Below are positions 1-64,000 of a stretch of DNA of 64,000 nucleotides, one piece after another (within the stretch, counting starts at the first letter, position 1; the number at the start of each line of letters is the position of its first letter). The translations under genes and the position numbers were made by a program. The DNA lies in NCBI RefSeq assembly GCF_036365525.1, contig NC_090399.1, positions 5,455,558-5,519,557 of the forward strand. The letters are read 5' to 3'. Source of the stretch: Heterodontus francisci. Taxonomy: Eukaryota. The notes beneath the pieces are model-generated. The model ran no database searches. It had not been told where the DNA came from and was given only the letters and a program-made list of their open reading frames with translations.

Positions 1-1350
1 CGCCTCTCCCTCCCTCCGCCTCTCCCTCCCTCCGCCTCTCCCTCCCTCCGCCTCTCCCTCCCTCCGCCTCTCCCTCCCTCCGCCTCTCCCTCCCTCCGCC
101 TCTCCCTCCCTCCGCCTCTCCCTCCCTCCGCCTCTCCCTCCCTCCGCCTCTCCCTCCCTCCGCCTCTCCCTCCCTCCGCCTCTCCCTCCCTCCGCCTCTC
201 CCTCCCTCCGCCTCTCCCTCCCTCCGCCTCTCCCTCCCTCCGCCTCTCCCTCCCTCCGCCTCTCCCTCCCTCCGCCTCTCCCTCCCTCCGCCTCTCCCTC
301 CCTCCGCCTCTCCCTCCCTCCGCCTCTCCCTCCCTCCGCCTCTCCCTCCCTCCGCCTCTCCCTCCCTCCGCCTCTCCCCCCCCCCCTCCGCCTCTCCCCC
401 CCCCCCTCCGCCTCTCCCCCCCCCCCTCCGCCTCTCCCCCCCCCCCTCCGCCTCTCCCCCCCCCCTCCGCCTCTCCCCCCCCCCTCCGCCTCTCCCCCCC
501 CCCTCCGCCTCTCCCCCCCCCCTCCGCCTCTCCCCCCCCCCCTCCGCCTCTCCCCCCCCCCCCTCCGCCTCTCCCCCCCCCCCTCCGCCTCTCCCCCCCC
601 CTCTCCGCCTCTCCCCCCCCCTCTCCGCCTCTCCCCCCCCCTCTCCGCCTCTCCCCCCCCCACCTCCGCCTCTCCCCCCCCCACCTCCGCCTCTCCCCCC
701 CCCACCTCCGCCTCTCCCCCCCCCACCTCCGCCTCTCCCCCCCCCACCTCCGCCTCTCCCCCCCCCACCTCCGCCTCTCCCCCCCCCACCTCCGCCTCTC
801 CCCCCCCCACCTCCGCCTCTCCCCCCCCTCCGCCTCTCCTCCGCCTCTCTCCCCCCCCTCCGCCTCTCTTCCCCCCCCCTCCGCCTCTCTTCCCCCCCCC
901 TCCGCCTCTCTTCCCCCCCCCTCCGCCTCTCTTCCCCCCCCCTCCGCCTCTCTTCCCCCCCCCTCCGCCTCTCTTCCCCCCCCCTCCGCCTCTCTTCCCC
1001 CCCCCCCCTCCGCCTCTCTTCCCCCCCCCCCCTCCGCCTCTCTTCCCCCCCCATCCGCCTCTCTTCCCCCCCCCTCCGCCTCTCTTCCCCCCCCCTCCGC
1101 CTCTCTTCCCCCCCCCTCCGCCTCTCTTCCCCCCCCCTCCGCCTCTCTTCCCCCCCCCTCCGCCTCTCTTCCCCCCCCCTCCGCCTCTCTTCCCCCCCCC
1201 TCCGCCTCTCTTCCCCCCCCCTCCGCCTCTCTTCCCCCCCCCTCCGCCTCTCTTCCCCCCCCCTCCGCCTCTCTTCCCCCCCCCTCCGCCTCTCTCCCCC
1301 TCCCCCTCCGTCTGTCTCTCTCTCTCTCTCTCTCTCTCCCCCTCCGCCTC
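1..1350. repeat. C-rich tandem array: 16-bp CCTCCGCCTCTCCCTC grading into ~19-21-bp units with C-runs, ending in (CT)n
   Basis: Periodicity is directly visible; the array is cut by the window start and lies in an ATF6B intron. Confidence 0.97.
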
Positions 1351-1441
1351 CGTCTGTCTCTCCTCCCCTCCAGGCTCTCTGATGAATTGCGAGGCTGGAT
1401 ATTACATTGAGTGTTCTTTTCTAAATGCTTCTCTCCCGCAG

Positions 1442-1541
1442 GCTCGCCGATGAATTACGAGGCTGGGTGCACCGACATCAAATTGAAAGGACAAAGTCCA
1501 ACGAGAAACCAAAGCGTCAAAAGAAAGTTAAACAAGGCATG
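1442..1541 (+). CDS. ATF6B: ATF6-beta-like, internal coding exon (luminal domain): (R)LADELRGWVHRHQIERTKSNEKPKRQKKVKQGM
   Basis: Acceptor ctcccgcag ends at 1441; donor ATG|gtgggt. The peptide resembles the ATF6-family RLxxELxGWVxRH segment. Confidence 0.88.
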
Positions 1542-1717
1542 GTGGGTGACGATTACCCAAGCGTTCGAACTTGTCCATACAAAGTGGTGGGGGGAGGAGA
1601 AAAAGTAGCTGGTCCTCCAATCTTATTGTGTGCACGTTGATGTTTTCATAGTTGCCTGTTGTTGTTTCACTGAGAGATGGAGACCTTTTGCCAAACTAAA
1701 ACAAGCCCAGCAGTCTC

Positions 1718-2058
1718 AAAGAACAAAGAAAATTACAGCACAGGAACAGGCCCTCCAAGCCTGCACCGATCCAGATCCTCTATCTAAACATGTCGCCTAT
1801 TTTCTAAGGGTCTGTATCTCTTTTCTTCCTGCCCATTCATGTATCTGTCTAGATACATCTTAAAAGACGCTATCGTGCCCGCGTCTACCACCTCCACTGG
1901 CAACGCGTTCCAGGCACCCACCACCCTCTGCGTAAAGAACTTTCCACGCATATCCCCCCTAAACTTTTCCCCTCTCACTTTGAACTCATGACCCCTAGTA
2001 ATTGAATCCCCCACTCTGGGGAAAAAGCTTCTTGCTATCCACCCTGTTTATACCTCTC
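1718..2058 (-). mobile_element. CR1 3' fragment, same young subfamily as the 47-51 kb element
   Basis: Encodes ..FFTQRVVGAWNALP..RPLENRRHV*, nearly identical to the ORF2 end at 51213; same TTCTTTG tail. Confidence 0.93.
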
Positions 2059-3585
2059 CACTGGGGTGTGCTCCAAAGAAATCTCCTATCCCATCATGTC
2101 CTTTAAGCATGTGTATGGCTGATCGTTTATCAGAGCGGTAGTGATTTTCTTTTAGCCCAATTGACAATTTGTGTTTGACGGGTCCGTTTTCAGGCACAGT
2201 TTAATCTGTTCTCCAAAGGCCTGGGCAGTCAGTGTCCAGCTCTTACTGGCCTTGATTGTTGAGAGGAAATTCCCCAGATGTGGAAACCGTAAAGACTAAC
2301 CGTTTTGCCTGATCTCAATCTTGCTTGTTGCAATAACTGGAGGACCTCAAGCTTTGAGGCGCTCTAAGTGCCTGTAGATTTGTGCTTTATTTTATAATTC
2401 TCATCCTTGTTCTCAAATCCCTCCACTGCCTCGCCCCCTCCCTATCTCTGTAACCTGCTCCAACTCCACAACCCTTCGAGATCTTTGTGCTCATCTAATT
2501 CTGGTCCTTATTTTGCTTTGGTGACCGTGTCTTCAAGTGTCTGGGCCCTAAGCTTTAGAATTCCCTCCCTAGACCCCTTGACCTCTCTTAAGACCTCTTT
2601 GACTCACCTGTCCTAATGTCTCCTTACCTGGCTCAATGTCAGATTTTGTCCCATATTGCTCCTGTGAGTTTCTTTAGGATGCTTTACTACATTTAAGGTG
2701 CTACATAATAAATGCAAGTTGTTTACAATGTGTTCAGCTCTCTTGTATTTGTGGTACTTATGTCATCGGCAGCCAGTCCGCCAAACTGACGCTGCCCTTA
2801 CTCAGTTCTTTGTGTGAAACAATTCTTTTGTGTCAACCCGGGATACTAACCGATGACTGATAATTGGATCAGACAGAACAGCCAGGGATTACCGGGAGCT
2901 TTTTTGAAGTCATTGAGACTGTGTTGCTGCCCAACCCGAGTCAAGTCTGGAGATTATGATGCATGCCAAATTTATGTAGTTCATTCGGGCACGGAGGGGT
3001 CACTGAAGAAAGAAGTTGCATTTTGTAGATCGCCCTTTCTTGTCCTCTGGGCATCCCAGGGCACTTCACAGGTTGTGAATTATTTTGCAATGTAGTCAGT
3101 GCCGTGTCAAAAAACATGTCAGCTAGTTTGTTCAGGTTTGATTTGGGGAGGATTGTAGGTCAAAACTCTGGGAGAACTCCCTGCTGCTCTAGAATAATAT
3201 AAATGTATGTCATACATATGTACACGTTTTAGATGTGTGTGTCTGTTACATAGTATTGATGCGAGGAAGCAGATGGGTCTCCCCTGCAGAACGGCACCTT
3301 CAACAGTGTGGCACTCCCACACTGCTGCATTACCCAGATGATGTGCTGAGGGCTCTGGAGTGTGCTTGACCCAGCCGTGGCTCTCTGGCCCAGATGCATG
3401 AGTGCTATCCACAGCCTGAAGCTTGAATAGGATCTAATGAGCTAGTCTTGGAAGTCAAAGATGGGGAGATGCCACCTTTGAATTCTTAGGCACCTATCTC
3501 CCTGGAGTGAGGCAGGGAGTAAGTGGCCATCTGTGTTATTTGCTTCTGTGTTATTTGCTAATTGCTATTAACTTCTGCTTTTCAG

Positions 3586-3653
3586 AGGACGCAGCAGAGA
3601 AAAATCAATCTGTCCCGTTTTATCCCAGTTCATTCTGCAGACACTGCCACAAG
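3586..3653 (+). CDS. ATF6B: ATF6-beta-like, internal coding exon: RTQQRKINLSRFIPVHSADTAT(R)
   Basis: Acceptor cttttcag ends at 3585; donor AAG|gtgggt. Phase 0 in and phase 2 out exactly bridges the flanking exons. The peptide itself is poorly conserved. Confidence 0.75.
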
Positions 3654-5135
3654 GTGGGTTCCAGCAGTTTCTGTCTCAGTGAGCCTCTGTGAGTGTGGTG
3701 GCCATCCTTTAATTTATTTCAAACTGTGACTGATTTTGTAGATTAAAAAAAAATTGCTTACCTCACTTCAGCAAGACTGACTTTTTTGAGATGCAAATCA
3801 AAAATCATGTGCTTTACACGGGGGGGGGGGGAAAAAAAAGTTTGTCTCGAACAAGTAATTTTTGGTCCTGGGGGTGCTTATCCCATCGTGTGTTTACATT
3901 CCAAAGCTGCCTGATGTAAGCAGTGTAAAATTACAGGGAAAATGCTCTGCCTCGTGACCATTAATACTGGCTCCAGTTGGGGAAAACCAGAACTGAGTGA
4001 GGTACGTTGTTCCATTTATAACATTTGGGTAGTGGATAGTTGGAACATTTTGATCGGAGTTTTTATTATCCTTCCCTTGACTGTTCCTACATATTCCACA
4101 TATAGTTACAATGGAATTTGAGCCTTTTGTTTTTTTGAAGTGCCCATTTTTCATTTTGCTTGGGTTATTTCCCCCATCTTTCTTTATCCCCTTCCCCTCC
4201 TCTTGCTCAAATGGTAAATGCTGTCACTGGGAGGATGAGCAGATGTGAGTCAAGTCCATCTCCAGGGCCATGACCACTGCTACTCTTATCCGACTGTTTT
4301 TTGTGGATGAGAAGTCAAATGTGCCCCCTCGGGTGGACTTAAAAGATCCCCTAGACACTATTTCTTAGAGCAAGAGAGTTCTCTCAAGTCCTGGCCCATG
4401 TTAATCTCTCAACCAAGATCATATTTAAAAAAAAAAAACACAATCTGGTCGTTATCACTGCTGTTTTTGGGAGCTTGCTGTGCGCAAATTAGCTGTCACG
4501 TTTCCTGCATTACAACAGTCGCTAAGCTTCATAATTTCCTCATTGACTGTAAGGCACTTTGAGGTGGCCTGAGGTTCAGAATGACGCCATGTAAATACAA
4601 GTCTGTCTTAATTCTTTATATAGTGAGTTCACATCTTTTTATGAAATTGAGTTCAACAAAGCACTCGTGTTGGCAGAAAATAATGGAAGCTGCCAGATTG
4701 TTTTTTTTTTTAAATGCCCAGCGTCCATTTGCATTCTCCAAGCACTTGCCCTACTCTGCTCTGCAGTTGATCTGATGCCCCTTGAGGAGCCTGACCAGCC
4801 ACTGGGTTATACAGTGATTTCCCCCCTGCCCCATGCCAACATGGGAGCACTATCACACCTTACCCCTCCCCTGCCCCCCCTGAGGTAACCCATGCCCACC
4901 ACTTTCTGGAGATTACAGCAAATTGAGCAGTGAGTGTGCCAGCCGTACACCAGGTGGGTTTTTAAACAGATTTCTCTGCCGCTGGACACCTGCCAAGCGC
5001 AGGGACGGAAATGCCCGTAGCCCAGGTGTTTGCACCATCCCGTCTGAGGGGGCAGCGTTTTCCTGTGAATCTGCCTCTGAATCAGTGCAGCACCATCTGC
5101 ACCTTGTGGTTTGAAACGTTTTTCTTCTTGTGCAG

Positions 5136-5711
<576 letters not shown>

Positions 5712-6149
5712 TAAATGCATCTGTGAGATTCACCTCAACCATTCACTATGATAACGAGTCCCATGTTCTCACCAGTCTCTGGATAAAGAAGTTTCTCCTG
5801 AGTTCCCTGTTGGATTTATTAGGCACTATCATGTATTTATGGCCCCTAATTTTGGTCTAATCCACAAGTGAAAACATCATCTCCTTGTTTAGCCTTTGAA
5901 AGGCCTTCATCACGTCAGCCGTTGGCCTTCTCTTTTCCAGAGAAAGAAAGCCCCAGCCTATTCAACTGCTGCCACTCTTTCTGTTCGTTGAGCCGAATGA
6001 TACAGCATCCGTGTCCTTAGATTAATCTGAGATAGAGTGGGCTGCATCATTTCACATTGAGGTATAAAACTATTCATGAGTTAGTTTTGGAGGAAGGAGG
6101 TCTTTTCAGTCAATAGATGGCATCCTTCCAGAGCAGCAACCTCACCATT

Positions 6150-7150
6150 GAACGTTACAGCACAGAAGGAGGCCATTCGGCCCATTGCTCCTGTGCTGAC
6201 TCCAATTCGTTTCATTTCCCCCCCCCTCCCCCACCCTGCTCTTTCCCCATAGCCCTGTAAAAATGTTCCCTATTTGAGTATGCATCCAATTCCCTTTTGG
6301 AAGTTCCTATTGAATCAGCTTCCTCTGCCCTTTTCAGGCAGTGCTTTCCACATCACCATAACTCGCTGCTTGTTACGTCAAGCAATTAAGGCTAATGGTA
6401 TGTTAGCCTTTATCGCAAGAGGATTTGAGAACAGGAGTAGTGAAGTCTTGCTTCAATTGTTTAGAACCTTGGTTAGACCACAGCTGCAGTACTGTGTGCA
6501 GTTTTGGTCCCCTTAACTTAGGAAGGATATTATTGCCATAGAGGGAGTGCAACGAAGATTCACCAGACTTGTTCCTGGGATGGGAGGACTGTCCTGTAAA
6601 GAGAGTTTGGGGAAACTGGGCCTGTATTCTCTAGAGTTTCGAAGAATGAGAGGTGACCTCATTGAAACCTACAAAATACTTAATGGGATTGACAGGTTGG
6701 ACGCAGCTAAGATGATTCCCCTGGTTGGGAAGTCTAGAACCTTAGGACAGAAATGAGGATAAATTTTTTTACTTAGAGGGTTGTGAGTCTTTGGAATTCT
6801 CTACCCCAGAGGGCTGTGGAAGCTCAGTCATTGAGTATGTTTAAGGCAGAGATTTACAGTTTTTTAAATAGGAATGACATAAGGGGATATGGGGATAGTG
6901 TGGGAAAAAGGCATTGAAGTGGATGATCATCCATGATCATATTGAATGGCGGGGCAGGCTCGATGGGCTGAATGGCCTACACCTCCTATGTTCCTATCTC
7001 CCCACTCTGGTTCTTTCACCAGTTGTCTTAAATCTGTTTCCTGTCATTCCCAACCCATCCTGCCAGTGGAAACAGTTTCTCCTTATTTACTCTATCCAAA
7101 CCCTTCATGATTTCGAACAACTGTCAAATCTCTGCTGAATCTCTTCTCTA
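6150..7150. mobile_element. + strand CR1 fragment (6380-6995) nested in a - strand CR1 3' remnant
   Basis: Inner copy: KANGMLAFI..YCVQFWSP..RRMRGDLIETYK. The outer remnant continues at ~6996. Confidence 0.85.
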
Positions 7151-9019
7151 AAGGGGAGCAGCTAATTCGGCACAGATTGTGGCTGTACTGCTGTTAAACC
7201 ACTTCGTCCTGGTTTTTGACTGCTGTTCTTGACACTCTGTCCATTCCAGCTGATGATCATGACCTATGTGAAGAAGTACTTCCTGGCTCAAACTGGTCCT
7301 CCGTTCTCGACTTGTGTCCTACTGCAGTGGCAAATGACACCTCAAAAAGAACTATTTGCAGCATCACTTTCATTCTGATGCTCCGTCCTTGTTATAATGT
7401 ACTGTGTTCAGTTCGAGGGGAGGTGGTTTTGTGAATCTGGTCTCCAACCACCTGTAGCTTCTGCAGTTTCAGCATTTGAGCTGGCTGTGGTTTTCGTCTC
7501 CATGTCCATCAAGACTGGAGCAGGGAAGCAGAAAGCATCATGTCTGAGTCTTTGAGAAAACCCTGTCTAGTTGTGGGCTTGCAGACGTTTCATCATAGAC
7601 TGTGGCTTTGGGATGTCCAGCAGCCACACTGCCGCTGTTTGTGTGCGAATGTGTGTGCGCATTGTTTCTGCGGAAATCCAATGTCATTCTGTCTGGAAAT
7701 ATTTTGTCATTTCTCAAGTACTGTTGCTGCCTAATGAGAACAAAGTACCGAATCGGTTTGACTGCTTGCCTGCTGTAACGCGCAGAAATATGTGACTCAC
7801 CAGAGAAAGCTTAGAATGGAGACTTTGATGTGTTAGTGGAGCTTGTTCCCAGGTTTTACTGAAAAGTTTCTGCTGGCTTATACAATTTCATTTTTGTTCT
7901 GATTTTTAACTTTCCTTTTCTCAATGCACTGACTTCCCAGTTTAAAAATCAAAATCCCCTATTTATTTGACTTGAATTGGAGCTGTAAATGTTTCTTCAA
8001 TTTCCCGTCTGATCCTTTCTTGTCTGTCTCAGTGGGAATGGACGGAGTGCCAGGAACAGCAGTTGAAAGCCAGGACTAATCCACAGTGTTTTAAGAGCAG
8101 TGCTGCTGCAGTGTATGTCGAGTTAGCTGCTGCCCTTTAGAGCAGACATTAAGAGGAGATTTGGATAGAGTTGTTTGAAATCGTGAAGGGTTTTGATAGA
8201 GTAAATAAGGAGAAACTGTTTCCACTGGCAGAATGGGTCGGGAACGACAGGAGACAGATTTGAGACAACCGGTGAAAGAACCTGACTTGGGGGGATGACT
8301 AACTGAACTATGGTGATCTGGAAAGCACGACCTGAAAATGTGGAAGGTAGAAAAGGAAAAATATTCCAGGGTTATGAGGAATGAGCAAGGGGAGTGGGAC
8401 TAATTGGTAGCTCTTTCAAAGAGCATGTACAGGTAGGATGGGCTGAATGGCTGCCTCCTGTGTTATAATGACAGGATTTGGAGTGGAATGTTTTTGTTGC
8501 TCTGTCCCCCTCTTTTGCTCTCCCGCGATGCCCCCACCCCGCACCCACCTACTGTCTGTCAGAATGATTACTAATGGATTGCACTTTGCTCTGCTTCCAC
8601 TGCCCCTTCTGACCTTTTTTTCTTCCCCTCTTGCTTATCTATTTTTGAAAGCCCTAAAAATTCCTGCTGCAAATTACACTGGAATGTGGAGGACGAAATG
8701 CTGGGATTTTGAACCTTGGTGCCCTCTGGCCTCGCCACTCCCTATCTCCCTAACTGCACTGTGGATGTACCCCCATCAGATGGACTGCAGTGGTTCAAGA
8801 AGGTGGCTCGCCACCACTTTCTCAAGGGCAATCAGGGATGGGCAACAAATGCTGCCTTGCCAGCAGCACCCACATCCCATGAAAGAATTTTCAACTCTTC
8901 AATCTCCTCTAGCCCTAAAACCCTTCCTCCTCTTCCTCCCACCCCCACCCCTCTTCAAAATCCCTCCACCCTCTCTGTCTCTCTCTACTTTAAGTGCTCC
9001 TTTTATTTTATATTCATAT

Positions 9020-9930
9020 AGGATGTGAGCATTGCTGGTTAAGGAAGGAGTTCCAGTTTTTTTAACCCAGTGGTAGTGAATGAACAGTGATACAGTTCTA
9101 TGTCCAGATGGTGTATGGCAGGTGATGGTATATGGCAGCTGGTGGTGTTCCCGTGTGTCTGCTGCCCTTGTCCTTCTAGGTGGTAGGGGTTGCGGGTTTT
9201 TAAGGTGCTGTCGAAGGAGCCTTGGCGAGTTGCTGCAGTGCAACTTGTAGATGGTATACACTGCTGCCACTGTGCATCGGCGATGGAGTGAATGTTGAAG
9301 GTAGTGAATGGGGTTATCATTCAAGCGGGCTGCTTTGTCCTGGATAGTGTCGAGCTTCCTGAGCATTGTTGGAGCTGCACTGACCCAGGCAAGTGGAGAG
9401 TATTCCATTACAGTTCTGACTTGTGCCTTGTAGCTGGTGGACAGGCTTTGGGGTGACAGGAGGTGAGTTACTTACCGCAGAATTGCCAACCTCTGACCTG
9501 CTCTTGTAGACACAGTATTTATGTGGCTGGTCCAGTTCAGTTTCTGGTCAATGGTAATCCCTTGGTTGATGGTGGGGATTCAGTGATGGTAATGCCATTG
9601 AACGTCAAGGGAAAATGGTTAGATTCTCTTTTATTGGAGATTGTCATTGCCTGGGACTTGTAATGGCCAATTAACCTATCAACCTGCAAGTCTTTGGCAT
9701 GTGGGCGGAAACCGGAGCACCCGGAGGAAACCCACGTAGACACAGGGAGAACTTGCAAACTCCACGCAGGCAGTACCCAGAATTGAACCCGGGTCGCTGG
9801 AGCTGTGAGGCTGCAGTGCTAACCGCTGTGTCGCCCCTGAACATCGGTGAACATCCCCACTTTTGACATTATGATGGAGGAAAGGTTATTGATTAAGCAG
9901 CTGAAGATGGTTGGGCTCAGGGCACTAGGC
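9020..9930 (-). mobile_element. Second LINE family, 3' fragment interrupted by an HE1/V-SINE; an opposite-orientation tail piece lies at ~8690-8890
   Basis: ORF 8899-9408 MEYSPLAW..IQDKAA. Confidence 0.88.
9657..9837 (-). mobile_element. HE1/V-SINE 5' part (tRNA head + V domain)
   Basis: On -: cagcggttagcactgcagcctcacagc..gggttcaattc..tggagtttgca.gttctcc..gcgtgggtttcctccgggtgctccggtttcc-like. Confidence 0.85.
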
Positions 9931-10120
9931 CTTACTGAAGGAGTACCTGAGGCCTATTGGAGCTAACAGTCAGTGCGCTAGCAGCTAGCATTTATAAAGT
10001 GCTTTTAACATAGTAGAAACGTCCCAAGGACTTCAAAGGATTGATTATCGGACAAAAATTTGACACCATGTCACATAAGGAAACATTAGCACAGGTGACC
10101 TTGGTCAAATAATGGTAGCA

Positions 10121-10945
10121 GGAGCAGTAGCATAGTGGTACTGTTACTGTCTAGTAATCCAAATGCCTGGACTAAGGGCAGCTGGTGGAATTTAAAATTT
10201 AAATAAAAAATCTGGAATTAAAAAGCTCAGTAATGGTGACTGACGACAGGACTGTGTAAAAACTAATATGGCTTGGGAAGGAAATCTGCAGTCTTTACCC
10301 GGTCTGGCCTACATGTGACTCCAGATCCGCAGTAATGTGGGTGACTTAACTGCCCTCTGAAATGGGCTCGGTTGCATCAAACCTCTACAGAATAGTCGAA
10401 AAAGAACAAAACTGGTGTCGACCTCAGCACCGGGAACAACAAAAGCACACCTTGTCCAGTCAACCCTGCAAAGACAACCTCAAAAATTAGAGTACGGACC
10501 TGTGCTAAAATTAGGAGAGCTGTCCCACAGACTAGTCAAGCAACAGCCTGGAAGTTTTACTCACAAAATCTTACAGAAAATGACCCAGACTCCGCCATCA
10601 CCATCCCACCGGCAGGACAGACCCACCAGGAGGTGGCAGCACGGTGTTATGCAGTCAGGAGGGGTGACTCTGGACCCCTGAAGTCTCCTGGCATCAGGTC
10701 AAACATGGGCAAGGAGACGTCCTTCTGATTACCACCTACCACTCTCCCTCAGCTGATGAACCAGTGCTCTTCCATGTCGAACACCACTTGGAAGAAGCAT
10801 AGAATGTACTCTGAGTGGGGGACTTCAATGTCCATCACCTACTGACTGAGTGAGCCAGGTCCTGAAAGACATAGCTGCCGACTGGGCCTGTGTCTGGTAG
10901 TGATGAAACCAACGAGGTAAAAACCTACTTGACCTTGTCTTCACA
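10121..10945 (+). mobile_element. 5' part of a second LINE family: tRNA-like head followed by decayed APE endonuclease
   Basis: A box TAGCATAGTGG at 10128; then KLGELSHRLVKQQP, RQDRPTR, TTYHSP, GDFNVHH and PTRGKNLLDLV remnants. Confidence 0.75.
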
Positions 10946-10949
10946 TGAC

Positions 10950-11715
10950 AGCATAGGAACTCATGGTGTAGGGAGTAACATATTAGCATGGATAAAGGAC
11001 TGGGACTGACGGGAAGCACAGAGTAGATATAATGGGTCTATTTTGGGTTGGCAAGCTGTAACTAGTGGACTGCTGCAGGGATCAGTGCTGGGGTCTCAAC
11101 TATTTACAATTTATATCAATGACTTGGATGAAGGGACCGAATGTTTGGCAGCTAAATTTGCCGATGGCACCAAGATAGGAAAGGAAGTAAGTTGTCAGAG
11201 GAGGTAAAGAGTCTCAAAAGGAGATAGGTAAGTTGAGTGGGCAAAAATTTGGCAGATGGAATATAATGTGGGAAAATGAACATGTCCGCTTTGACAGCAG
11301 AATAAAAAAGCTGTATACAATTTAAATGGGGAGAGATTGCAGAACTCGATGGTACTGAGTGTTCTGGTACATGAATCACAAAAAGTTAGTATGCGAGGTA
11401 CAGCAAGTGATTAGGAAGGCAAATAGAATGTTGGCATTTATTGCAAGGGGAATATAGTATAAAAGTAGGAAAGTTTTGCTGCAATTGTGCAGGATCTTGG
11501 TGAGGCCACATCTGGAGTACTGTGTAGTTTTGGTCGTCTTATTTGAAAAAGGATATAATTGTGGGTTGGAATCAGTTCAGAGAAGGTTCACTCGACTGAT
11601 TCTGGGGATGAAGGGCTTATCTTATGAAGAAAGGTTGAAGAGGTTGGGCCTATACCCCTTGGAATTTAGAAGAATGAGAGGTGATCTTGTTGAAACATAT
11701 AAGATCCTGAGGGGA
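10950..11715 (+). mobile_element. Degraded internal CR1 RT fragment
   Basis: QGSVLG, FADG(T)K, LVRPHLEYC and RRMRGDLVETYK remnants with frameshifts. Confidence 0.88.
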
Positions 11716-12320
11716 CATAAATAATGTGGCTGCAAGAGCAAGTCAGAGGCTGGGAGTTCTGTGGTGAGTAACTCACCTCCTGACTCCAAAATCCTGTCCA
11801 CCATGTTGCAAGTCAGGAGTGTGATGGAATACTCTCCACTTGCCTGGATGGGTGCAGCTCCAACAACGCTTGACACCATCCAGGACAAAGCAGCCCGCTT
11901 GATTGGCATCCCATCCACAAACATTCACTCCCTGCGCCACCGACGCACAGTAGCAGCAGTGTGTACCATCTACAAGATGCACTGCAGCAATGCACCAAGG
12001 CTCCTTAGACAGCACCTTCCAAAGCTGCGACGACTTCCATCTCGAAGGACAATGACAGCAGGCACACGGGAACACAGCAACCTGCAAGTTCCCCTCCAAG
12101 CCACACATCATCCTGACTTGATACGATATTGTCCTTCCTTCACTGTCGCTGGATCAAAATCCTGGAACTTCCTCCGTAACAGAACTGTGGGTGTACCCGC
12201 ACCAGATGGACTGCAGAGGTTCAAGAAGAAAGCTCGCCACCAGCTTCTCAAGGGCAATTGGGAACGGGCAACAAATGCTGGCCTAGCCAGCGACGCCCAC
12301 ATCCCATGAAAGAATAAAAA
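11716..12320 (+). mobile_element. Second LINE family (CR1/L2 group), 3' fragment
   Basis: QVRSVMEYSPLAW..IQDKAARLI..HSLRHRRTVAAVC; tail cacatcccatgaaagaataaaaa. Confidence 0.9.
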
Positions 12321-12929
12321 GTAGATTTCTAATGCTTGATAGATACAGCAGTGCGTCTGTTCAACTCCTTTTGTAGTGTTGTGATGGGTTCCCAGGTCTT
12401 GTGCACACCTGGGCTGACGTAGGGCTGCGAATGCTTGGCTGATTTGACGACCTGTGGTTAGGTGAATTATCTAAAGGATTTTATATAATTCCTCTACATT
12501 CTTGGAACAGATCCTCAAATTTACAGCGTTAACAGCATTCACTCAACCTGCAATTATGTGACTTTTAATTGGGACTGTTTCTGAAGTAAACCCTTTGTGT
12601 TTGGCTCCAGGTTGTTGGTCTAAATACTGTAGTTACAGTGTAATCCTGCACACTGGTTTTACAGGCAGGTGGCTGTGGAAATCTGTGATATGTTTAGTGA
12701 TGGGTGGTACATACTGTAAACAGATGAACATTTGGACTTGTACAGGCTGGTAACTCAAATGCAAATCTGCTTTCAATTTTTTTTAATGTTGTTAGCAACT
12801 TAAAGCAGTTGCCTGACTTTATTCTCGTAGCATTTCTTTCCCTTGCCAATGCACCTCACAAATCCATGATCTCAGTGTTCCCGGTATCCCTCCATAAACA
12901 GAAAAGCTGTTTCCTCCAGCAAGTGGGTG

Positions 12930-14080
12930 AGACTGACTGCTCTTGACATCAAAGCCACATCTGACTGAGTATGGCATCAAGGAGCTCTAGCAAAATTGAA
13001 ATCAATGGCAATCGTGGAAAACTCTCCGCTGATTGGAGTCTTACCTAGCACAAAAGAAGATGGTTGTGGTTGTTGGAGGCCAATCATTTGAGCCCCAGGA
13101 TATCACTGCGGGAGTTCCTCAGGATAGTGTCCTAGGCCCAACCATCAGTGACCTTCCCTCCATCATAAGGTCAGAAATGGGGATGGTTGTCAATGATTAG
13201 CGCTCAGAACCATTCGCGACTGCGCAGATACTGAAGCAGTCTGTGTCCATATGCAACAAGACCTGGGCAACACAAAGGCTTGGGCTGAAAAGTAACATTC
13301 ATGCCACACAAGTGCCTGGCAATGACCATCTCCAACGAGACAGAAACTAGCCATCTCCCCTTGACAATCAGCATTACCATCGCTGAGTCCCCGGGGGGGA
13401 ATCAACATCCTGGGGTTACCATTGAGCAGAAACTTAACTGGACTGGCCACATAAATACTGCGGCTATAAGACAGGTCAGAGACTGGGAATTCTGTAGCGA
13501 GTAACTCACTTCCTGACTCCTCAAAGCCTAAAGCCTGTCCACCATCTACAAGGCATAAGTCAGGAGTGTGATGGACTACTCTCCACATGCCTGGATGGGT
13601 GCAGCTCCAACAACATTCAAGAAGCTCAACACCATCCAGGACAAAGCAGCCCACTTGATTGGTCACTTCATCCACAAACATTCACTCCCTCCACCATCGA
13701 CGCACAGTGGCAGTAGTGTGTACCATCTACAAGATGCACTGTAGCAATGCACCAAGGCTCCTTAGACAGCACCTTCCAAACCCGCGAACTCTACCACTTA
13801 CAAGGACAAGGGCAGCAGATGCATGGGAATACCACCACCTGCAAGTTCCCCTCCAAGTCCCACACTGCCCTGACTTGGAACTATATTGCTGTTCCTTCAC
13901 TGTCATTGGGTCAAAATACTGTAACTCTTTTCCTAACAGCACTATGGGTGTACCTACATTGCACAGACAACAGCGGTTCAAGAAGGCAGCTCACCACCAC
14001 CTTCTCAAGGGAAATTAGCGATGGGCAATAAATGCTGGCCTAGTCAGCGATGCCCAAATCCCTTGAACGAATAGAAAAAG
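12930..14080 (+). mobile_element. Second LINE family, RT-to-tail fragment
   Basis: LDIKATSD, GVPQDSVLGP remnants, the same C-terminal motifs and the same tail. Confidence 0.9.
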
Positions 14081-14112
14081 AAACGCCTTCCCCAGTTATT
14101 AACAGCTTATTA

Positions 14113-14335
14113 AGTGTAGTGGTAATGTCACTAGTAATCCATAGCCCAAGCTAATCCTCTGGGGACATGGGTTCGAATCCCACCATGGCAGATGGTGAAA
14201 TTTGAATTCAATTAATAAATCCGGAATTAAAAGGCAGTCTAATGGTGACCATGAAATCATTATCGAGGTCCTTACTTAGTCTGGCCTACATGTGACTCCG
14301 GACCCACAGCAATGTGATTGACTCTTAAATACCCT
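14113..14335 (+). mobile_element. tRNA-like head element; related copies at ~43805-44295 and ~53615-54428 (the latter split by a SINE) are joined to the second-family LINE tail
   Basis: B box GTTCGAATCC at 14171; shared block tctggcctacatgtgactcc..cacagcaatgtg..tgactctt. Confidence 0.75.
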
Positions 14336-15378
14336 CCAATACCCATCAGACAGTGGCCGTGGGATGTTTTACATCCACCTGAGAGGGCAGGCGGGGCCTT
14401 GGTTTAACGTGTGTTCCCCCCCGCCCCAAGTGACTCGAGTGCAGAGAGAACTCCTGTGGATAAATCCCCGTGCATGACCCAGCAACCAGTTGCTGTGACT
14501 GACCCACTTGGGAATATATTGCATGTTGGTTCAAGCTGTTGGACAAAGCTACCACACAGCCCGGTGTGAAAACAGTTTCCTGTGTCCGACTCCCAGTCAA
14601 TGCTGAGTTAGATGATCTCGGCACAAGTGTCAATGGTAAACCCATTGTATGACTTTCCCAAAGCCAGACTGCACCCTCGTTCCTCCCACTCTTCATCTAT
14701 CTGTAAGGTCATTTGTGATTAACGTCTTAAACATCCTTCTCTGTCACTCTTCTCTCTCACTCTCTATCTAGTCACAAGAAAGGCCTCCATTTACGTCGGG
14801 CCTTTCACAACCTCATGATCCAAGCCTGTCAAATGTCGCTGTTGTAACGTGGCAGCCAGTCTGCGGCCAGCAAGCTCCCCTTTCTACTCTTGGAAATAAT
14901 GGCCTTGGGATCCTTTACATCTATCTGAGAGGGTAGACGGAGCCTCAGTTTAACATCTCATCTGAAAGGTGGCACTTCTGACAGTGTAGCAGTCTCTCCG
15001 TGCCACACTGGGAGTGTCAGTTTAGATTTTCGTGTTCAAGTCTCTGCATTTGAACCAACAACCTCCTGACTCTTGAGGTGAGAGCACTATCCCCCTGAGC
15101 CACAGCTGACAGATGATCTGTATCTACAGATAGCAATGGGAATCTGGAACAGTTTTCCATAAAGCCTGTGAGGCTGGATGCCAATTGGATAAGGGTATTG
15201 AGGGTTATGGAGCCAAGGCGGGTAAATGGATTTGAGATACAGATCAGCAATGATCGGGTTTTATGGCAGAATAGGCTCAAAGGGCTGGACGGCTTCACCA
15301 TGTACCTACTTGTCCAAGACCACTGCCGCACAGCATTTTTCTCCAGACCTAACCTACCCTCTGCTGTTTGTCCCTCAG

Positions 15379-15644
15379 AGAGTCTCTACAACACAACACG
15401 GGATTATGAGGTGATGATGCAGATCGACTGTGAGGTGATGGACACCAGAATCATCCAGATCAAGAGCTCGTCTGTGCCCCCCTCCCTCCGCCAGCCCCAG
15501 GACAATGGCACAGGTTCCTTCCATCCCCATGGCAACACAAGTAGGGCACCCAGCACAGCGGGGCTGCGATCCCAGCCCCTGCCAGCCACTGCGCCCAGCA
15601 ACAAGGATGCTCTGTACCTCACGACAGAAGACGGTGAAGTGTAG
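15379..15644 (+). CDS. ATF6B: ATF6-beta-like, terminal coding exon: (E)SLYNTTRDYEVMMQIDCEVMDTRIIQIKSSSVPPSLRQ...LYLTTEDGEV*
   Basis: Acceptor tccctcag ends at 15378; phase 1 matches the previous donor. Contains the conserved MMQIDCEVMDTR luminal motif; TAG at 15642-15644. Confidence 0.95.
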
Positions 15645-15805
15645 CACTGGTGGTTCCCAGCCCCGCGCCCCCGTTAACTATCTCTCCGGCCCAAAAGCAA
15701 GCAGGATCTTTGCAGCGACCGGACAGGTTTTACGCTTGTTGCTTTCTTTGCCCCTCCCTACCTCCTTCACACACACACAATGCTCGTTCAAGAATTTGAT
15801 GAGTG

Positions 15806-16610
15806 AAATCTGGTACTGGCTGGTGGGGATGTTGAAGGAGGAATCTGGTCTGGTGGGGATGCGGAGGGGGGAATCTGGTCTGGTGGGGATGCGGAAGGGG
15901 GAATCTGGTCTGGTGGGGATGCGGAAGGGGGAATCCGGTCTGGTGGGGATGTGGAAGGGGGAATCTGGTCTGGTGGGGATGTGGAAGGGGGAATCTGGTC
16001 TGGTGGGGATGTGGAAGGGGGAATCTGGTCTGGTGGGGATACGGAAGGGGGAATCCGGTCTGGTGGGGATGTGGAAGGGGGAATCCGGTCTGGTGGGGAT
16101 GCGGAAGGGGGAATCTGGTCTGGTGGGGATGCGGAAGGGGGAATCCGGTTTGGTGGGGATGTGGAAGGGGGAATCCGGTCTGGTGGGGATGCGGAAGGGG
16201 GAATCTGGTCTGGTGGGGATGTGGAAGGGGGAATCCGGTCTGGTGGGGATGCGGCAGGGGGAATCTGGTCTGGTGGCGATGCGGAAGGGGGAATCCGGTC
16301 TGGTGGGGATGCGGAAGGGGGAATCTGGTCTGGTGGGGATGCGGAAGGGGGAATCTGGTCTGGTGGGGATGCGGAAGGGGGAATCTGGTCTGGTGGGGAT
16401 GCGGAAGGGGGAATCTGGTCTGGTGGGGATGCGGAAGGGGGAATCTGGTCTGGTGGGGATGCTGAAGGGGGAATCTGGTCTGGTGGGGATGTTGAAGGGG
16501 GAATCTGGTCTGGTGGGGATGCGGAAGGGGGAATCTGGTCTGGTGGGGATGCTGAAGGGGGAATCTGGTCTGGTGGGGGTGTTGAAGGGGGAATCTGGTC
16601 TGGTATCAGC
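15806..16610 (+). repeat. 30-bp G-rich minisatellite (GAATCTGGTCTGGTGGGGATGCGGAAGGGG), ~26 copies, in the presumed ATF6B 3' UTR
   Basis: Exact 30-bp period; starts ~160 bp after the stop codon. Confidence 0.97.
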
Positions 16611-19600
16611 CGGAGGTGGGGATCCAGAGCAGGGATCTGGTCTAGTGGGGATCCGGAGGGGTGATCTAGTCTAGTGGGTATGAGTAGTCAGAGGTCTGGT
16701 TGCTTTTAAGCTTCTGTGAGGCACTGGGGGCCTAGACGAGCTCGCCATCTTCCAATCTTGGAAAGGTGCAACACGCTACCTGCTGTGTTTCCAATCCCTG
16801 GAGCTGTGGCCTGCCAGAATTTTTGGTGATGGTGAAACCCACGTTACAGGGAAGTGTGTGTGTGTATGACGTCTTGCATTAATGTCTTATAATTCCACTA
16901 GAATGACTGTGAAATATTAATTTTTATCCCCCATCCCCAACGCCACAGCCTCTAAATATCCAGTTGGTAAAAGTTCTGGGATTATAGACTGGTACTTTCT
17001 GTTCTGCAGAATTCCAAACCAGCGGTGCTCGTCCAGCTTACCGTACTAACCTATTGCGCAAAAGTCTTGTATTGATCCTTGACCATATTGCCTGATGCAG
17101 TCTTTTAATTACCCCCTTCGTGTCCTCAACTTGAAGCTACGTTGCATTTATGCAACATGCAGGTGGCCTATTCCAGTACAACTTGCTTTAGTATAGACTG
17201 AAGAATCACTACGAGTGTGCAGGTGACAGCTGGAACGTCTCTGCTATCAAACTGAACTCGATGTGCAGAATGCTTCAATACTGAAGCAAGAAAACCTTTG
17301 TGTAATCCTAGTTTGGTCCGCTTGGGGTCCTGATTTGTGCAGTAATGGCCTGGTCACTTATATCATTTCTATTTTTATTGCATTAAATTCATCCTGACCA
17401 GAAATTCTGTGATTGCAACAAACAATTTCTTATCATCTGCACTAGCGGAGACTTCTAATTGGAAGCTGCCCATTAGCCCCAAACTTTTTGTTCATGTATC
17501 CAAAACAAAAATATTTGAAGCAGTTTCGTGTTTGTTTCCATGATTATGTGTAGTACAGAATGGGGATTTCACTGTTAATTGTACATAGCATATTGGGTTT
17601 CTATCATGTAACCATTCTGTTAACTGGTAATCGTGTGTGTGTTTGCATTTATGTCTCATGTGAAGTTCAACACAGCTTCGCTTTTATGGTTTAATTTTGT
17701 TTTCTTTGAGGTGTTCTGAATCACCAAGCATTAGCTTTGCCCATCACAAAGTATGAGCGCTGCAGAAAACCCTCTTCATTGTGTCGTAGTGAATCATTGG
17801 GAGAAAGCATGCGAGGGGGATGGCAGTGTCGGAACAAGTTCCAATAGAAAGGAAGTAAGGGCACAGCCAGTCGAAATGCCCAGCCAATATTTGACAGGTA
17901 GCAAGTGAGCAATGGAAACAATAATTGGCATAATTTCCCCTCATCACCGCCTCCCCCCGCCACCCCCGTCCCCAAGAAAAGCATCTACTGGGGTGATGTG
18001 TGAAGATCCATGAACAAGTGACACGAATCCTGCCTGAGCCAATAGTTATGGATTCATCGCTGAACATGACACCAGTGTGATGGAATCCTAAGTTGTTAGC
18101 TGGTCTGTATGTATATATAAATCTAAAGTTGTGATTTAAAAAAATATATATATATAATTTATTATTTAACTTGCATTTTTTGTGTAGTATTTTTCTGATG
18201 TTTGGTTTTGCAAAGTCCTAAGAATGCACTAAATTTCCAGTGGGCCTGGCCCAGTACCATGCAAAATGCTTTTCCCTCCCAGTCCTTGCCTACTTCAGCA
18301 GGGCACCCTGATATGTAAATACTGAGGTTCCAGATTACCTTTATTGATGTATTCCTGAGGGGTGCTCAAGCAGCGTCAACTGAAAATGCCAATGCTTGTG
18401 TCGTTTTGTTTGCGGTTGAAAGAAAACGCTTTACTTAAAACCTCAATTGTGTGCATGGCCTGGCACCTCGATGTGTGGTGTTGGACCCTTGCCTGTACTT
18501 GCATAGACGTCGATGGGCAGCAAGCATTGCATCCGTGATGTACTCTAGTTCTGATGGTGGTCCTGGTGTGTCTGCAGAATGCTCCCCCTAGTAAAGTACC
18601 TTGAGTACTAGCAGTTCACAGTTCGAAACAGGAGGAGGCCATTCAGCCCCTCTACCTGGTTCTATCATTCAGCTAGATCGAGGCTGAACTGTACCCCAAT
18701 TCCATTTACCTGCCTTGCTCCATGGCCCTCGCTACCCTTGCCCAACAAAGGAAGTAGTTGCATTTATACAGCGTCTTTCATGACCTCCGGACACCCCAAA
18801 GTACTCACAGCCAACAAAGCACTTCCCTTTTTCCCGGAAGTATGGACACAGTTGTAATGCAGGAAACACGGCAGCCAATTTGCGCATGGCAAGCTCCCAC
18901 AAACAACGGAGGTACTGAACAGGGAATCAGTTTTAGTGATGGTTGAAACACCAGTCGTGCGGTGGGATCTTTTTCATCCGCCTGAGAGGGCAATTGGGGG
19001 CTTTGGTTACAAAAGACGGAAAGAATAGCGCTTCTGACAGTGCAGCACTCCCTCAGTACTACAGTGGAGTGTCAGCCGAGATTTTGTGCTCAAGTCTCTG
19101 GAGTGGGACTTGAACCCAAAACCTTCTGACTTGGGTGGGCGCGAGAGAGAGAGCGAGCCACAGAAATCTGTCAGTCTGAGTTTTGATCGTTCAGTTAACG
19201 CAGCCTTTTTTAGGGAGCGAGTTACAGATTTCCATCACCCTTTGTCGAAAAAGGGCTGTTTCTTGCTTTTTCAGAATGGCCTAGCCTCACTTTTACGATG
19301 GAGCCACCTTGATTTGGATGAATCCCCACCATAGGAAATACTTTCTACGTGTCTACCTTATTGACTGGTTTCATCTTAAATGTACTGTGCTACTGCCCCT
19401 TGCATAGGAGTAAGAGAAGTTCATTCAGCTCCTTGAGCCTGTCCCACTATTCAGTGAGATCATGGCTGATCTGTATCTTAACTCCATATACCCTTACCCA
19501 ACAAAGATATGATCATTCTCAATTTTAAAAGCCTCCACAGCCTTATGGGAGAGAGTTTTCCACATTTGTGTGAAGAGGTGTTTCCTAATTTCACTGTATT

Positions 19601-22600
19601 TTAAGATTATGCTGCCTTGTTTCAGAACTAGAGGAACTGGTTTCTCTTCATCCGCCCTATCGAATCCTTTCAATATTTTAAGCACATCAATCGGCTTGCC
19701 CCTCAGTCTTTATTTACTCAAGGGAATACAAGCCTAGTCTATGCACCCTGTCCTCCTACTTTAACCCTTTTAGCCCCCGGTTTCATTCTGGTGAATCTGG
19801 GCTGCACCTTCTCCAAGGCCAGTGTATCTTCCCTCAGCCTCTTGCTCGGATTGGATCTGAAAAGGCCAAGGAAATGAGCTAAAGCTTCCACAGCTTTCTA
19901 TGATTCTATATCGTAACCAGAAAATTAATTTTTTTCCCGCCTGCTTCCTGTGGCATATTGCGGTTTAAAATCGACATAGTTTAAACTAGAGACAGCCCCA
20001 CCCATTACCATGGTACCAGGGCTGGGAGATTTCAGTTACGTGGGGAGACTGGAGAAGCTAGGATCCAAATCCTTAGACCAGAGGAGTTTAAGGGGAGATT
20101 TCATAGAGGTGTTCAAAAACATGAAGGATTACCAGAAGACACTAAGTTAAAATAAGTGGCAAAAGAACCGGGCAGAATTGGATAAATACTTGAATACTGG
20201 GAAAGAAGAAAAGCAACTTGAATTTATATAGTGCCTTTAATGTAATGAAACGTCCCAAGGCACTTCAGAGGCACAATTTGAGCCAGTTGAGGTGTTATGA
20301 GGGCAGACAGCCAAAAGCTTGGTTAGACGGCGGGAGTGGGATTAATTAGTTAGCTCTTTCAAAGCGCCAGCACAGGCACGATGGGCTGAATGGCCCCCTC
20401 CTGTATTGCAGGATCCTGATGGTGAATGAGCTGAAGTGACACGTGGCTGCCTGGTTTCCAGTTCATCAGGTTATGATCATTATTGCGGTGTGTGTACATC
20501 TGAATTTTCTTGCAACAACTAGTTACTCGGGTCAAAGGCTTTGTGCTGTGTTGTCGTTTAATCTCACCTTCCCTCCCCCTTGCCACATTTCCAGCCTGTT
20601 TGATTCACATGACCTGCTCAAGTTACTGTCATTGTGACGGTAATGTTCTGTTTGCAGGTGAGAATGCGGTAATGCTGCAGCAGGTTTCACCTTTCAATTT
20701 TATATATTAAAAAAAATTCTGGGTATTAAAGCCTGGAACTAAGGTGTCATGAGTTGTTCTCATGTTCCTTTTTCTTTTAATTTGAGGTTTTGGGATTCCC
20801 CCCACCCCCCCTCTGCGCCATGGTCATAATGTGACCAAGCCATCACTGTGTGTCCAGTTAAATCTATCTTCAATTGTTCAGCAACAGCTTTGTGAACCCA
20901 AATATAAACCAGCTGCACCCTAGAACCTTGCTGTAGCTGTAACCTCCGACATAACAACTGAGCAAAATGGTGGTGTAAATTAGTGATTGCAATATGTTTT
21001 TTTTAAAATATGAGTGACCATCCTCAGGAAATGTATCTGAAGTGAGTGGTTTGCATTGAAACTGTTACTGCAAATAGGATGTTAGGGTGGTGGCAGCATC
21101 TGTGAGCGAAGGCAAGTGGCCTCTTCAGATAAAGGGCACCAGTTCCAATATTGGCCTGTTTGTGGCGATTCCCAGTTTAAAACGGTCCAATTCTTGGTTT
21201 GTTTGTTTTAGCTCTTATTGACGAGATACTCGAAATGTAATGCGTTCCATCCATATCTTTGTGTTCTGGTGACATGTTGAAGCACAGGCACAATCCAAGA
21301 AAAGGGGAATGGAAAAGAATGTAGAATGCACTTAGCCAGTTGTCAGCCAGGGCTGTTGAGGTAGTTTTGAAGAAAATTTATTCATGCACTTGAATAAAAC
21401 TTGTGCTTCTCTGCAAACTTGCCTAGACTTTGGCAAGTCAAGTTTCTGTTGTACTTGACAGTCTTATTTTCTTTTGAAAATCATTGTGCGACAATTCTGT
21501 TGTGATTTGATATTGTTTTATAACCTTTTCTATTGTATTTGTAACATTGCAGTCTTGGAGATATCCTTTTCTATTGAAGTCTTGAAACGTAACACTCGCC
21601 GACAGCCACTGTTAATGTGGGTGTGTTGGAACAGGAAAGCGGAGTTATCTTGGTAATTCAGATGCTCTTGTTACAATTCTGTCAACCTGCTTAGGTCCAA
21701 ACATCACATTCCCTCCAGGTCTGATGAGTCTAAGGTTTTCACCTCCACTATAGGTCGCAGGAGGCCATTCCAAATGTTGATCGCTTTTTTTTTTGTATCA
21801 AGTTCCAGCTAAGATCCATCCTAAACTGTCTGTTCACTGGTTTCAGTCTGTTCCCTGATTCTGCCATACTACTTTTCCTTGTGGTATCAGTCCAGTTTGG
21901 CTTTGTCTATCCCATCCCCCTCTCTGTTGTCAGCCGCGCCTTTAGCTGCCTGGACCTTAAGCTGTAGAATTCCCTCTCTGCCTCTCGACCCCTCTTTCCT
22001 CAATTAAACCGCTCCTTAAAAAGCTACCCCTTTGACAACATTTTAAATCACTGGCCCTGATATCTTCTTGTGTGGCTCATTGCTGAAGTTTGTTTGATAA
22101 TCGCTCCTGTGAAGCGTTTTGGGAGGTTAAAAGCAATATATGAATGCAAACTCTCTTTTTTTTCCATTCAAGACCCATTTCTCCAATTCTGTGAACCCAG
22201 GATTCACTGTTAATGCCCCTTTCTGCACCCACCCTTCAGTATTTCCCATTATGTCTTGCTGGACACAGTACTGTACAGAGTCCCACTCTGAGTATTGGCG
22301 CCACACTATCCGACTTGCACTTAGAGCTGGCTTAGGGATATAATGTAGAATTCTAACCGCTTTGTTTATTGTTGTTCCACAATGATTTGACAGTACTGGA
22401 ATCTGTGAACGCCCATATCCCTTTCCACCTTGCCTTCAGCACTGTTCTGGCTAGCCTAACATCTGTTATTTCCTGCCAGCATGTGTATTGACTGTCTGGA
22501 AGTGTTGTGTTGCCACTGCTCAATGTCAGCACTTGCTCATTGCAACAAGTGATCTTAGGAAGGACTGACAGTCAGCCTAACCAATCTGAAACTGGCTCTG

Positions 22601-23701
22601 CATATCCTTTGAGTCTCTTCCCTTGTCTCCTCCCCATCACCTATATTGAATCTTTGCCTTCATGGGGTTGTCACTGGTGACAGTTTGCAGTTAAACATCT
22701 GGGCAAGGAACTTCCAGAGAGCCAGCACACCTCGGGGAGGTAAAAGTTGAGATCAGCAACACTATCCCTTTGGACTGTGCTGACATAGGAACAGAAGGAG
22801 GCCATTCAGCCCCTCGAGCCTGTTCCACCATTCAGTTTGATCATGGCTGATGTGCCTTAACTTTAATTTAGCGCTTTAGTTCCATATCTTTGGATACCTT
22901 TATCCAACATCCTGCCTATATCTCAGTTTTCTTTCAACCCCCAGCCTCAACAACTTTTTTTGGTGGGTGGAGGGGGTCAAATTTCCTGGACCTTTTGTGT
23001 GGGAAAAGTGACCTCCCTCCTGAACAGCCTGGTTCTAATTTCAAGGCTATAGCTATATTTTGGGATTGCCCCCACACCAGAGGCAATGGTTTCTATCTAT
23101 CTACCCAATCAGCTCCTGCAATCATCTTAAACATGTCCGTTAGATCACCCCTTAATCTTCATTAAGCCGAGTCAGAATAAAAAAAGTCTCCTGCCTTGTA
23201 AACTATAATTTTCCCTTTATGAATTAAGTTTACCTCATCTGTAATGGGCATGGAAAGTGATGTGCTGGAGTCATGGACTTTTTTTTACCAGCTTAGGTCA
23301 GGGCATGTTTTGGGATCAAAGGCAGCGGGTGGGAAAGGGATACCTTTGTCCCTGATGCCCATGCTTTCTCTGTCCTGTGTTCAGGCCGATGAGCATTGCT
23401 AAAATGGGGTCATGTTGGCACCCACAGTGATGGGGTGGGCAGCACGAAAATTCAGCAGGAGAGCAGGGTGGATGAACCTTCAAAAGCACTCCTTATGCCG
23501 AAAGACGATGGTATGTAATGGCCAAGCTATGCAAGAGGCAGAGGCGAGCAGTGAGAATTAACTGGTGCGGAGTGTTGCCAAGAGTATTTGTAACTATTCC
23601 TGTCTGATCCTGTGAACTATGCAAATATCTGGTATGTTAGGTTTTTTGTGTAAATAACTTTTTTTTTATTTCTGGATTTGATGTAAAATGTTGGCGTTTG
23701 T

Positions 23702-23707
23702 AATAAA
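23702..23707 (+). terminator. Candidate distal polyadenylation signal of ATF6B (alternative AATAAA at 21393)
   Basis: AATAAA preceded by U-rich/TGTA elements (tgtaaataactttttttt, tgtaaaa) and followed by GT/T-rich sequence. No transcript evidence. Confidence 0.4.
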
Positions 23708-25006
23708 GGTGTTAGAAATCAAACTGGCTGCTGTTTTAATCTTCACCTTCCCCATTTAGCACAGAGCAAAGATGGGTTTCCTGACTGTGTTACTCTGTAA
23801 GTGGAGGTCATGTCGGTGCCACCGTGCGAGGGGATGCCCCGTTGGTGTTGCTGTGCCACAGGTCTGAATTGTTTGACACTTTAGCTGCTGTATTAAATGT
23901 ACATTCCATAGAGAGAGAGTAAAATATTCCCTGTGTTTAGCTCACAAGATTAATCCCAGGTTCCATGAGGTGACAGGATTGATCAGAATCACATGCTGAT
24001 GCAGTTTGTGTGATGTTACTGTGATGTATGAAAGACAGTGTGAGTTTAGTGAACCTTGTACCCTGGGCGATGATGATGATCTAACCCCAAGCTAACAGTG
24101 TAGGGAAAATTAGGTGTTTGGTCAGGGTGACTTTATAGTGCTTGTGAAAGTATTTGATGCTCTGCCAAAGATGATGATATTTATGATCTTTTCTAGGAAA
24201 GGGTTTGCAAGAGCCAGATGTCCTTTGTTGTGGAGAACTATACAGTCATGGATTTGGTTGTTGGAGACTCCAGTCATCTTTATGCTATGCGACGGTCCCC
24301 TTTGAAAGAGACTGACTGGGGTGTGAGAGAACAAGTAGAAGGTTAGGTAGTATTGCTAGAATCAGCAAGTGCAAGATAAAGGGTAACATCCACGCTCGGA
24401 GTGTTAGAGAATCGTAGAGCGATCCAGCACAGACGGAGGCCAGTCCTGCCTCTGTCAGCTCTTTGAAAGAGCTTATCCACTTCATGTCCTGCCCCTTTCT
24501 CCATAGCCCAGCACTATTTTCCTTTCATCTATGCATCCAATTCCCTTTGTTACTTACCTTCACCACCCTTCTAGGCAGAGCATTCCAGATCAAGACAACT
24601 CGCTGTGTTTTTTTTTAAAACTTTCACGTTTGCCCTCTAGTTCTTTTGCCAATCCCCCTAAATCTGCATCCTCTGATTACTGCCAATGGAAACAGCTTCT
24701 CCTTATTTACTCCATCAAACCTGTTCAAGATTTAAAACTTCTTGATCAAATCTCCCTTCAGTTTTCACTGCCCTAAGTAGAACCTCCAGCTGCTCCATGT
24801 AACTGAAGTTTTTTTCCATCCCTAGTAAACCTCCACTGCACCCTCTCCATGCTGTGCATATCCATCCTAAAGTGTGATGACCAGCCTTGACCGGTATTGT
24901 TCAGTACGTGTGCTGAAGGATATTTGAGGCTCTGGAGAGGGTACAAAGGATAATGCAATGTTTCAGAGCTCTGATTAATCAGGAGAGGTTCTGTGAGTTG
25001 AGATGC

Positions 25007-25012
25007 TTTATT
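25007..25012 (-). terminator. Candidate polyadenylation signal of the OLFML2-like gene
   Basis: AATAAA on the - strand (tttatt on +) in non-repeat sequence ~4.8 kb past the stop codon. Inference only. Confidence 0.3.
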
Positions 25013-28000
25013 TTCAACAAATGCAGACAAGAGAGAATACCATTGCGGTTTTTGTTAAAAGATGAAAGGGTTGGAATGATTTGAGATAGTGGGCACACAT
25101 ATAAAGGCAGGAAACAATTCCTTGCCCTAAAGTTATTGCCCTCTGGGGCAAACAGCCAAGAAATAAAAAGTAGGAAGTTACAGGAGTTCATTAGACTTCA
25201 GTGGATACAATAAGTTCACACATCCCACATATGGGCTATAAATTAGAGGGGTTTCACTGGCCACAATAGTACAGAAAAGTCCCGACTGCAGTGGAGATTG
25301 TTAAAGTTAGTTAAAGGCGCCCTTACTGTGCAGTATCTGAAGTGGGAGTACTCATCACTGACAATGTGTTCCCACGATGTGAAAATAACCATTTTGTTCA
25401 TCCTTGACTTTAGTACAAAATCATTTTTTTTTTAAATTGCAGAATCAGAGGATGAACACTCTCTACGGAAAAAGGAAAATCTTGTATTTATGTAGCGCCT
25501 CACTAAGGTCCTGCAGCCAATTTGTGCACAGCAAGCTCTCGGACAGCAATGAGATAATCTGGGGGTTTTGGAATGTTGGTTGAGGGATAAATATTGCCCA
25601 GGACACTGGGGAGAACGCACCTTCTCTTCTGGCCGTGGGATCTTTTACACCACCTGAGGGGGCAGACAGGGCATCGGTTTAAAGTCTCATCCAAGAGACA
25701 GCACCTCTGACAGTGCAGCACTCCCTGGGTACTTGCACTGGGAGCGTCAGCCTTTATTTGGTGCTGAAGTCCCGAGTGGGGCTTGACCCCGTGACCTGAT
25801 TCTGGGCTAAGTGCTCCTCACTGAGTGACGTGAGTAGGACAGTGTACTGGTTCTGTTCCTGCACTTGTAACCCAGAATATTCAAACTACACTACAGTGAG
25901 CTATGAATTTCAATGAAGCTGGTAATTGTGTTGGCATCAGAGAAAGAAAACAGCCATGAAAAGATGCTGAGTTGTTGCATTTTTACATGTGCTTCAGGGA
26001 GGGGAGCCAACTCCATCCCCCTTTCCCAGCTAGTCTGGTCTACGCTTGACTCCAGTCTCTCTCTACACCACTGACTCAATGCCCTCTGAAGTGGTACAAC
26101 CAGTTGCTATTGGAAAATGGTATTGACGTAGAAGATCAGCCATGGTCTTGTTGAATGGCGGAGCAGGCTCGATGGGCCGAATGGCCTACTCCTGTTCCTA
26201 TCCTATGAGCCCCACCTTAGTCCTGGGCAATAAATACCTGCCTTGCCAGTGACTCCCCACATCCTCAGAACAAATTTAACACCAACTCCTGTCCCCAGCA
26301 TTTCGGGGTGCATTGAAAGCATGGAGAAAACTACTCTCGTGGTGTTACTGCTACAAATGCCCTGTGCACACTTCTGTTCTGAACTTGTATTAAAATATAA
26401 GGGCTCATTGACCTGCACTGGTTTACGGTCTGTCAGTGCTCTTCCTTTGAAAACTCTTGTTTTCAAATCCCTCCAGGGCCTTGCCTCCCTATCTTTGTTA
26501 TCTCCTCCAGCTGCCAGCTCTCTGCATTCATCCAATTGTGGTGTCTTGAGCATCCCTGATTTTAATTGCTCCATTATTGGTGGCTGTGCTGCTAAAACCC
26601 TAACCTGTGGAATTCTGTCTGTAAACCTCTTCGGTCTATCTCTGTCTGTCTGTCTCCTTTAAGATGCTTCTTAAAACCTACCTCTTTGACCAAGCTTTGG
26701 GGCACCTCTGCTGATATCTTTTCTTACATGGCTCGGTGTCAAGTGTTACCTGATGATGCTTCTGTGAAGCACCTTGGGACATTTTACTGTGTTGCAGGTG
26801 CTATGTAAATGCAAGATATTGTTAAAATCTTAACTTGGTTTGAGCTCTTCTTCCTCCACCTGATGATTTAGTGCAGTGCTGAGCCAATGAGGCTTATAGC
26901 GTTAGTCCTGGATGGGGAGGAGGCCTTTCAAAGTTCACACACGCTGCCCTCCGGCTTGTGAGGGGCAAGTTCGCCACTCCTTATCTTCCTTCAGCCACCT
27001 GCTGGATCGTGTGAACATTGTTGGGGGCATTGGGAGGGGAGGGGGTGTATAGGGGGCAGAGCGGGGGGAGTGACTAGATTTCTAATTTCCCCCCCCCCCC
27101 CCCCCGCCCAGCCCGAGGGTTAAACAATTGCGGCAGATTGGCTGCCCGCTATCGAAACAGAAGCAGACCGTTTTTATAATGAGAAGCCGATCCACTGCAC
27201 TGACGCCTACCACCCGTGAATCGCCCAATCACTGCTCACTTTCTAAACTCACTCTCGCAGAATGCTCAGCCAGGATAAAATCATGCTGCACAGGAGGAGA
27301 CCATTCACCCTATCATGCCCGTACCAGCTCTTTAATAGAGCTATCCCGTTAGTCCCACATTCCCTGCTCTTTCTCCATCATTCTGCAATTTTTTTCCCTT
27401 CAGGTATTTATCCAATTCCCTTTTGGAAGTTGGAATTGAATCTGCTTCCACCGTCCTGTCAGATTCCAGCTCTCAACAACTCAGTGATAAAAGAAAGTCT
27501 CTTCATCTCTGGTTCTTTAGCCAATCACCTTAAACCTATATCCTCTGTTATCGGCCCTCCGTCCGGTGGAAACAGTTTCTCTCCCTTCACTCTATAAAAG
27601 CCCTTTATGATCTTGAAAACCTCTATGAAATATTCCCCCTCAACCTTCTCTGCTCTAAGGAGAACTGTTTCACCAGTCTGTCCATAACTGAAGGCTCTCT
27701 TCCTTGGTACAATGCTAGTAAATCTCGCTGTGCCCTCACCAAGGCCTTGACATCCTGCCTAAAGTAGAGGCTTGTCAGTTCATATCGGTCCTTACTGCCC
27801 CAGCACTATCTTCAGGAGAGGAAGATGATGGTAGCCTATATACCGTCTGGGAAAAGGTGCATTTTAAGGTATGGAGTGACAAGTAAAAATAGTTTGTTTT
27901 TACAAGAACAGAATTCTTTCCTATTTCAACACAGAATCGAAGGCCTCAGTAGTTGTGGGGATGGTTACAAGGCCTGCGGGCCCCACCTTCCCTCAGGGAT

Positions 28001-29823
28001 GCAGTCAGTGGCAAATTCCCTTGCAGCCATAGTAACCTTCCTGTCAGGAGATGTACAAGCCCAGCCTCCTCGCAGGCATGTTGCTATGGTTACAAATTCT
28101 TACCAGTGGAGTCATCGCCAGCGGGAGTGTAGGCTAGTCTACTCATGCTTAGGAGGAGAAAAAAATTGCAGAAAGCGTTCAACCATGACTCCAAATTTGG
28201 GTTTAAAAACCCTCATCAGCGTCCTGTCTCAGCTTGTGTTAGCACAGGAGCAGTGGTTGCAGTGACCTCCGTCTGTAGGCTTTACCAGGAGGAGGATAAA
28301 GTAACCCGGCTTCTGGAGTAACCGTGCTCCGTTCCGAAGTAGGCGCAGTGCAGATCCACCAGAATAAAACTGGGGGTTAAATGATGAGCACAGGTTGCAC
28401 CGACTCGGCTTGTATTCCCTCAAGTACAGGGTGATCTAATTGAGGTGTATAAAATGATTAAAGGAGTTGACAGGGTAGGTAAAGAGAGAAACTATTTCCT
28501 CTCTTGTGGAGTTGGGTGAGGGAAGACTAGAACAAGGGAACATAACTTAAAATTAGAACCAGGCCGTTCGGGGGTGATGTCAGGAAACATTTCATACACA
28601 GGGTAATGGAAATCTGGAACGCTCCCTCCCTCCCGCCCCCCCCCCTCCCCCTCCCCTCCCCCCTTTAAGCTGTTGAGACTGAACTAGTCAATGGAATGTT
28701 TCAAAGGGAGATGGATAGATTTGGGTAAGGGTATTTAGAGTTTGGGATCTAAGGCAGTAACTGGAGTTAAGATACAGATCAGCCATGAACCAATTGAATG
28801 ATGGAACGAACGCCAGGCGCTGAATGGTCTCCTCTTGTTCCTCGGTTCCCACACCTGATCACGAGCACTGGGTGAAAAGGAGGCTTCACTGAGATGGTCT
28901 CTGACACCTCACTGGCCTAACTCAGAGTGGCTGGCCATTTGAGTTCAATACCCAACGGGCTGGGGCTCTTTTCTCTCGAAAAGGGAAGGCTGAGGGTGAC
29001 CAAATAGAGGTCTTTGAAATGGTTGAAAGGGTTCGATCGGGTAAACGTGGAGAAGAGACTTCCACAATAGCAGGAGAGCAAGACAATGGGGTCATAAATA
29101 AATGGGGTCACTAACAAATTCCAGTCGGGAATTCAGGAGAAACGTCTCTACCCAGAGAGCGATGAGAATGTGGATCACGCTGCCACAGGGAGTGGTTGAG
29201 GTGAATAACATTGATACACTTGAGGGAAAGCTGGATAAACACAAGAAAACAAAAGAAATGAAAGAGCTGCATGTATATCAAGTCTTTCCAGACCACTGGA
29301 AGTCCCAAAGTGCTTTATAGTAAATGAAGTACTTTTGAAATGTAATCACTGTCGCAATGTAGGAAACCCAGCAGCTAATTTGCACACAGTAAGTTCTCAC
29401 AAACAGCAATGTAATAATGACTAGTAATCTGCTTTAATGATAACTTAGTGATAAATATTAGCCAGGACACTGGGGATACCTCCCCTGCTGTTTGAAATAG
29501 TGCCATGAGATCTTTCACATCTACCTGAGAGAGCACACGGGGTCCTCGGTTTAATGTCTCATCCAAAAGACGGCACCTCCAAGTTGAGGTGAGTAGCACA
29601 GATGCGTTTAAGGGGAAGCGAGGTAAGCACACAAGGGAGAAAAGAATAGATGGAAATGTTGATGGGATGAGATGCAGTAGGGTGGGAGGAGGCTTGTGTA
29701 GAGCATAAACACTGGCATGGATCAGCCTGTTTTATGCTGTAAAACTCAGTGTAATACTGGGGCCTGCTGATGTACTCATGAGCCTGGAGTCACAGGTGAG
29801 GTGGGGGGAGGAAGTCACACAGG

Positions 29824-30425
29824 TCAGTAAGAAAATATAACATCATAAGTGACTTGGAATCCATTGTCCCAAGCGTATAGGAGCTTGTCTGTTGGGTTGT
29901 AGTCTATCTGGGTGAGGTAAGAGTATCTGCTGTTTATCATCAGCCCAGGGTTGGACTCGAAGCCCGTGTGGGTGTCAAAGGCATAGGTGATGATACCTTC
30001 CTTCTGCTTCTTTAGGTCCAAGGCATAGAAGACGCCGCAGATCAGGAAATAGTTGCTGTAGGAGGGCCGGCGCACTTGGGTTTTCCAAGTGGTCTCCTTC
30101 CTGAAGGTTAAGTCAATAGGGTCCAGCCGGCTGAGCACCAAGACCTCTTCGGGCAGGTAGCCAAAGTCATTGGAGAAGTAGGTCACCCAGAGACCACCCT
30201 CGTCCACCGTGAAGTCCACTTCGGAGTAGCCCTTCCACCCGAACAGCGGGGCGGACCCAGCCACCAAATCATCCAGCGAGGCCCAGCTGGCGGCCGTCCG
30301 CTGCCGCAGGTCGTAGCGAATGATGGTCCGCGTGTAGGCCTTGTTGTAGTAGAAGGAGCCATTGTAAACTGCGTGACCTGTCCCCATCCAGCTGTATGGG
30401 AGTTTGTACGTGTTGCCCCACCGGC
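29824..30425 (-). CDS. OLFML2-family gene, exon 7 (terminal): olfactomedin beta-propeller GRWGNTYKLPYSWMGTGH...QIDYNPTDKLLYAWDNGFQVTYDVIFSY*
   Basis: Acceptor ttttccag, phase 1. Hallmark motifs GTGHxVYNG, DFxVDExGLW, ICG, YAFDT, DYNP..LYAWDNG. ETTWKT and YAFDTHT are typical of OLFML2. Spliced CDS is 1584 nt (527 aa + stop). Confidence 0.96.
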
Positions 30426-30811
30426 CTGGAAAACAGGCAACTGGATGTCAGGTGTCTCAACAACAACAACAACCTGTAGCGCCTTTCACAACCTCAAGAC
30501 ATCGCAAAGTGCTTTACAGCCAAGGACGTGCAGTCACTGTTGTAAATGTCGGAAACATAGCTAATTTGTGCACAGCAAGCTCCCACAAACTGCAGTGTGA
30601 TCAGTTTTATAGTAATGCTGGCCCCAGGACACCAGGGAGAACTCTTTCCCCCCCCCCCCCTTCCAATAGGAACATGGGATTCTTTTAGATGGGACCTCAG
30701 TTTAACATCTCATCCGAGACACCTCCAACAGTGCAGCACTCCCTGGGTATTGCACGGGGAGTGTCGGCCTAGATTTTTAAGTGTGCAGCCCACTGAACCA
30801 TGGCTTATAAC

Positions 30812-31390
30812 AGCAACAACAATTTATATTTACAGAGTGTCCTTAACATAATAAAATATCCTAAGGCACTGCACAGGAGCAATTATCAAACAAAATTTGG
30901 CATTGAACCAGATAAGGAGATATTAAGACAGGCGAAGACACAAGTTTTAAAGAGTGTCTTGAGAGGAGGGAGAGGTTTAGGGAGGGAATCCCAGAGCTTA
31001 GGGCCCAAGCAGCTGAAGGCATAGCAGTAGTGCAGTGATTAATATCAGGGATGAGCAAGAGGGCAGAATGAGAGGAGCACCGATATCTTTGAGGCTTGTA
31101 GGGCTGGAGGAGATTACACAGAGAGGGAGAGGATGAGGACAAGGAGGAATTTGAAAATCAGGATGAGAATTTCAAAATCAAAGCATTGCCCGCCCAGCAG
31201 CCAGCGTAGGTGAGCGAGCACAGGGCTGATGGGGGAACAGGAGATGGTGCGAGTTAGGTTACAGAAAGCAGAGTTTTGCATGAGCTGAAGTTTAGAGAGG
31301 GTATAAGATGGGAGACCGGCCACCAGGAGAGAGCTGGAATCGTCAAGCGCAGCGGTAACAAAGACAGGAATGAGATTGGTGGCCAAGTAT
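30812..31390 (-). mobile_element. L2-clade LINE 3' remnant; others at ~2390-2725, 21880-22150, 26405-26822, 42950-43360
   Basis: AGLP..LSKLQLMQNSA..ISPVLAHLRWL..FEILILIFK; HWLPVRQ at 43.3 kb. Confidence 0.85.
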
Positions 31391-33582
31391 CATCCTCAAG
31401 CTTAAACAACTATTATCTAACCAATTCAAACTCACAGCTGCTTCTGTTGTGTAGTACCATTGATGTAGTAAAATGTCCCCAGAGTGTCTGTTCTGGCTTT
31501 AGATACATAGAGGACAGGTTGCACAGACTAGGCTTGCATTCCCTTGAGTTTAGAAGGTTAAGCAGTGATCTAATTGAGGGATTTAAAGGGATTAGATAGA
31601 GAGAAAACTACTTCCTCTGGTGCGGTGAGTTCAGAATCAAGAGGACATTACCGTAAATGACTGCAGGGGCAAATGGAAATCTTAACACTCAGATTCATAG
31701 ATTATTGTTGGGTAAAAGTATTAAGGAACCAAAGCGGGTGGATTCAATTAAGATACACATCAGCCGTGATCTGATTGAATGGTGTAACAATCTCGAGGGG
31801 CTGAATGGCCTCCTCCTGTTCCTGTAATGGCCTGCCACGAGGTGTGCGATTGCCCGAAACTCATTTCACTTAACAACGGTACACAGTTCTGGTCACTATG
31901 TTATAAGAAAGATAGAGGCTCTAGAGGGAGTGCAAAAAAAAGGTTTACAAGGATATTCCTAAAAATGCTCGGATATGCCTTTGAGGAGCAGATGAACAGA
32001 CTGGGACTCTTGAAAAGAGAAGGCCGTGGAGTGACCTAATCGAGGTCTTTAAAATTCTGAAAGGTTTTTTTATGGTGGGTACAGAATGTTTCCACTTGTG
32101 GGGAAGAGCATAACTAGAGGCCATTAATATAATAGTCACCAAGAAATCCAATCGGGAATTCGGAAGAAATTTCTTCATCCAGAGAGTGGTGAGAATGTGG
32201 AACTCGCTACCACAGGGAGTGGTTAAAACAAATAGTATAGAGGCGTTGAAGAAAAGGCTAGACAAGCAAATGAGAGGGAAGGGAATAGAGGGTTTATGCT
32301 GACAGAGTTAGATAAGGAAAGACAGAATGAGGCTCAAGTGATGCATAACTGCTGGCACAGACTGGTTGAGCTGAGTGGCCTGTTTCTATGCTGTATGCCC
32401 TGTGTAATTCTATGTCAAATATAATGCCTGTCAGCTGGGCCTGAAATCGATTCTAAAGCCAAATCCCTGCTTTGTTCCACCTTGTGGCCACCAAGTCTGT
32501 TCAAACAGCACTCAGTGCGAGTCTGTCAAACAGCTGTACAACGCAAGGAGGGAGAGGGAGGGAGCTCTGGGTGGGGGACATTCAGCATCAGGATCTGTAA
32601 AGCTATCACCTGTCTCTACACAGCCATCTATCAAAGCTGATCAGAGTTGCACACAAGAGGCTGTGATTTCCCCTGAGGGGGAGCCAGACCGGGGAAACCC
32701 AGGGTAATGAGGAACATTCCAAGGGCAAACCTGTGTGATGTTTTTATTTGCTGCTCATAGAGAATGTTCACACTGACGAGTCAAGCCATTTGAACCCACG
32801 TCATTTAACCCTGGCCAGGATCCCACTGTGCTTCAATCGCATGCAATATACAGATTCCGTTACATGTTACTCGTGTGTACTTCACATTGAAGGCAACCCT
32901 GAGCTGCACCACATAAACTATCACCACAAAAGTCAAACCAACACCGGTCTGTGGGCACACGCAGAAAGCCATCTGCTTGACTGCAGCGAGATCTCTCCAA
33001 GTATCTCACTGATAAATCGGGCACGCTTGTCTCTGAGTCACACGCTCGTGGGTTCAAGCCCCAGTCTGGAGACACAAGCACAAAATCCAGGCCGGAACGT
33101 CCCTGCCTTTACTGAGGGAATGTTTTTTTTTAATACAGTGAGTTGTTGTGATCTGGAATGTGTGGTGGAAACAGATTCAATCGTAACTTTCAAAAGGGGA
33201 ATTGGAGAAGTATTTGAATGGGAGCATATTTGCAGGACTTATAGGGAAAGAGCAGGGGAATAGGGATCGAAGTGGACTAATTCTGTCTATCTACGCTATC
33301 AATTCCCTTTCTCATTTGAAACACCTCAATTAGAACATCCATTAAGCTACCTGTACTCAGAATATCAGACTAGCCTGTGAAACCTGTCCTTATAATTTAA
33401 GCCAGAACTGACACGAAAACTCCTTGGGATATCTTCCTACAGTAAAGGTAGGGGACATATGAAAGCAGTTGTTATATTGATACCAAAGAACCATCACAGG
33501 CACGATGGGCCGAATAGCCACATCCCTGTGCTGTAAGATACTATGCAGGAAAGCGGGGGCGTGATGTATTCAGAAACCTTAC

Positions 33583-33768
33583 CCAGTTTTAAATGATCCA
33601 GGTTGCGGAACTCGATCAACGTGGTGCCAAAGAAATAGTTGGCCACGTACACCTTCTCCTGATTAACAATCAGATCCTTCATCCAAACCCCTTCCCCACG
33701 GCCATAGTTGCTGTGTGTCACGGGGTCCCAGATTATCACAGGAGTTCCAGCGCAGCTGTCCTCTCGAA
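33583..33768 (-). CDS. OLFML2-family gene, exon 6: start of olfactomedin domain (..SCAGT..NYGRGEGVWMKD..KVYVANYFFGTTLIEFRNLDHLKL(G))
   Basis: Acceptor gttctag; donor G|gtaagg; phase 1/1. Contains the YGRxEGxWMKD and NYxxGxxLxEFRNL motifs of OLFML2. Confidence 0.93.
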
Positions 33769-33959
33769 CTAGAACCCAGAGAGAGGGAGACATTACAATT
33801 GCTCGAACCCTTTACTTTAGAATAAACTAGGCAAAGCCAAACCAGACTGGGTCAAGGTGACAGATTTCCCTTAGTGGAGGAACAAGAGTCAGCAAGTTGA
33901 GATTTGGTTGACAACCCAGTTTTACACTCAGCTTCTGCGTTTACTCACCTAGCACAAAC

Positions 33960-35060
33960 TACCGCAACCCCGACACACCCGCAACCCCCACACACTCCAG
34001 CACCCCACACTCTCCAGCACCCACCGCACTCTCGCATCCACCGCACTCTCCAGCACCCACCACACTCTCCAGCACCCACCGCACTCTCCAGCACCCACCA
34101 CACTCTCCAGCACCCACCGCACTCTCGCATCCACCGCACTCTCCAGCACCCACCACACTCTCGCAGCCCCCACACATCACTCTGTCCAGTACCCACCGCA
34201 CTCCCGCACCCGTCGCACACTCCAGCACCCACCACACTCTCCAGCACCCACCACACACTCCAGCACCCACCACACTCTCCAGCACCCACCACACACTCCA
34301 GCACTCACCACACACTCCAGCACCCACCGCACTCTCCAGCACCCACCACACACTCCAGCACCCACCACACTCTCCAGCACCCACCACACACTCCAGCACT
34401 CACCACACACTCCAGCACCCACCGCACTCTCCAGCACCCACCACACTCTCCAGCACCCACCACACACTCCAGCACCCACCGCACTCCCGCACCCACCCCA
34501 CTCTCCAGCACCCACCGCACTCCCGCACCCACCCCACTCTCGCATCCACCACACTCTCGCAGCCCCCACACATCACTCTGTCCAGCACCCACCACACTCT
34601 CCAGCACCCACCACACTCTCCAGCACTCACCACACTCTTGCATCCACCGCACTCTCCAGCACTCACCACACTCTCGAGCACCCACCACACACTCCAGCAC
34701 CCACCACACACTCCAGCACCCACTGCACTCCCGCACCCACCGCACTCTCGCATCCACCACACTCTCGCAGCCCCCACACATCACTCTGTCCAGTACCCAC
34801 CGCACTCCCGCACCCACCCCACTCCCGCACCCACCACACTCCCAGATCCATCCTGCACCCACCACACTCCCAACACTCCCGCACCCACCACACTCCCGCA
34901 CCTCGCACATTCACCCCACTCCCGCACCCACCACACTCCCGCACCCCCTCAAGTTCCCGCACCCACCACACTCCCGCTTCCCCTAAGTTCCCGCACCCCC
35001 CAAGTTCCCGCACCCCCCCACGCCCCCGTACCCCCCACACCGCCGCGTTCACCACGCACC
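33960..35060. repeat. Degenerate CA-rich minisatellite (~19-21-bp CACTCTCCAGCACCCACCA units)
   Basis: Visible repeats; these generate the low-complexity ORFs on both strands. Confidence 0.93.
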
Positions 35061-35096
35061 TGCATCCCCCACACTCCTGCACGCAACACGCTCCCA

Positions 35097-35920
35097 CACA
35101 CTGGATGATTGGCTGCTCACTGGGTAGAGTGGGCAGTGCCTACAATGGGTGATTGGTCACTCACTGGGTATAGTGGGCAGTGCAACAGTATGCGATTGGT
35201 CACTCACCGAGTAGAGTGAGCAGTGCCTACACTGAGTGAATGGTCACTCACTGGGTAGAGTGGGCAGTGCCTACAAACGATGATTGTTCATTCATCGGGT
35301 TTAATGGGCAGTGCCTACACTGGGTGATTGGTCACTCACTGGGTAGAGTGGGCAGCGCCTACACTGGGTGAATGGTCACTCACTGGGTATAGTGGGCAGT
35401 GCCTACACTGGGTGATTGGTCACTCACTAGGTAGAGTGGGCAGCGCCTACACTGGGTGATTGGTCACTCACTGGGTAGAGTGGGCAGTGCCTACACTGGG
35501 TGATTGGTCACTCACTGGGTAGAGTGGGCAGTGCCTACACTGGGTGATTGGTCACTCACTAGGTAGAGTGGGCAGTGCCTACACTGGGTGATTGGTCACT
35601 CACTGGGTAGAGTGGGCAGCGCCTACACTGGGTGAATGGTCACTCACTGGGTAGAGTGGGCAGCGCCTACACTGGGTGAATGGTCACTCACTGGGTAGAG
35701 TGGGCAGTGCCTACACTGGGTGAATGGTCACTCACTGGGTAGAGTGGGCAGTGCCTACACTGGGTGATTGGTCACTCACTGGGTAGAGTGGGCAGCGCCT
35801 ACACTGGGTGAATGGTCACTCACTGGGTAGAGTGGGCAGTGCCTACACTGGGTGAATGGTCACTCACTGGGTAGAGTGGGCAGTGCCTACACTGGGTGAA
35901 TGGTCACTCACTGGGTATCC
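35097..35920. repeat. 44-bp minisatellite (CACTGGGTGATTGGTCACTCACTGGGTAGAGTGGGCAGTGCCTA), ~18 copies
   Basis: gcctac recurs at 35401, 35445, 35489, and so on. Confidence 0.97.
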
Positions 35921-36048
35921 AAGTGAAGCCTAACTGCCGTCGACAAAGTTTCAAAGAACCTAAGGGGGGACAATGATAATATCCGCTCCGTATATGGAGG
36001 CTTTCTGCGGCCTTGTGTATCTGCTGATTGCGTCAGTCATGAGCTTAC

Positions 36049-36250
36049 TCATGTTTCCGTTGTCGTCTGAAGGTTTTCCAGTCACGGCCTTTGAAACAGA
36101 GACTGCAGGGTGAGCCGTGGATGTATGAAGCTTGATTGTGGTCTTCTGAGTGACAGGGGGCTGAGGACTGACCCAATATTTAGGACCAACATTCTTCGAT
36201 GTGTTGCCTCTCTGGGGCGAGGGCTTGCTCGGGTTGAGCTCAACTATGAC
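36049..36250 (-). CDS. OLFML2-family gene, exon 5: Ser/Thr/Pro-rich linker
   Basis: Acceptor gtcttgcag; donor ATGA|gtaagc; 202 bp, phase 0 in and 1 out, matching exon 6. Composition fits the OLFML2 S/T-rich region. Confidence 0.75.
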
Positions 36251-36262
36251 CTGCAAGACAGC

Positions 36263-37205
36263 AAGAGAGTCATAGAGTTATACAGCACAGAAACAGGCCC
36301 TTCGGCCCATTATGTCTGTGCTGGCCATACAACACCCAACTATTCTAATCCCATATTCCTGCACTTTGCCCTTCGCCTTGTATGCTATGGTGTTTCAAGT
36401 GCTCATCTAAATACTTCTTAAATGGTGTGAGGGTTCCTGCTTCTACCACCTCTTCAGGCAGTGTGTTCCAGATTCCAACCACCCTCTGGGTGATAAAATG
36501 CTTCCTAAAATCCCCCCTAAACCTCCTGCCCATAACCATAAATCTATGCCCCCTGGTTATTGACCCCTCTGCTAAAGGAAAAGTTTCTTCCTATCTAACC
36601 TATCAATGCCCCTCATAACCTTGTATACCACAATCATGTCCCTCCTCAGCCTTCTCTGCTCCAAGGAAAACAACCCTAGCCTTTTCAGTCTCTCTTCATA
36701 GCTGAAATGCTCCATCCCAGGCAACATCCTGGTGAATCTCCTCTGCACCCTCTCCGGTGCAGTCACATCCTCCCTATAGTGTGGCGACCAGAACTGTACA
36801 CAGTACTCCAGCTGTGGCCTAACTAGCGTTTTATACAGCTCCATCATAACCTCCCTGCTCTTATATTCCATGCTTCAGCTAATAAAGGCAAGTATCCCAT
36901 ATGCCTTCCTAACCACCTTATCTACCTGTGCTGCTGCCTTCAAGTATACCAAGGTCCCTCTAACCCTCTGTACTTCCGAGGGTCCTGCCATCCATTGCAT
37001 ATTCCCTTGCCTTGTTAGTCCTCCCAAAATGCATTACCTCACACTTTTCAGGATTAAATTCCATTTGCCACTGCTCCGCCCATCTTTCCAGCCCTGCTAT
37101 ATCTCCCTGTAACCTAAGGATTCCCTCCTCACTATTTGCAACACCACCAATTTTCGTGTCATCTGCGAACTTACTGATCATACCTTCTATATTCACGTCT
37201 AATAG
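36263..37205 (-). mobile_element. 5'-truncated, degraded CR1 abutting the exon 5 acceptor
   Basis: Contains FADD and LEYCVQFWSP fragments; the tail ctctatgactctc ends ~12 bp from the acceptor AG. Confidence 0.92.
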
Positions 37206-37877
37206 TTTCTCCTTGAAGCAGGGACAGTTAAGGGGAGGTTTAACGGAGATGTTCCAATTCACGAGGGATTCTGATAGAGTAAATAGGTTTCCACTGGCAG
37301 GAGGGTCGGTAACCAGAGGACACAGATTTCAGGTAATTGGTCAAAGAACCGGAGGCGGAGAGGAAGAGCATTTTATTTTTACACAGTTCGTTGCTGTGAT
37401 CTGGAACATGCTGCCTGAAAGGACAGTGGAAGCAGATTCAATAATAACTTTCAAACAAGAATTGGATAAAAACGTTGCAGGGCTATGGGGAAATAATGGG
37501 GAATAGGACTAATTGGAGAGCTCTTTCAAAGTGCTGGCACAGACATGATGGGCCAAATGGCCGCCTTCTACATCCATTGAGACAGACAGACCAGGAGGTC
37601 TAATTAGGATTAAATTTGGCCAGCTGTGATACAGAATAGATTTATTTTTCTAATTGTCACTTCCATTGTAAAGCTTATTTGATGTGGTGTGTTATTACAC
37701 ACTCAACTCTGCGTCAGAAGTTTATGGATTGATGTCCGGACAGGGCAGAGACAGAAAGGAGGTGCCGTCTTTTGGAAAAGACCTTAAACCATGGCACTAT
37801 TTCGAAGACGAACAGAGGAGTTCCCACCAATATCCTGGCCCAACATTCACCCCTCAACCAGTACCACAAACAAGAGA

Positions 37878-39225
37878 TTAATTAGAATTAGAATTAGAAT
37901 TAGAATATTACAGCGCAGTACAGGCCCTTCGGCCCTCGATGTTGCGCCGATCATCTGACCTACACTATTCCATTTACATCCATATGTCTATCCAATGACC
38001 ACTTAAATGCCCTTAAAGTTGGCGAGTCTACTACTGTTGCAGGCAGGGCGTTCCACGCCCCTACTACTCTCTGCGTAAAGAAACTACCTCTGACATCTGT
38101 CCTATATCTTTCACCCCTCAACTTAAAGCTATGTCCCCTCGTGTTTGCCATCCTCATCCGAGGAAAAAGACTCTCACTATCCACCCTATCTAACCCTCTG
38201 ATTATCTTGTATGTCTCTATTAAGTCACCTCTCCTCCTCCTTCTCTCTAACGAAAACAACCCCAAGTCCCTCAGCCTTTCCTCGTAAGACCTTCCTTCCA
38301 TACCAGGCAACATCCTAGTAAATCTCCTCTGCACCCTTTCCAAAGCTTCGACATCCTTCCTATAATGCGGTGACCAGAACTGCACGCAATACTCCAGGTG
38401 CGGCCTCACCAGAGTTTTGTACAGCTGCATCATGACCCCGTGGCTCTGAAACTCGATCCCCCTACTAATAAAGGCTAACACACCATATGCCTTCTTAACA
38501 GCCCTATTAACCTGGGTAGCAACTTTCAGGGATTTATGTACCTGGATACCAAGATCTCTCTGCTCATCTACACTACCAAGAATCTTCCCATTAGCCCAGT
38601 ACTCTGCATTGCTGTTACTCCTTCCAAAGTGAATCACCTCACACTTCTCCGCATTAAACTCCATTTGCCATCTCTCAGCCCAGCTCTGCAGCCTATCTAT
38701 GTCCCTCTGTACCCTACAACACCCTTCGACACTATCCACAACTCCACCGACCTTCGTGTCATCCGCAAATTTACTAACCCACCCTTCTACACCCTCATCC
38801 AGGTCGTTTATAAAAATGACAAACAGCAGTGGCCCCAAAACAGAACCTTGCGGTACACCACTAGTAACTAAACTCCAGGATGAACATTTGCCATCAACCA
38901 CCACCCTCTGTCTTCTTTCAGCTAGCCAATTTCTGATCCAAAGCTCTAAATCACCTTCAACCCCATACTTCCGTATTTTCTGCAATAGCCTACCGTGGGG
39001 AACCTTATCAAACGCCTTACTGAAATCCATATACACCACATCCACGGCTTTACCCTCATCCACCTGTTTGGTCACCTTCTCGAAAAACTCAATAAGGTTT
39101 GTGAGGCACGACCTACCTTTCACAAAACCGTGCTGACTATCGCAAATCAACTTATTCTTTTCAAGATGATTATAAATCCTGTCTCTTATAACCCTTTCCA
39201 ACATTTTACCCACAACCGAAGTAAG
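37878..39225 (-). mobile_element. 5'-truncated CR1 (417-aa open RT/C-terminal frame) with (TTCTAA)n tail, inserted in a Deu-type SINE
   Basis: ORF 37960-39213 contains QHGF, DFSKAFD, PQGSVLGP, FADD. Tail reads attagaattagaattag on +. Host SINE halves lie at ~37755-37880 and ~39225-39285. Confidence 0.95.
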
Positions 39226-40000
39226 TGGTCATTTAGCCCATTCCTACTTATGGGATCTTGCTGTGTGCACATTCGCCTGCATGACTATTACCATACCATT
39301 GCCAAGGACTCCTGCTGAATTCTTGCAGAAGAAATCCCACAGAAAATTCCAGGCAATTGTTCACCTTTACTTGTTTAAAAAAAAGGGTTGTCCCAATGGG
39401 AGGGAAGATGTTTACTAACTGAACTGTAAATCCATTAATAATAGTGTTCAATCCCATTTGCAATTCTTCAGATACTGAAGCAGTCCGTGTCCATTTGCAG
39501 CAAGACCGGCACAACATCCAAGCTTGGGCTGATAAGTGGCAAGTTACATTCGCGCCACGCAAGTGCTAGGCAATGACCATCTCCAACAAGAGAGAATTTA
39601 ACCATCTCCCCTTGAGATTCAACAGCATTACCATGACTGAATCCCTCACCATCAATATCCTGAGAATTACTATTAACAAAAAACTTAAGTGGACCAGCCA
39701 CATAAATACTGTGGCTACAAGAGCAAGTCAGAAGCTGGGAATTCTGCGACGAGTAACTCACCTCCTGTCTCTCCAATGCCTGTCCACCATCTACAAGGCA
39801 CAGATCAGGAATGTGCTGGAACACTCTCCACTTGCCTGGATGGGTGCAGCTCCAAGAACACTCGAGAAGCTCGACATCATCCAGGACAAAGCAGCCTGCT
39901 TGATTGGCACCCCATCTACAAACATTCACTCCCTCCACCACCGACGCACAGTGGCAGCAGTGTGTACCATCTACAAGATGCACTGCAGCAACTCACCAAG

Positions 40001-41010
40001 CCACAAAGAACAGTACAGCACAGGAACAGGCCATTCGGCCCTCCAAGCCTGCGCCGATCTTGAAGCCTGCCTAAACTAAAACCTTCTGCACTTCCGGGGT
40101 CCGTATCCCTCTATTCCCTTCCTATTCATGTATTTGTCAAGATGCCTCTTAAACGTCGCTATCGTACCTGCTTCCACCACCTCCCCCGGCAGCAAGTTCC
40201 AGGCACTCACCACCCTCTGTGTAAAGAACTTGCCTCGCACATCCCCTCTAAACTTTGCCCCTCTCACCTTAAACCGATGTCCCCTAGTAGCTGACACTTC
40301 CACCCTGGGAAAAAGCTTCTGACTATCCACTCCGTCCATGCTGCTCATAACTTTGTAAACCTCTATCATGTCGCCCCTCCACCTCCATCGTTCCAGTGAA
40401 AACAATCCGAGTTTATCCAATCTCTCCTCATAGCTAATGCCCTCCAGACCAGGCAACATCCTGGTAAACCTCTTCTGTACCCTCTCCAAAGCCTCCACGT
40501 CCTTCTGGTAGTGTGGCGACCAGAATTGCACGCAATATTCTAAGTGTGGCCTAACTAAAGTTCTGTACAGCTGCAGCATGACTTGCCAATTTTTATACTC
40601 TATGCCCCGACCGATGAAGGCAAGCATGCCGAGTGCCTTCTTGACTACCTTATCCACCTGCGTTGTCACTTTCAGTGACCTGTGGACCTGTACGCCCAGA
40701 TCTCTCTGTCTGTCAATACTCCTAAGGGTTCTGCCATTTACTGTATACCTCCCACCTGCATCAGACCTTCCAAAATGCATTACCTCACATTTGTCCGGAT
40801 TAAACTCCATCTGCCATTTCTCCGCCCAAGTCTCCAACCAATCTATATCCTGCTGTATCCTCTGACAATCCTCATCATTATCCGCAACTCCACCAACCTT
40901 TGTGTCGTCCGCAAACTTACTGATCAGACCAGCTACATTTTCCTCCAAATCATTTATATATACTACAAACAGCAAAGGTCCCAGCACTGATCCCTGCGGA
41001 TCACCACTGG
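40001..41010 (-). mobile_element. 5'-truncated CR1 inserted in a second-family LINE
   Basis: ORF 40076-41026 runs from PQGSVLGP/FADD to the C-terminus. The host LINE resumes at 41011. Confidence 0.95.
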
Positions 41011-41074
41011 CCTCCTTGGCCAGCACCTTCCAAACCCGCGACCTCTACCACATAGAAGGACAAGGTAGCAAACC

Positions 41075-41965
41075 ATGGCATAACAGTGCAGGAGGCCATT
41101 CTGCCCATTGAGTCTATGCCAGCACTCTGTAGAGAAATCCAGTCAGTCCCATCCCCCACTCTATCCCTGCAGCCCTGCAAGTTTATGTCCCTCATGTTCC
41201 ATCCAATTTCCTTTTGAAATTATTTATCATCTCTGCTTCTACCCCCCCGCCACCCCACCCCCCCCCCCCCCGCCCCCCACCTTGTAGGTAGCGAATTCCG
41301 GGTCATAAGACACTAGTCCGGCCTGGAGTATTGTGTCCAGTTCTGGGCACTGCACTTTAGGAAAGACGTGAAGGCATGAGAGAGAGTACAGAAAAGATTC
41401 ACGAACTTCGGTTATGAAGGTAGATTGGAGAAGTTAGGGCAGTTTTCTTTGGAGAAGAGAAGGCTGAGAGGTGATTTGATAGAGGTTTTCAAAATCGTGA
41501 GGGATCTGGACAGAGTAGGTAGAGAGAAACTGTTCCCACTTGTGAAAGGATTGAAAATGAGAGGGCACAGATTTAAACTATTTGGTAAGGGAAGCAAAAG
41601 TGACATGAAGAAACTTATTCACGCAGTGAGTGGTTAAGGTCTGGACTGCTCTGCCTGTGAGTGTGGTGGAGGCAGGTTCAATAGAAGCATTGAAAAGGGA
41701 ATTAGACTGTTATAGGGAAAGGAAGAATGTGCAGCGTTACAGGGAGAAGGCAGGGGAATGGAACTGAGGGAATTGCTCTTTCAGAGAGCCAGTGTGGAGA
41801 TGATGGGCCGAATGGCCTCCTTCTGCACTGTAACAATTCTGTGATTCATTATCACTCGCTGCATAAAAAATGTCTTCCTCACATTCCCCCGTATCTCTTT
41901 CCCAAAACCTTAAATCTGTGTCCTTAAGTCCTTGTACCACCAACTAATGGGAGACAGCTTTCTTT
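41075..41965. mobile_element. + strand CR1 fragment (~41307-41845) nested in a - strand CR1 3' remnant, both inside a second-family LINE
   Basis: Inner copy: LEKRRLRGDLIEVFK. Outer copy resumes at cattatcactcgctg; host LINE resumes at ~41970. Confidence 0.8.
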
Positions 41966-42402
41966 ATTTGCAAGTTTTCCTCCAAGTCACACACCATCCT
42001 GACTTGGAACTATACCGCCATTCCTTCACTGTCACTGGATCAAAATCCTGAAACTCCATTCCTAACAGCATCACGTGAACTGCAGCAGTTCAAGAAGGCG
42101 GCTCACCACCACCTTCCCGAGGGCAATTCGGGATGGGCAATAAATGCTGGTCTTGCCAGAGGCACCAACATCACATGAATGAATAAAGAAAAAAATAAAG
42201 ATGAGGTTTGAAATATTCATGGAGCCACAAAGTCATCACAAACTCCTGACAAAAAGTCTTGGAACAGCTGTTATTGATTTACTAATTTGAAGTTAATCGT
42301 ACAATAGTTCCGATCATCAAGGGCTCTCTATTCCTATCCCCTGGCCAGGATTTAAAGGGAGGTTGGCCTTTTGGTAGCTGCCGATGTCCCACTGGTTCGT
42401 AC

Positions 42403-42585
42403 CTTCGGGGTTTTATTCAGCGGGAAGAGCTCCTGCTTTCGCAGGAGGATGTTAAGTTTGCTAATCTCCTTCTTTACGTTCCTCATGGTGATGGAGAAGT
42501 TCTGGTAGATGAAACGGTGCTGAATAATCCTCTCGAAGGTCTCTCTCAGGAGAGCATTGACACTCGGCACATTACGTTCCATCCT
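42403..42585 (-). CDS. OLFML2-family gene, exon 4: coiled coil (..YQNFSITMRNVKKEISKLNILLRKQE..)
   Basis: Acceptor ttaagcag (NAGNAG; alternative start 42588); donor AAG|gtacga; phase 0/0. Resembles OLFML2 [26 protein letters not shown]. Confidence 0.85.
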
Positions 42586-44305
42586 CTGCTTAAGAACAAA
42601 CATCCACAGCAGCTCAAAAATTCAGTTTTTGTTTAAAAAAAAAATACCAATCTTTAGCAACATTAGACCCACACAAGTTGCCTGTTTCTTTCACAGATCA
42701 AGCCCCATCTAACAACTTGAATTGTTACATAGAATCTACCGCACAGAAACAGGCCAGTCTATGCTCCACACGAGTCTCCTGTCTCCCATGAAGGATAGGG
42801 AGCTGTACATCCAAGTTTTCTGATGGCACTAAACTAGGTGGCACTGTAAGTAGGAACTGTGGAGGAGCAGAGATTTGGGGGGGCATGGGGGTGTGTGTGG
42901 GGGTTTCACATACAGAAAGCTATTGGACAGGTACAAAACCCAATTAACTTGCATTTACCACGAGCCTTTTGTATGTAAAGGGTCCTGAGGCGTTTCACAG
43001 GAATATTATTGGACACAAATCTGACCCCAGGCCATATTAGGAGACGTTACCCAGGTGACCAGAAGCTTGGTCAGAGAGATAGATTTTTAAGGAGCGTCTG
43101 AGAGGTGGAGAGAGGTTTAGGGAGGGAATTCCAGAGCTAAGGACCAGGACAACTGAAGGCAGTGGTGGGATGAAGGTACTGGGACATGCATGAGAGGCCA
43201 GAATTGGAGATCTCAGAGGTTTGTTGGGTCTGCAGGAGATTACAGAGATAGGCAGGGGCGAGACCATGGAGGGAATTGAACACCAGGATGAGAATTGTTT
43301 TTAATTCGAGGTATTGCCGGACCGGGAGCCAATGTAGGTCAGAGAGCACAGTGGGTGACCCAACTTCTCGCCATGTCTCTCAACTCCCTTCTCTCTCCTC
43401 TTGAATGCTTATCAGTTCAATAACCTTACCTGTCAAAATAACTTTATATTGTGGCATCGGACATGTGCGTCTCTGCGCTGATGTCACAACCAGCAACGCA
43501 CTTTCCAACTAGTAACAGTTGAGTTACTGGATCCATGTAGACTGGCAACAGCTCATGAGGACCTAATATAAAACTCCTCATGGACACTGTCTGGACCAAA
43601 CCCACACAGGGTTTGGTTCTGGGGCTGCCATTGGCTGCCTGAGGACCAGTTTTTGGCAACTGACAGAATCAAATCCACAGTCAACACCTATTTTCCATCT
43701 CCCTATCATTGAGCAACTATTCAGATTGCTCTAGCTGTCACTTCGTCTATACCTGTATCATTTCTGTAGAATTATCCATTAGCCCCTAGTTTCAGGGGCT
43801 ATGATAATGCAGTGGCTATGTTACTGGACAAGTAATCCACAAGATCGAACCAATAACCCAGAAAGAGTGAGTTCAACGTTTGAGAATGTGAATTCAGTTC
43901 AAGAAAAAAAGTCGGGAAATTGTAAACTGTTCTCAGTAAAAGTGCCCACGAAGCTGTCAAACTGTCATAAAACCTCAGCTGGTTCTCTAAGCTCCTTTAG
44001 GGAAGGCAACCTGGTGTCCTTACTCAGTCTAGGCATATATGTGACTTCAGTCCCACACCCCAACGTGGTTGACTCTTACCCGGGCTTGGGAAATGGCCTA
44101 CCAAGTTACCAGGGCCGTTCCTTCACCGTCGCTGGGTCAAAATCCTGGAACTCCCTTTCTAACAGCACTGTGGGTATACCCACCCCACATGGACTGCAGC
44201 GGTTCAAGAAGGCAGCTCACCACCACCTTCTCGAGCAAATAGAGAATAGAAATAAATGCTGTCCTAGCCAGTGATGCCCACATCCCGAGAGTGAATGTCC
44301 TGTAC

Positions 44306-44413
44306 CTTCTCCAGCTTCTTTAGTTGACTGTTGAGTTTGGCTGAGTAGGAATTGAGTCTCTTCGTCTCTGTGTTGTCGAAGATCTCCTGGAGGTCGGCAG
44401 CCAGTCCCTGGAT
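44306..44413 (-). CDS. OLFML2-family gene, exon 3: coiled coil IQGLAADLQEIFDNTETKRLNSYSAKLNSQLKKLEK
   Basis: Acceptor cccacag; donor AAG|gtacag; 108 bp (36 aa), phase 0/0. Aligns without gaps to the 36-aa LQSMVDLL...MNTLEE segment of OLFML2A as I recall it. Confidence 0.82.
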
Positions 44414-44519
44414 CTGTGGGCACCAAGACACTTTGATCAGATACACGCACCGTGAGGGGTCAAGGGTCATACCGTCAAGTGAGAACAGTCTCACCGCAGG
44501 AGAGGGGGAACGAAGGTGA

Positions 44520-45283
44520 AGTAACATTCATGCCACGCAAGTGCCAAGTAATGACCATCTCCAACAAGAGAGAATCTAACCATCTCCCCTTGATGTTCAA
44601 TAGCATTACTATTGCTGAATCTCCCACTATCAACATCCTGGGGATTACCATTGACCAGAAACTGAACTGGAACAACCACATAAATACCATGACTACAAGA
44701 CCAGGTCAGAGGCTAGGAATTCTGCAGTGAGTAACTCACCTCCTGACTCCCCAAAGCCTGTCCACCATGTACAAGGCACAAGTCAGGAGTGTGATGGAAT
44801 ACTCTCCACTTGCCTGGATGGGTGCAGCTCCAACAACACTCAGGAAACTCAGCACCATCCAGGACAAAGCAGCTTACTTAATTGGCACCCCATCCACAAA
44901 CATTCACTCCCTCCACCACCGACCCACAATGGCAGCAGTGTGTACCATCTACAAGATGCAGCCACGCGCCAAGGCTCTTTAGACAGCATCTTCCAAACCC
45001 GCGACCTCTACCACCTAGAAGGACAAGGGCAGCAAATGCATTGGAGTTCCCCTCCAAGCCACACATCATCCTGACTTGGAACTATATCACCATTCCTTCA
45101 CTGTCGTTGAGTCAAAGTCTTGGAACTCCCTTCCTAACAGCACTGTGGGTGTCCCTATACACCAAGGACTGCAGCGGTTCAAGAAGGCAGCTCACCACCA
45201 CCTTCTCAAGGGCAATTAAGGATGTGCAATAATAAATTCTGACCTTGCCAGCGATGCCCACATCCAATGAATGAATAAAAAAA
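44520..45283 (+). mobile_element. Second LINE family, 3' fragment
   Basis: KCQVMTISNKRES..YKAQVRSVMEYSPLAW; tail cacatccaatgaatgaataaaaaa. Confidence 0.9.
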
Positions 45284-45682
45284 GGGAAGGAAGGAGAGGG
45301 AGATAGGAGGGGAAAGAAGGATAAAGGGAAGATTGGAAGGAGGGGGAAGGAAAGAAGGAGTGATGGAAGAATGGAGGGAACACCAATCATCCATTCACTT
45401 CACTGAAGTTAGCCCTTTACTGTACTCTAATTGCAATATCTCCTCTCCTTCCCCAGCTCTTTTTGTCCCTCTGCCTCATTCACCCTGTTTGCTTATCTTC
45501 CAGTTGTTTTTTTAGTTCCTGCATTATCTGTCCTGTTTGACCTTGCAGCCTACAAACCTCGGCAGACCTTTCTCTGGGCCTTAAGCACCACCGGCGGTTG
45601 CCAGCTCTCTCTCGGCTTTGCCCTGCCAGCAATCCTGAGATGACAGCGCCACACAATACCCAGGCATGGGTGTGAAACATAC

Positions 45683-45922
45683 CGTCATCAAGTCCGAGTC
45701 TTGTATCTTTGTCCTCTCCGCTCCCCGCTCACTCTTGTCCTCACACGGGTCGAACCCGCAGTAACACTTGCACTTTGACCCTGTGCTTGCCATCTCCTTT
45801 GGTCGAAAGCCCTCGGCCAAAGCCTTGCCACCTCGCCACCTTGTCTCCTCAGGGGTGGGCATTTTGAAGGCACACTTACAGTCAGCTTCCTCCTCCCTTC
45901 TCCTCCTCGACAAAGCCTTGTT
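45683..45922 (-). CDS. OLFML2-family gene, exon 2: Cys-rich N-terminal region (..EADCKCAF..SKCKCYCGFDPCED..)
   Basis: Acceptor ccgctcag; donor ACG|gtatgt; 240 bp, phase 0/0. Resembles the tandem DCRCxC..NPCE motifs of OLFML2A/B. Confidence 0.85.
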
Positions 45923-46053
45923 CTGAGCGGGGCAAAATAAACACATTGATTTACAGCACAGAAACTGGCCATTCAGCCCATTTGGGCCACGCCAGCGTTT
46001 ATACTCCACACGAGCCCCCTCCCACCCCTCTCCATCTCACCCCATCAACATAT

Positions 46054-47080
46054 CAAAGAACAAAGAACAGTACAGCACAGGAACAGGCCATTCGGCCCTC
46101 CAAGCCTGCGCCGATCTTGATGTCTGCCTAAACTAAAACTTTCGGCATTTCCAGGGCCCATATCCCTCTATTCCCATCCTATTCATGTATTTGTCAAGAT
46201 GTCTCTTAAACGTCGCTATCGTATCTGCTTCCACCACCTCCCCTGAGTTCCAGGCACTCACCACCTTCTGTGTAAAGAACGTGCCTCGCACATCCCCTCT
46301 AAACTTTGCCCCTCGCACCTTAAACCTATGTCCCCTGGTAACTGACTCTTCCACCCTGGGAAAAAGCTTCTGACTATCCACTCTGTCCATGCCGCTCATA
46401 GCTTTGTAAACGTCTGTCATGTCACCCCTCCACCTCCGTCGTTCCAGTGAAAATAATCCTGGTTTATCCAACCTCTCCTCATAGCTAATGCCCTCCAGAC
46501 CAGGCAACATCCTGGTAAACCTCTTCTGTACCCTCTCCAAAGCCTCCACGTCCTTCTGGTAGTGTGGCGACCAGAATTGCACGCAATATTCTAAGTGTGG
46601 CCTAACTAAAGTTCTGTACAGCTGCAACATGACTTGCCAATTTTTATACTCTATGCCCCGACCGATGAAGGCAAGCATGCCGTATGCATTCTTGATTACC
46701 TTATCCACCTGCGTTGCCACTTTCAGTGACCTGTGGATCTGTACGCCCAGATCTCTCTGCCTGTCAATACTCCTAAGGGTTCTGCCATTTACTGTATACC
46801 TCCCACCTGCATTAGACCTTCTAAAATGCATTACCTCACATTTGTCCGGATTAAACTCCATCTGCCATTTCTCCGCCCAAGTCTCCAACCGATCTATATC
46901 CTGCTGTATCCTCTGACAATCCTCATCATTATCCGCAACTCCACCAACCTTTGTGTCGTCCGCAAGCTTACTGACCAGACCAGCTACATTTTCCTCCAAA
47001 TCATTTATATATACAACAGCAAAGGTCCCAGCACTGATCCCTGCGGAACACCACTCGTCACATCCCTCCATTCAGAAAAA
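46054..47080 (-). mobile_element. 5'-truncated CR1, close sister of the 40001-41010 copy
   Basis: Near-identical peptide; small deletions, including a frameshift near the 5' end. Confidence 0.95.
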
Positions 47081-47479
47081 CATATCCTTCTGTTAATTTG
47101 GAAGATTAAGAGATGATTTGATCAAAGTTTTCAAGGGTCTGGATTTTATTTTGCTGCCGCCGCTAAAAGATGGCGGCCCGCACGCGCGGGTTTTACTCTG
47201 CAGACTCACTGCAATATTATACGCGGCGGCTCATTTTCATGGCCCCCATGACATGGAGGGGGCAGGTGATCCGTCCCCGGCAACGGCATCGGGCATCATT
47301 GTGCATTTTTAAAGGGCATCAACTTCTTCCATTGAATTTGAATTTTTAAAGTCATAAATGTAACGTAAAAAATGTAATAAAAGATTCAAGCACCTCTCCC
47401 ACCCCACCCCCGCAATGGCCAAACAATTTATCAACTGCTCTCTTCCACCCCCCCCCCCCCTCAAATAAAACTTATCTTG

Positions 47480-48259
47480 CGCGATGCTGAGGAGGTCGTG
47501 GATAGCACGTTTAGTGAATTGGTCACACCGCAGATTAGGATTGCTGAGGGAGAAAGGGAATGGGTGACCAAAAGGCAGAGAAAGAGCAGGAAGGCAGCGC
47601 AGGAGTCCCCTGCGGTCATCTCCCTCCAAAACAAGTATACCATTTTGGATACTGTTGAGGGAGATGGCTCACCAGGGGAAGGCAGCAGTAGCCAGGTCCA
47701 TGGCACCGTGGCTGGCTCTGCTGTTCCGAAGGGCGGGAAAAAGAGTGGAAGGGCTATAGTCGTAGGGGATTCGATTGTAAGGGGAGTAGATAGGCGGTTC
47801 TGTGGTCGAAAACGAGGCTCCCGAATGGTATGTTGCCTCCCAGGTGCACGGGTCAGGGACGTCTCAGATCGGCTGCAGAACATTCTAAAGGGGGAGGGTG
47901 AACAGCCAGTTGTCATTGTGCACATAGGCACTAATGATATAGGTAAAAAACGGGATGAGGTCCTACATGCAGAGTTTAGGGAGTTAGGAGCCAGGTTAAA
48001 AAGTAGGACCTCAAAGGTAGTAATCTCAGGATTACTACCAGTGCCATGTGATAGTCAGAGTAAAAATGAAAGAATAGTCAGGATGAATGCGTGGCTTGAG
48101 AGATGGTGCAGGAAGGAGGGGTTCAGATTTTTGGGACATTGGGACCGGTTCTGGGGGAGGTGGGACTATTACAAATTGGACGGTCTACACCTGGGCCGGA
48201 CAGGAACCAATGTCCTTGGGGGTGCTTTTGCTAACGCTGTTGGGGAGGGTTTAAACTAA
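47480..48259 (+). CDS. CR1 ORF1p, C-terminal part: SGNH/GDSL esterase-like domain (no native start codon)
   Basis: Blocks IVVGDSIVR, CLPGA, HIGTND, DGLHL; ends EGLN-TAA. Confidence 0.9.
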   Translation, partial: RDAEEVVDSTFSELVTPQIRIAEGEREWVTKRQRKSRKAAQESPAVISLQNKYTILDTVEGDGSPGEGSSSQVHGTVAGSAVPKGGKKSGRAIVVGDSIVRGVDRRFCGRKRGSRMVCCLPGARVRDVSDRLQNILKGEGEQPVVIVHIGTNDIGKKRDEVLHAEFRELGARLKSRTSKVVISGLLPVPCDSQSKNERIVRMNAWLERWCRKEGFRFLGHWDRFWGRWDYYKLDGLHLGRTGTNVLGGAFANAVGEGLN

Positions 48260-51213
48260 TGTGGCAGGGGGATGGGAACCAATTGAGGTCAGTTGACAGT
48301 AAGGAGGTAGTAACAAAAGCCTGTAAGGAACTAGATAATGAAGTCAGTGTGACTAAGGGGAAGAGCAGGCAGGGAGCAGATGATGAATATAAAGGGACTG
48401 GTGGTCTGAGGTGCATTTGTTTTAATGCAAGAAGTGTAGTAGGTAAGGCAGATGAACTTAGGGCTTGGATTAGTACCTGGGAGTATGATGTTATTGCTAT
48501 TACTGAGACTTGGTTGAGGGAAGGGCATGATTGGCAACTAAATATCCCAGGATATCGATGCTTCAGGCGGGATAGAGAGGGAGGTAAAAGGGGTGGAGGA
48601 GTTGCATTACTGGTCAAAGAGGATATCACAGCTGTGCTGAAGGAGGGCACTATGGAGGACTCGAGCAGTGAGGCAATATGGACAGAACTCAGAAATAGGA
48701 AGGGTGCGGTAACAATGTTGGGGCTGTACTACAGGCCTCCCAACAGCGAGCGTGAGATAGAGGTACAAATATGTAAACAGATTATGGAAAGATGTAGGAG
48801 CAACAGGGTGGTGGTGATAGGAGATTTTAATTTTCCCAACATTGACTGGGATTCGCTTAATGTTAGAGGTCCAGATGGAGCAGAATTTGTAAGGAGCATC
48901 CAGGAGGGTTTTCTAGAGCAGTATGTAAATAGTCCAACTCGGGAAGGGGCCATACTGGACCTGGTGTTGGGGAATGAGCCCGGCCAGGTTGTTGAAGTTT
49001 CAGTAGGGGACTACTTTGGGAATAGTGATCACAATTCCGTAAGCTTTAAAATACTCATGGACAAAGACGAGAGTGGTCCAAAAGGGAGAGTGCTAAATTG
49101 GGGGAAGGCCAACTACACCAAAATTCGGCAGGAGCTGGGAAATGTAGATTGGGAGCAGCTGTTTGAAGGTAAATCCACATGTGATATGTGGGAGGCTTTT
49201 AAAGAGAGGTTGATTAGCATGCAGGAGAGACATGTTCCTGTGAAAATGAGGGATAGAAATGGCAAGATTAGGGAACCATGGATGACAGGTGAAATTGTGA
49301 GACTAGCTAAGAGGAAAAAGGAAGCATACATAAGGTCTAGGCGGCTGATGAAAGACGAAGCTTTGAAAGAATATCGGGAATGTAGGACCAATCTGAAACG
49401 AGGAATTAAGAGGGCTAAAAGGGGTCATGAAATATCTTTAGCAAACAGGGTTAAGGAAAATCCCAAAGCCTTTTATTCATATATAAGGAGAAAGAGGGTA
49501 ACGAGAGAAAGGATTGGCCCACTAAAGGACAAAGGAGGAATGTTATGCTTGGACTCAGAGAAAATGGGTGAGATTCTAAACGAGTACTTTGCATCGGTAT
49601 TCACCGAGGAGAGGGACATGACGGATGTTGAGGTTAGGAACAGATGTTTGATTACTCTAGGTCAAGTCGGCATAAGGAGGGAGGAAGTGTTGGGTATTCT
49701 AAAGGGCATTAAGGTGGACAAGTCCCCAGGTCCAGATGGGATCTATCCCAGGTTACTGAGGGAAGCGAGAGAGGAAATAGCTGGGGCCTTAACAGATATC
49801 TTTGCAGCATCCTTAAACACGGGTGAGGTCCCGGAGGACTGGAGAATTGCTAATGTTGTCCCCTTGTTTAAGAAGGGTAGCAGGGATAATCCAGGTAATT
49901 ATAGACCGGTGAGCCTGACGTCAGTGGTAGGGAAGCTGCTGGAGAAGATACTGAGGGATAGGATCTATTCCCATTTGGAAGAAAATGGGCTCATCAGTGA
50001 TAGGCAACATGGTTTTGTGCAGGGAAGGTCATGTCTTACCAACTTAATAGAATTCTTTGAGGAAGTGACAAAGTTGATTGATGAGGGAAGGGCTGTCGAT
50101 GTCATATACATGGACTTCAGTAAGGCGTTTGATAAGGTTCCCCATGGCAGGCTGATGGAGAAAGTGAAGGCGCATGGGGTCCAAGGTGTACTAGCTAGAT
50201 GGATAAAGAACTGGCTGGGCAACAGGAGACAGAGAGTAGCAGTAGAAGGGAGTTTCTCAAAATGGAGACGTGTGACCAGTGGTGTTCCACAGGGATCCGT
50301 GCTGGGACCACTGTTGTTTGTGATATACATTAATGATTTGGAGGAAAGTATAGGTGGACTGATTAGCAAATTTGCAGACGACACTAAGATTGGTGGAGTA
50401 GCAGATAGTGAAGGGGACTGTCAGAGAATACAGCAGAATATAGATAGATTGGAGAGTTGGGCAGAGAAATGGCAGATGGAGTTCAATCAGGGCAAATGCG
50501 AGGTGATGCATTTTGGAAGATCCAATTCAAGAGTGAACTATACAGTAAATGGAAAAGTCCTGGGGAAAATTGATGTCCAGAGAGATTTGGGTGTTCAGGT
50601 CCACTGTTCCCTGAAGGTGGCAACGCAGGTAAATAGAGTGGTCAAGAAGGCATACGGCATGCTTTCCTTCATCGGACGGGGCATTGAGTACAAGAGTTGG
50701 CAGGTCATGTTACAGTTGTATAGGACTTTGGTTCGGCCACATTTGGAATACTGCGTACAGTTCTGGTCGCCACATTATCAAAAGGATGTGGATGCTTTGG
50801 AGAGGGTGCAGAGGAGGTTCACCAGGATGTTGCCTGGTATGGAGGGCGCTAGCTATGAAGAGAGGTTGAGCAGATTAGGATTATTTTCATTAGAAAGACG
50901 GAGGTTGAGGGGGGACCTGATTGAGGTGTACAAAATCATGAGAGGTATAGACAGGGTGGATAGCAAGAGGCTTTTTCCCAGAGTGGGGGTTTCAATTACT
51001 AGAGGACACGAGTTCAAAGTGAAAGGGGAAAAGTTTAGGGGGGATATGCGTGGAAAGTTCTTTACGCAGAGGGTGGTGGGCACCTGGAACGCATTGCCAG
51101 CGGAGGTGGTAGATGCGGGCACGATGGAGTCTTTTAAGATGTATCTAGACAGATACATGAATGGGCAGGAAGAAAAGAGATACAGAACCTTAGAAAATAG
51201 GCGACATGTTTAG
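48259..51213 (+). CDS. CR1 ORF2p: APE endonuclease + reverse transcriptase, 984 aa
   Basis: EN motifs NARS, ITETW, YRPP, GDFN, SDH; RT motifs KSPGPDG, NYRPVSL, QHGF, DFSKAFD, GVPQGSVLGP, FADD. No stops. Confidence 0.97.
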   Translation: MWQGDGNQLRSVDSKEVVTKACKELDNEVSVTKGKSRQGADDEYKGTGGLRCICFNARSVVGKADELRAWISTWEYDVIAITETWLREGHDWQLNIPGYRCFRRDREGGKRGGGVALLVKEDITAVLKEGTMEDSSSEAIWTELRNRKGAVTMLGLYYRPPNSEREIEVQICKQIMERCRSNRVVVIGDFNFPNIDWDSLNVRGPDGAEFVRSIQEGFLEQYVNSPTREGAILDLVLGNEPGQVVEVSVGDYFGNSDHNSVSFKILMDKDESGPKGRVLNWGKANYTKIRQELGNVDWEQLFEGKSTCDMWEAFKERLISMQERHVPVKMRDRNGKIREPWMTGEIVRLAKRKKEAYIRSRRLMKDEALKEYRECRTNLKRGIKRAKRGHEISLANRVKENPKAFYSYIRRKRVTRERIGPLKDKGGMLCLDSEKMGEILNEYFASVFTEERDMTDVEVRNRCLITLGQVGIRREEVLGILKGIKVDKSPGPDGIYPRLLREAREEIAGALTDIFAASLNTGEVPEDWRIANVVPLFKKGSRDNPGNYRPVSLTSVVGKLLEKILRDRIYSHLEENGLISDRQHGFVQGRSCLTNLIEFFEEVTKLIDEGRAVDVIYMDFSKAFDKVPHGRLMEKVKAHGVQGVLARWIKNWLGNRRQRVAVEGSFSKWRRVTSGVPQGSVLGPLLFVIYINDLEESIGGLISKFADDTKIGGVADSEGDCQRIQQNIDRLESWAEKWQMEFNQGKCEVMHFGRSNSRVNYTVNGKVLGKIDVQRDLGVQVHCSLKVATQVNRVVKKAYGMLSFIGRGIEYKSWQVMLQLYRTLVRPHLEYCVQFWSPHYQKDVDALERVQRRFTRMLPGMEGASYEERLSRLGLFSLERRRLRGDLIEVYKIMRGIDRVDSKRLFPRVGVSITRGHEFKVKGEKFRGDMRGKFFTQRVVGTWNALPAEVVDAGTMESFKMYLDRYMNGQEEKRYRTLENRRHV

Positions 51214-53734
51214 AGAGAGGATCTGGATCGGCGCAGGCTTGGAGGGCCGAAGGGCCTGTTCCTGTGCTGTAATTATCTTTGTTCTTTGTTCTTTGTTCTT
51301 GTTCTTTGCGATCCCAACCTTCTGCCCCTCCCAAAGTTTATAAACTATGATCTTTATCTCTTCCCACCACCCCCGAGACCAATCGAAAACATTTAACCCT
51401 GTTTCCCACCCCCCCCGCCCCTCCACTGACCCCAAGCCTGATCCCCCTCCCCTCCCCAAACCAGTCTTCCGCCTCGGATCTCTGAATGGAGATTCGAATG
51501 CCCGGGAATGCCGGAAACCTACCTCAATATCGCAGCTGGACAGCCATTCGGAGCAGGTAAGTCATTAATTCAGTCATTTTAATTAATTACCATATTTAAA
51601 TACTGCTCCCATTGCCGAGTGGCGGCGGGTGGGGGAGTGAGGGAGGTGCCGTCATGAGGCTTCACTGCCGCTGGCAATACGGGGCCTCGCCTTCCCGGCA
51701 TCGAGGCCCGAGGTGGGCATTTTCCGGGGTCCCCCCCGCCATGACCCCCAATGTTGGGAGCTCGGTAAAACCCAGTCCGAGATATTAAGGGGAATTGATA
51801 GGGTAGAGAGAGAAATTATTACCACCGGATGGAGAGTCTAGAACTGGGGAACATAGACTAAAAATTAGAGTTAGACCTTTCAGCAGTGAAATTAGGAAAG
51901 ACTTCTGCAACATAAAGGATGGTAGAAGTTTGGAACTCTCTCCCTCAAATGGCAACTGATGCCAGATTAATTATTAATTTTAAATCTGCAAAAGCTGGTA
52001 TGTGGAGTTCAGTCACTGATCAACCGTGACCTCATTGAACAGCAGAACAAACTCAAGAAGCTTAAATGGCCTCTTCCTCTTCCCATGTCCCGACGTTCCT
52101 TTCTCCCTCGTTTATCCAGCTTCCCCTTAAGTGCATCTCTTTACTCCTCTCAACCGCTCCCTGTGTTAGCCAATTCCACACTCTCACCGTTCTCTGGGTA
52201 AAAAAGTTTCTCCTGAATTCCCGATTGGATTTATTACTGACTCTCTTCGATGGACTGAATGGCCTCCTTCTGTGCTGTAATTTTTCTGTGGTTCTATTTT
52301 TTTTTCTATTTGTGGCCCCTAATTCTGGTCTCGCCCACAAGTGGAGGTGTCGTCTCTCCAGAGATGTGCGAAGACAGGTACGTTAGGAAGACCAGCAGGA
52401 ATGCTTTTTAATAAAGAATGGATTTTTCATGTTCGCGATTCTGTTTTTGGGGCTACAAACAGAATCTATTGATGAAAGGAAATATCTGTAAAACGTGACA
52501 GGCCAACTGAAATCAGTAAATCCCCTCTGTACAACAGTTGTCATATAGCCACATGCGGCTCCAATTTAAAGAAAGGGAAAAAACAGCTTTTATGCAACAT
52601 CTTTCCTGATCTCAAAACATTCTGAAGTGCTTTACAGCCAAGGAAACAATGTTTGAAGTCTAGTCACTGTCGTGATGTCGGCAGTCAATTTGTGCACAGC
52701 AAGATCCCACGAAGGGCAATGTGACAAGTGACCAGATGAACTGTTTCAGTGATGATGGTTGAGGGACAAGTATTGACACCAGGGAGAACTCCCCTGTTCT
52801 TCTTCAAAATAGTGGGACCATTTATGTCTGTCTGAGAGGGCAGACGAGGCCTCGGTTTAACATCGCATCCGAAAGACGGCACCTCCAACAGTGGAGCACT
52901 CCCTCAGTACTGCACTGGAGTGGGACTTGAACTCACAACCTCCGACTCAGCAGGGAGTGTGACCTTGGCTGCTAGTCATTCACTAACAGTGTCCCCAGAG
53001 TATCCAGAATGCTTGGCTCAGCTGTTATATTACTGGAGACCACCTCCCCACAATTCACCCCACGCCCCCACCCCAAAGAAAATCAACTCAATTACCTGAT
53101 CTCCCATCTCCCGGATGCTGGAGAAGAATAGATCCCAAAAAAAGATCTCACTTACCTCCTTCCGACACCACGCCCTCCCCTCTCCTGACCCAGGAGAGTA
53201 GCGACTATTTCATTCAGATTCTCTGTTGCTGTGGGCTGCCCACTGGCACTGACTCCACGGCTGGGTTTTAAGCAATTCAGACAGGTGGACAAGCAATAAG
53301 GAACAGGAGGAGACCCATCAGCCCCTCCAACTCATTCCGCCATTCAAATAACTGAGGGCTGATCTGTATTTTCATTCCATTTATCCACCTTAACACCTAA
53401 CAAAAATCGATCAATCTCAGTTATGACATTTCTACTTGACCCCCCCAGTCTCAACAGCTTTTTGGGGGAGAGAGTTACAGATTTCCACTACTCCCTGTGG
53501 AGAAATGTTTCCTGATATCATCCCTGAACGGCCTTGGCTCTAATGGTGAGGCTGTGCCCCCTTGTTCTGATTTCCTGCTCACACTCGATTCCATTCGGTG
53601 TGAACAGCCTTGTGTGTAGTGCTCTGTATAACTCCTCCTGTCAGTGACACTAACCCAGATTTCAAACCCACCATCCCAGGGCACCTTGACAATTTGAAAT
53701 CAGTTTCAAAAAAAGTTGCAAATAAAAAAAGAAC

Positions 53735-54182
53735 AAAGTTGCATTTATATAGCGCCTTTTACAACTTCAGAATCCCCCAAAGTGCTTTACAGCCAACGAA
53801 ATACTTTTTTTTTGAACTGTCATCACTGTTGTGATGTAGGAAACACAGCAGCCGGTCTGCACAGAGCAAGATCCCACAGACAGCAATGTGATAAATGACC
53901 AGATCATCTGTTTTTGTGATGTTGATTGGGAGATAAATATTGGCCAGGATACTGGGAATAACTCCCCTGCTCTTTGAAATAGTCCCATAGGATCTTTAAC
54001 ATCCACCTAAGAGGGCAGATGGGCCCTTGATTTAATATTTCATCTGAAAGACGGCACCCTCCAGCAGTGCAGCACTCCCTCAGTACTGCACTGGGAGAGT
54101 CAGCCTGGATTATGTGCTCAGTTGTCTGGAGTGGGGCTTCAAGCCACAACTTGAGTGTGCTAACCCACTGAGTCACTGCTGT
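53735..54182 (-). mobile_element. Near-complete Deu-domain SINE (SacSINE1-like); other copies at ~3020-3410, 4305-4605, 14785-15105, 18755-19135, 25480-25830, 29265-29580, 30460-30790, 52590-52960
   Basis: Recurrent block gtgctgcactg..ggtgccgtctttc.gatgag..ttaaaccgaggcccc.tctgccctctcaggtgga..taaaagatccca, with an L2-like tail ggcgctatataaatgcaa. Confidence 0.85.
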
Positions 54183-54519
54183 GTCAGTAAACATGACTAT
54201 GCATCTGTCAGATTGTCTCAAAACCCAGCTTGTTCACTAACGTCCCTCTGAGGACTGGAAACCTGCCCTCCTTACACACTCTGGCATATAAGTGACTCCA
54301 GATCCACAGCAACGCAGTTTGTCTACTCAGTTCTATCAGGACCCACTACGAAGATTTGGCCAATTCGGGCTGAGCAGTAAATGCCAGCCTGGCCAATGAT
54401 GCCCTTGTCCCGGGAACGAATTTTAAAAAGCACTCAGTGCCACCAGCATCTGTGCGTGCACTCACCCCGCACACTGTCAACCAGCCTTCATCCTGTAGGA
54501 CAGAAACACCGCTCCTTAC

Positions 54520-54582
54520 CTGTGCTGAGGTGATCAGTATGGAATGCAGGAGCAATGTCAGGACCATGAGTCCAGCCCTCAT
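54520..54582 (-). CDS. OLFML2-family gene, exon 1: signal peptide MRAGLMVLTLLLHSILITSAQ
   Basis: ATG, basic n-region, hydrophobic core, small-residue cleavage site (TSA|Q); strong donor CAG|gtaagg, phase 0. Confidence 0.75.
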
Positions 54583-54999
54583 GGTGTCACCAGCTTGACC
54601 CCCTCCTGTCCTTTACAACCTGTGGCCCCACTGCAGCAGAATCCCACCGAGTCCACAAGCGGGCATTTTACCAGGGTTAAGCCAGGAGACTACTCAGCTT
54701 CTCCATCCTGTACCAAGCTGAAAAGAGGGCAGTGGGTGCAGGAGCAGGGGATACGTCGAGGAATAGAGGTGCCTCCCTGTATTAGAGTTCCATCTCTTTG
54801 CTGCTGTCAGTTGAGATGCCAACACTTGCCGGTTAATGAGGGTAGCAGGCAGGCTTCAGTCCCTGGTGACTCCGTATTCACAGCCCTGATCCTCACACTG
54901 GCACCAGTCAGCGTTTACATTGGATTCAGTGACAAGCCTGGAGAGATCAGTACACCAGCCCTGTTTCCTTTCACTTTCTCTGCCGTCCTGCTCTCCTGC

Positions 55000-55031
<32 letters not shown>

Positions 55032-55319
55032 GCTGCTCTGCATACATCACCCTGCCTTTGTTGTGCTGTCTTGCAGAACAAGTTGGTAACTAGTGTTTAA
55101 CCCATTACACACCGAGACTGCAATCCCCACTCTCCTGCACCTGGCCAACAGCACCACCTAGAGCCAGAGCTCAATGCCAGCAAGCAGGAGGAGCCCATTC
55201 TTCTGATCCACCGAGTAAGCTGGCTATTTGGCTATACAGAGCATCACAGCTGAGTTCCCCAGGCTGCATGCGTGCAGGAGTGACTGATTTTTTTTTTTAC
55301 ACACACTCTGTAGGTCAAG

Positions 55320-55645
55320 GACATTGAAGTCCTGTGACATTGATCACAAGTCGTGGGAGTCAGTTGCCAGCGATCGTCAGAGCTGGCGGGCAGCCATAAT
55401 GGCGGGGCTAAAGTGTGGCGAGTCGAAGAGACTTAGCAGCTGGCAGGAGAATAGACAGAAGCGCAAGGAGAGAGCCAACTGTGTAACAGCCCCGACAACC
55501 AATTTTCTCTGCAGCACCTGTGGAAGACTCTGTCACTCTAGAATTGGCCTTTATAGTCACTCCAGGCGCAGCTCCACAAACCACTGACCACCTCCAGGCG
55601 CGTATCCATTGTCTCTCGAGATAAGGAGGCCAAAGAAGAAGAAGA
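55320..55645 (+). mobile_element. RTE-clade LINE 3' fragment with C-terminal C2H2-like finger and (GAA)n tail
   Basis: WESVASDRQSWR..FLCSTCGRLCHSRIGLYSHSR*, followed by gaagaagaaga. Confidence 0.85.
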
Positions 55646-58600
55646 TAAGGCCATTCCCATGAGGCAAGTCCGAGAAGGCCATTCCTAAAAGGTCAGTCCT
55701 ATAAGGCCATTCCTATAAGGCCAGTCCTATAAGGCCATTTCTATAAGGTCAGTCCTATAAGGCCATTCCTATAAGGTCAGTCCTATAAGGCCAGTTCTAT
55801 AAGGCCAGTCCTATAAAGTCAATCCTATAAGGCCATTCCTATAAGGTCAGTCCTATAAGGCCAGCCCTATAAGGCCAGTTCTATAAGGCCAGTCCTATAA
55901 GGTCAATCCTATAAGACCAGTCCTATAAGGTCATTCCCATGAGGCCAGTCCTATAAGGCCAATCCTATAAGGCCAGTCCTATAAGGCCATCCCTATAAGG
56001 TCAGTCCTATAAGACCAGTCCTATAAGGTCATTCCCATGAGGCCAGTCCTATAAGGCCAGTCCTATAAGGTCATTCCTATAAGGCCAGTCCTATAAGGCC
56101 ATCCCTATAAGGTCATTCCCATGAGGCCAGTCCTATAAGGCCAGTCCAGAAGGCCATTCCTATAAGGCCATCCCTATAAGGTCATTCCCATGAGGCCAGT
56201 CCTATAAGGCCAGTCCAGAAGGCCATCCCTATAAGGTCATTCCCATGAGGCCAGTCCTATAAGGCCAGTCCTATAAGGCCATTCCTATTAGGCCATTCCC
56301 ATGAGGTCAGTCCTATAAGGCCAGTCCTATAAGGCCAGTCCTATAAGGTCAGTCCTATAAGGCCATTCCTATAAGGTCAGTCCTATAAGGCCAGTCCAGA
56401 AGGCCATTCCTATAAGGCCAGTCCTATAAGGTCAGTCCTATTAGGCCAGTCCTATAAGGCCATTCCTATATGGTCAGTCCTATAAGGCCAGTCCAGAAGG
56501 CCATTCCTATAAGGCCAGTCCTATAAGGTCAGTCCTATTAGGTCAGTCCTATAAGGTCAGTCCTATAAGGCCAGTCCAGAAGGCCATTCCTATAAGGCCA
56601 GTCCTATAAGGCCATTCCTATAAGGCCAGTCCAGAAGGCCATTCCTATAAGGCCAGTCCTATAAGGCCATTCCTATAAGGTCAGTCCTATAAGGACATTC
56701 CTATAAGGCCAGTCCTATAAGGCCATTCCTATAAGGTCAGTCCTATAAGGCCATTCCTATAAGGCCATTCCTATAAGGCCAGTCCTATAAGGCCATTCCT
56801 ATAAGGCCATTCCTATAAGGCCAGTCCTATAAGGCCATTCCTATAAGGCCATTCCTATAAGGTCAGTCCTATAAGGCCATTCCTATAAGGCCAGTCCTAT
56901 TAGGCCAGTCCTATAAGGCCATTCCTATAAGGTCAGTCCGATAAGGCCAGTCCTATAAGGCCATTCCTATAAGGCCATTCCTATAAGGTCAGTCCTATTA
57001 GGCCAGTCCTATAAGGCCATTCCTATAAGGCCATTCCTATAAGGTCAGTCCTATTAGGCCAGTCCTATAAGGCCATTCCTATAAGGTCAGTCCTATAAGG
57101 CCATTCCTATAAGGCCAGTCCTATTAGGCCAGTCCTATAAGGCCATTCCTATAAGGCCATTCCTATAAGGTCAGTCCTATAAGGCCAGTCCTATAAGGCC
57201 ATTCCTATAAGGCCATTCCTATAAGGCCAGTCCTATAAGGTCAGTCCTATAAGGCCAGTCCTATAAGGCCATTCCTATAAGGCCAGTCCTATAAGGTCAG
57301 TCCTATAAGGCCATTCCTATAAGGCCATTCCTATAAGGTCAGTCCTATAAGGCCAGTCCTATAAGGCCATTCCTATAAGGTCAGTCCTATAAGGCCATTC
57401 CTATAAGGCCAGTCCTATAAGGCCATTCCTATAAGGTCAGTCCTATAAGGCCATTCCTATAAGGCCATTCCTATAAGGCCAGTCCTATAAGGCCATTCCT
57501 ATAAGGCCAGTCCTATAAGGCCATTCCTATAAGGCCATTCCTATAAGGTCAGTCCGATCAGGCCATTCCTATAAGGCCAGTCCTATTAGGCCAGTCCTAT
57601 AAGGCCATTCCTATAAGGTCAGTCCTATAAGGCCAGTCCTATAAGGCCATTCCTATAAGGCCATTCCTATAAGGTCAGTCCTATTAGGCCAGTCCTATAA
57701 GGCCATTCCTATAAGGCCATTCCTATAAGGTCAGCCCTATAAGGCCATTCCTATAAGGTCAGTCCTATAAGGCCATTCCTATAAGGCCAGTCCTATTAGG
57801 CCAGTCCTATAAGGCCATTCCTATAAGGCCATTCCTATAAGGTCAGTCCTATAAGGCCAGTCCTATAAGGCCATTCCTATAAGGCCAGTCCTATAAGGCC
57901 AGTCCTATAAGGTCAGTCCTATAAGGCCAGTCCTATAAGGCCATTCCTATAAGGCCAGTCCTATAAGGTCAGTCCTATAAGGCCATTCCTATAAGGCCAT
58001 TCCTATAAGGTCAGTCCTATAAGGCCAGTCCTATAAGGCCATTCCTATAAGGCCATTCCTATAAGGTCAGTCCTATAAGGCCAGTCCTAAACGAAATTCC
58101 CATGAGGCCATTCCCATGTGGCCATTGCCATGAGGCCATTCCTATAAGGCCATTCCTATAAGGCCAGTCCTATTAGGCCAGTCCTATAAGGCCATTCCTA
58201 TAAGGTCAGTCCTATAAGGCCAGTCCTATAAGGCCATTCCTATAAGGCCAGTCCTATAAGGCCATTCCTATAAGGCCAGTCCTATAAGGTCAGTCCTATA
58301 AGGTCATTCCTATAAGGCCATTCCTATAAGGCCAGTCCTATTAGGCCAGTCCTATAAGGCCATTCCTATAAGGTCAGTCCTATAAGGCCAATCCTATAAG
58401 GCCAGTCCTATAAGGTCACTCCTATAAGGTCAGTCCTATAAGGCCATTCCTATAAGGTCAGTCCTATAAGGCCAGTCCTATAAGGTCAGTCCTATAAGGC
58501 CAGTCCTATAAGGTCAGTCCAATAAGGCCAATCCTATAAGGCCAGTCCTATAAGGTCACTCCTATAAGGTCAGTCCTATAAGGCCAATCCTATAAGGCCA

Positions 58601-59340
58601 GTCCTATAAGGTCACTCCTATAAGGTCAGTCCTATAAGGCCAGTCCTATAAGGTCAGTCCTATAAGGCCAGTTCTATAAGGTCACTCCTATAAGGTCAGT
58701 CCTATAAGGTCAGTCCTATAAGGTCAGTCCTATAAGGCCATTCCTATAAGGTCAGTCCTATAAGGCCAGTCCTATAAGGCCAGTCCTATAAGGTCAGTCC
58801 AATAAGGCCAATCCTATAAGGCCAGTCCTATAAGGTCACACCTATAAGGTCAGTCCTATAAGGCCAATCCTATAAGGCCAGTCCTATAAGGTCACTCCTA
58901 TAAGGTCAGTCCTATAAGGCCAGTCCTATAAGGTCAGTCCTATAAGGTCAGTCCTATAAGGCCAGTTCTATAAGGTCACTCCTATAAGGTCAGTCCTATA
59001 AGGCCAGTTCTATAAGGTCACTCCTATAAGGTCAGTCCTAGAAGGCCAGTCCTATAAGGTCAGTCCTATAAGGCCATTCCTATAAGGCCATTCCTATAAG
59101 GTCAGTCCTATAAGGCCAGTCCTATAAGGCCAATCCTATATGGCCAGTCCTATAAGGTCAGTCCTATAAGGTCAGTCCTATAAGGTCAGTCCTATAAGGC
59201 CAGTTCTATAAGGTCACTCCTATAAGGTCAGTCCTATAAGGCCATTCCTATAAGGCCAGTCCTATAAGGCCAGTCCTATAAGCCCATTCCTATAAGCCCA
59301 CTCCTAGAAGGTTACTCCTATAAGGTTACTCCTATAAGAC
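55645..59340. repeat. 14-bp satellite (ATAAGGYCAKTCCT), ~260 copies
   Basis: Direct periodicity. Confidence 0.98.
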
Positions 59341-59344
59341 CCAC

Positions 59345-60066
59345 CCATGGTTCACTCAGGAGATTTAGGAGAGTATTAGACTAAAAGATGAGGATTACAA
59401 TGTTGCAAAACATATTAGCAAGTCTGAGAATTGGGATTGTTTTAGAAACCAGCAAAGGGCCAACAAAAGGATGATAAAAAGGGGAAAAATAGATGAGAGT
59501 AAACTAGCCAGCAATATAAAAACAGATCGTAAGAGTTTTTGTAAGTACATAAAAAGCAAGAGAGTAGACATTGGTTCCTTAGAGGCAGAGACAGCTGAAA
59601 TTATCATGGGGAATGAGGAAATGGCAGAGGCATTGAACAAATATTGTGTGTCTGTCTTCACAGTCGAAGACACAAGTTCCAGATCAAAAATAGGCTGTAA
59701 CCTAGGGGCTAAAAAGAGTGAGGAAATTACAGATATTAATATCAGCTACGAAAATGCATTGGAGAAATTTGAGGGACTAAAATCTGACAAGTCTCCTGGA
59801 CCAGATAGACTGCCTCCTCGGATTCTAAAAGTGATAGCTGCAGAGATAGTGATAGTGGATGTGCTGGCTATGTTTTCCAGAATTCCTTAGAATCAGGAAT
59901 GGTCCTGTCAGATTGGAAATTGGCAAATGTTATGCTGCTTTTCAAGAAAGGAGGTAGACAGAAAATGGGGAACTACAGGAAGGCTAATGGTATGCTAACC
60001 TTTATCACAAGAGGATTTGAGTACAGGAGTAGTGAAGTCTTGCTTCAATTGTAGAGTACCTTGGTT
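59345..60066 (+). mobile_element. Degraded, internally deleted CR1 ORF2 fragment embedded in satellite
   Basis: KLASNIKTDRKSF, MAEALNKY, KSPGPD, then a jump from GNYR to KANGML. No 3' tail. Confidence 0.88.
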
Positions 60067-63000
60067 ATAAGCCCATTCCGATAAGGTCCCTCCTTTAAGC
60101 CTATTACTATCAGGTCACTCCGATATGCCCATTCCCCTAAAGTCACTCCTCTAAGCCCATTCCTATAAGGTTACTCCTATAAGCCCATTCCTCTAAGGTT
60201 ACTCCTATAAGCCCATTCCTCGAAGATCACTCCTCTAAGCCCATTCCTATAAGGTTACTCCTATAAGCCCATTCCTCTAAGGTCACTCCTCTAAGCCCAT
60301 TCCTATAAGGTTACTCCTATAAGCCCATTCCTATAAGGTTACTCCAAGAAGCCCATTCCTCTAAGGTCACTCCTCTAAGCCCATTCCCATAAGGTTACTC
60401 CTATAAGCCCATTCCTCTAAGGTCACTCCTCTAAGCCCATTCCGATAAGGTCACCCCTCTAAGCCCATTCCCCTAAGGTCACTCCTATAAGCACATTCCC
60501 CGAAGGTCACTCCTCTAAGCCCATTCCTATAAGGTCACTCCGATAAGCTCATTCCCCTAAAGTCACTCCGATAAGCCCATACCCCTAAAGTCACTCCGAT
60601 AAGCTCATTCCCCTAAAGTCACTCCGATAAGCTCATTCCCCTAAAGTCACTCCGATAAGCCCATTCCCCTAAAGTCACTCCGATAAGTCCATTCCCCTAA
60701 AGTCACTCCGATAAGCTCATTCCCCAAAAGTCACTCCGATAAACCCATACCCCTAAAGTCACTCCGATAAGCCCATTCCAATAAAGTCACTCCGATAATC
60801 CCATTCCCCTAAAGTCACTCCGATAAGCCCATTCCCCTAACGTCACTCCGATAAGCCCATTCCCCAAAAGTCACTCTGATAAGCCCATTCGCCTAAGGTC
60901 ACTCCGATAAACCCATTCCTCTAAAGTCACTCCGATAAGCCCATTCCCCTAACGTCACTCCGACAAGCCCATTCCCCTAAAGTCACTCCAATAAGCCCAT
61001 TCCCCGATAGTCACTCCGATAAACCCATTCCCCTAAAGTCACTCCGATAAGCCCATTCCAATAAAGTCACTCCGATAAGCCCATTCCCTTAAAGTCACTC
61101 CGATAAGCCCATTCCCCTAAAGTCACTCCGATAAACCCATTCCCCTAAAGTCACTCCGATAAGCCCATTCCCCTAAAGTCACTCCGATAAACCCATTCCC
61201 CTAAAGTCACTCCGATAAGCCCATTCCCCTAACGTCACTCTGATAAGTCCATTCCTATTAGGTCACTCCTCTAAGCCCATTCCCCTAAGGTCACTCCTCT
61301 AAGCCCATTCCCCTAAAGTCACTCCTCTAAGCCTATTCCTATAAGGTCACTCCTCTAAGCCCATTCCCCTAAGGTCACTCCTCTCAGCCCATTCCCCTGA
61401 AGTCACTCCTCTAAGCCGATTCCTATAAGGTCACTCCTCTAAGCCCATTCCCCTAAGGTCACTCCTCTAAGCCCATTCCCCTAAAGTCACTCCGATAAAC
61501 CCATTCCCCTAAAGTCACTCCGATAAGCCCATTCCAATAAAGTCACTCCGATAAGTCCATTCCCCGAAGGTCACTCCGATAAGCCCATACCCCTAAAGTC
61601 ACTCCGATAAGCCCATTCCCCGAAAGTCACTCCGATAAACCCATTCCCCTAAAGTCACTCCGACAAACCCATTCCCCTAAAGTCACTCCGATAAGCCCAT
61701 TCCCCCAAAGTCACTCCGATAAACCCATTCCCCTAAAGTCACTCCGACAAACCCATTCCCCGAAAGTCACTCCGATAGGCCCATACCCCTAAAGTCACTC
61801 CGATAAGCCCATTCCCCCAAAGTCACTCCGATAAACCCATTCCCCTAAAGTCACTCCGACAAACCCATTCCCCGAAAGTCACTCCGATAAGCCCATTCCC
61901 CTAACGTCACTCCGATAAGTCCATTCCTATAAGGTCACTCCTCGAAGCCCATTCCCCTAAGGTCACTCCTCTAAGCCCATTCCCCTAAAGTCACTCCTCT
62001 AAGCCTATTCCTATAAGGTCACTCCTCTAAGCCCATTCCCCTACGGTCACTCCTCTAAGCCCATTCCCCTGAAGTCACTCCTCTAAGCCGATTCCTATAA
62101 GGTCACTCCTCTAAGCCCATTCCCCTACGGTCACTCCTCTAAGCCCATTCCCCTGAAGTCACTCCTCTAAGCCGATTCCTATAAGGTCACTCCTCTAATC
62201 CCATTTCCCTAAGGTCACTCCTCTAAGCCCATTCCCCTTAGGTCACTCCTCCAAGCCCATTCCCCTAAAGTCACTCCGATAAACCCATTCCCCTGAAGTC
62301 ACTCCGATAAGCCCATTCCAATAAAGTCACTCCGATAAGTCCATTCCCCGAAAGTCACTCCGATAAGCCCATACCCCTAAAGTCACTCCGATAAGCCCAT
62401 TCCCCTAAAGTCACTCCGAAGAGCCCATTCCCCGAAAGTCACTCCGATAAGCCCATTCCCCCAAAGTCACTCCGATAAACCCATTCCCCTAAAGTCACTC
62501 CGACAAACCCATTCCCCGAAAGTCACTCCGATAAGCCCATTCCCCTAACGTCACTCCGATAAGTCCATTCCTATAAGGTCACTCCTCTAAGCCCATTCCC
62601 CTAAGGTCACTCCTCTAAGCCCATTCCCCAAAAGTCACTCCTCTAAGCCTATTCCTATAAGGTCACTCCTCTAAGCCCATTCCCCTACGGTCACTCCTCT
62701 AAGCCCATTCCCCTGAAGTCACTCCTCTAAGCCGATTCCGATAAGGTCACTCCTCTAATCCCATTTCCCTAAGGTCACTCCTCTAAGCCCATTCCCCTTA
62801 GGTCACTCCTCCAAGCCCATTCCCCTAAAGTCACTCCGATAAACCCATTCCCCTGAAGTCACTCGGATAAGCCCATTCCAATAAAGTCACTCCGATAAGT
62901 CCATTCCCCGAAAGTCACTCCGATAAGCCCATACCCCTAAAGTCACTCCGATAAGCCCATTCCCCTAAAGTCACTCCGATGAGCCCATTCCCCCAAAGTC

Positions 63001-64000
63001 ACTCCGATAAGCCCATTCCCCTAAAGTCACTCCGACAAACCCATTCCCCTAAAGTCACTCCGATAAGCCCATTCCCCTAAAGTCACTCCGATAAGCCTAT
63101 TCCCATAACGTCACTCCGATAAGCCCATTCCCCTAAAGTCACTCCGATAAGCCCATTCCCCTAAAGTCACTCCGATAAACCCAGTCCACTAAAGTCACTC
63201 CGATAAGCTGATTCCCCGAAAGTCACTCCGATAAGCCCATACCCCTAAAGTCACTCCGATAAACCCAGTCCACTAAAGTCACTCCGATAAGCTCATTCCC
63301 CTAAAGTCACTCCGATAAGCCCATTCCCCTAAAGTCACTCCGATAAACCCAGTCCACTAAAGTCACTCCGATAAGCCCATACCCCTAAAGTCACTCCGAT
63401 AAGCTCATTCCCCTAAAGTCACTCCGATAAGCTCATTCCCCTAAAGTCACTCCGATAAGCCCATACCCCTAAAGTCACTCCGATAAACTCATTCCCCTAA
63501 AGTCACTCCGATAAGCTCATTCCCCTAAAGTCACTCCGATAAGCCCATTCCAATAAAGTCACTCCGATAAGTCCATTCCCCTAAAGTCACTCCGATAAGC
63601 CCATCCCCCTAAAGTCACTCTGATAAGCCCATTTGCCTAAAGTCACTCCGATAAACCCATTCCCCTAAAGTCACTCCGATAAGCCCATTCCCCTAACGTC
63701 ACTCCGATAAGCCCATTCCAATAAAGTCACTCCGATAAGCCCATTCCAATAAAGTCACTCCGATAAACCCATTCCCCTAAAGTCACTCCGATAAGCCCAT
63801 TCCCCTAACGTCACTCCGATAAGCCCATTCCCCTAAAGTCACTCTGATAAGCCCATTCGCCTAAAGTCACTCCGATAAACCCATTCCCCTAAAGTCACTC
63901 CGATAAGCCCATTCCCCTAACGTCACTCAGATAAGCCCATTCCCCTAAAGTCACTCCGATAAGCCCATTCCCCGATAGTCACTCCGATAAACCCATTCCC
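60067..64000. repeat. 28-bp dimeric satellite (AAAGTCACTCCGAT-AAGCCCATTCCCCT), running off the window end
   Basis: Two diverged 14-mers alternate; both are related to the upstream 14-bp unit. Confidence 0.98.

Follow-up and report, generated by a model that had tools for sequence, protein, structure and literature searches.

A third OLFML2 gene lies tail-to-tail with ATF6B on the horn shark MHC chromosome and is a probable ohnologue of OLFML2A and OLFML2B

The horn shark (Heterodontus francisci) carries a third OLFML2 gene, labeled OLFML2C here, which lies tail-to-tail with ATF6B and is very probably the third OLFML2 ohnologue, the copy belonging to the MHC (human chr6) paralogon. OLFML2C adds one more gene to an established family and involves no new mechanism. 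The window, the whole stretch of DNA analyzed, spans 64,000 nt of NC_090399.1 (positions 5,455,558 to 5,519,557; chromosome label C29), and features are given in window positions.

ATF6B and OLFML2C converge in the window

The window contains the 3' end of ATF6B on the plus strand, facing an intact, spliced seven-exon OLFML2C on the minus strand, with 14.2 kb between the converging stops. The last five coding exons of ATF6B (1442..15644), located by peptide matches and exon mapping, occupy about 1442-1541, 3586-3654, 5136-5247, 5361-5445, and 15379-15644, the last containing the stop. Translation of the window yields four ATF6 peptides, all on the plus strand (5197, 5376, 5412, and 15474), and the last exon is 100% identical to the RefSeq protein named "ATF-6 beta". 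The gene starts outside the window, at C29:5,349,503, some 106 kb further upstream. Between the two 3' ends, an unstranded space (15645..29543) separates the ATF6B stop from the OLFML2C 3' UTR. An unrooted ATF6 tree, labeled with NCBI names and holding no mammalian beta or invertebrate row, groups the window ATF6 with coelacanth, lungfish, bowfin, and bichir ATF6-beta (100/99) and the ATF6 of chromosome C8 with alpha; the beta identity proposed in the original prediction is thus confirmed, and a grouping of the window gene with alpha was not seen.

OLFML2C, whose features all lie on the minus strand, opens with a 63-nt, phase 0 exon 1 (54520..54582) carrying the ATG and a hydrophobic, signal-peptide-like segment, followed by exon 2 (45683..45922; 240 nt), which encodes a cysteine-rich region. 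Exon 3 (44306..44413; 108 nt, the same length in horn shark 2A and 2B) encodes a predicted helix, and exon 4 (42403..42585; 183 nt) a predicted long helix (coiled-coil region). RefSeq isoform X4 skips exon 4. Exon 5 (36049..36250; 202 nt) is the sole S/T/P-rich linker exon, of which 2A has two. The OLF propeller starts in exon 6 (33583..33768; 186 nt, phase 1-1), which includes C271 and has the length of its 2A counterpart, the 2B exon being read as 177 nt. The coding part of exon 7 (29824..30425; 602 nt with stop) completes the OLF domain with the D398-N452-D502 triad and C457.

All six introns are GT-AG, and the spliced coding sequence of 1,584 nt, with a single terminal stop, encodes a 527-aa product identical to horn shark RefSeq XP_067865257.1, named "OLFML2A", in agreement with the predicted intact seven-exon gene. 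Read evidence for splicing covers one of the six junctions, that of exons 6 and 7, which is spliced within one contig in all four runs (two samples, two studies; the type "RNA" is guessed, none being recorded as RNA), so the predicted splicing is borne out in reads at this junction. The 3' UTR (29544..29823), as far as the spliced contigs reach, ends at 29544-29553 in the four runs.

OLFML2C is a short, diverged OLFML2 protein

The OLF domain model PF02191 matches the last exon of OLFML2C with 202.7 bits, and the domain is 54-57% identical to 2A/2B compared with 37% to myocilin; its fold matches myocilin/noelin by phmmer (E 3e-41) and Foldseek (E 4e-20). N-terminal identity (residues 30-137) is 29% to horn shark 2A and 25% to 2B, whereas 2A and 2B share 51%. 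This divergence and the length of 527 aa against about 640 aa in 2A fit the short, N-terminally diverged protein described at the outset. OLFML2C is short because it lacks the S/T-rich linker exon of 2A: its linker measures 69 aa (22% S+T, four sequons) and that of 2A 173 aa (22%). The path to catshark in a 47-protein tree is 0.34 for OLFML2C and about 0.08 for 2A, a rate ~4 times higher.

The photomedin subfamily is characterized by a signal sequence, cysteine motifs, a coiled coil, an S/T-rich region, N-glycosylation sites, and an OLF domain, and mouse photomedins, as cited in the same source, are reported to be secreted and to bind chondroitin sulphate-E or heparin (PMC5100274). The strict form of the two tandem CXCXCX9C motifs of this subfamily is absent from shark OLFML2C, in which motif 1 is CxC (C36, C38) and motif 2 is CxCxC-x4-C (C72-C81), giving six of the eight cysteines; the first motif is whole in the lungfish and gar orthologues. 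Judged by these motifs, shark OLFML2C can be read as a degenerate homologue and a variant member of the OLFML2/photomedin subfamily. A hydrophobic helix at residues 2-28, placed by model and sequence and encoded mainly by exon 1, is a candidate signal peptide. The AlphaFold2 model predicts helices after the cysteines at 96-113, 116-141, and 148-188 (pLDDT 55-65); being weak (mean pLDDT 56.8; <50 in the N-terminal cysteine region and residues 286-342), it is read for gross fold only. The calcium-ligand triad is D-N-D in the horn shark and most sharks, N-N-D in lungfish, and lost in axolotl, gar, and paddlefish OLFML2C. Calcium-site loss in this OLF propeller is graded across species and lends itself to bench tests.

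Three OLFML2 loci occupy paralogous chromosomes

The horn shark genome holds three OLFML2 loci, on C8, C32, and C29. True 2A is on C32 (last exon 96% identical to bamboo shark 2A) and true 2B on C8 (last exon 80-84% identical to tetrapod 2B), where it converges with a second ATF6 (alpha) 19 kb away; the separate ATF6A-OLFML2B and OLFML2A loci that were to be checked are therefore both present. C29 is the MHC chromosome: 59 of the 64 matches to MHC class I fall there, as do three complement TED loci, and this upholds the assignment of the gene to the ATF6B/MHC block. NOTCH NOD domains occur once each on C8, C32, C43, and C29 (4/4 matches), PBX is present on each of these four chromosomes, and OLF genes of OLFM1/2/3-like, myocilin-like, and latrophilin-like type (labels from translations) are on C8, C32, and C43. 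OLFML2A, 2B, and OLFML2C lie on distinct paralogous chromosomes, as MHC-paralogon ohnologues should. In human, OLFML2A (photomedin-1) is at 9q33.3 and OLFML2B (photomedin-2) at 1q23.3.

Closer to the window, C29 carries a tenascin (FN3 and fibrinogen domain) at 6.28-6.32 Mb, 0.76 Mb from OLFML2C. It was matched by the fibrinogen model; the tenascin EGF model matched only the C32 gene and missed the C29 copy. Position, rather than a tree, points to TNX. A motif scan of C29:6.24-6.32 Mb gave no CYP21. The gene next upstream of ATF6B is a TRIM/B30.2 gene rather than FKBPL, one of the anticipated class III neighbors, and an ORF listing over the 40 kb before ATF6B exon 1 shows no FKBPL.

OLFML2C forms a third clade

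The 47-protein maximum-likelihood tree, rooted on tunicate rows set as the outgroup with no amphioxus row, separates a vertebrate OLFML2 clade (2A, 2B, and C; 98/99) from the tunicates and resolves clades A (99/95), B (100/99), and C (97/97). Clade C, comprising shark, ray, lungfish, axolotl, gar, and paddlefish proteins, includes one lamprey fragment on its branch and reaches 100/100 without it; its branches are all long, and the grouping could be helped by attraction. The window gene is accordingly neither 2A nor 2B, as predicted. Since each clade holds both sharks and bony fishes, the duplication is older than the shark/bony-fish split. Groupings of shark C with shark 2A (AU p=9e-9) and with shark 2B (AU p=3e-7) are rejected. 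The best tree, with moderate support, is C+A in four of four sets (85/83, 90/94, 90/93, and 87/94), the branch never being starred. LG+G4 rejects C+B (p=0.020) and A+B (p=0.046), whereas the mixture model rejects neither (p=0.06 each). Bootstrap support for clade A drops to 72-75% in small sets, so a position of C just inside 2A is compatible with those trees. Of the two paralogues, 2A is probably the closer to OLFML2C, even though it is 2B that likewise has an ATF6 neighbor.

Gene tables in the supplement of PMC10751288 place the same convergent pair on sawfish chr34 and on reedfish chr1; in reedfish, olfml2a is a separate gene on chr9. Consecutive accessions on one chromosome piece (XP_043939101/102) imply the pair in lungfish, where a plus-strand gene faces ATF6B on chr9 and OLFML2A is on chr12. 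OLFML2C is beside ATF6B wherever position can be checked: in horn shark, sawfish, and reedfish, and by implication in lungfish. Reedfish OLFML2C is assigned by synteny, outside the tree, and the axolotl, gar, and paddlefish genes by tree alone. Retention in the shark stands but is not peculiar to it: the tree adds lungfish, axolotl, gar, and paddlefish, and synteny adds reedfish. Clade C is the best match of 4/148 other cluster representatives (axolotl, paddlefish, whale shark, and gar). Such representatives conceal any member within 50% of another, and from this count no loss follows for amniotes, teleosts, coelacanth, frogs, or chimaera. In a word-limited search, the N-terminal region of the lungfish protein (residues 20-330) matched nothing but itself among 2,019 candidates, which is no evidence of absence. 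OLFML2C has apparently been dropped in amniotes and teleosts; no human copy is known, and it is probably lost in mammals. It is a familiar pattern for sharks and non-teleost fishes to keep ohnologues that were lost elsewhere.

Discussion

The ATF6/OLFML2 tail-to-tail pair would predate the first vertebrate genome doubling (1R), which would have separated a chr9/chr6 line from a chr1/chr19 line before the second (2R) produced four copies. The chr1 block would then have retained ATF6A and OLFML2B, the chr9 block OLFML2A alone, and the MHC block ATF6B and OLFML2C, with both genes lost from the chr19 block. Fast evolution, loss of one linker exon, and an apparent drop in amniotes and teleosts would have followed for OLFML2C. 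Lamb 2021 (PMC8040251) pairs human chr9 with chr6 (NOTCH1 with NOTCH4, BRD3 with BRD2, and RXRA with RXRB); the best-fit C+A sister relation matches this pairing of the second doubling, as 2R predicts. Nothing on this pairing was found in passages of Simakov 2020 (PMC7269912).

That OLFML2A instead gave rise to OLFML2C by a single-gene duplication, the copy arising in the jawed-vertebrate stem, moving into the MHC, and diverging, is very unlikely. C is sister to A or unresolved within it, and exon 6 length and the exon 4 helix resemble 2A; yet such a duplicate must have landed tail-to-tail with ATF6B exactly as 2B lies against ATF6A, its kept introns exclude a retrocopy, and 2R predicts the chr9+chr6 sister relation anyway. 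A duplication of 2A or 2B restricted to elasmobranchs, as the database name implies, with the bony-fish proteins being unrelated fast copies, is extremely improbable given the AU rejections (p=9e-9 and 3e-7) and the same place beside ATF6B in reedfish and lungfish. In its favor, the RefSeq name is 2A for most species and 2B for one skate, and the N-terminal identity of shark C to bony-fish C (27-29%) does not exceed that to 2A.

The lamprey bears on an older origin, by 1R or a pre-vertebrate duplication, which we consider very unlikely. The partial lamprey protein P0195 joins clade C (97/97; 93/97), a placement by which OLFML2C would predate a gnathostome-only 2R, and the mixture model does not reject A+B (p=0.061). 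The lamprey branch, however, is very long, at 2.2-3.8 changes per site, its composition is flagged, and the fragment is equally identical to A, B, and C (36-37%); a tree keeping P0195 out of clade C is not rejected (p=0.06), and A+B is never the best tree.

Judged from its anatomy and family, OLFML2C would encode a photomedin-type glycoprotein that is secreted and belongs to the extracellular matrix. Its N-terminal cysteine region and predicted coiled coil would likely oligomerize the protein, and the C-terminal OLF domain would form a five-bladed propeller whose Asp-Asn-Asp calcium ligands are kept in the shark. Most likely it would be a compact counterpart of 2A, either partly redundant with it or restricted to certain tissues, that binds matrix or cell-surface partners. 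A broader reading is possible but on balance doubtful: OLFML2C may be an MHC class III-region gene that has escaped recognition and whose loss is seen at several stages, from intact copies with a calcium site in most sharks to absence in amniotes and teleosts, with calcium-less forms that decayed or twice independently gained a new function, and with the ATF6/OLFML2 pair held since before 1R in two paralogons. If true, such long retention would point to shared or embedded regulation between a secreted matrix protein and a factor of the ER-stress response.

A literature search, with subscription journals mostly outside its reach, found no publication naming or discussing a third OLFML2 gene, nor is one mentioned in the accessible parts of two axolotl and newt MHC papers (PMC12619710 and PMC12863176). 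OLFML2C corrects a naming error, as many shark, ray, lungfish, axolotl, and gar "OLFML2A" models are not 2A, and it fixes one ancestral neighbor of ATF6B in the class III region. The ATF6/OLFML2 neighborhood would thereby date from before the first genome doubling.

Among known systems, OLFML2A is probably closest, sharing a putative signal peptide, the cysteine region, a predicted helical region, the linker, and the C-terminal OLF domain (55% identity, D-N-D triad), intron phases 0,0,0,1,1 at matching places, the 108-nt and 186-nt exons, and the best-fit sister position. It differs in chromosome, length (about 640 vs 527 aa), and N-terminal sequence (29% identity), and OLFML2C lacks its 83-codon, phase 1-1 S/T-rich exon, has lost two first-motif cysteines, and evolves about 4 times faster. 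OLFML2B resembles OLFML2C in domain order, OLF identity (54%), and convergence with an ATF6 gene; however, its partner is ATF6-alpha (C8), it carries an acidic N-terminal extension and a far longer linker (about 750 aa in tetrapods), and C+B is never the best tree. The calcium ligands Asp380/Asn428/Asp478 of the myocilin/noelin propellers align to D398/N452/D502, whereas identity is about 30-37% and these proteins belong to other subfamilies; no OLFML2 structure was among the matches. NOTCH1/4/2/3, BRD3/2/T/4, RXRA/B/G, and tenascin C/X/R, grouped as paralogon 9 in Lamb 2021, are each represented once on the chr9, chr6, and chr1 blocks, as OLFML2 is, and in such sets the chr9 and chr6 copies are sisters, as is probable for OLFML2, and the MHC copy is the fast one, as with OLFML2C. 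The curated tables there, so far as accessible, have no OLFML2 or ATF6 entry. OLFML2 differs from these sets in that its MHC copy is absent from human, which is why the family was counted as a pair; with OLFML2C the pair becomes a trio, an extra marker for the best-studied vertebrate paralogon whose best tree is in line with the proposed chr9+chr6 pairing.

Structure of the ATF6B-OLFML2C gene pair

Within the window, drawn from the 6.0-Gb Heterodontus francisci genome, ATF6B (+ strand) and a third OLFML2 gene, OLFML2C (- strand), are convergent, with 14.2 kb between their stops. Four ATF6 peptides on the + strand fall in the last five exons encoding a 695-aa product that RefSeq calls ATF-6 beta. 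The last exon of the - strand gene is 100% identical to a 527-aa horn shark RefSeq protein named 'olfactomedin-like protein 2A'. Mapped back on the window, this protein occupies seven exons from 54,582 to 29,824, with six of six introns GT-AG (phases 0, 0, 0, 0, 1, 1); the translation agrees with the RefSeq record throughout, bearing out the original prediction of an ATF6 beta-type gene converging on an intact 7-exon OLFML2-family gene.

Read runs from two samples and two studies, labelled 'RNA' by the tool's guess, cover one of the six junctions. The exon 6/7 join is spliced in one contig in each of the four runs examined, about 29,550-30,424 being joined straight to 33,582-33,768 with the 3.15-kb intron absent and a one-base junction ambiguity. 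Three of these contigs measure about 2.3 kb, near full transcript size; one sample represents a second organism, with 19 substitutions.

A CR1-type LINE in OLFML2C intron 1 (47381-51210, +) apparently is young and intact, because it has kept two long open frames, by inspection esterase-like (292 aa) and endonuclease/reverse transcriptase (992 aa). Upstream of OLFML2C, from about 1.1 kb before its start codon, are two long minisatellites, 14 bp x 264 (55645-59338, almost without CpG) and 28 bp x 140 (60067-64000). Further tandem arrays lie directly past the ATF6B stop (30 bp x 26, 15816-16604), inside OLFML2C intron 5 (17-19 bp and 44 bp, 33958-35917) and at the window start (C-rich, 1-1310).

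Three OLFML2 loci and two ATF6 loci

A profile search of the genome for the olfactomedin propeller (OLF) domain gave 23 matches, and three loci have the same split domain in common: the window, contig C8 (107.62 Mb) and contig C32 (24.16 Mb). The last exon of bamboo shark OLFML2A (2A) is 96% identical to C32, 74% to C8 and 57% to the window; over this exon, tetrapod OLFML2B (2B) matches the C8 gene at 80-84%. C8 also has a second ATF6 gene (+, 107.28-107.60 Mb), which converges on 2B at a distance of 19 kb, the layout found in the window. In an unrooted tree of 22 rows, one split (100/99) parts the window ATF6, together with beta proteins of coelacanth, lungfish, bowfin and bichir, from the C8 ATF6 and the alpha proteins of bird and turtle, placing the window gene with ATF6 beta, not alpha, as had been proposed. 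Separate loci are thus present for 2A (C32) and for ATF6-alpha with 2B (C8). OLF genes labelled OLFM4-like by inspection form tandem clusters of four on C40 (17.07-17.18 Mb), one with an internal stop, and two on C17 (75.0 Mb).

Phylogeny of the third clade

The main OLFML2 tree (47 proteins, 511 columns, LG+C20+F+G4), with rows chosen by us from the matches for taxon spread and most bird 2A and bovid 2B near-copies omitted, comprises three separate groups, each with cartilaginous and bony vertebrates: 2A (99/95), 2B (100/99) and a third (97/97) that includes one lamprey fragment and reaches 100/100 once this is removed. Trees that unite the third copies of sharks with shark 2A (p=9e-9) or shark 2B (p=3e-7) were rejected. 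The separate clade and the rejection of both unions uphold the view that OLFML2C is neither 2A nor 2B.

The third clade stands beside 2A in four of four sets with moderate support, and the 2A clade itself is weakly supported in the smallest sets (72-75%). The alternative topologies, which pair the third clade with 2B or pair 2A with 2B, are rejected under LG+G4 (p=0.020 and 0.046), but the mixture model rejects neither (p=0.06). For this paralogon, Lamb 2021 (PMC8040251) gives ((A,B),(C,D)), where A is human chr9, B chr6, C chr1 and D chr19; the best-fit OLFML2 topology, at its moderate support, is the chr9+chr6 pairing. The second vertebrate genome doubling has been described as allotetraploidy in the gnathostome stem, and the MHC as lying on a microchromosome of a kind shaped by biased gene loss (Nakatani 2021, PMC8302630), the latter fitting a fast, often lost OLFML2 copy. 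The main loose end of this history is the lamprey fragment, which has a very long branch and whose exclusion from the clade is not rejected (p=0.06).

MHC context of the pair

Contig C29, which carries the window at 5,455,558-5,519,557, holds 59 of 64 MHC class I matches (32-67 Mb), three complement loci recognised by the TED domain (30.9, 31.8 and 46.1 Mb), a weak PBX match (20.5 Mb) and one of the genome's four NOTCH genes, the most divergent (20.9 Mb), the others being on C8, C32 and C43. At a distance of 0.76 Mb from the window (6.28-6.32 Mb) is a tenascin gene that combines FN3 repeats with a fibrinogen domain, and fibrinogen domains of the same exon layout occur on C32 and C8. The genes immediately adjoining the pair are B30.2 genes: one RING and one PRY-SPRY exon precede ATF6B, and further SPRY exons are found at 5.55, 5.60 and 5.75 Mb.

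Genome-wide, 150 B30.2/SPRY matches were scored; C29 (2.7-50 Mb) has the majority, and these flank the pair on both sides. ATF6B exon 1 has two extra copies outside the window, at C29:5,009,038 and 5,180,713. One, with intact ATG and donor, sits in a block of about 7-8 kb that is 94-98% identical to sequence upstream of the true ATF6B; the second copy has diverged further and has no GT donor. They may be orphan first exons carried along when the TRIM cluster duplicated, or a haplotype copy in the assembly.

Distribution and apparent loss of OLFML2C

Among the best 120 of 1,074 matches to the OLFML2C last exon, the first 13 are elasmobranch proteins from 11 species (73-89%, two self matches aside), followed by a lungfish protein (60%) and then ordinary 2A/2B (55-59%). 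Profile search added members from axolotl, paddlefish, gar and whale shark. In axolotl the OLFML2 proteins number three, each encoded on a different chromosome piece. We know of no OLFML2 gene beside human ATF6B, and sequence and profile searches, neither able to exclude one, found no clade-C (third-clade) protein from amniotes or teleosts. The human OLFML2 family is described as a pair of genes (PMC5100274); in tetrapods, ATF6B often adjoins TNX (PMC11401434).

In the gene tables that supplement Verissimo et al. 2023 (PMC10751288), sawfish chr34 has atf6b(+) followed by 'OLFML2A'(-), butyrophilins, CYP21 and TNXB; reedfish chr1 has fkbpl(+), atf6b(+), 'OLFML2A'(-) and vps52, with a separate olfml2a on chr9; and lungfish chr9 has an unnamed + gene facing ATF6B(-) near TNXB, C4B, PBX2 and NOTCH4. 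We infer that this unnamed gene is the lungfish clade-C gene, because the accession of the clade-C protein directly adjoins that of ATF6B and both belong to one chromosome piece. Other models near the reedfish and sawfish pair are LHX2/LHX9-like, carnitine acetyltransferase-like, TMEM268, RNF183, QRFP, RGS3-like, PTGES-like and NPDC1-like (PMC10751288 supplement). These may be unrecognised MHC-block ohnologues. Human homologues of several lie on chr9.

OLFML2C models are already in RefSeq under the wrong name, and the gene is present, unremarked, in the PMC10751288 supplement, with no mention in that paper's main text. We found no third OLFML2 named in the papers searched, though subscription papers and bioRxiv supplements might mention one, and no OLFML2C entry in the part of the Lamb 2021 ohnologue tables examined (PMC8040251). 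OLFML2C is a real gene and a further member of the OLFML2 family.

Protein anatomy compared with the photomedins

Calcium ligands in myocilin are Asp380, Asn428 and Asp478 (PMC6719662). They align with D398, N452 and D502 of shark OLFML2C. The numbering is anchored on neighbour residues named in PMC6719662 and on the surrounding myocilin sequence. The D-N-D triad is present in eight of eight 2A/2B rows and four of five elasmobranch clade-C rows (thorny skate, D-R-D); bony clade-C proteins have N-N-D (lungfish), T-I-T (axolotl), T-L-S (paddlefish) and S-L-S (gar). Between this shark and axolotl, OLF identity is 85% for 2A and 49% for the third gene. The axolotl third-gene model is without its N-terminus and the gar isoform without the first OLF exon, which may be annotation gaps.

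Intron phases match between OLFML2C and 2A (C32), which has one exon more, an 83-codon phase 1-1 S/T-rich linker; the 112-aa length difference arises because OLFML2C lacks this exon and has a shorter exon 5. Exon 3 is 108 nt in 2A, 2B and OLFML2C, and the first OLF exon is 186 nt in OLFML2C and 2A and 177 nt in 2B (read from DNA). Photomedins bind chondroitin sulphate-E and heparin; their signal sequence is followed by two CXCXCX9C motifs, and then come a coiled coil, an S/T region and the OLF domain (PMC5100274). Shark OLFML2C keeps this domain order with six of the eight motif cysteines, the first motif being whole in lungfish and gar third-clade proteins, and is probably a matrix protein that is secreted, oligomerises, binds calcium and overlaps in part with 2A in function.

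Follow-up and report, generated by a model that had tools for sequence, protein, structure and literature searches.

A candidate -1 frameshift site conserved at the ORF1/ORF2 junction of esterase-type CR1 retrotransposons

The window analysed here is a stretch of 64,000 nucleotides from Heterodontus francisci (NC_090399.1, positions 5,455,558 to 5,519,557 of the forward strand), and it contains a young copy of a CR1 LINE of the esterase-ORF1 type (Table 1). ORF2 encodes an APE endonuclease and a reverse transcriptase (Exo_endo_phos and RVT_1 by Pfam), ORF1 carries a GDSL lipase domain of the esterase type (PF13472), and the element is 5′ truncated and ends in short tandem repeats with no poly(A). 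An esterase ORF1 is given as the ORF1 type of CR1 in PMC13343379, and by eye the junction is close to a consensus labelled ScyCan_CR1-1a. The copy is 97.6–99.4% identical to full-length copies, in which ORF1 is 315 amino acids long (six sibling copies). A target-site duplication was looked for around it and none was found. Since truncation has cost ORF1 its AUG along with the rest of its first 167 nt, the copy is probably best regarded as a record of the design of its family, its own full translation being unlikely.

Table 1. Features of the CR1 copy and its ORF1/ORF2 junction, in window coordinates.
Feature	Position	Strand	Basis
5′-truncated young copy of an esterase-type CR1 LINE	47478..51308	+	Sibling matches begin at 47478 in 6/6; end set by TTCTTTG-type repeats
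ORF1 remnant; GDSL/SGNH esterase domain ~47762-48205; end G-L-N-stop	47478..48259	+	PF13472, E 4e-14
Nucleotide conservation island at the junction	48227..48281	+	Contig pile-up, runs of six coded organisms; loose ends 48227-43 and 48271-89
-1-frame stop TAA, 25 nt ahead of the ORF1 stop	48232..48234	+	Same site in 6/7 family copies checked
ORF2 in the -1 frame; APE endonuclease ~48421-49032, reverse transcriptase ~49876-50541	48235..51213	+	Pfam
Slippery heptamer U_UUA_AAC, predicted -1 shift site	48250..48256	+	X_XXY_YYZ phase; conservation
ORF1 stop TAA directly 3′ of the heptamer	48257..48259	+	TA at +1/+2 in 20/20 representatives
ATG overlapping the stop (TAATG), particular to the family of this copy	48259..48261	+	1/17 own-genome representatives; 5,911/33,691 copies
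G-run GGGGG-AT-GGG, candidate unstructured stimulator	48267..48276	+	G at +12 in 20/20 and at +18 in 19/20 representatives
3′ UTR with conserved 3′ motif (51244-51256) and terminal repeats	51214..51308	+	

The end of ORF1 reads GAG GGT TTA AAC TAA, and so presents the T_TTA_AAC heptamer in the zero-frame X_XXY_YYZ phase with the stop codon abutting it. The -1 frame reads TTT AAA CTA ATG TGG and is ORF2. Both points were made in an earlier sequence-only reading of this DNA, and both are borne out. The -1 frame is open for 992 codons, 985 of them downstream of the shift site, and its overlap with ORF1 is capped at 22 nt by the upstream -1-frame stop; there is no AUG inside the overlap. The junction thus has a phased heptamer ahead of a stop and an open -1 frame, to which are added synonymous-site conservation of the heptamer and, in most families though not in that of the window copy, which has an AUG, an ORF2 without a usable start of its own. 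The sequence TTTAAAC is common, with four matches on the plus strand of the window and nine on the minus strand, so that a single occurrence proves nothing and the case is built on conservation.

That conservation is extensive. In a genome-wide, copy-weighted count the exact T_TTA_AAC is present in 33,691 of the 35,908 copies ending Leu-Asn-TRR (93.8%), while at a control Leu-Asn of these elements, that of D-G-L-H-L-N lying 60 nt farther upstream, TTA-AAC is found in 1,299 of 43,448 (3.0%). Among hand-picked representatives of the families, which are mutually related, the terminal leucine is TTA in 16/16, compared with 2/16, 0/16 and 0/15 at three other conserved leucine columns. The preceding codon has T as its third base in 16/16, across five amino acids. 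Family Q was excluded from this codon table on account of a 2-nt deletion, and decayed copies with altered heptamers (L080, L121, L136, L142 and L024) were not taken as representatives. The synonymous variation that the sequence-only reading had named as a check is therefore absent from the representatives, in agreement with the genome counts. At the level of sequence, the heptamer is fixed beyond the need of the protein. Truncated copies had inflated an initial grouping to 34 clusters, and reclustering with the hand-picked representatives took its place.

In relatives ORF2 again lies in the -1 frame, which stays open without an ATG. A set of 30 loci chosen blind to the junction, seven of which resemble tandem duplicates, has TTTAAAC in 28, TAATG in none and the endonuclease in the -1 frame in 23; the remaining seven are broken downstream. 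In a second set the -1 frame was found in 27/30. The heptamer is kept in L091 (43% ORF1 identity), with ORF2 in the -1 frame and no AUG, and in L104 and L105 (34–35% ORF1 identity); the distant locus L092 has G_TTA_AAC. An apparent variant with TAC and neither stop nor AUG (L019, L022 and L025) was rejected as a spreading lineage, the three sharing flanks at 98.5–99.1% and thus being duplicates of one insertion. Consensuses published for crocodilian, lizard, frog, coelacanth and fish elements also contain TTTAAAC. The suggestion in the sequence-only reading that it also ends ORF1 in birds and turtles fares less well: the heptamer was encountered in crocodilian and lizard consensuses but in no named bird or turtle record.

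The dipeptide L-N ends 90 of 100 homologous ORF1s. Where esterase LINEs lack the -1 overlap, L-N is not the ending (9/13 loci of the set), so that the enzyme can do without it. More distant ORF1s end in Q/S/A-G-N or S/A-K-N, fitting swaps of the heptamer to G_GGA_AAC and A_AAA_AAC as judged from the proteins. Of 82 dereplicated tails, those ending L-N, G-N and K-N have a preceding residue compatible with X_XXA_AAC in 37/37, 10/10 and 4/4, respectively, and the other 31 match none of these endings. The Fisher p of 1e-7 for these endings overstates their independence, as the tree shows no more than about three switches. Such switches occur inside a supported clade, with S-G-N sister to S-K-N, and F-L-N nested among Q-G-N. 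All three heptamers are among the shiftiest listed in PMC5009743. Viral contigs, a metagenome scan with a single protein query and the supplements of PMC2734521 and PMC11303007 (0 matches) yielded nothing, and the files searched from the supplement of PMC4316615 gave two matches, both of the ORF2 3′ region only.

How is ORF2 translated? Conservation extends to the heptamer and its phase, to the stop next to it and to the -1 overlap, and most families have no usable AUG. With the heptamer kept or apparently swapped in relatives and the ORF2 start codon mostly missing, the reverse transcriptase is likely to be made by -1 slippage. We hold with considerable confidence, on comparative grounds, that ORF2 of this CR1 lineage would be produced by programmed -1 frameshifting on U_UUA_AAC, giving an ORF1-ORF2 fusion. 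Against this stand the missing canonical stimulator, the TAATG of the window family, which is the coupling signal of SART1, and the argument in PMC3708506 that ORF1 must be produced apart from ORF2.

The best-surviving alternative, which we nevertheless consider improbable, is termination at the end of ORF1 followed by reinitiation on ORF2 to give a separate ORF2p, using the overlapping AUG in the window family, as in SART1, and no AUG elsewhere, as in L1. Translation of L1 ORF2 is AUG-independent. Reinitiation is the tested mechanism of both SART1 and L1 (PMC2881922, PMC3708506), with which CR1 shares a bicistronic LINE RNA; the ORF1 stop and ORF2 start are adjacent in all families. Yet this mechanism predicts no fixed TTA, no fixed preceding T, no fixed -1 frame and no X_XXA_AAC swaps, and the downstream structure required by SART1 (PMC3708506) is absent at the window junction. 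TAATG is a minority state confined to the window family, and 16/17 family representatives have no AUG at the junction. No near-cognate start lies at a common position in seven families. In four copies of family I there are 966 open codons from the heptamer, of which the first Met is codon 67, past the N-A-R motif of the endonuclease at codon 52 and hence inside that domain; an AUG in frame does precede the endonuclease in family L and in L092. A sister family of that of the window copy has TAG-TG at the junction, and a TAG-to-TAA change probably created the AUG of the window family incidentally. This AUG may add some reinitiation; that reinitiation operates beside frameshifting in the TAATG family is a rather doubtful but not negligible prospect.

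Still less probable is that coding in two frames imposes the heptamer without slippage, the L-N of ORF1 and an F-K-L of ORF2 beginning inside the overlap together forcing TTTAAAY. The genetic code does dictate TTTAAAY from both frames, and the -1 frame opens with F-K-L in 20/21 rows, but the overlap lacks an AUG, its remaining -1 codons vary, other esterase LINEs dispense with L-N, and F-K-L would change under the G-N and K-N endings. Least credible is a signal in the RNA or DNA itself (a splice acceptor with CAG at +9 to +11, polymerase slippage, or the TTTAAA palindrome serving dimerisation), for although CAG/G is common in families of the genome and TTTAAA is palindromic, the pyrimidine tract before CAG is missing and C is at +9 in only 12/20, homopolymer runs are just 3 long, the inferred G and A heptamer variants are not palindromic and, as a weak point, the contigs from four runs with guessed RNA status have no listed joint or indel that spans the junction.

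The frameshift signal would be unusual in its stimulator. There is no local RNA fold at the window junction (z +0.22 to +0.67), and across the junctions examined (z -1.7 to +1.3) we find no stable helix, and thus no canonical stem-loop or pseudoknot 5–9 nt downstream. Conservation 3′ of the heptamer is confined to the stop codon abutting it and to a run of G at +11 to +15, the latter beyond the usual 5–9 nt spacer (PMC7618472). The G-tract begins 7 nt past the heptamer (GG at 48263), its G5 run being at +11. It had been proposed to act as a two-tier G-quadruplex; the G-run is indeed conserved, but the two-tier pattern is present in 10/21 rows and a three-tier pattern in 0/21, and a quadruplex is not supported as the stimulator. 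Long-range pairing of the G-run was tested for cognate preference at four recurring sites, and no partner was accepted among them: the 3′ end (p=0.97, 5 families), the CCLPG codons (p=0.91, 7 families), the SP motif (p=0.67, 3 families) and the QGSVLGP codons (p=0.025, 5 families), where the registers differ and significance fails after four tests.

In the proposed frameshift, the shift site is the last two codons of ORF1, on which tRNA-Leu and tRNA-Asn would slip back one base, so that the chain runs on from G-L-N into L-M-W-Q-G. The product would be a minor esterase-endonuclease-reverse transcriptase fusion of ~1,300 amino acids beside abundant free ORF1p. More speculatively, slow termination at the adjacent stop together with the G-run would provide the pause, and the agent is more likely to be a protein bound to the RNA than a fold within it.

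The coronavirus ORF1a/1b junction uses the same heptamer (PMC5009743) in the same phase, with a -1 overlap and the polymerase in the second frame, but places a pseudoknot after a 5–9 nt spacer where CR1 has no fold, an abutting stop and then the G-run. Retroviral and LTR-element gag-pol likewise fuses a structural first ORF to reverse transcriptase at low frequency, thereby fixing their ratio, as we propose for CR1; CR1, in contrast, belongs to the non-LTR (TPRT) elements, and its ORF1 is of the esterase type. Pfam finds no protease domain in the window copy, and the fusion may therefore stay uncut. Among APE-type non-LTR elements, a -1 frameshift is needed for ORF2 of Dictyostelium TRE5-A and TRE3-A according to a review figure legend (PMC5911963), though these belong to another clade and have another ORF1. 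The protein-stimulated shifts of PRRSV (nsp1beta/PCBP) and cardioviruses (2A) have signals further 3′ than the usual spacer, like the CR1 G-run, at 13–14 nt downstream in cardioviruses (PMC7618472). Their signals are C-rich or a stem-loop and that of CR1 is G-rich, so that the likeness is an analogy only and a CR1 binding protein hypothetical. A literature search, with the original CR1 descriptions outside its scope, found no report of -1 frameshifting for CR1.

How general might this be? We suggest tentatively, as somewhat short of an even prospect, that the esterase CR1 LINEs of vertebrates and of distant lineages make their reverse transcriptase only as a gag-pol-like fusion, by an ancient -1 shift that has exchanged one heptamer for another between U_UUA_AAC, G_GGA_AAC and A_AAA_AAC. 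On this same view the signal would be structure-free, composed of the adjacent stop and the G-run, and would be recognised by a protein, perhaps ORF1p itself. In most vertebrates the CR1 group is the dominant kind of retrotransposon (PMC13343379), and in passages of reviews LINE ORF2 translation is attributed to reinitiation or called unclear. If frameshifting is indeed used, the active enzyme would bear the zinc finger, coiled coil and esterase of ORF1, and annotations of ORF2 that begin at an internal Met would be wrong. The ratio of ORF1p to ORF2p would be set as in retroviruses, and CR1 would be exposed to host factors that counter frameshifting, Shiftless for instance. These elements would then offer a large family of natural -1 signals that work without RNA structure.

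The ORF1 of the CR1 element in the window has the 3′ end GAG GGT TTA AAC TAA, and on re-reading the sequence we find T_TTA_AAC at 48250-48256, at the ORF1/ORF2 junction and in the slippery phase, just as the sequence-only reading had it. The -1 frame is uninterrupted over 48235-51213. ORF1 contains a GDSL esterase, while ORF2 contains an APE endonuclease and an RT. The copy is young, and is 5′-truncated at 47478, 167 nt into the 315-aa ORF1; the genome is 6.0 Gb in size, and the nearest named homologues come from sharks and rays. The window also holds 3′ fragments of other CR1 copies, with 61-87% amino acid identity to the focal ORF2, none of which extends to the junction.

Fragments of other CR1 copies in the window
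Feature	Position	Strand	Basis
CR1 3′ fragment	46054-47081	-	aa match to focal ORF2
CR1 3′ fragment	40003-41011	-	aa match to focal ORF2
CR1 3′ fragment	37978-39225	-	aa match to focal ORF2
CR1 3′ fragment	36396-37202	-	aa match to focal ORF2
CR1 3′ fragment	1717-2058	-	aa match to focal ORF2

Codon choice indicates that the heptamer is kept fixed beyond what the protein requires. In copy-weighted counts across the genome, exact T_TTA_AAC is present in 33,691 of 35,908 copies with a terminal Leu-Asn-TRR (TRR being the stop pattern), and TTA-AAC at an internal control lying 60 nt upstream, the Leu-Asn pair in D-G-L-H-L-N, in 1,299 of 43,448. By family, the terminal Leu codon is TTA in 16/16 (other conserved Leu columns 2/16, 0/16 and 0/15), and the third base of the preceding codon is T in 16/16, though the amino acid is G, D, S, A or V; this table excludes family Q, which has a deletion, and part of its representatives came from a list requiring Leu-Asn-TRR with any codons. 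Across the family representatives the heptamer shows no synonymous variation. Contigs from runs of six coded organisms, whose RNA status is a guess, stack on 48227-48281 and have loose ends to the left and right of it; they list no alternative letter at 48250-48281 (5% cut); the pile-up is partly by construction, because the contigs have to resemble the stretch. Synonymous variation is low in about eight codons ahead of the heptamer (48224-48249), the -1-frame stop included, and these may be part of the signal.

The heptamer appears to be exchangeable. The 150 best cluster representatives yielded 118 tails, of which 54 end in L-N, 11 in G-N and 3 in K-N. A shift site of pattern X_XXA_AAC predicts that the residue before L-N, G-N or K-N is one that a codon with third base U, G or A, in that order, can encode, and in 82 dereplicated tails this holds for 37/37, 10/10 and 4/4 (three of the K-N internal), with 31 in no ending class. 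Residues whose codons can only have a pyrimidine as third base stand before L-N in 19 cases and before G-N or K-N in none; for purine-only residues the corresponding counts are zero and nine. The swaps are inferred at the protein level in the G-N and K-N lineages. In a tree of 80 rows S-G-N is sister to S-K-N and F-L-N is nested among Q-G-N, so that about three switches are independent. U_UUA_AAC, G_GGA_AAC and A_AAA_AAC rank among the shiftiest heptamers in an excerpt of PMC5009743, where CR1 is unmentioned. L096 is a distant esterase LINE whose ORF1 has a long tail and whose ORF2 lies in -1 and lacks an AUG; its ORF1 ends G_GAT_TTT CAC TAA, in which G_GAT_TTT is possibly another shift site. 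A clade inside the Q-G-N group (proteins P0240, P0269 and P0278) ends F-F-H or F-F-R, at the protein level perhaps a U-rich site.

Reinitiation is the rival to beat, since the ATG overlaps the ORF1 stop in the focal copy and this TAATG corresponds to the SART1 stop-start signal (excerpts of PMC3708506 and PMC2881922). Yet the AUG is a minority state. TAATG occurs in 5,911 of the 33,691 copies of this genome with D-G-L-H-L, heptamer and TRR; the 100 TAATG copies among the matches listed all resemble the focal family, the only one of 17 hand-picked family representatives to carry it. A sister family has TAG-TG, and the AUG can therefore come from a stop-codon change. Thirty loci selected by upstream motif only include 28 with TTTAAAC and none with TAATG. 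As anticipated, ORF2 lies in the -1 frame in relatives, the endonuclease being so placed in 23 of these (the other 7 are broken downstream) and in 27/30 of a second set. The frame also stays open where the ATG is lacking: four family I copies (L164, L168, L178, L179) are open for 966 codons from the heptamer onward, with the first Met after the endonuclease N-A-R motif. Family L and the distant locus L092 do carry an in-frame AUG upstream of the endonuclease, which counts against this. No near-cognate start is common to the 7 families compared. These comparisons indicate that the AUG is not needed; reinitiation as the only route to ORF2 is improbable, and its additional use on TAATG within the focal family is possible. 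Seven near-identical family H copies (L110-L116, G000:C1:71743-183236) spaced about 18-19 kb apart are likely a tandem segmental duplication; L171, L172 and L173 are a single insertion, its TAA mutated to TAC, that was duplicated together with the flanking sequence and lies on three contigs; and L138 has the junction of heptamer, stop and G-run duplicated in tandem within the copy.

The junction feature is real and deeply conserved. Heptamer, stop and G-run are retained at 34-43% ORF1 identity in metagenome or MAG contigs of probable animal-host origin (L091, L104, L105); L092 of the same set has G_TTA_AAC. CR1 in records labelled Pseudomonas aeruginosa (P0004) and Metamycoplasmataceae MAG (L104, L105) is likely animal-host contamination. 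The heptamer with TAA or TAG has 20 matches in the table of consensuses in PMC13343379, and by eye 17 of these are at the ORF1 end, under labels that we interpret as alligator, crocodile, coelacanth, bowfin, chimaera, bullfrog, teleost, sharks and rays; these consensuses are noisy and matched by letters only, giving presence rather than frequency. A lizard entry has the heptamer followed by TGA, and no bird or turtle entry with it was seen among the matches. The L-N ending is found in 90/100 homologous ORF1 proteins whose C-terminus lies 22-36 residues past the catalytic Asp, and in another set 9/13 loci are esterase LINEs without L-N ending or -1 overlap.

The absence of a canonical structure is the main weakness of the frameshift reading. 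Folding of the region downstream of the heptamer found none, and no long-range partner tested, the 3′ end included, showed cognate preference. The two-tier G-quadruplex once suggested as stimulator is not supported, its pattern occurring in 10/21 rows and a three-tier one in 0/21. Two downstream features are conserved: the stop at +1, and a G-run in which position +12 is G in 20/20 and position +18 in 19/20. Protein-stimulated viral frameshift signals sit at a similar distance (an excerpt of PMC7618472), by analogy only.

We consider it very probable from these sequence comparisons that ORF2 is made by programmed -1 frameshifting, giving an ORF1-ORF2 fusion. At the end of ORF1 most ribosomes would terminate, releasing ORF1p, and the minority slipping on U_UUA_AAC would translate 985 further codons into a fusion protein of about 1,300 aa. 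Dual coding is a very unlikely explanation of the junction, and signals at the RNA or DNA level are unlikelier still. Database proteins P0074, P0078, P0081 and P0305 continue past the esterase into the frame of ORF2; they are gene models, or come from copies carrying an indel, and so are not evidence of fusion.

Frameshifting in a LINE has precedent, as Dictyostelium TRE5-A and TRE3-A are stated to require a -1 frameshift in a figure legend of a review (PMC5911963). We found no paper on it for CR1 in the titles and abstract openings searched; beyond these, the first publications on CR1 or the annotations in Repbase may comment on the overlap. The main text of PMC13343379 mentions neither frameshift, overlap nor start codon, and excerpts of PMC2734521 have nothing on the junction. 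Our contributions are the genome-wide internal control, the demonstration that only a minority has the AUG, the exchanges of heptamer, and the negative 3′-end pairing test. Most likely, a major class of vertebrate retrotransposon would use a programmed -1 frameshift of a non-canonical kind.
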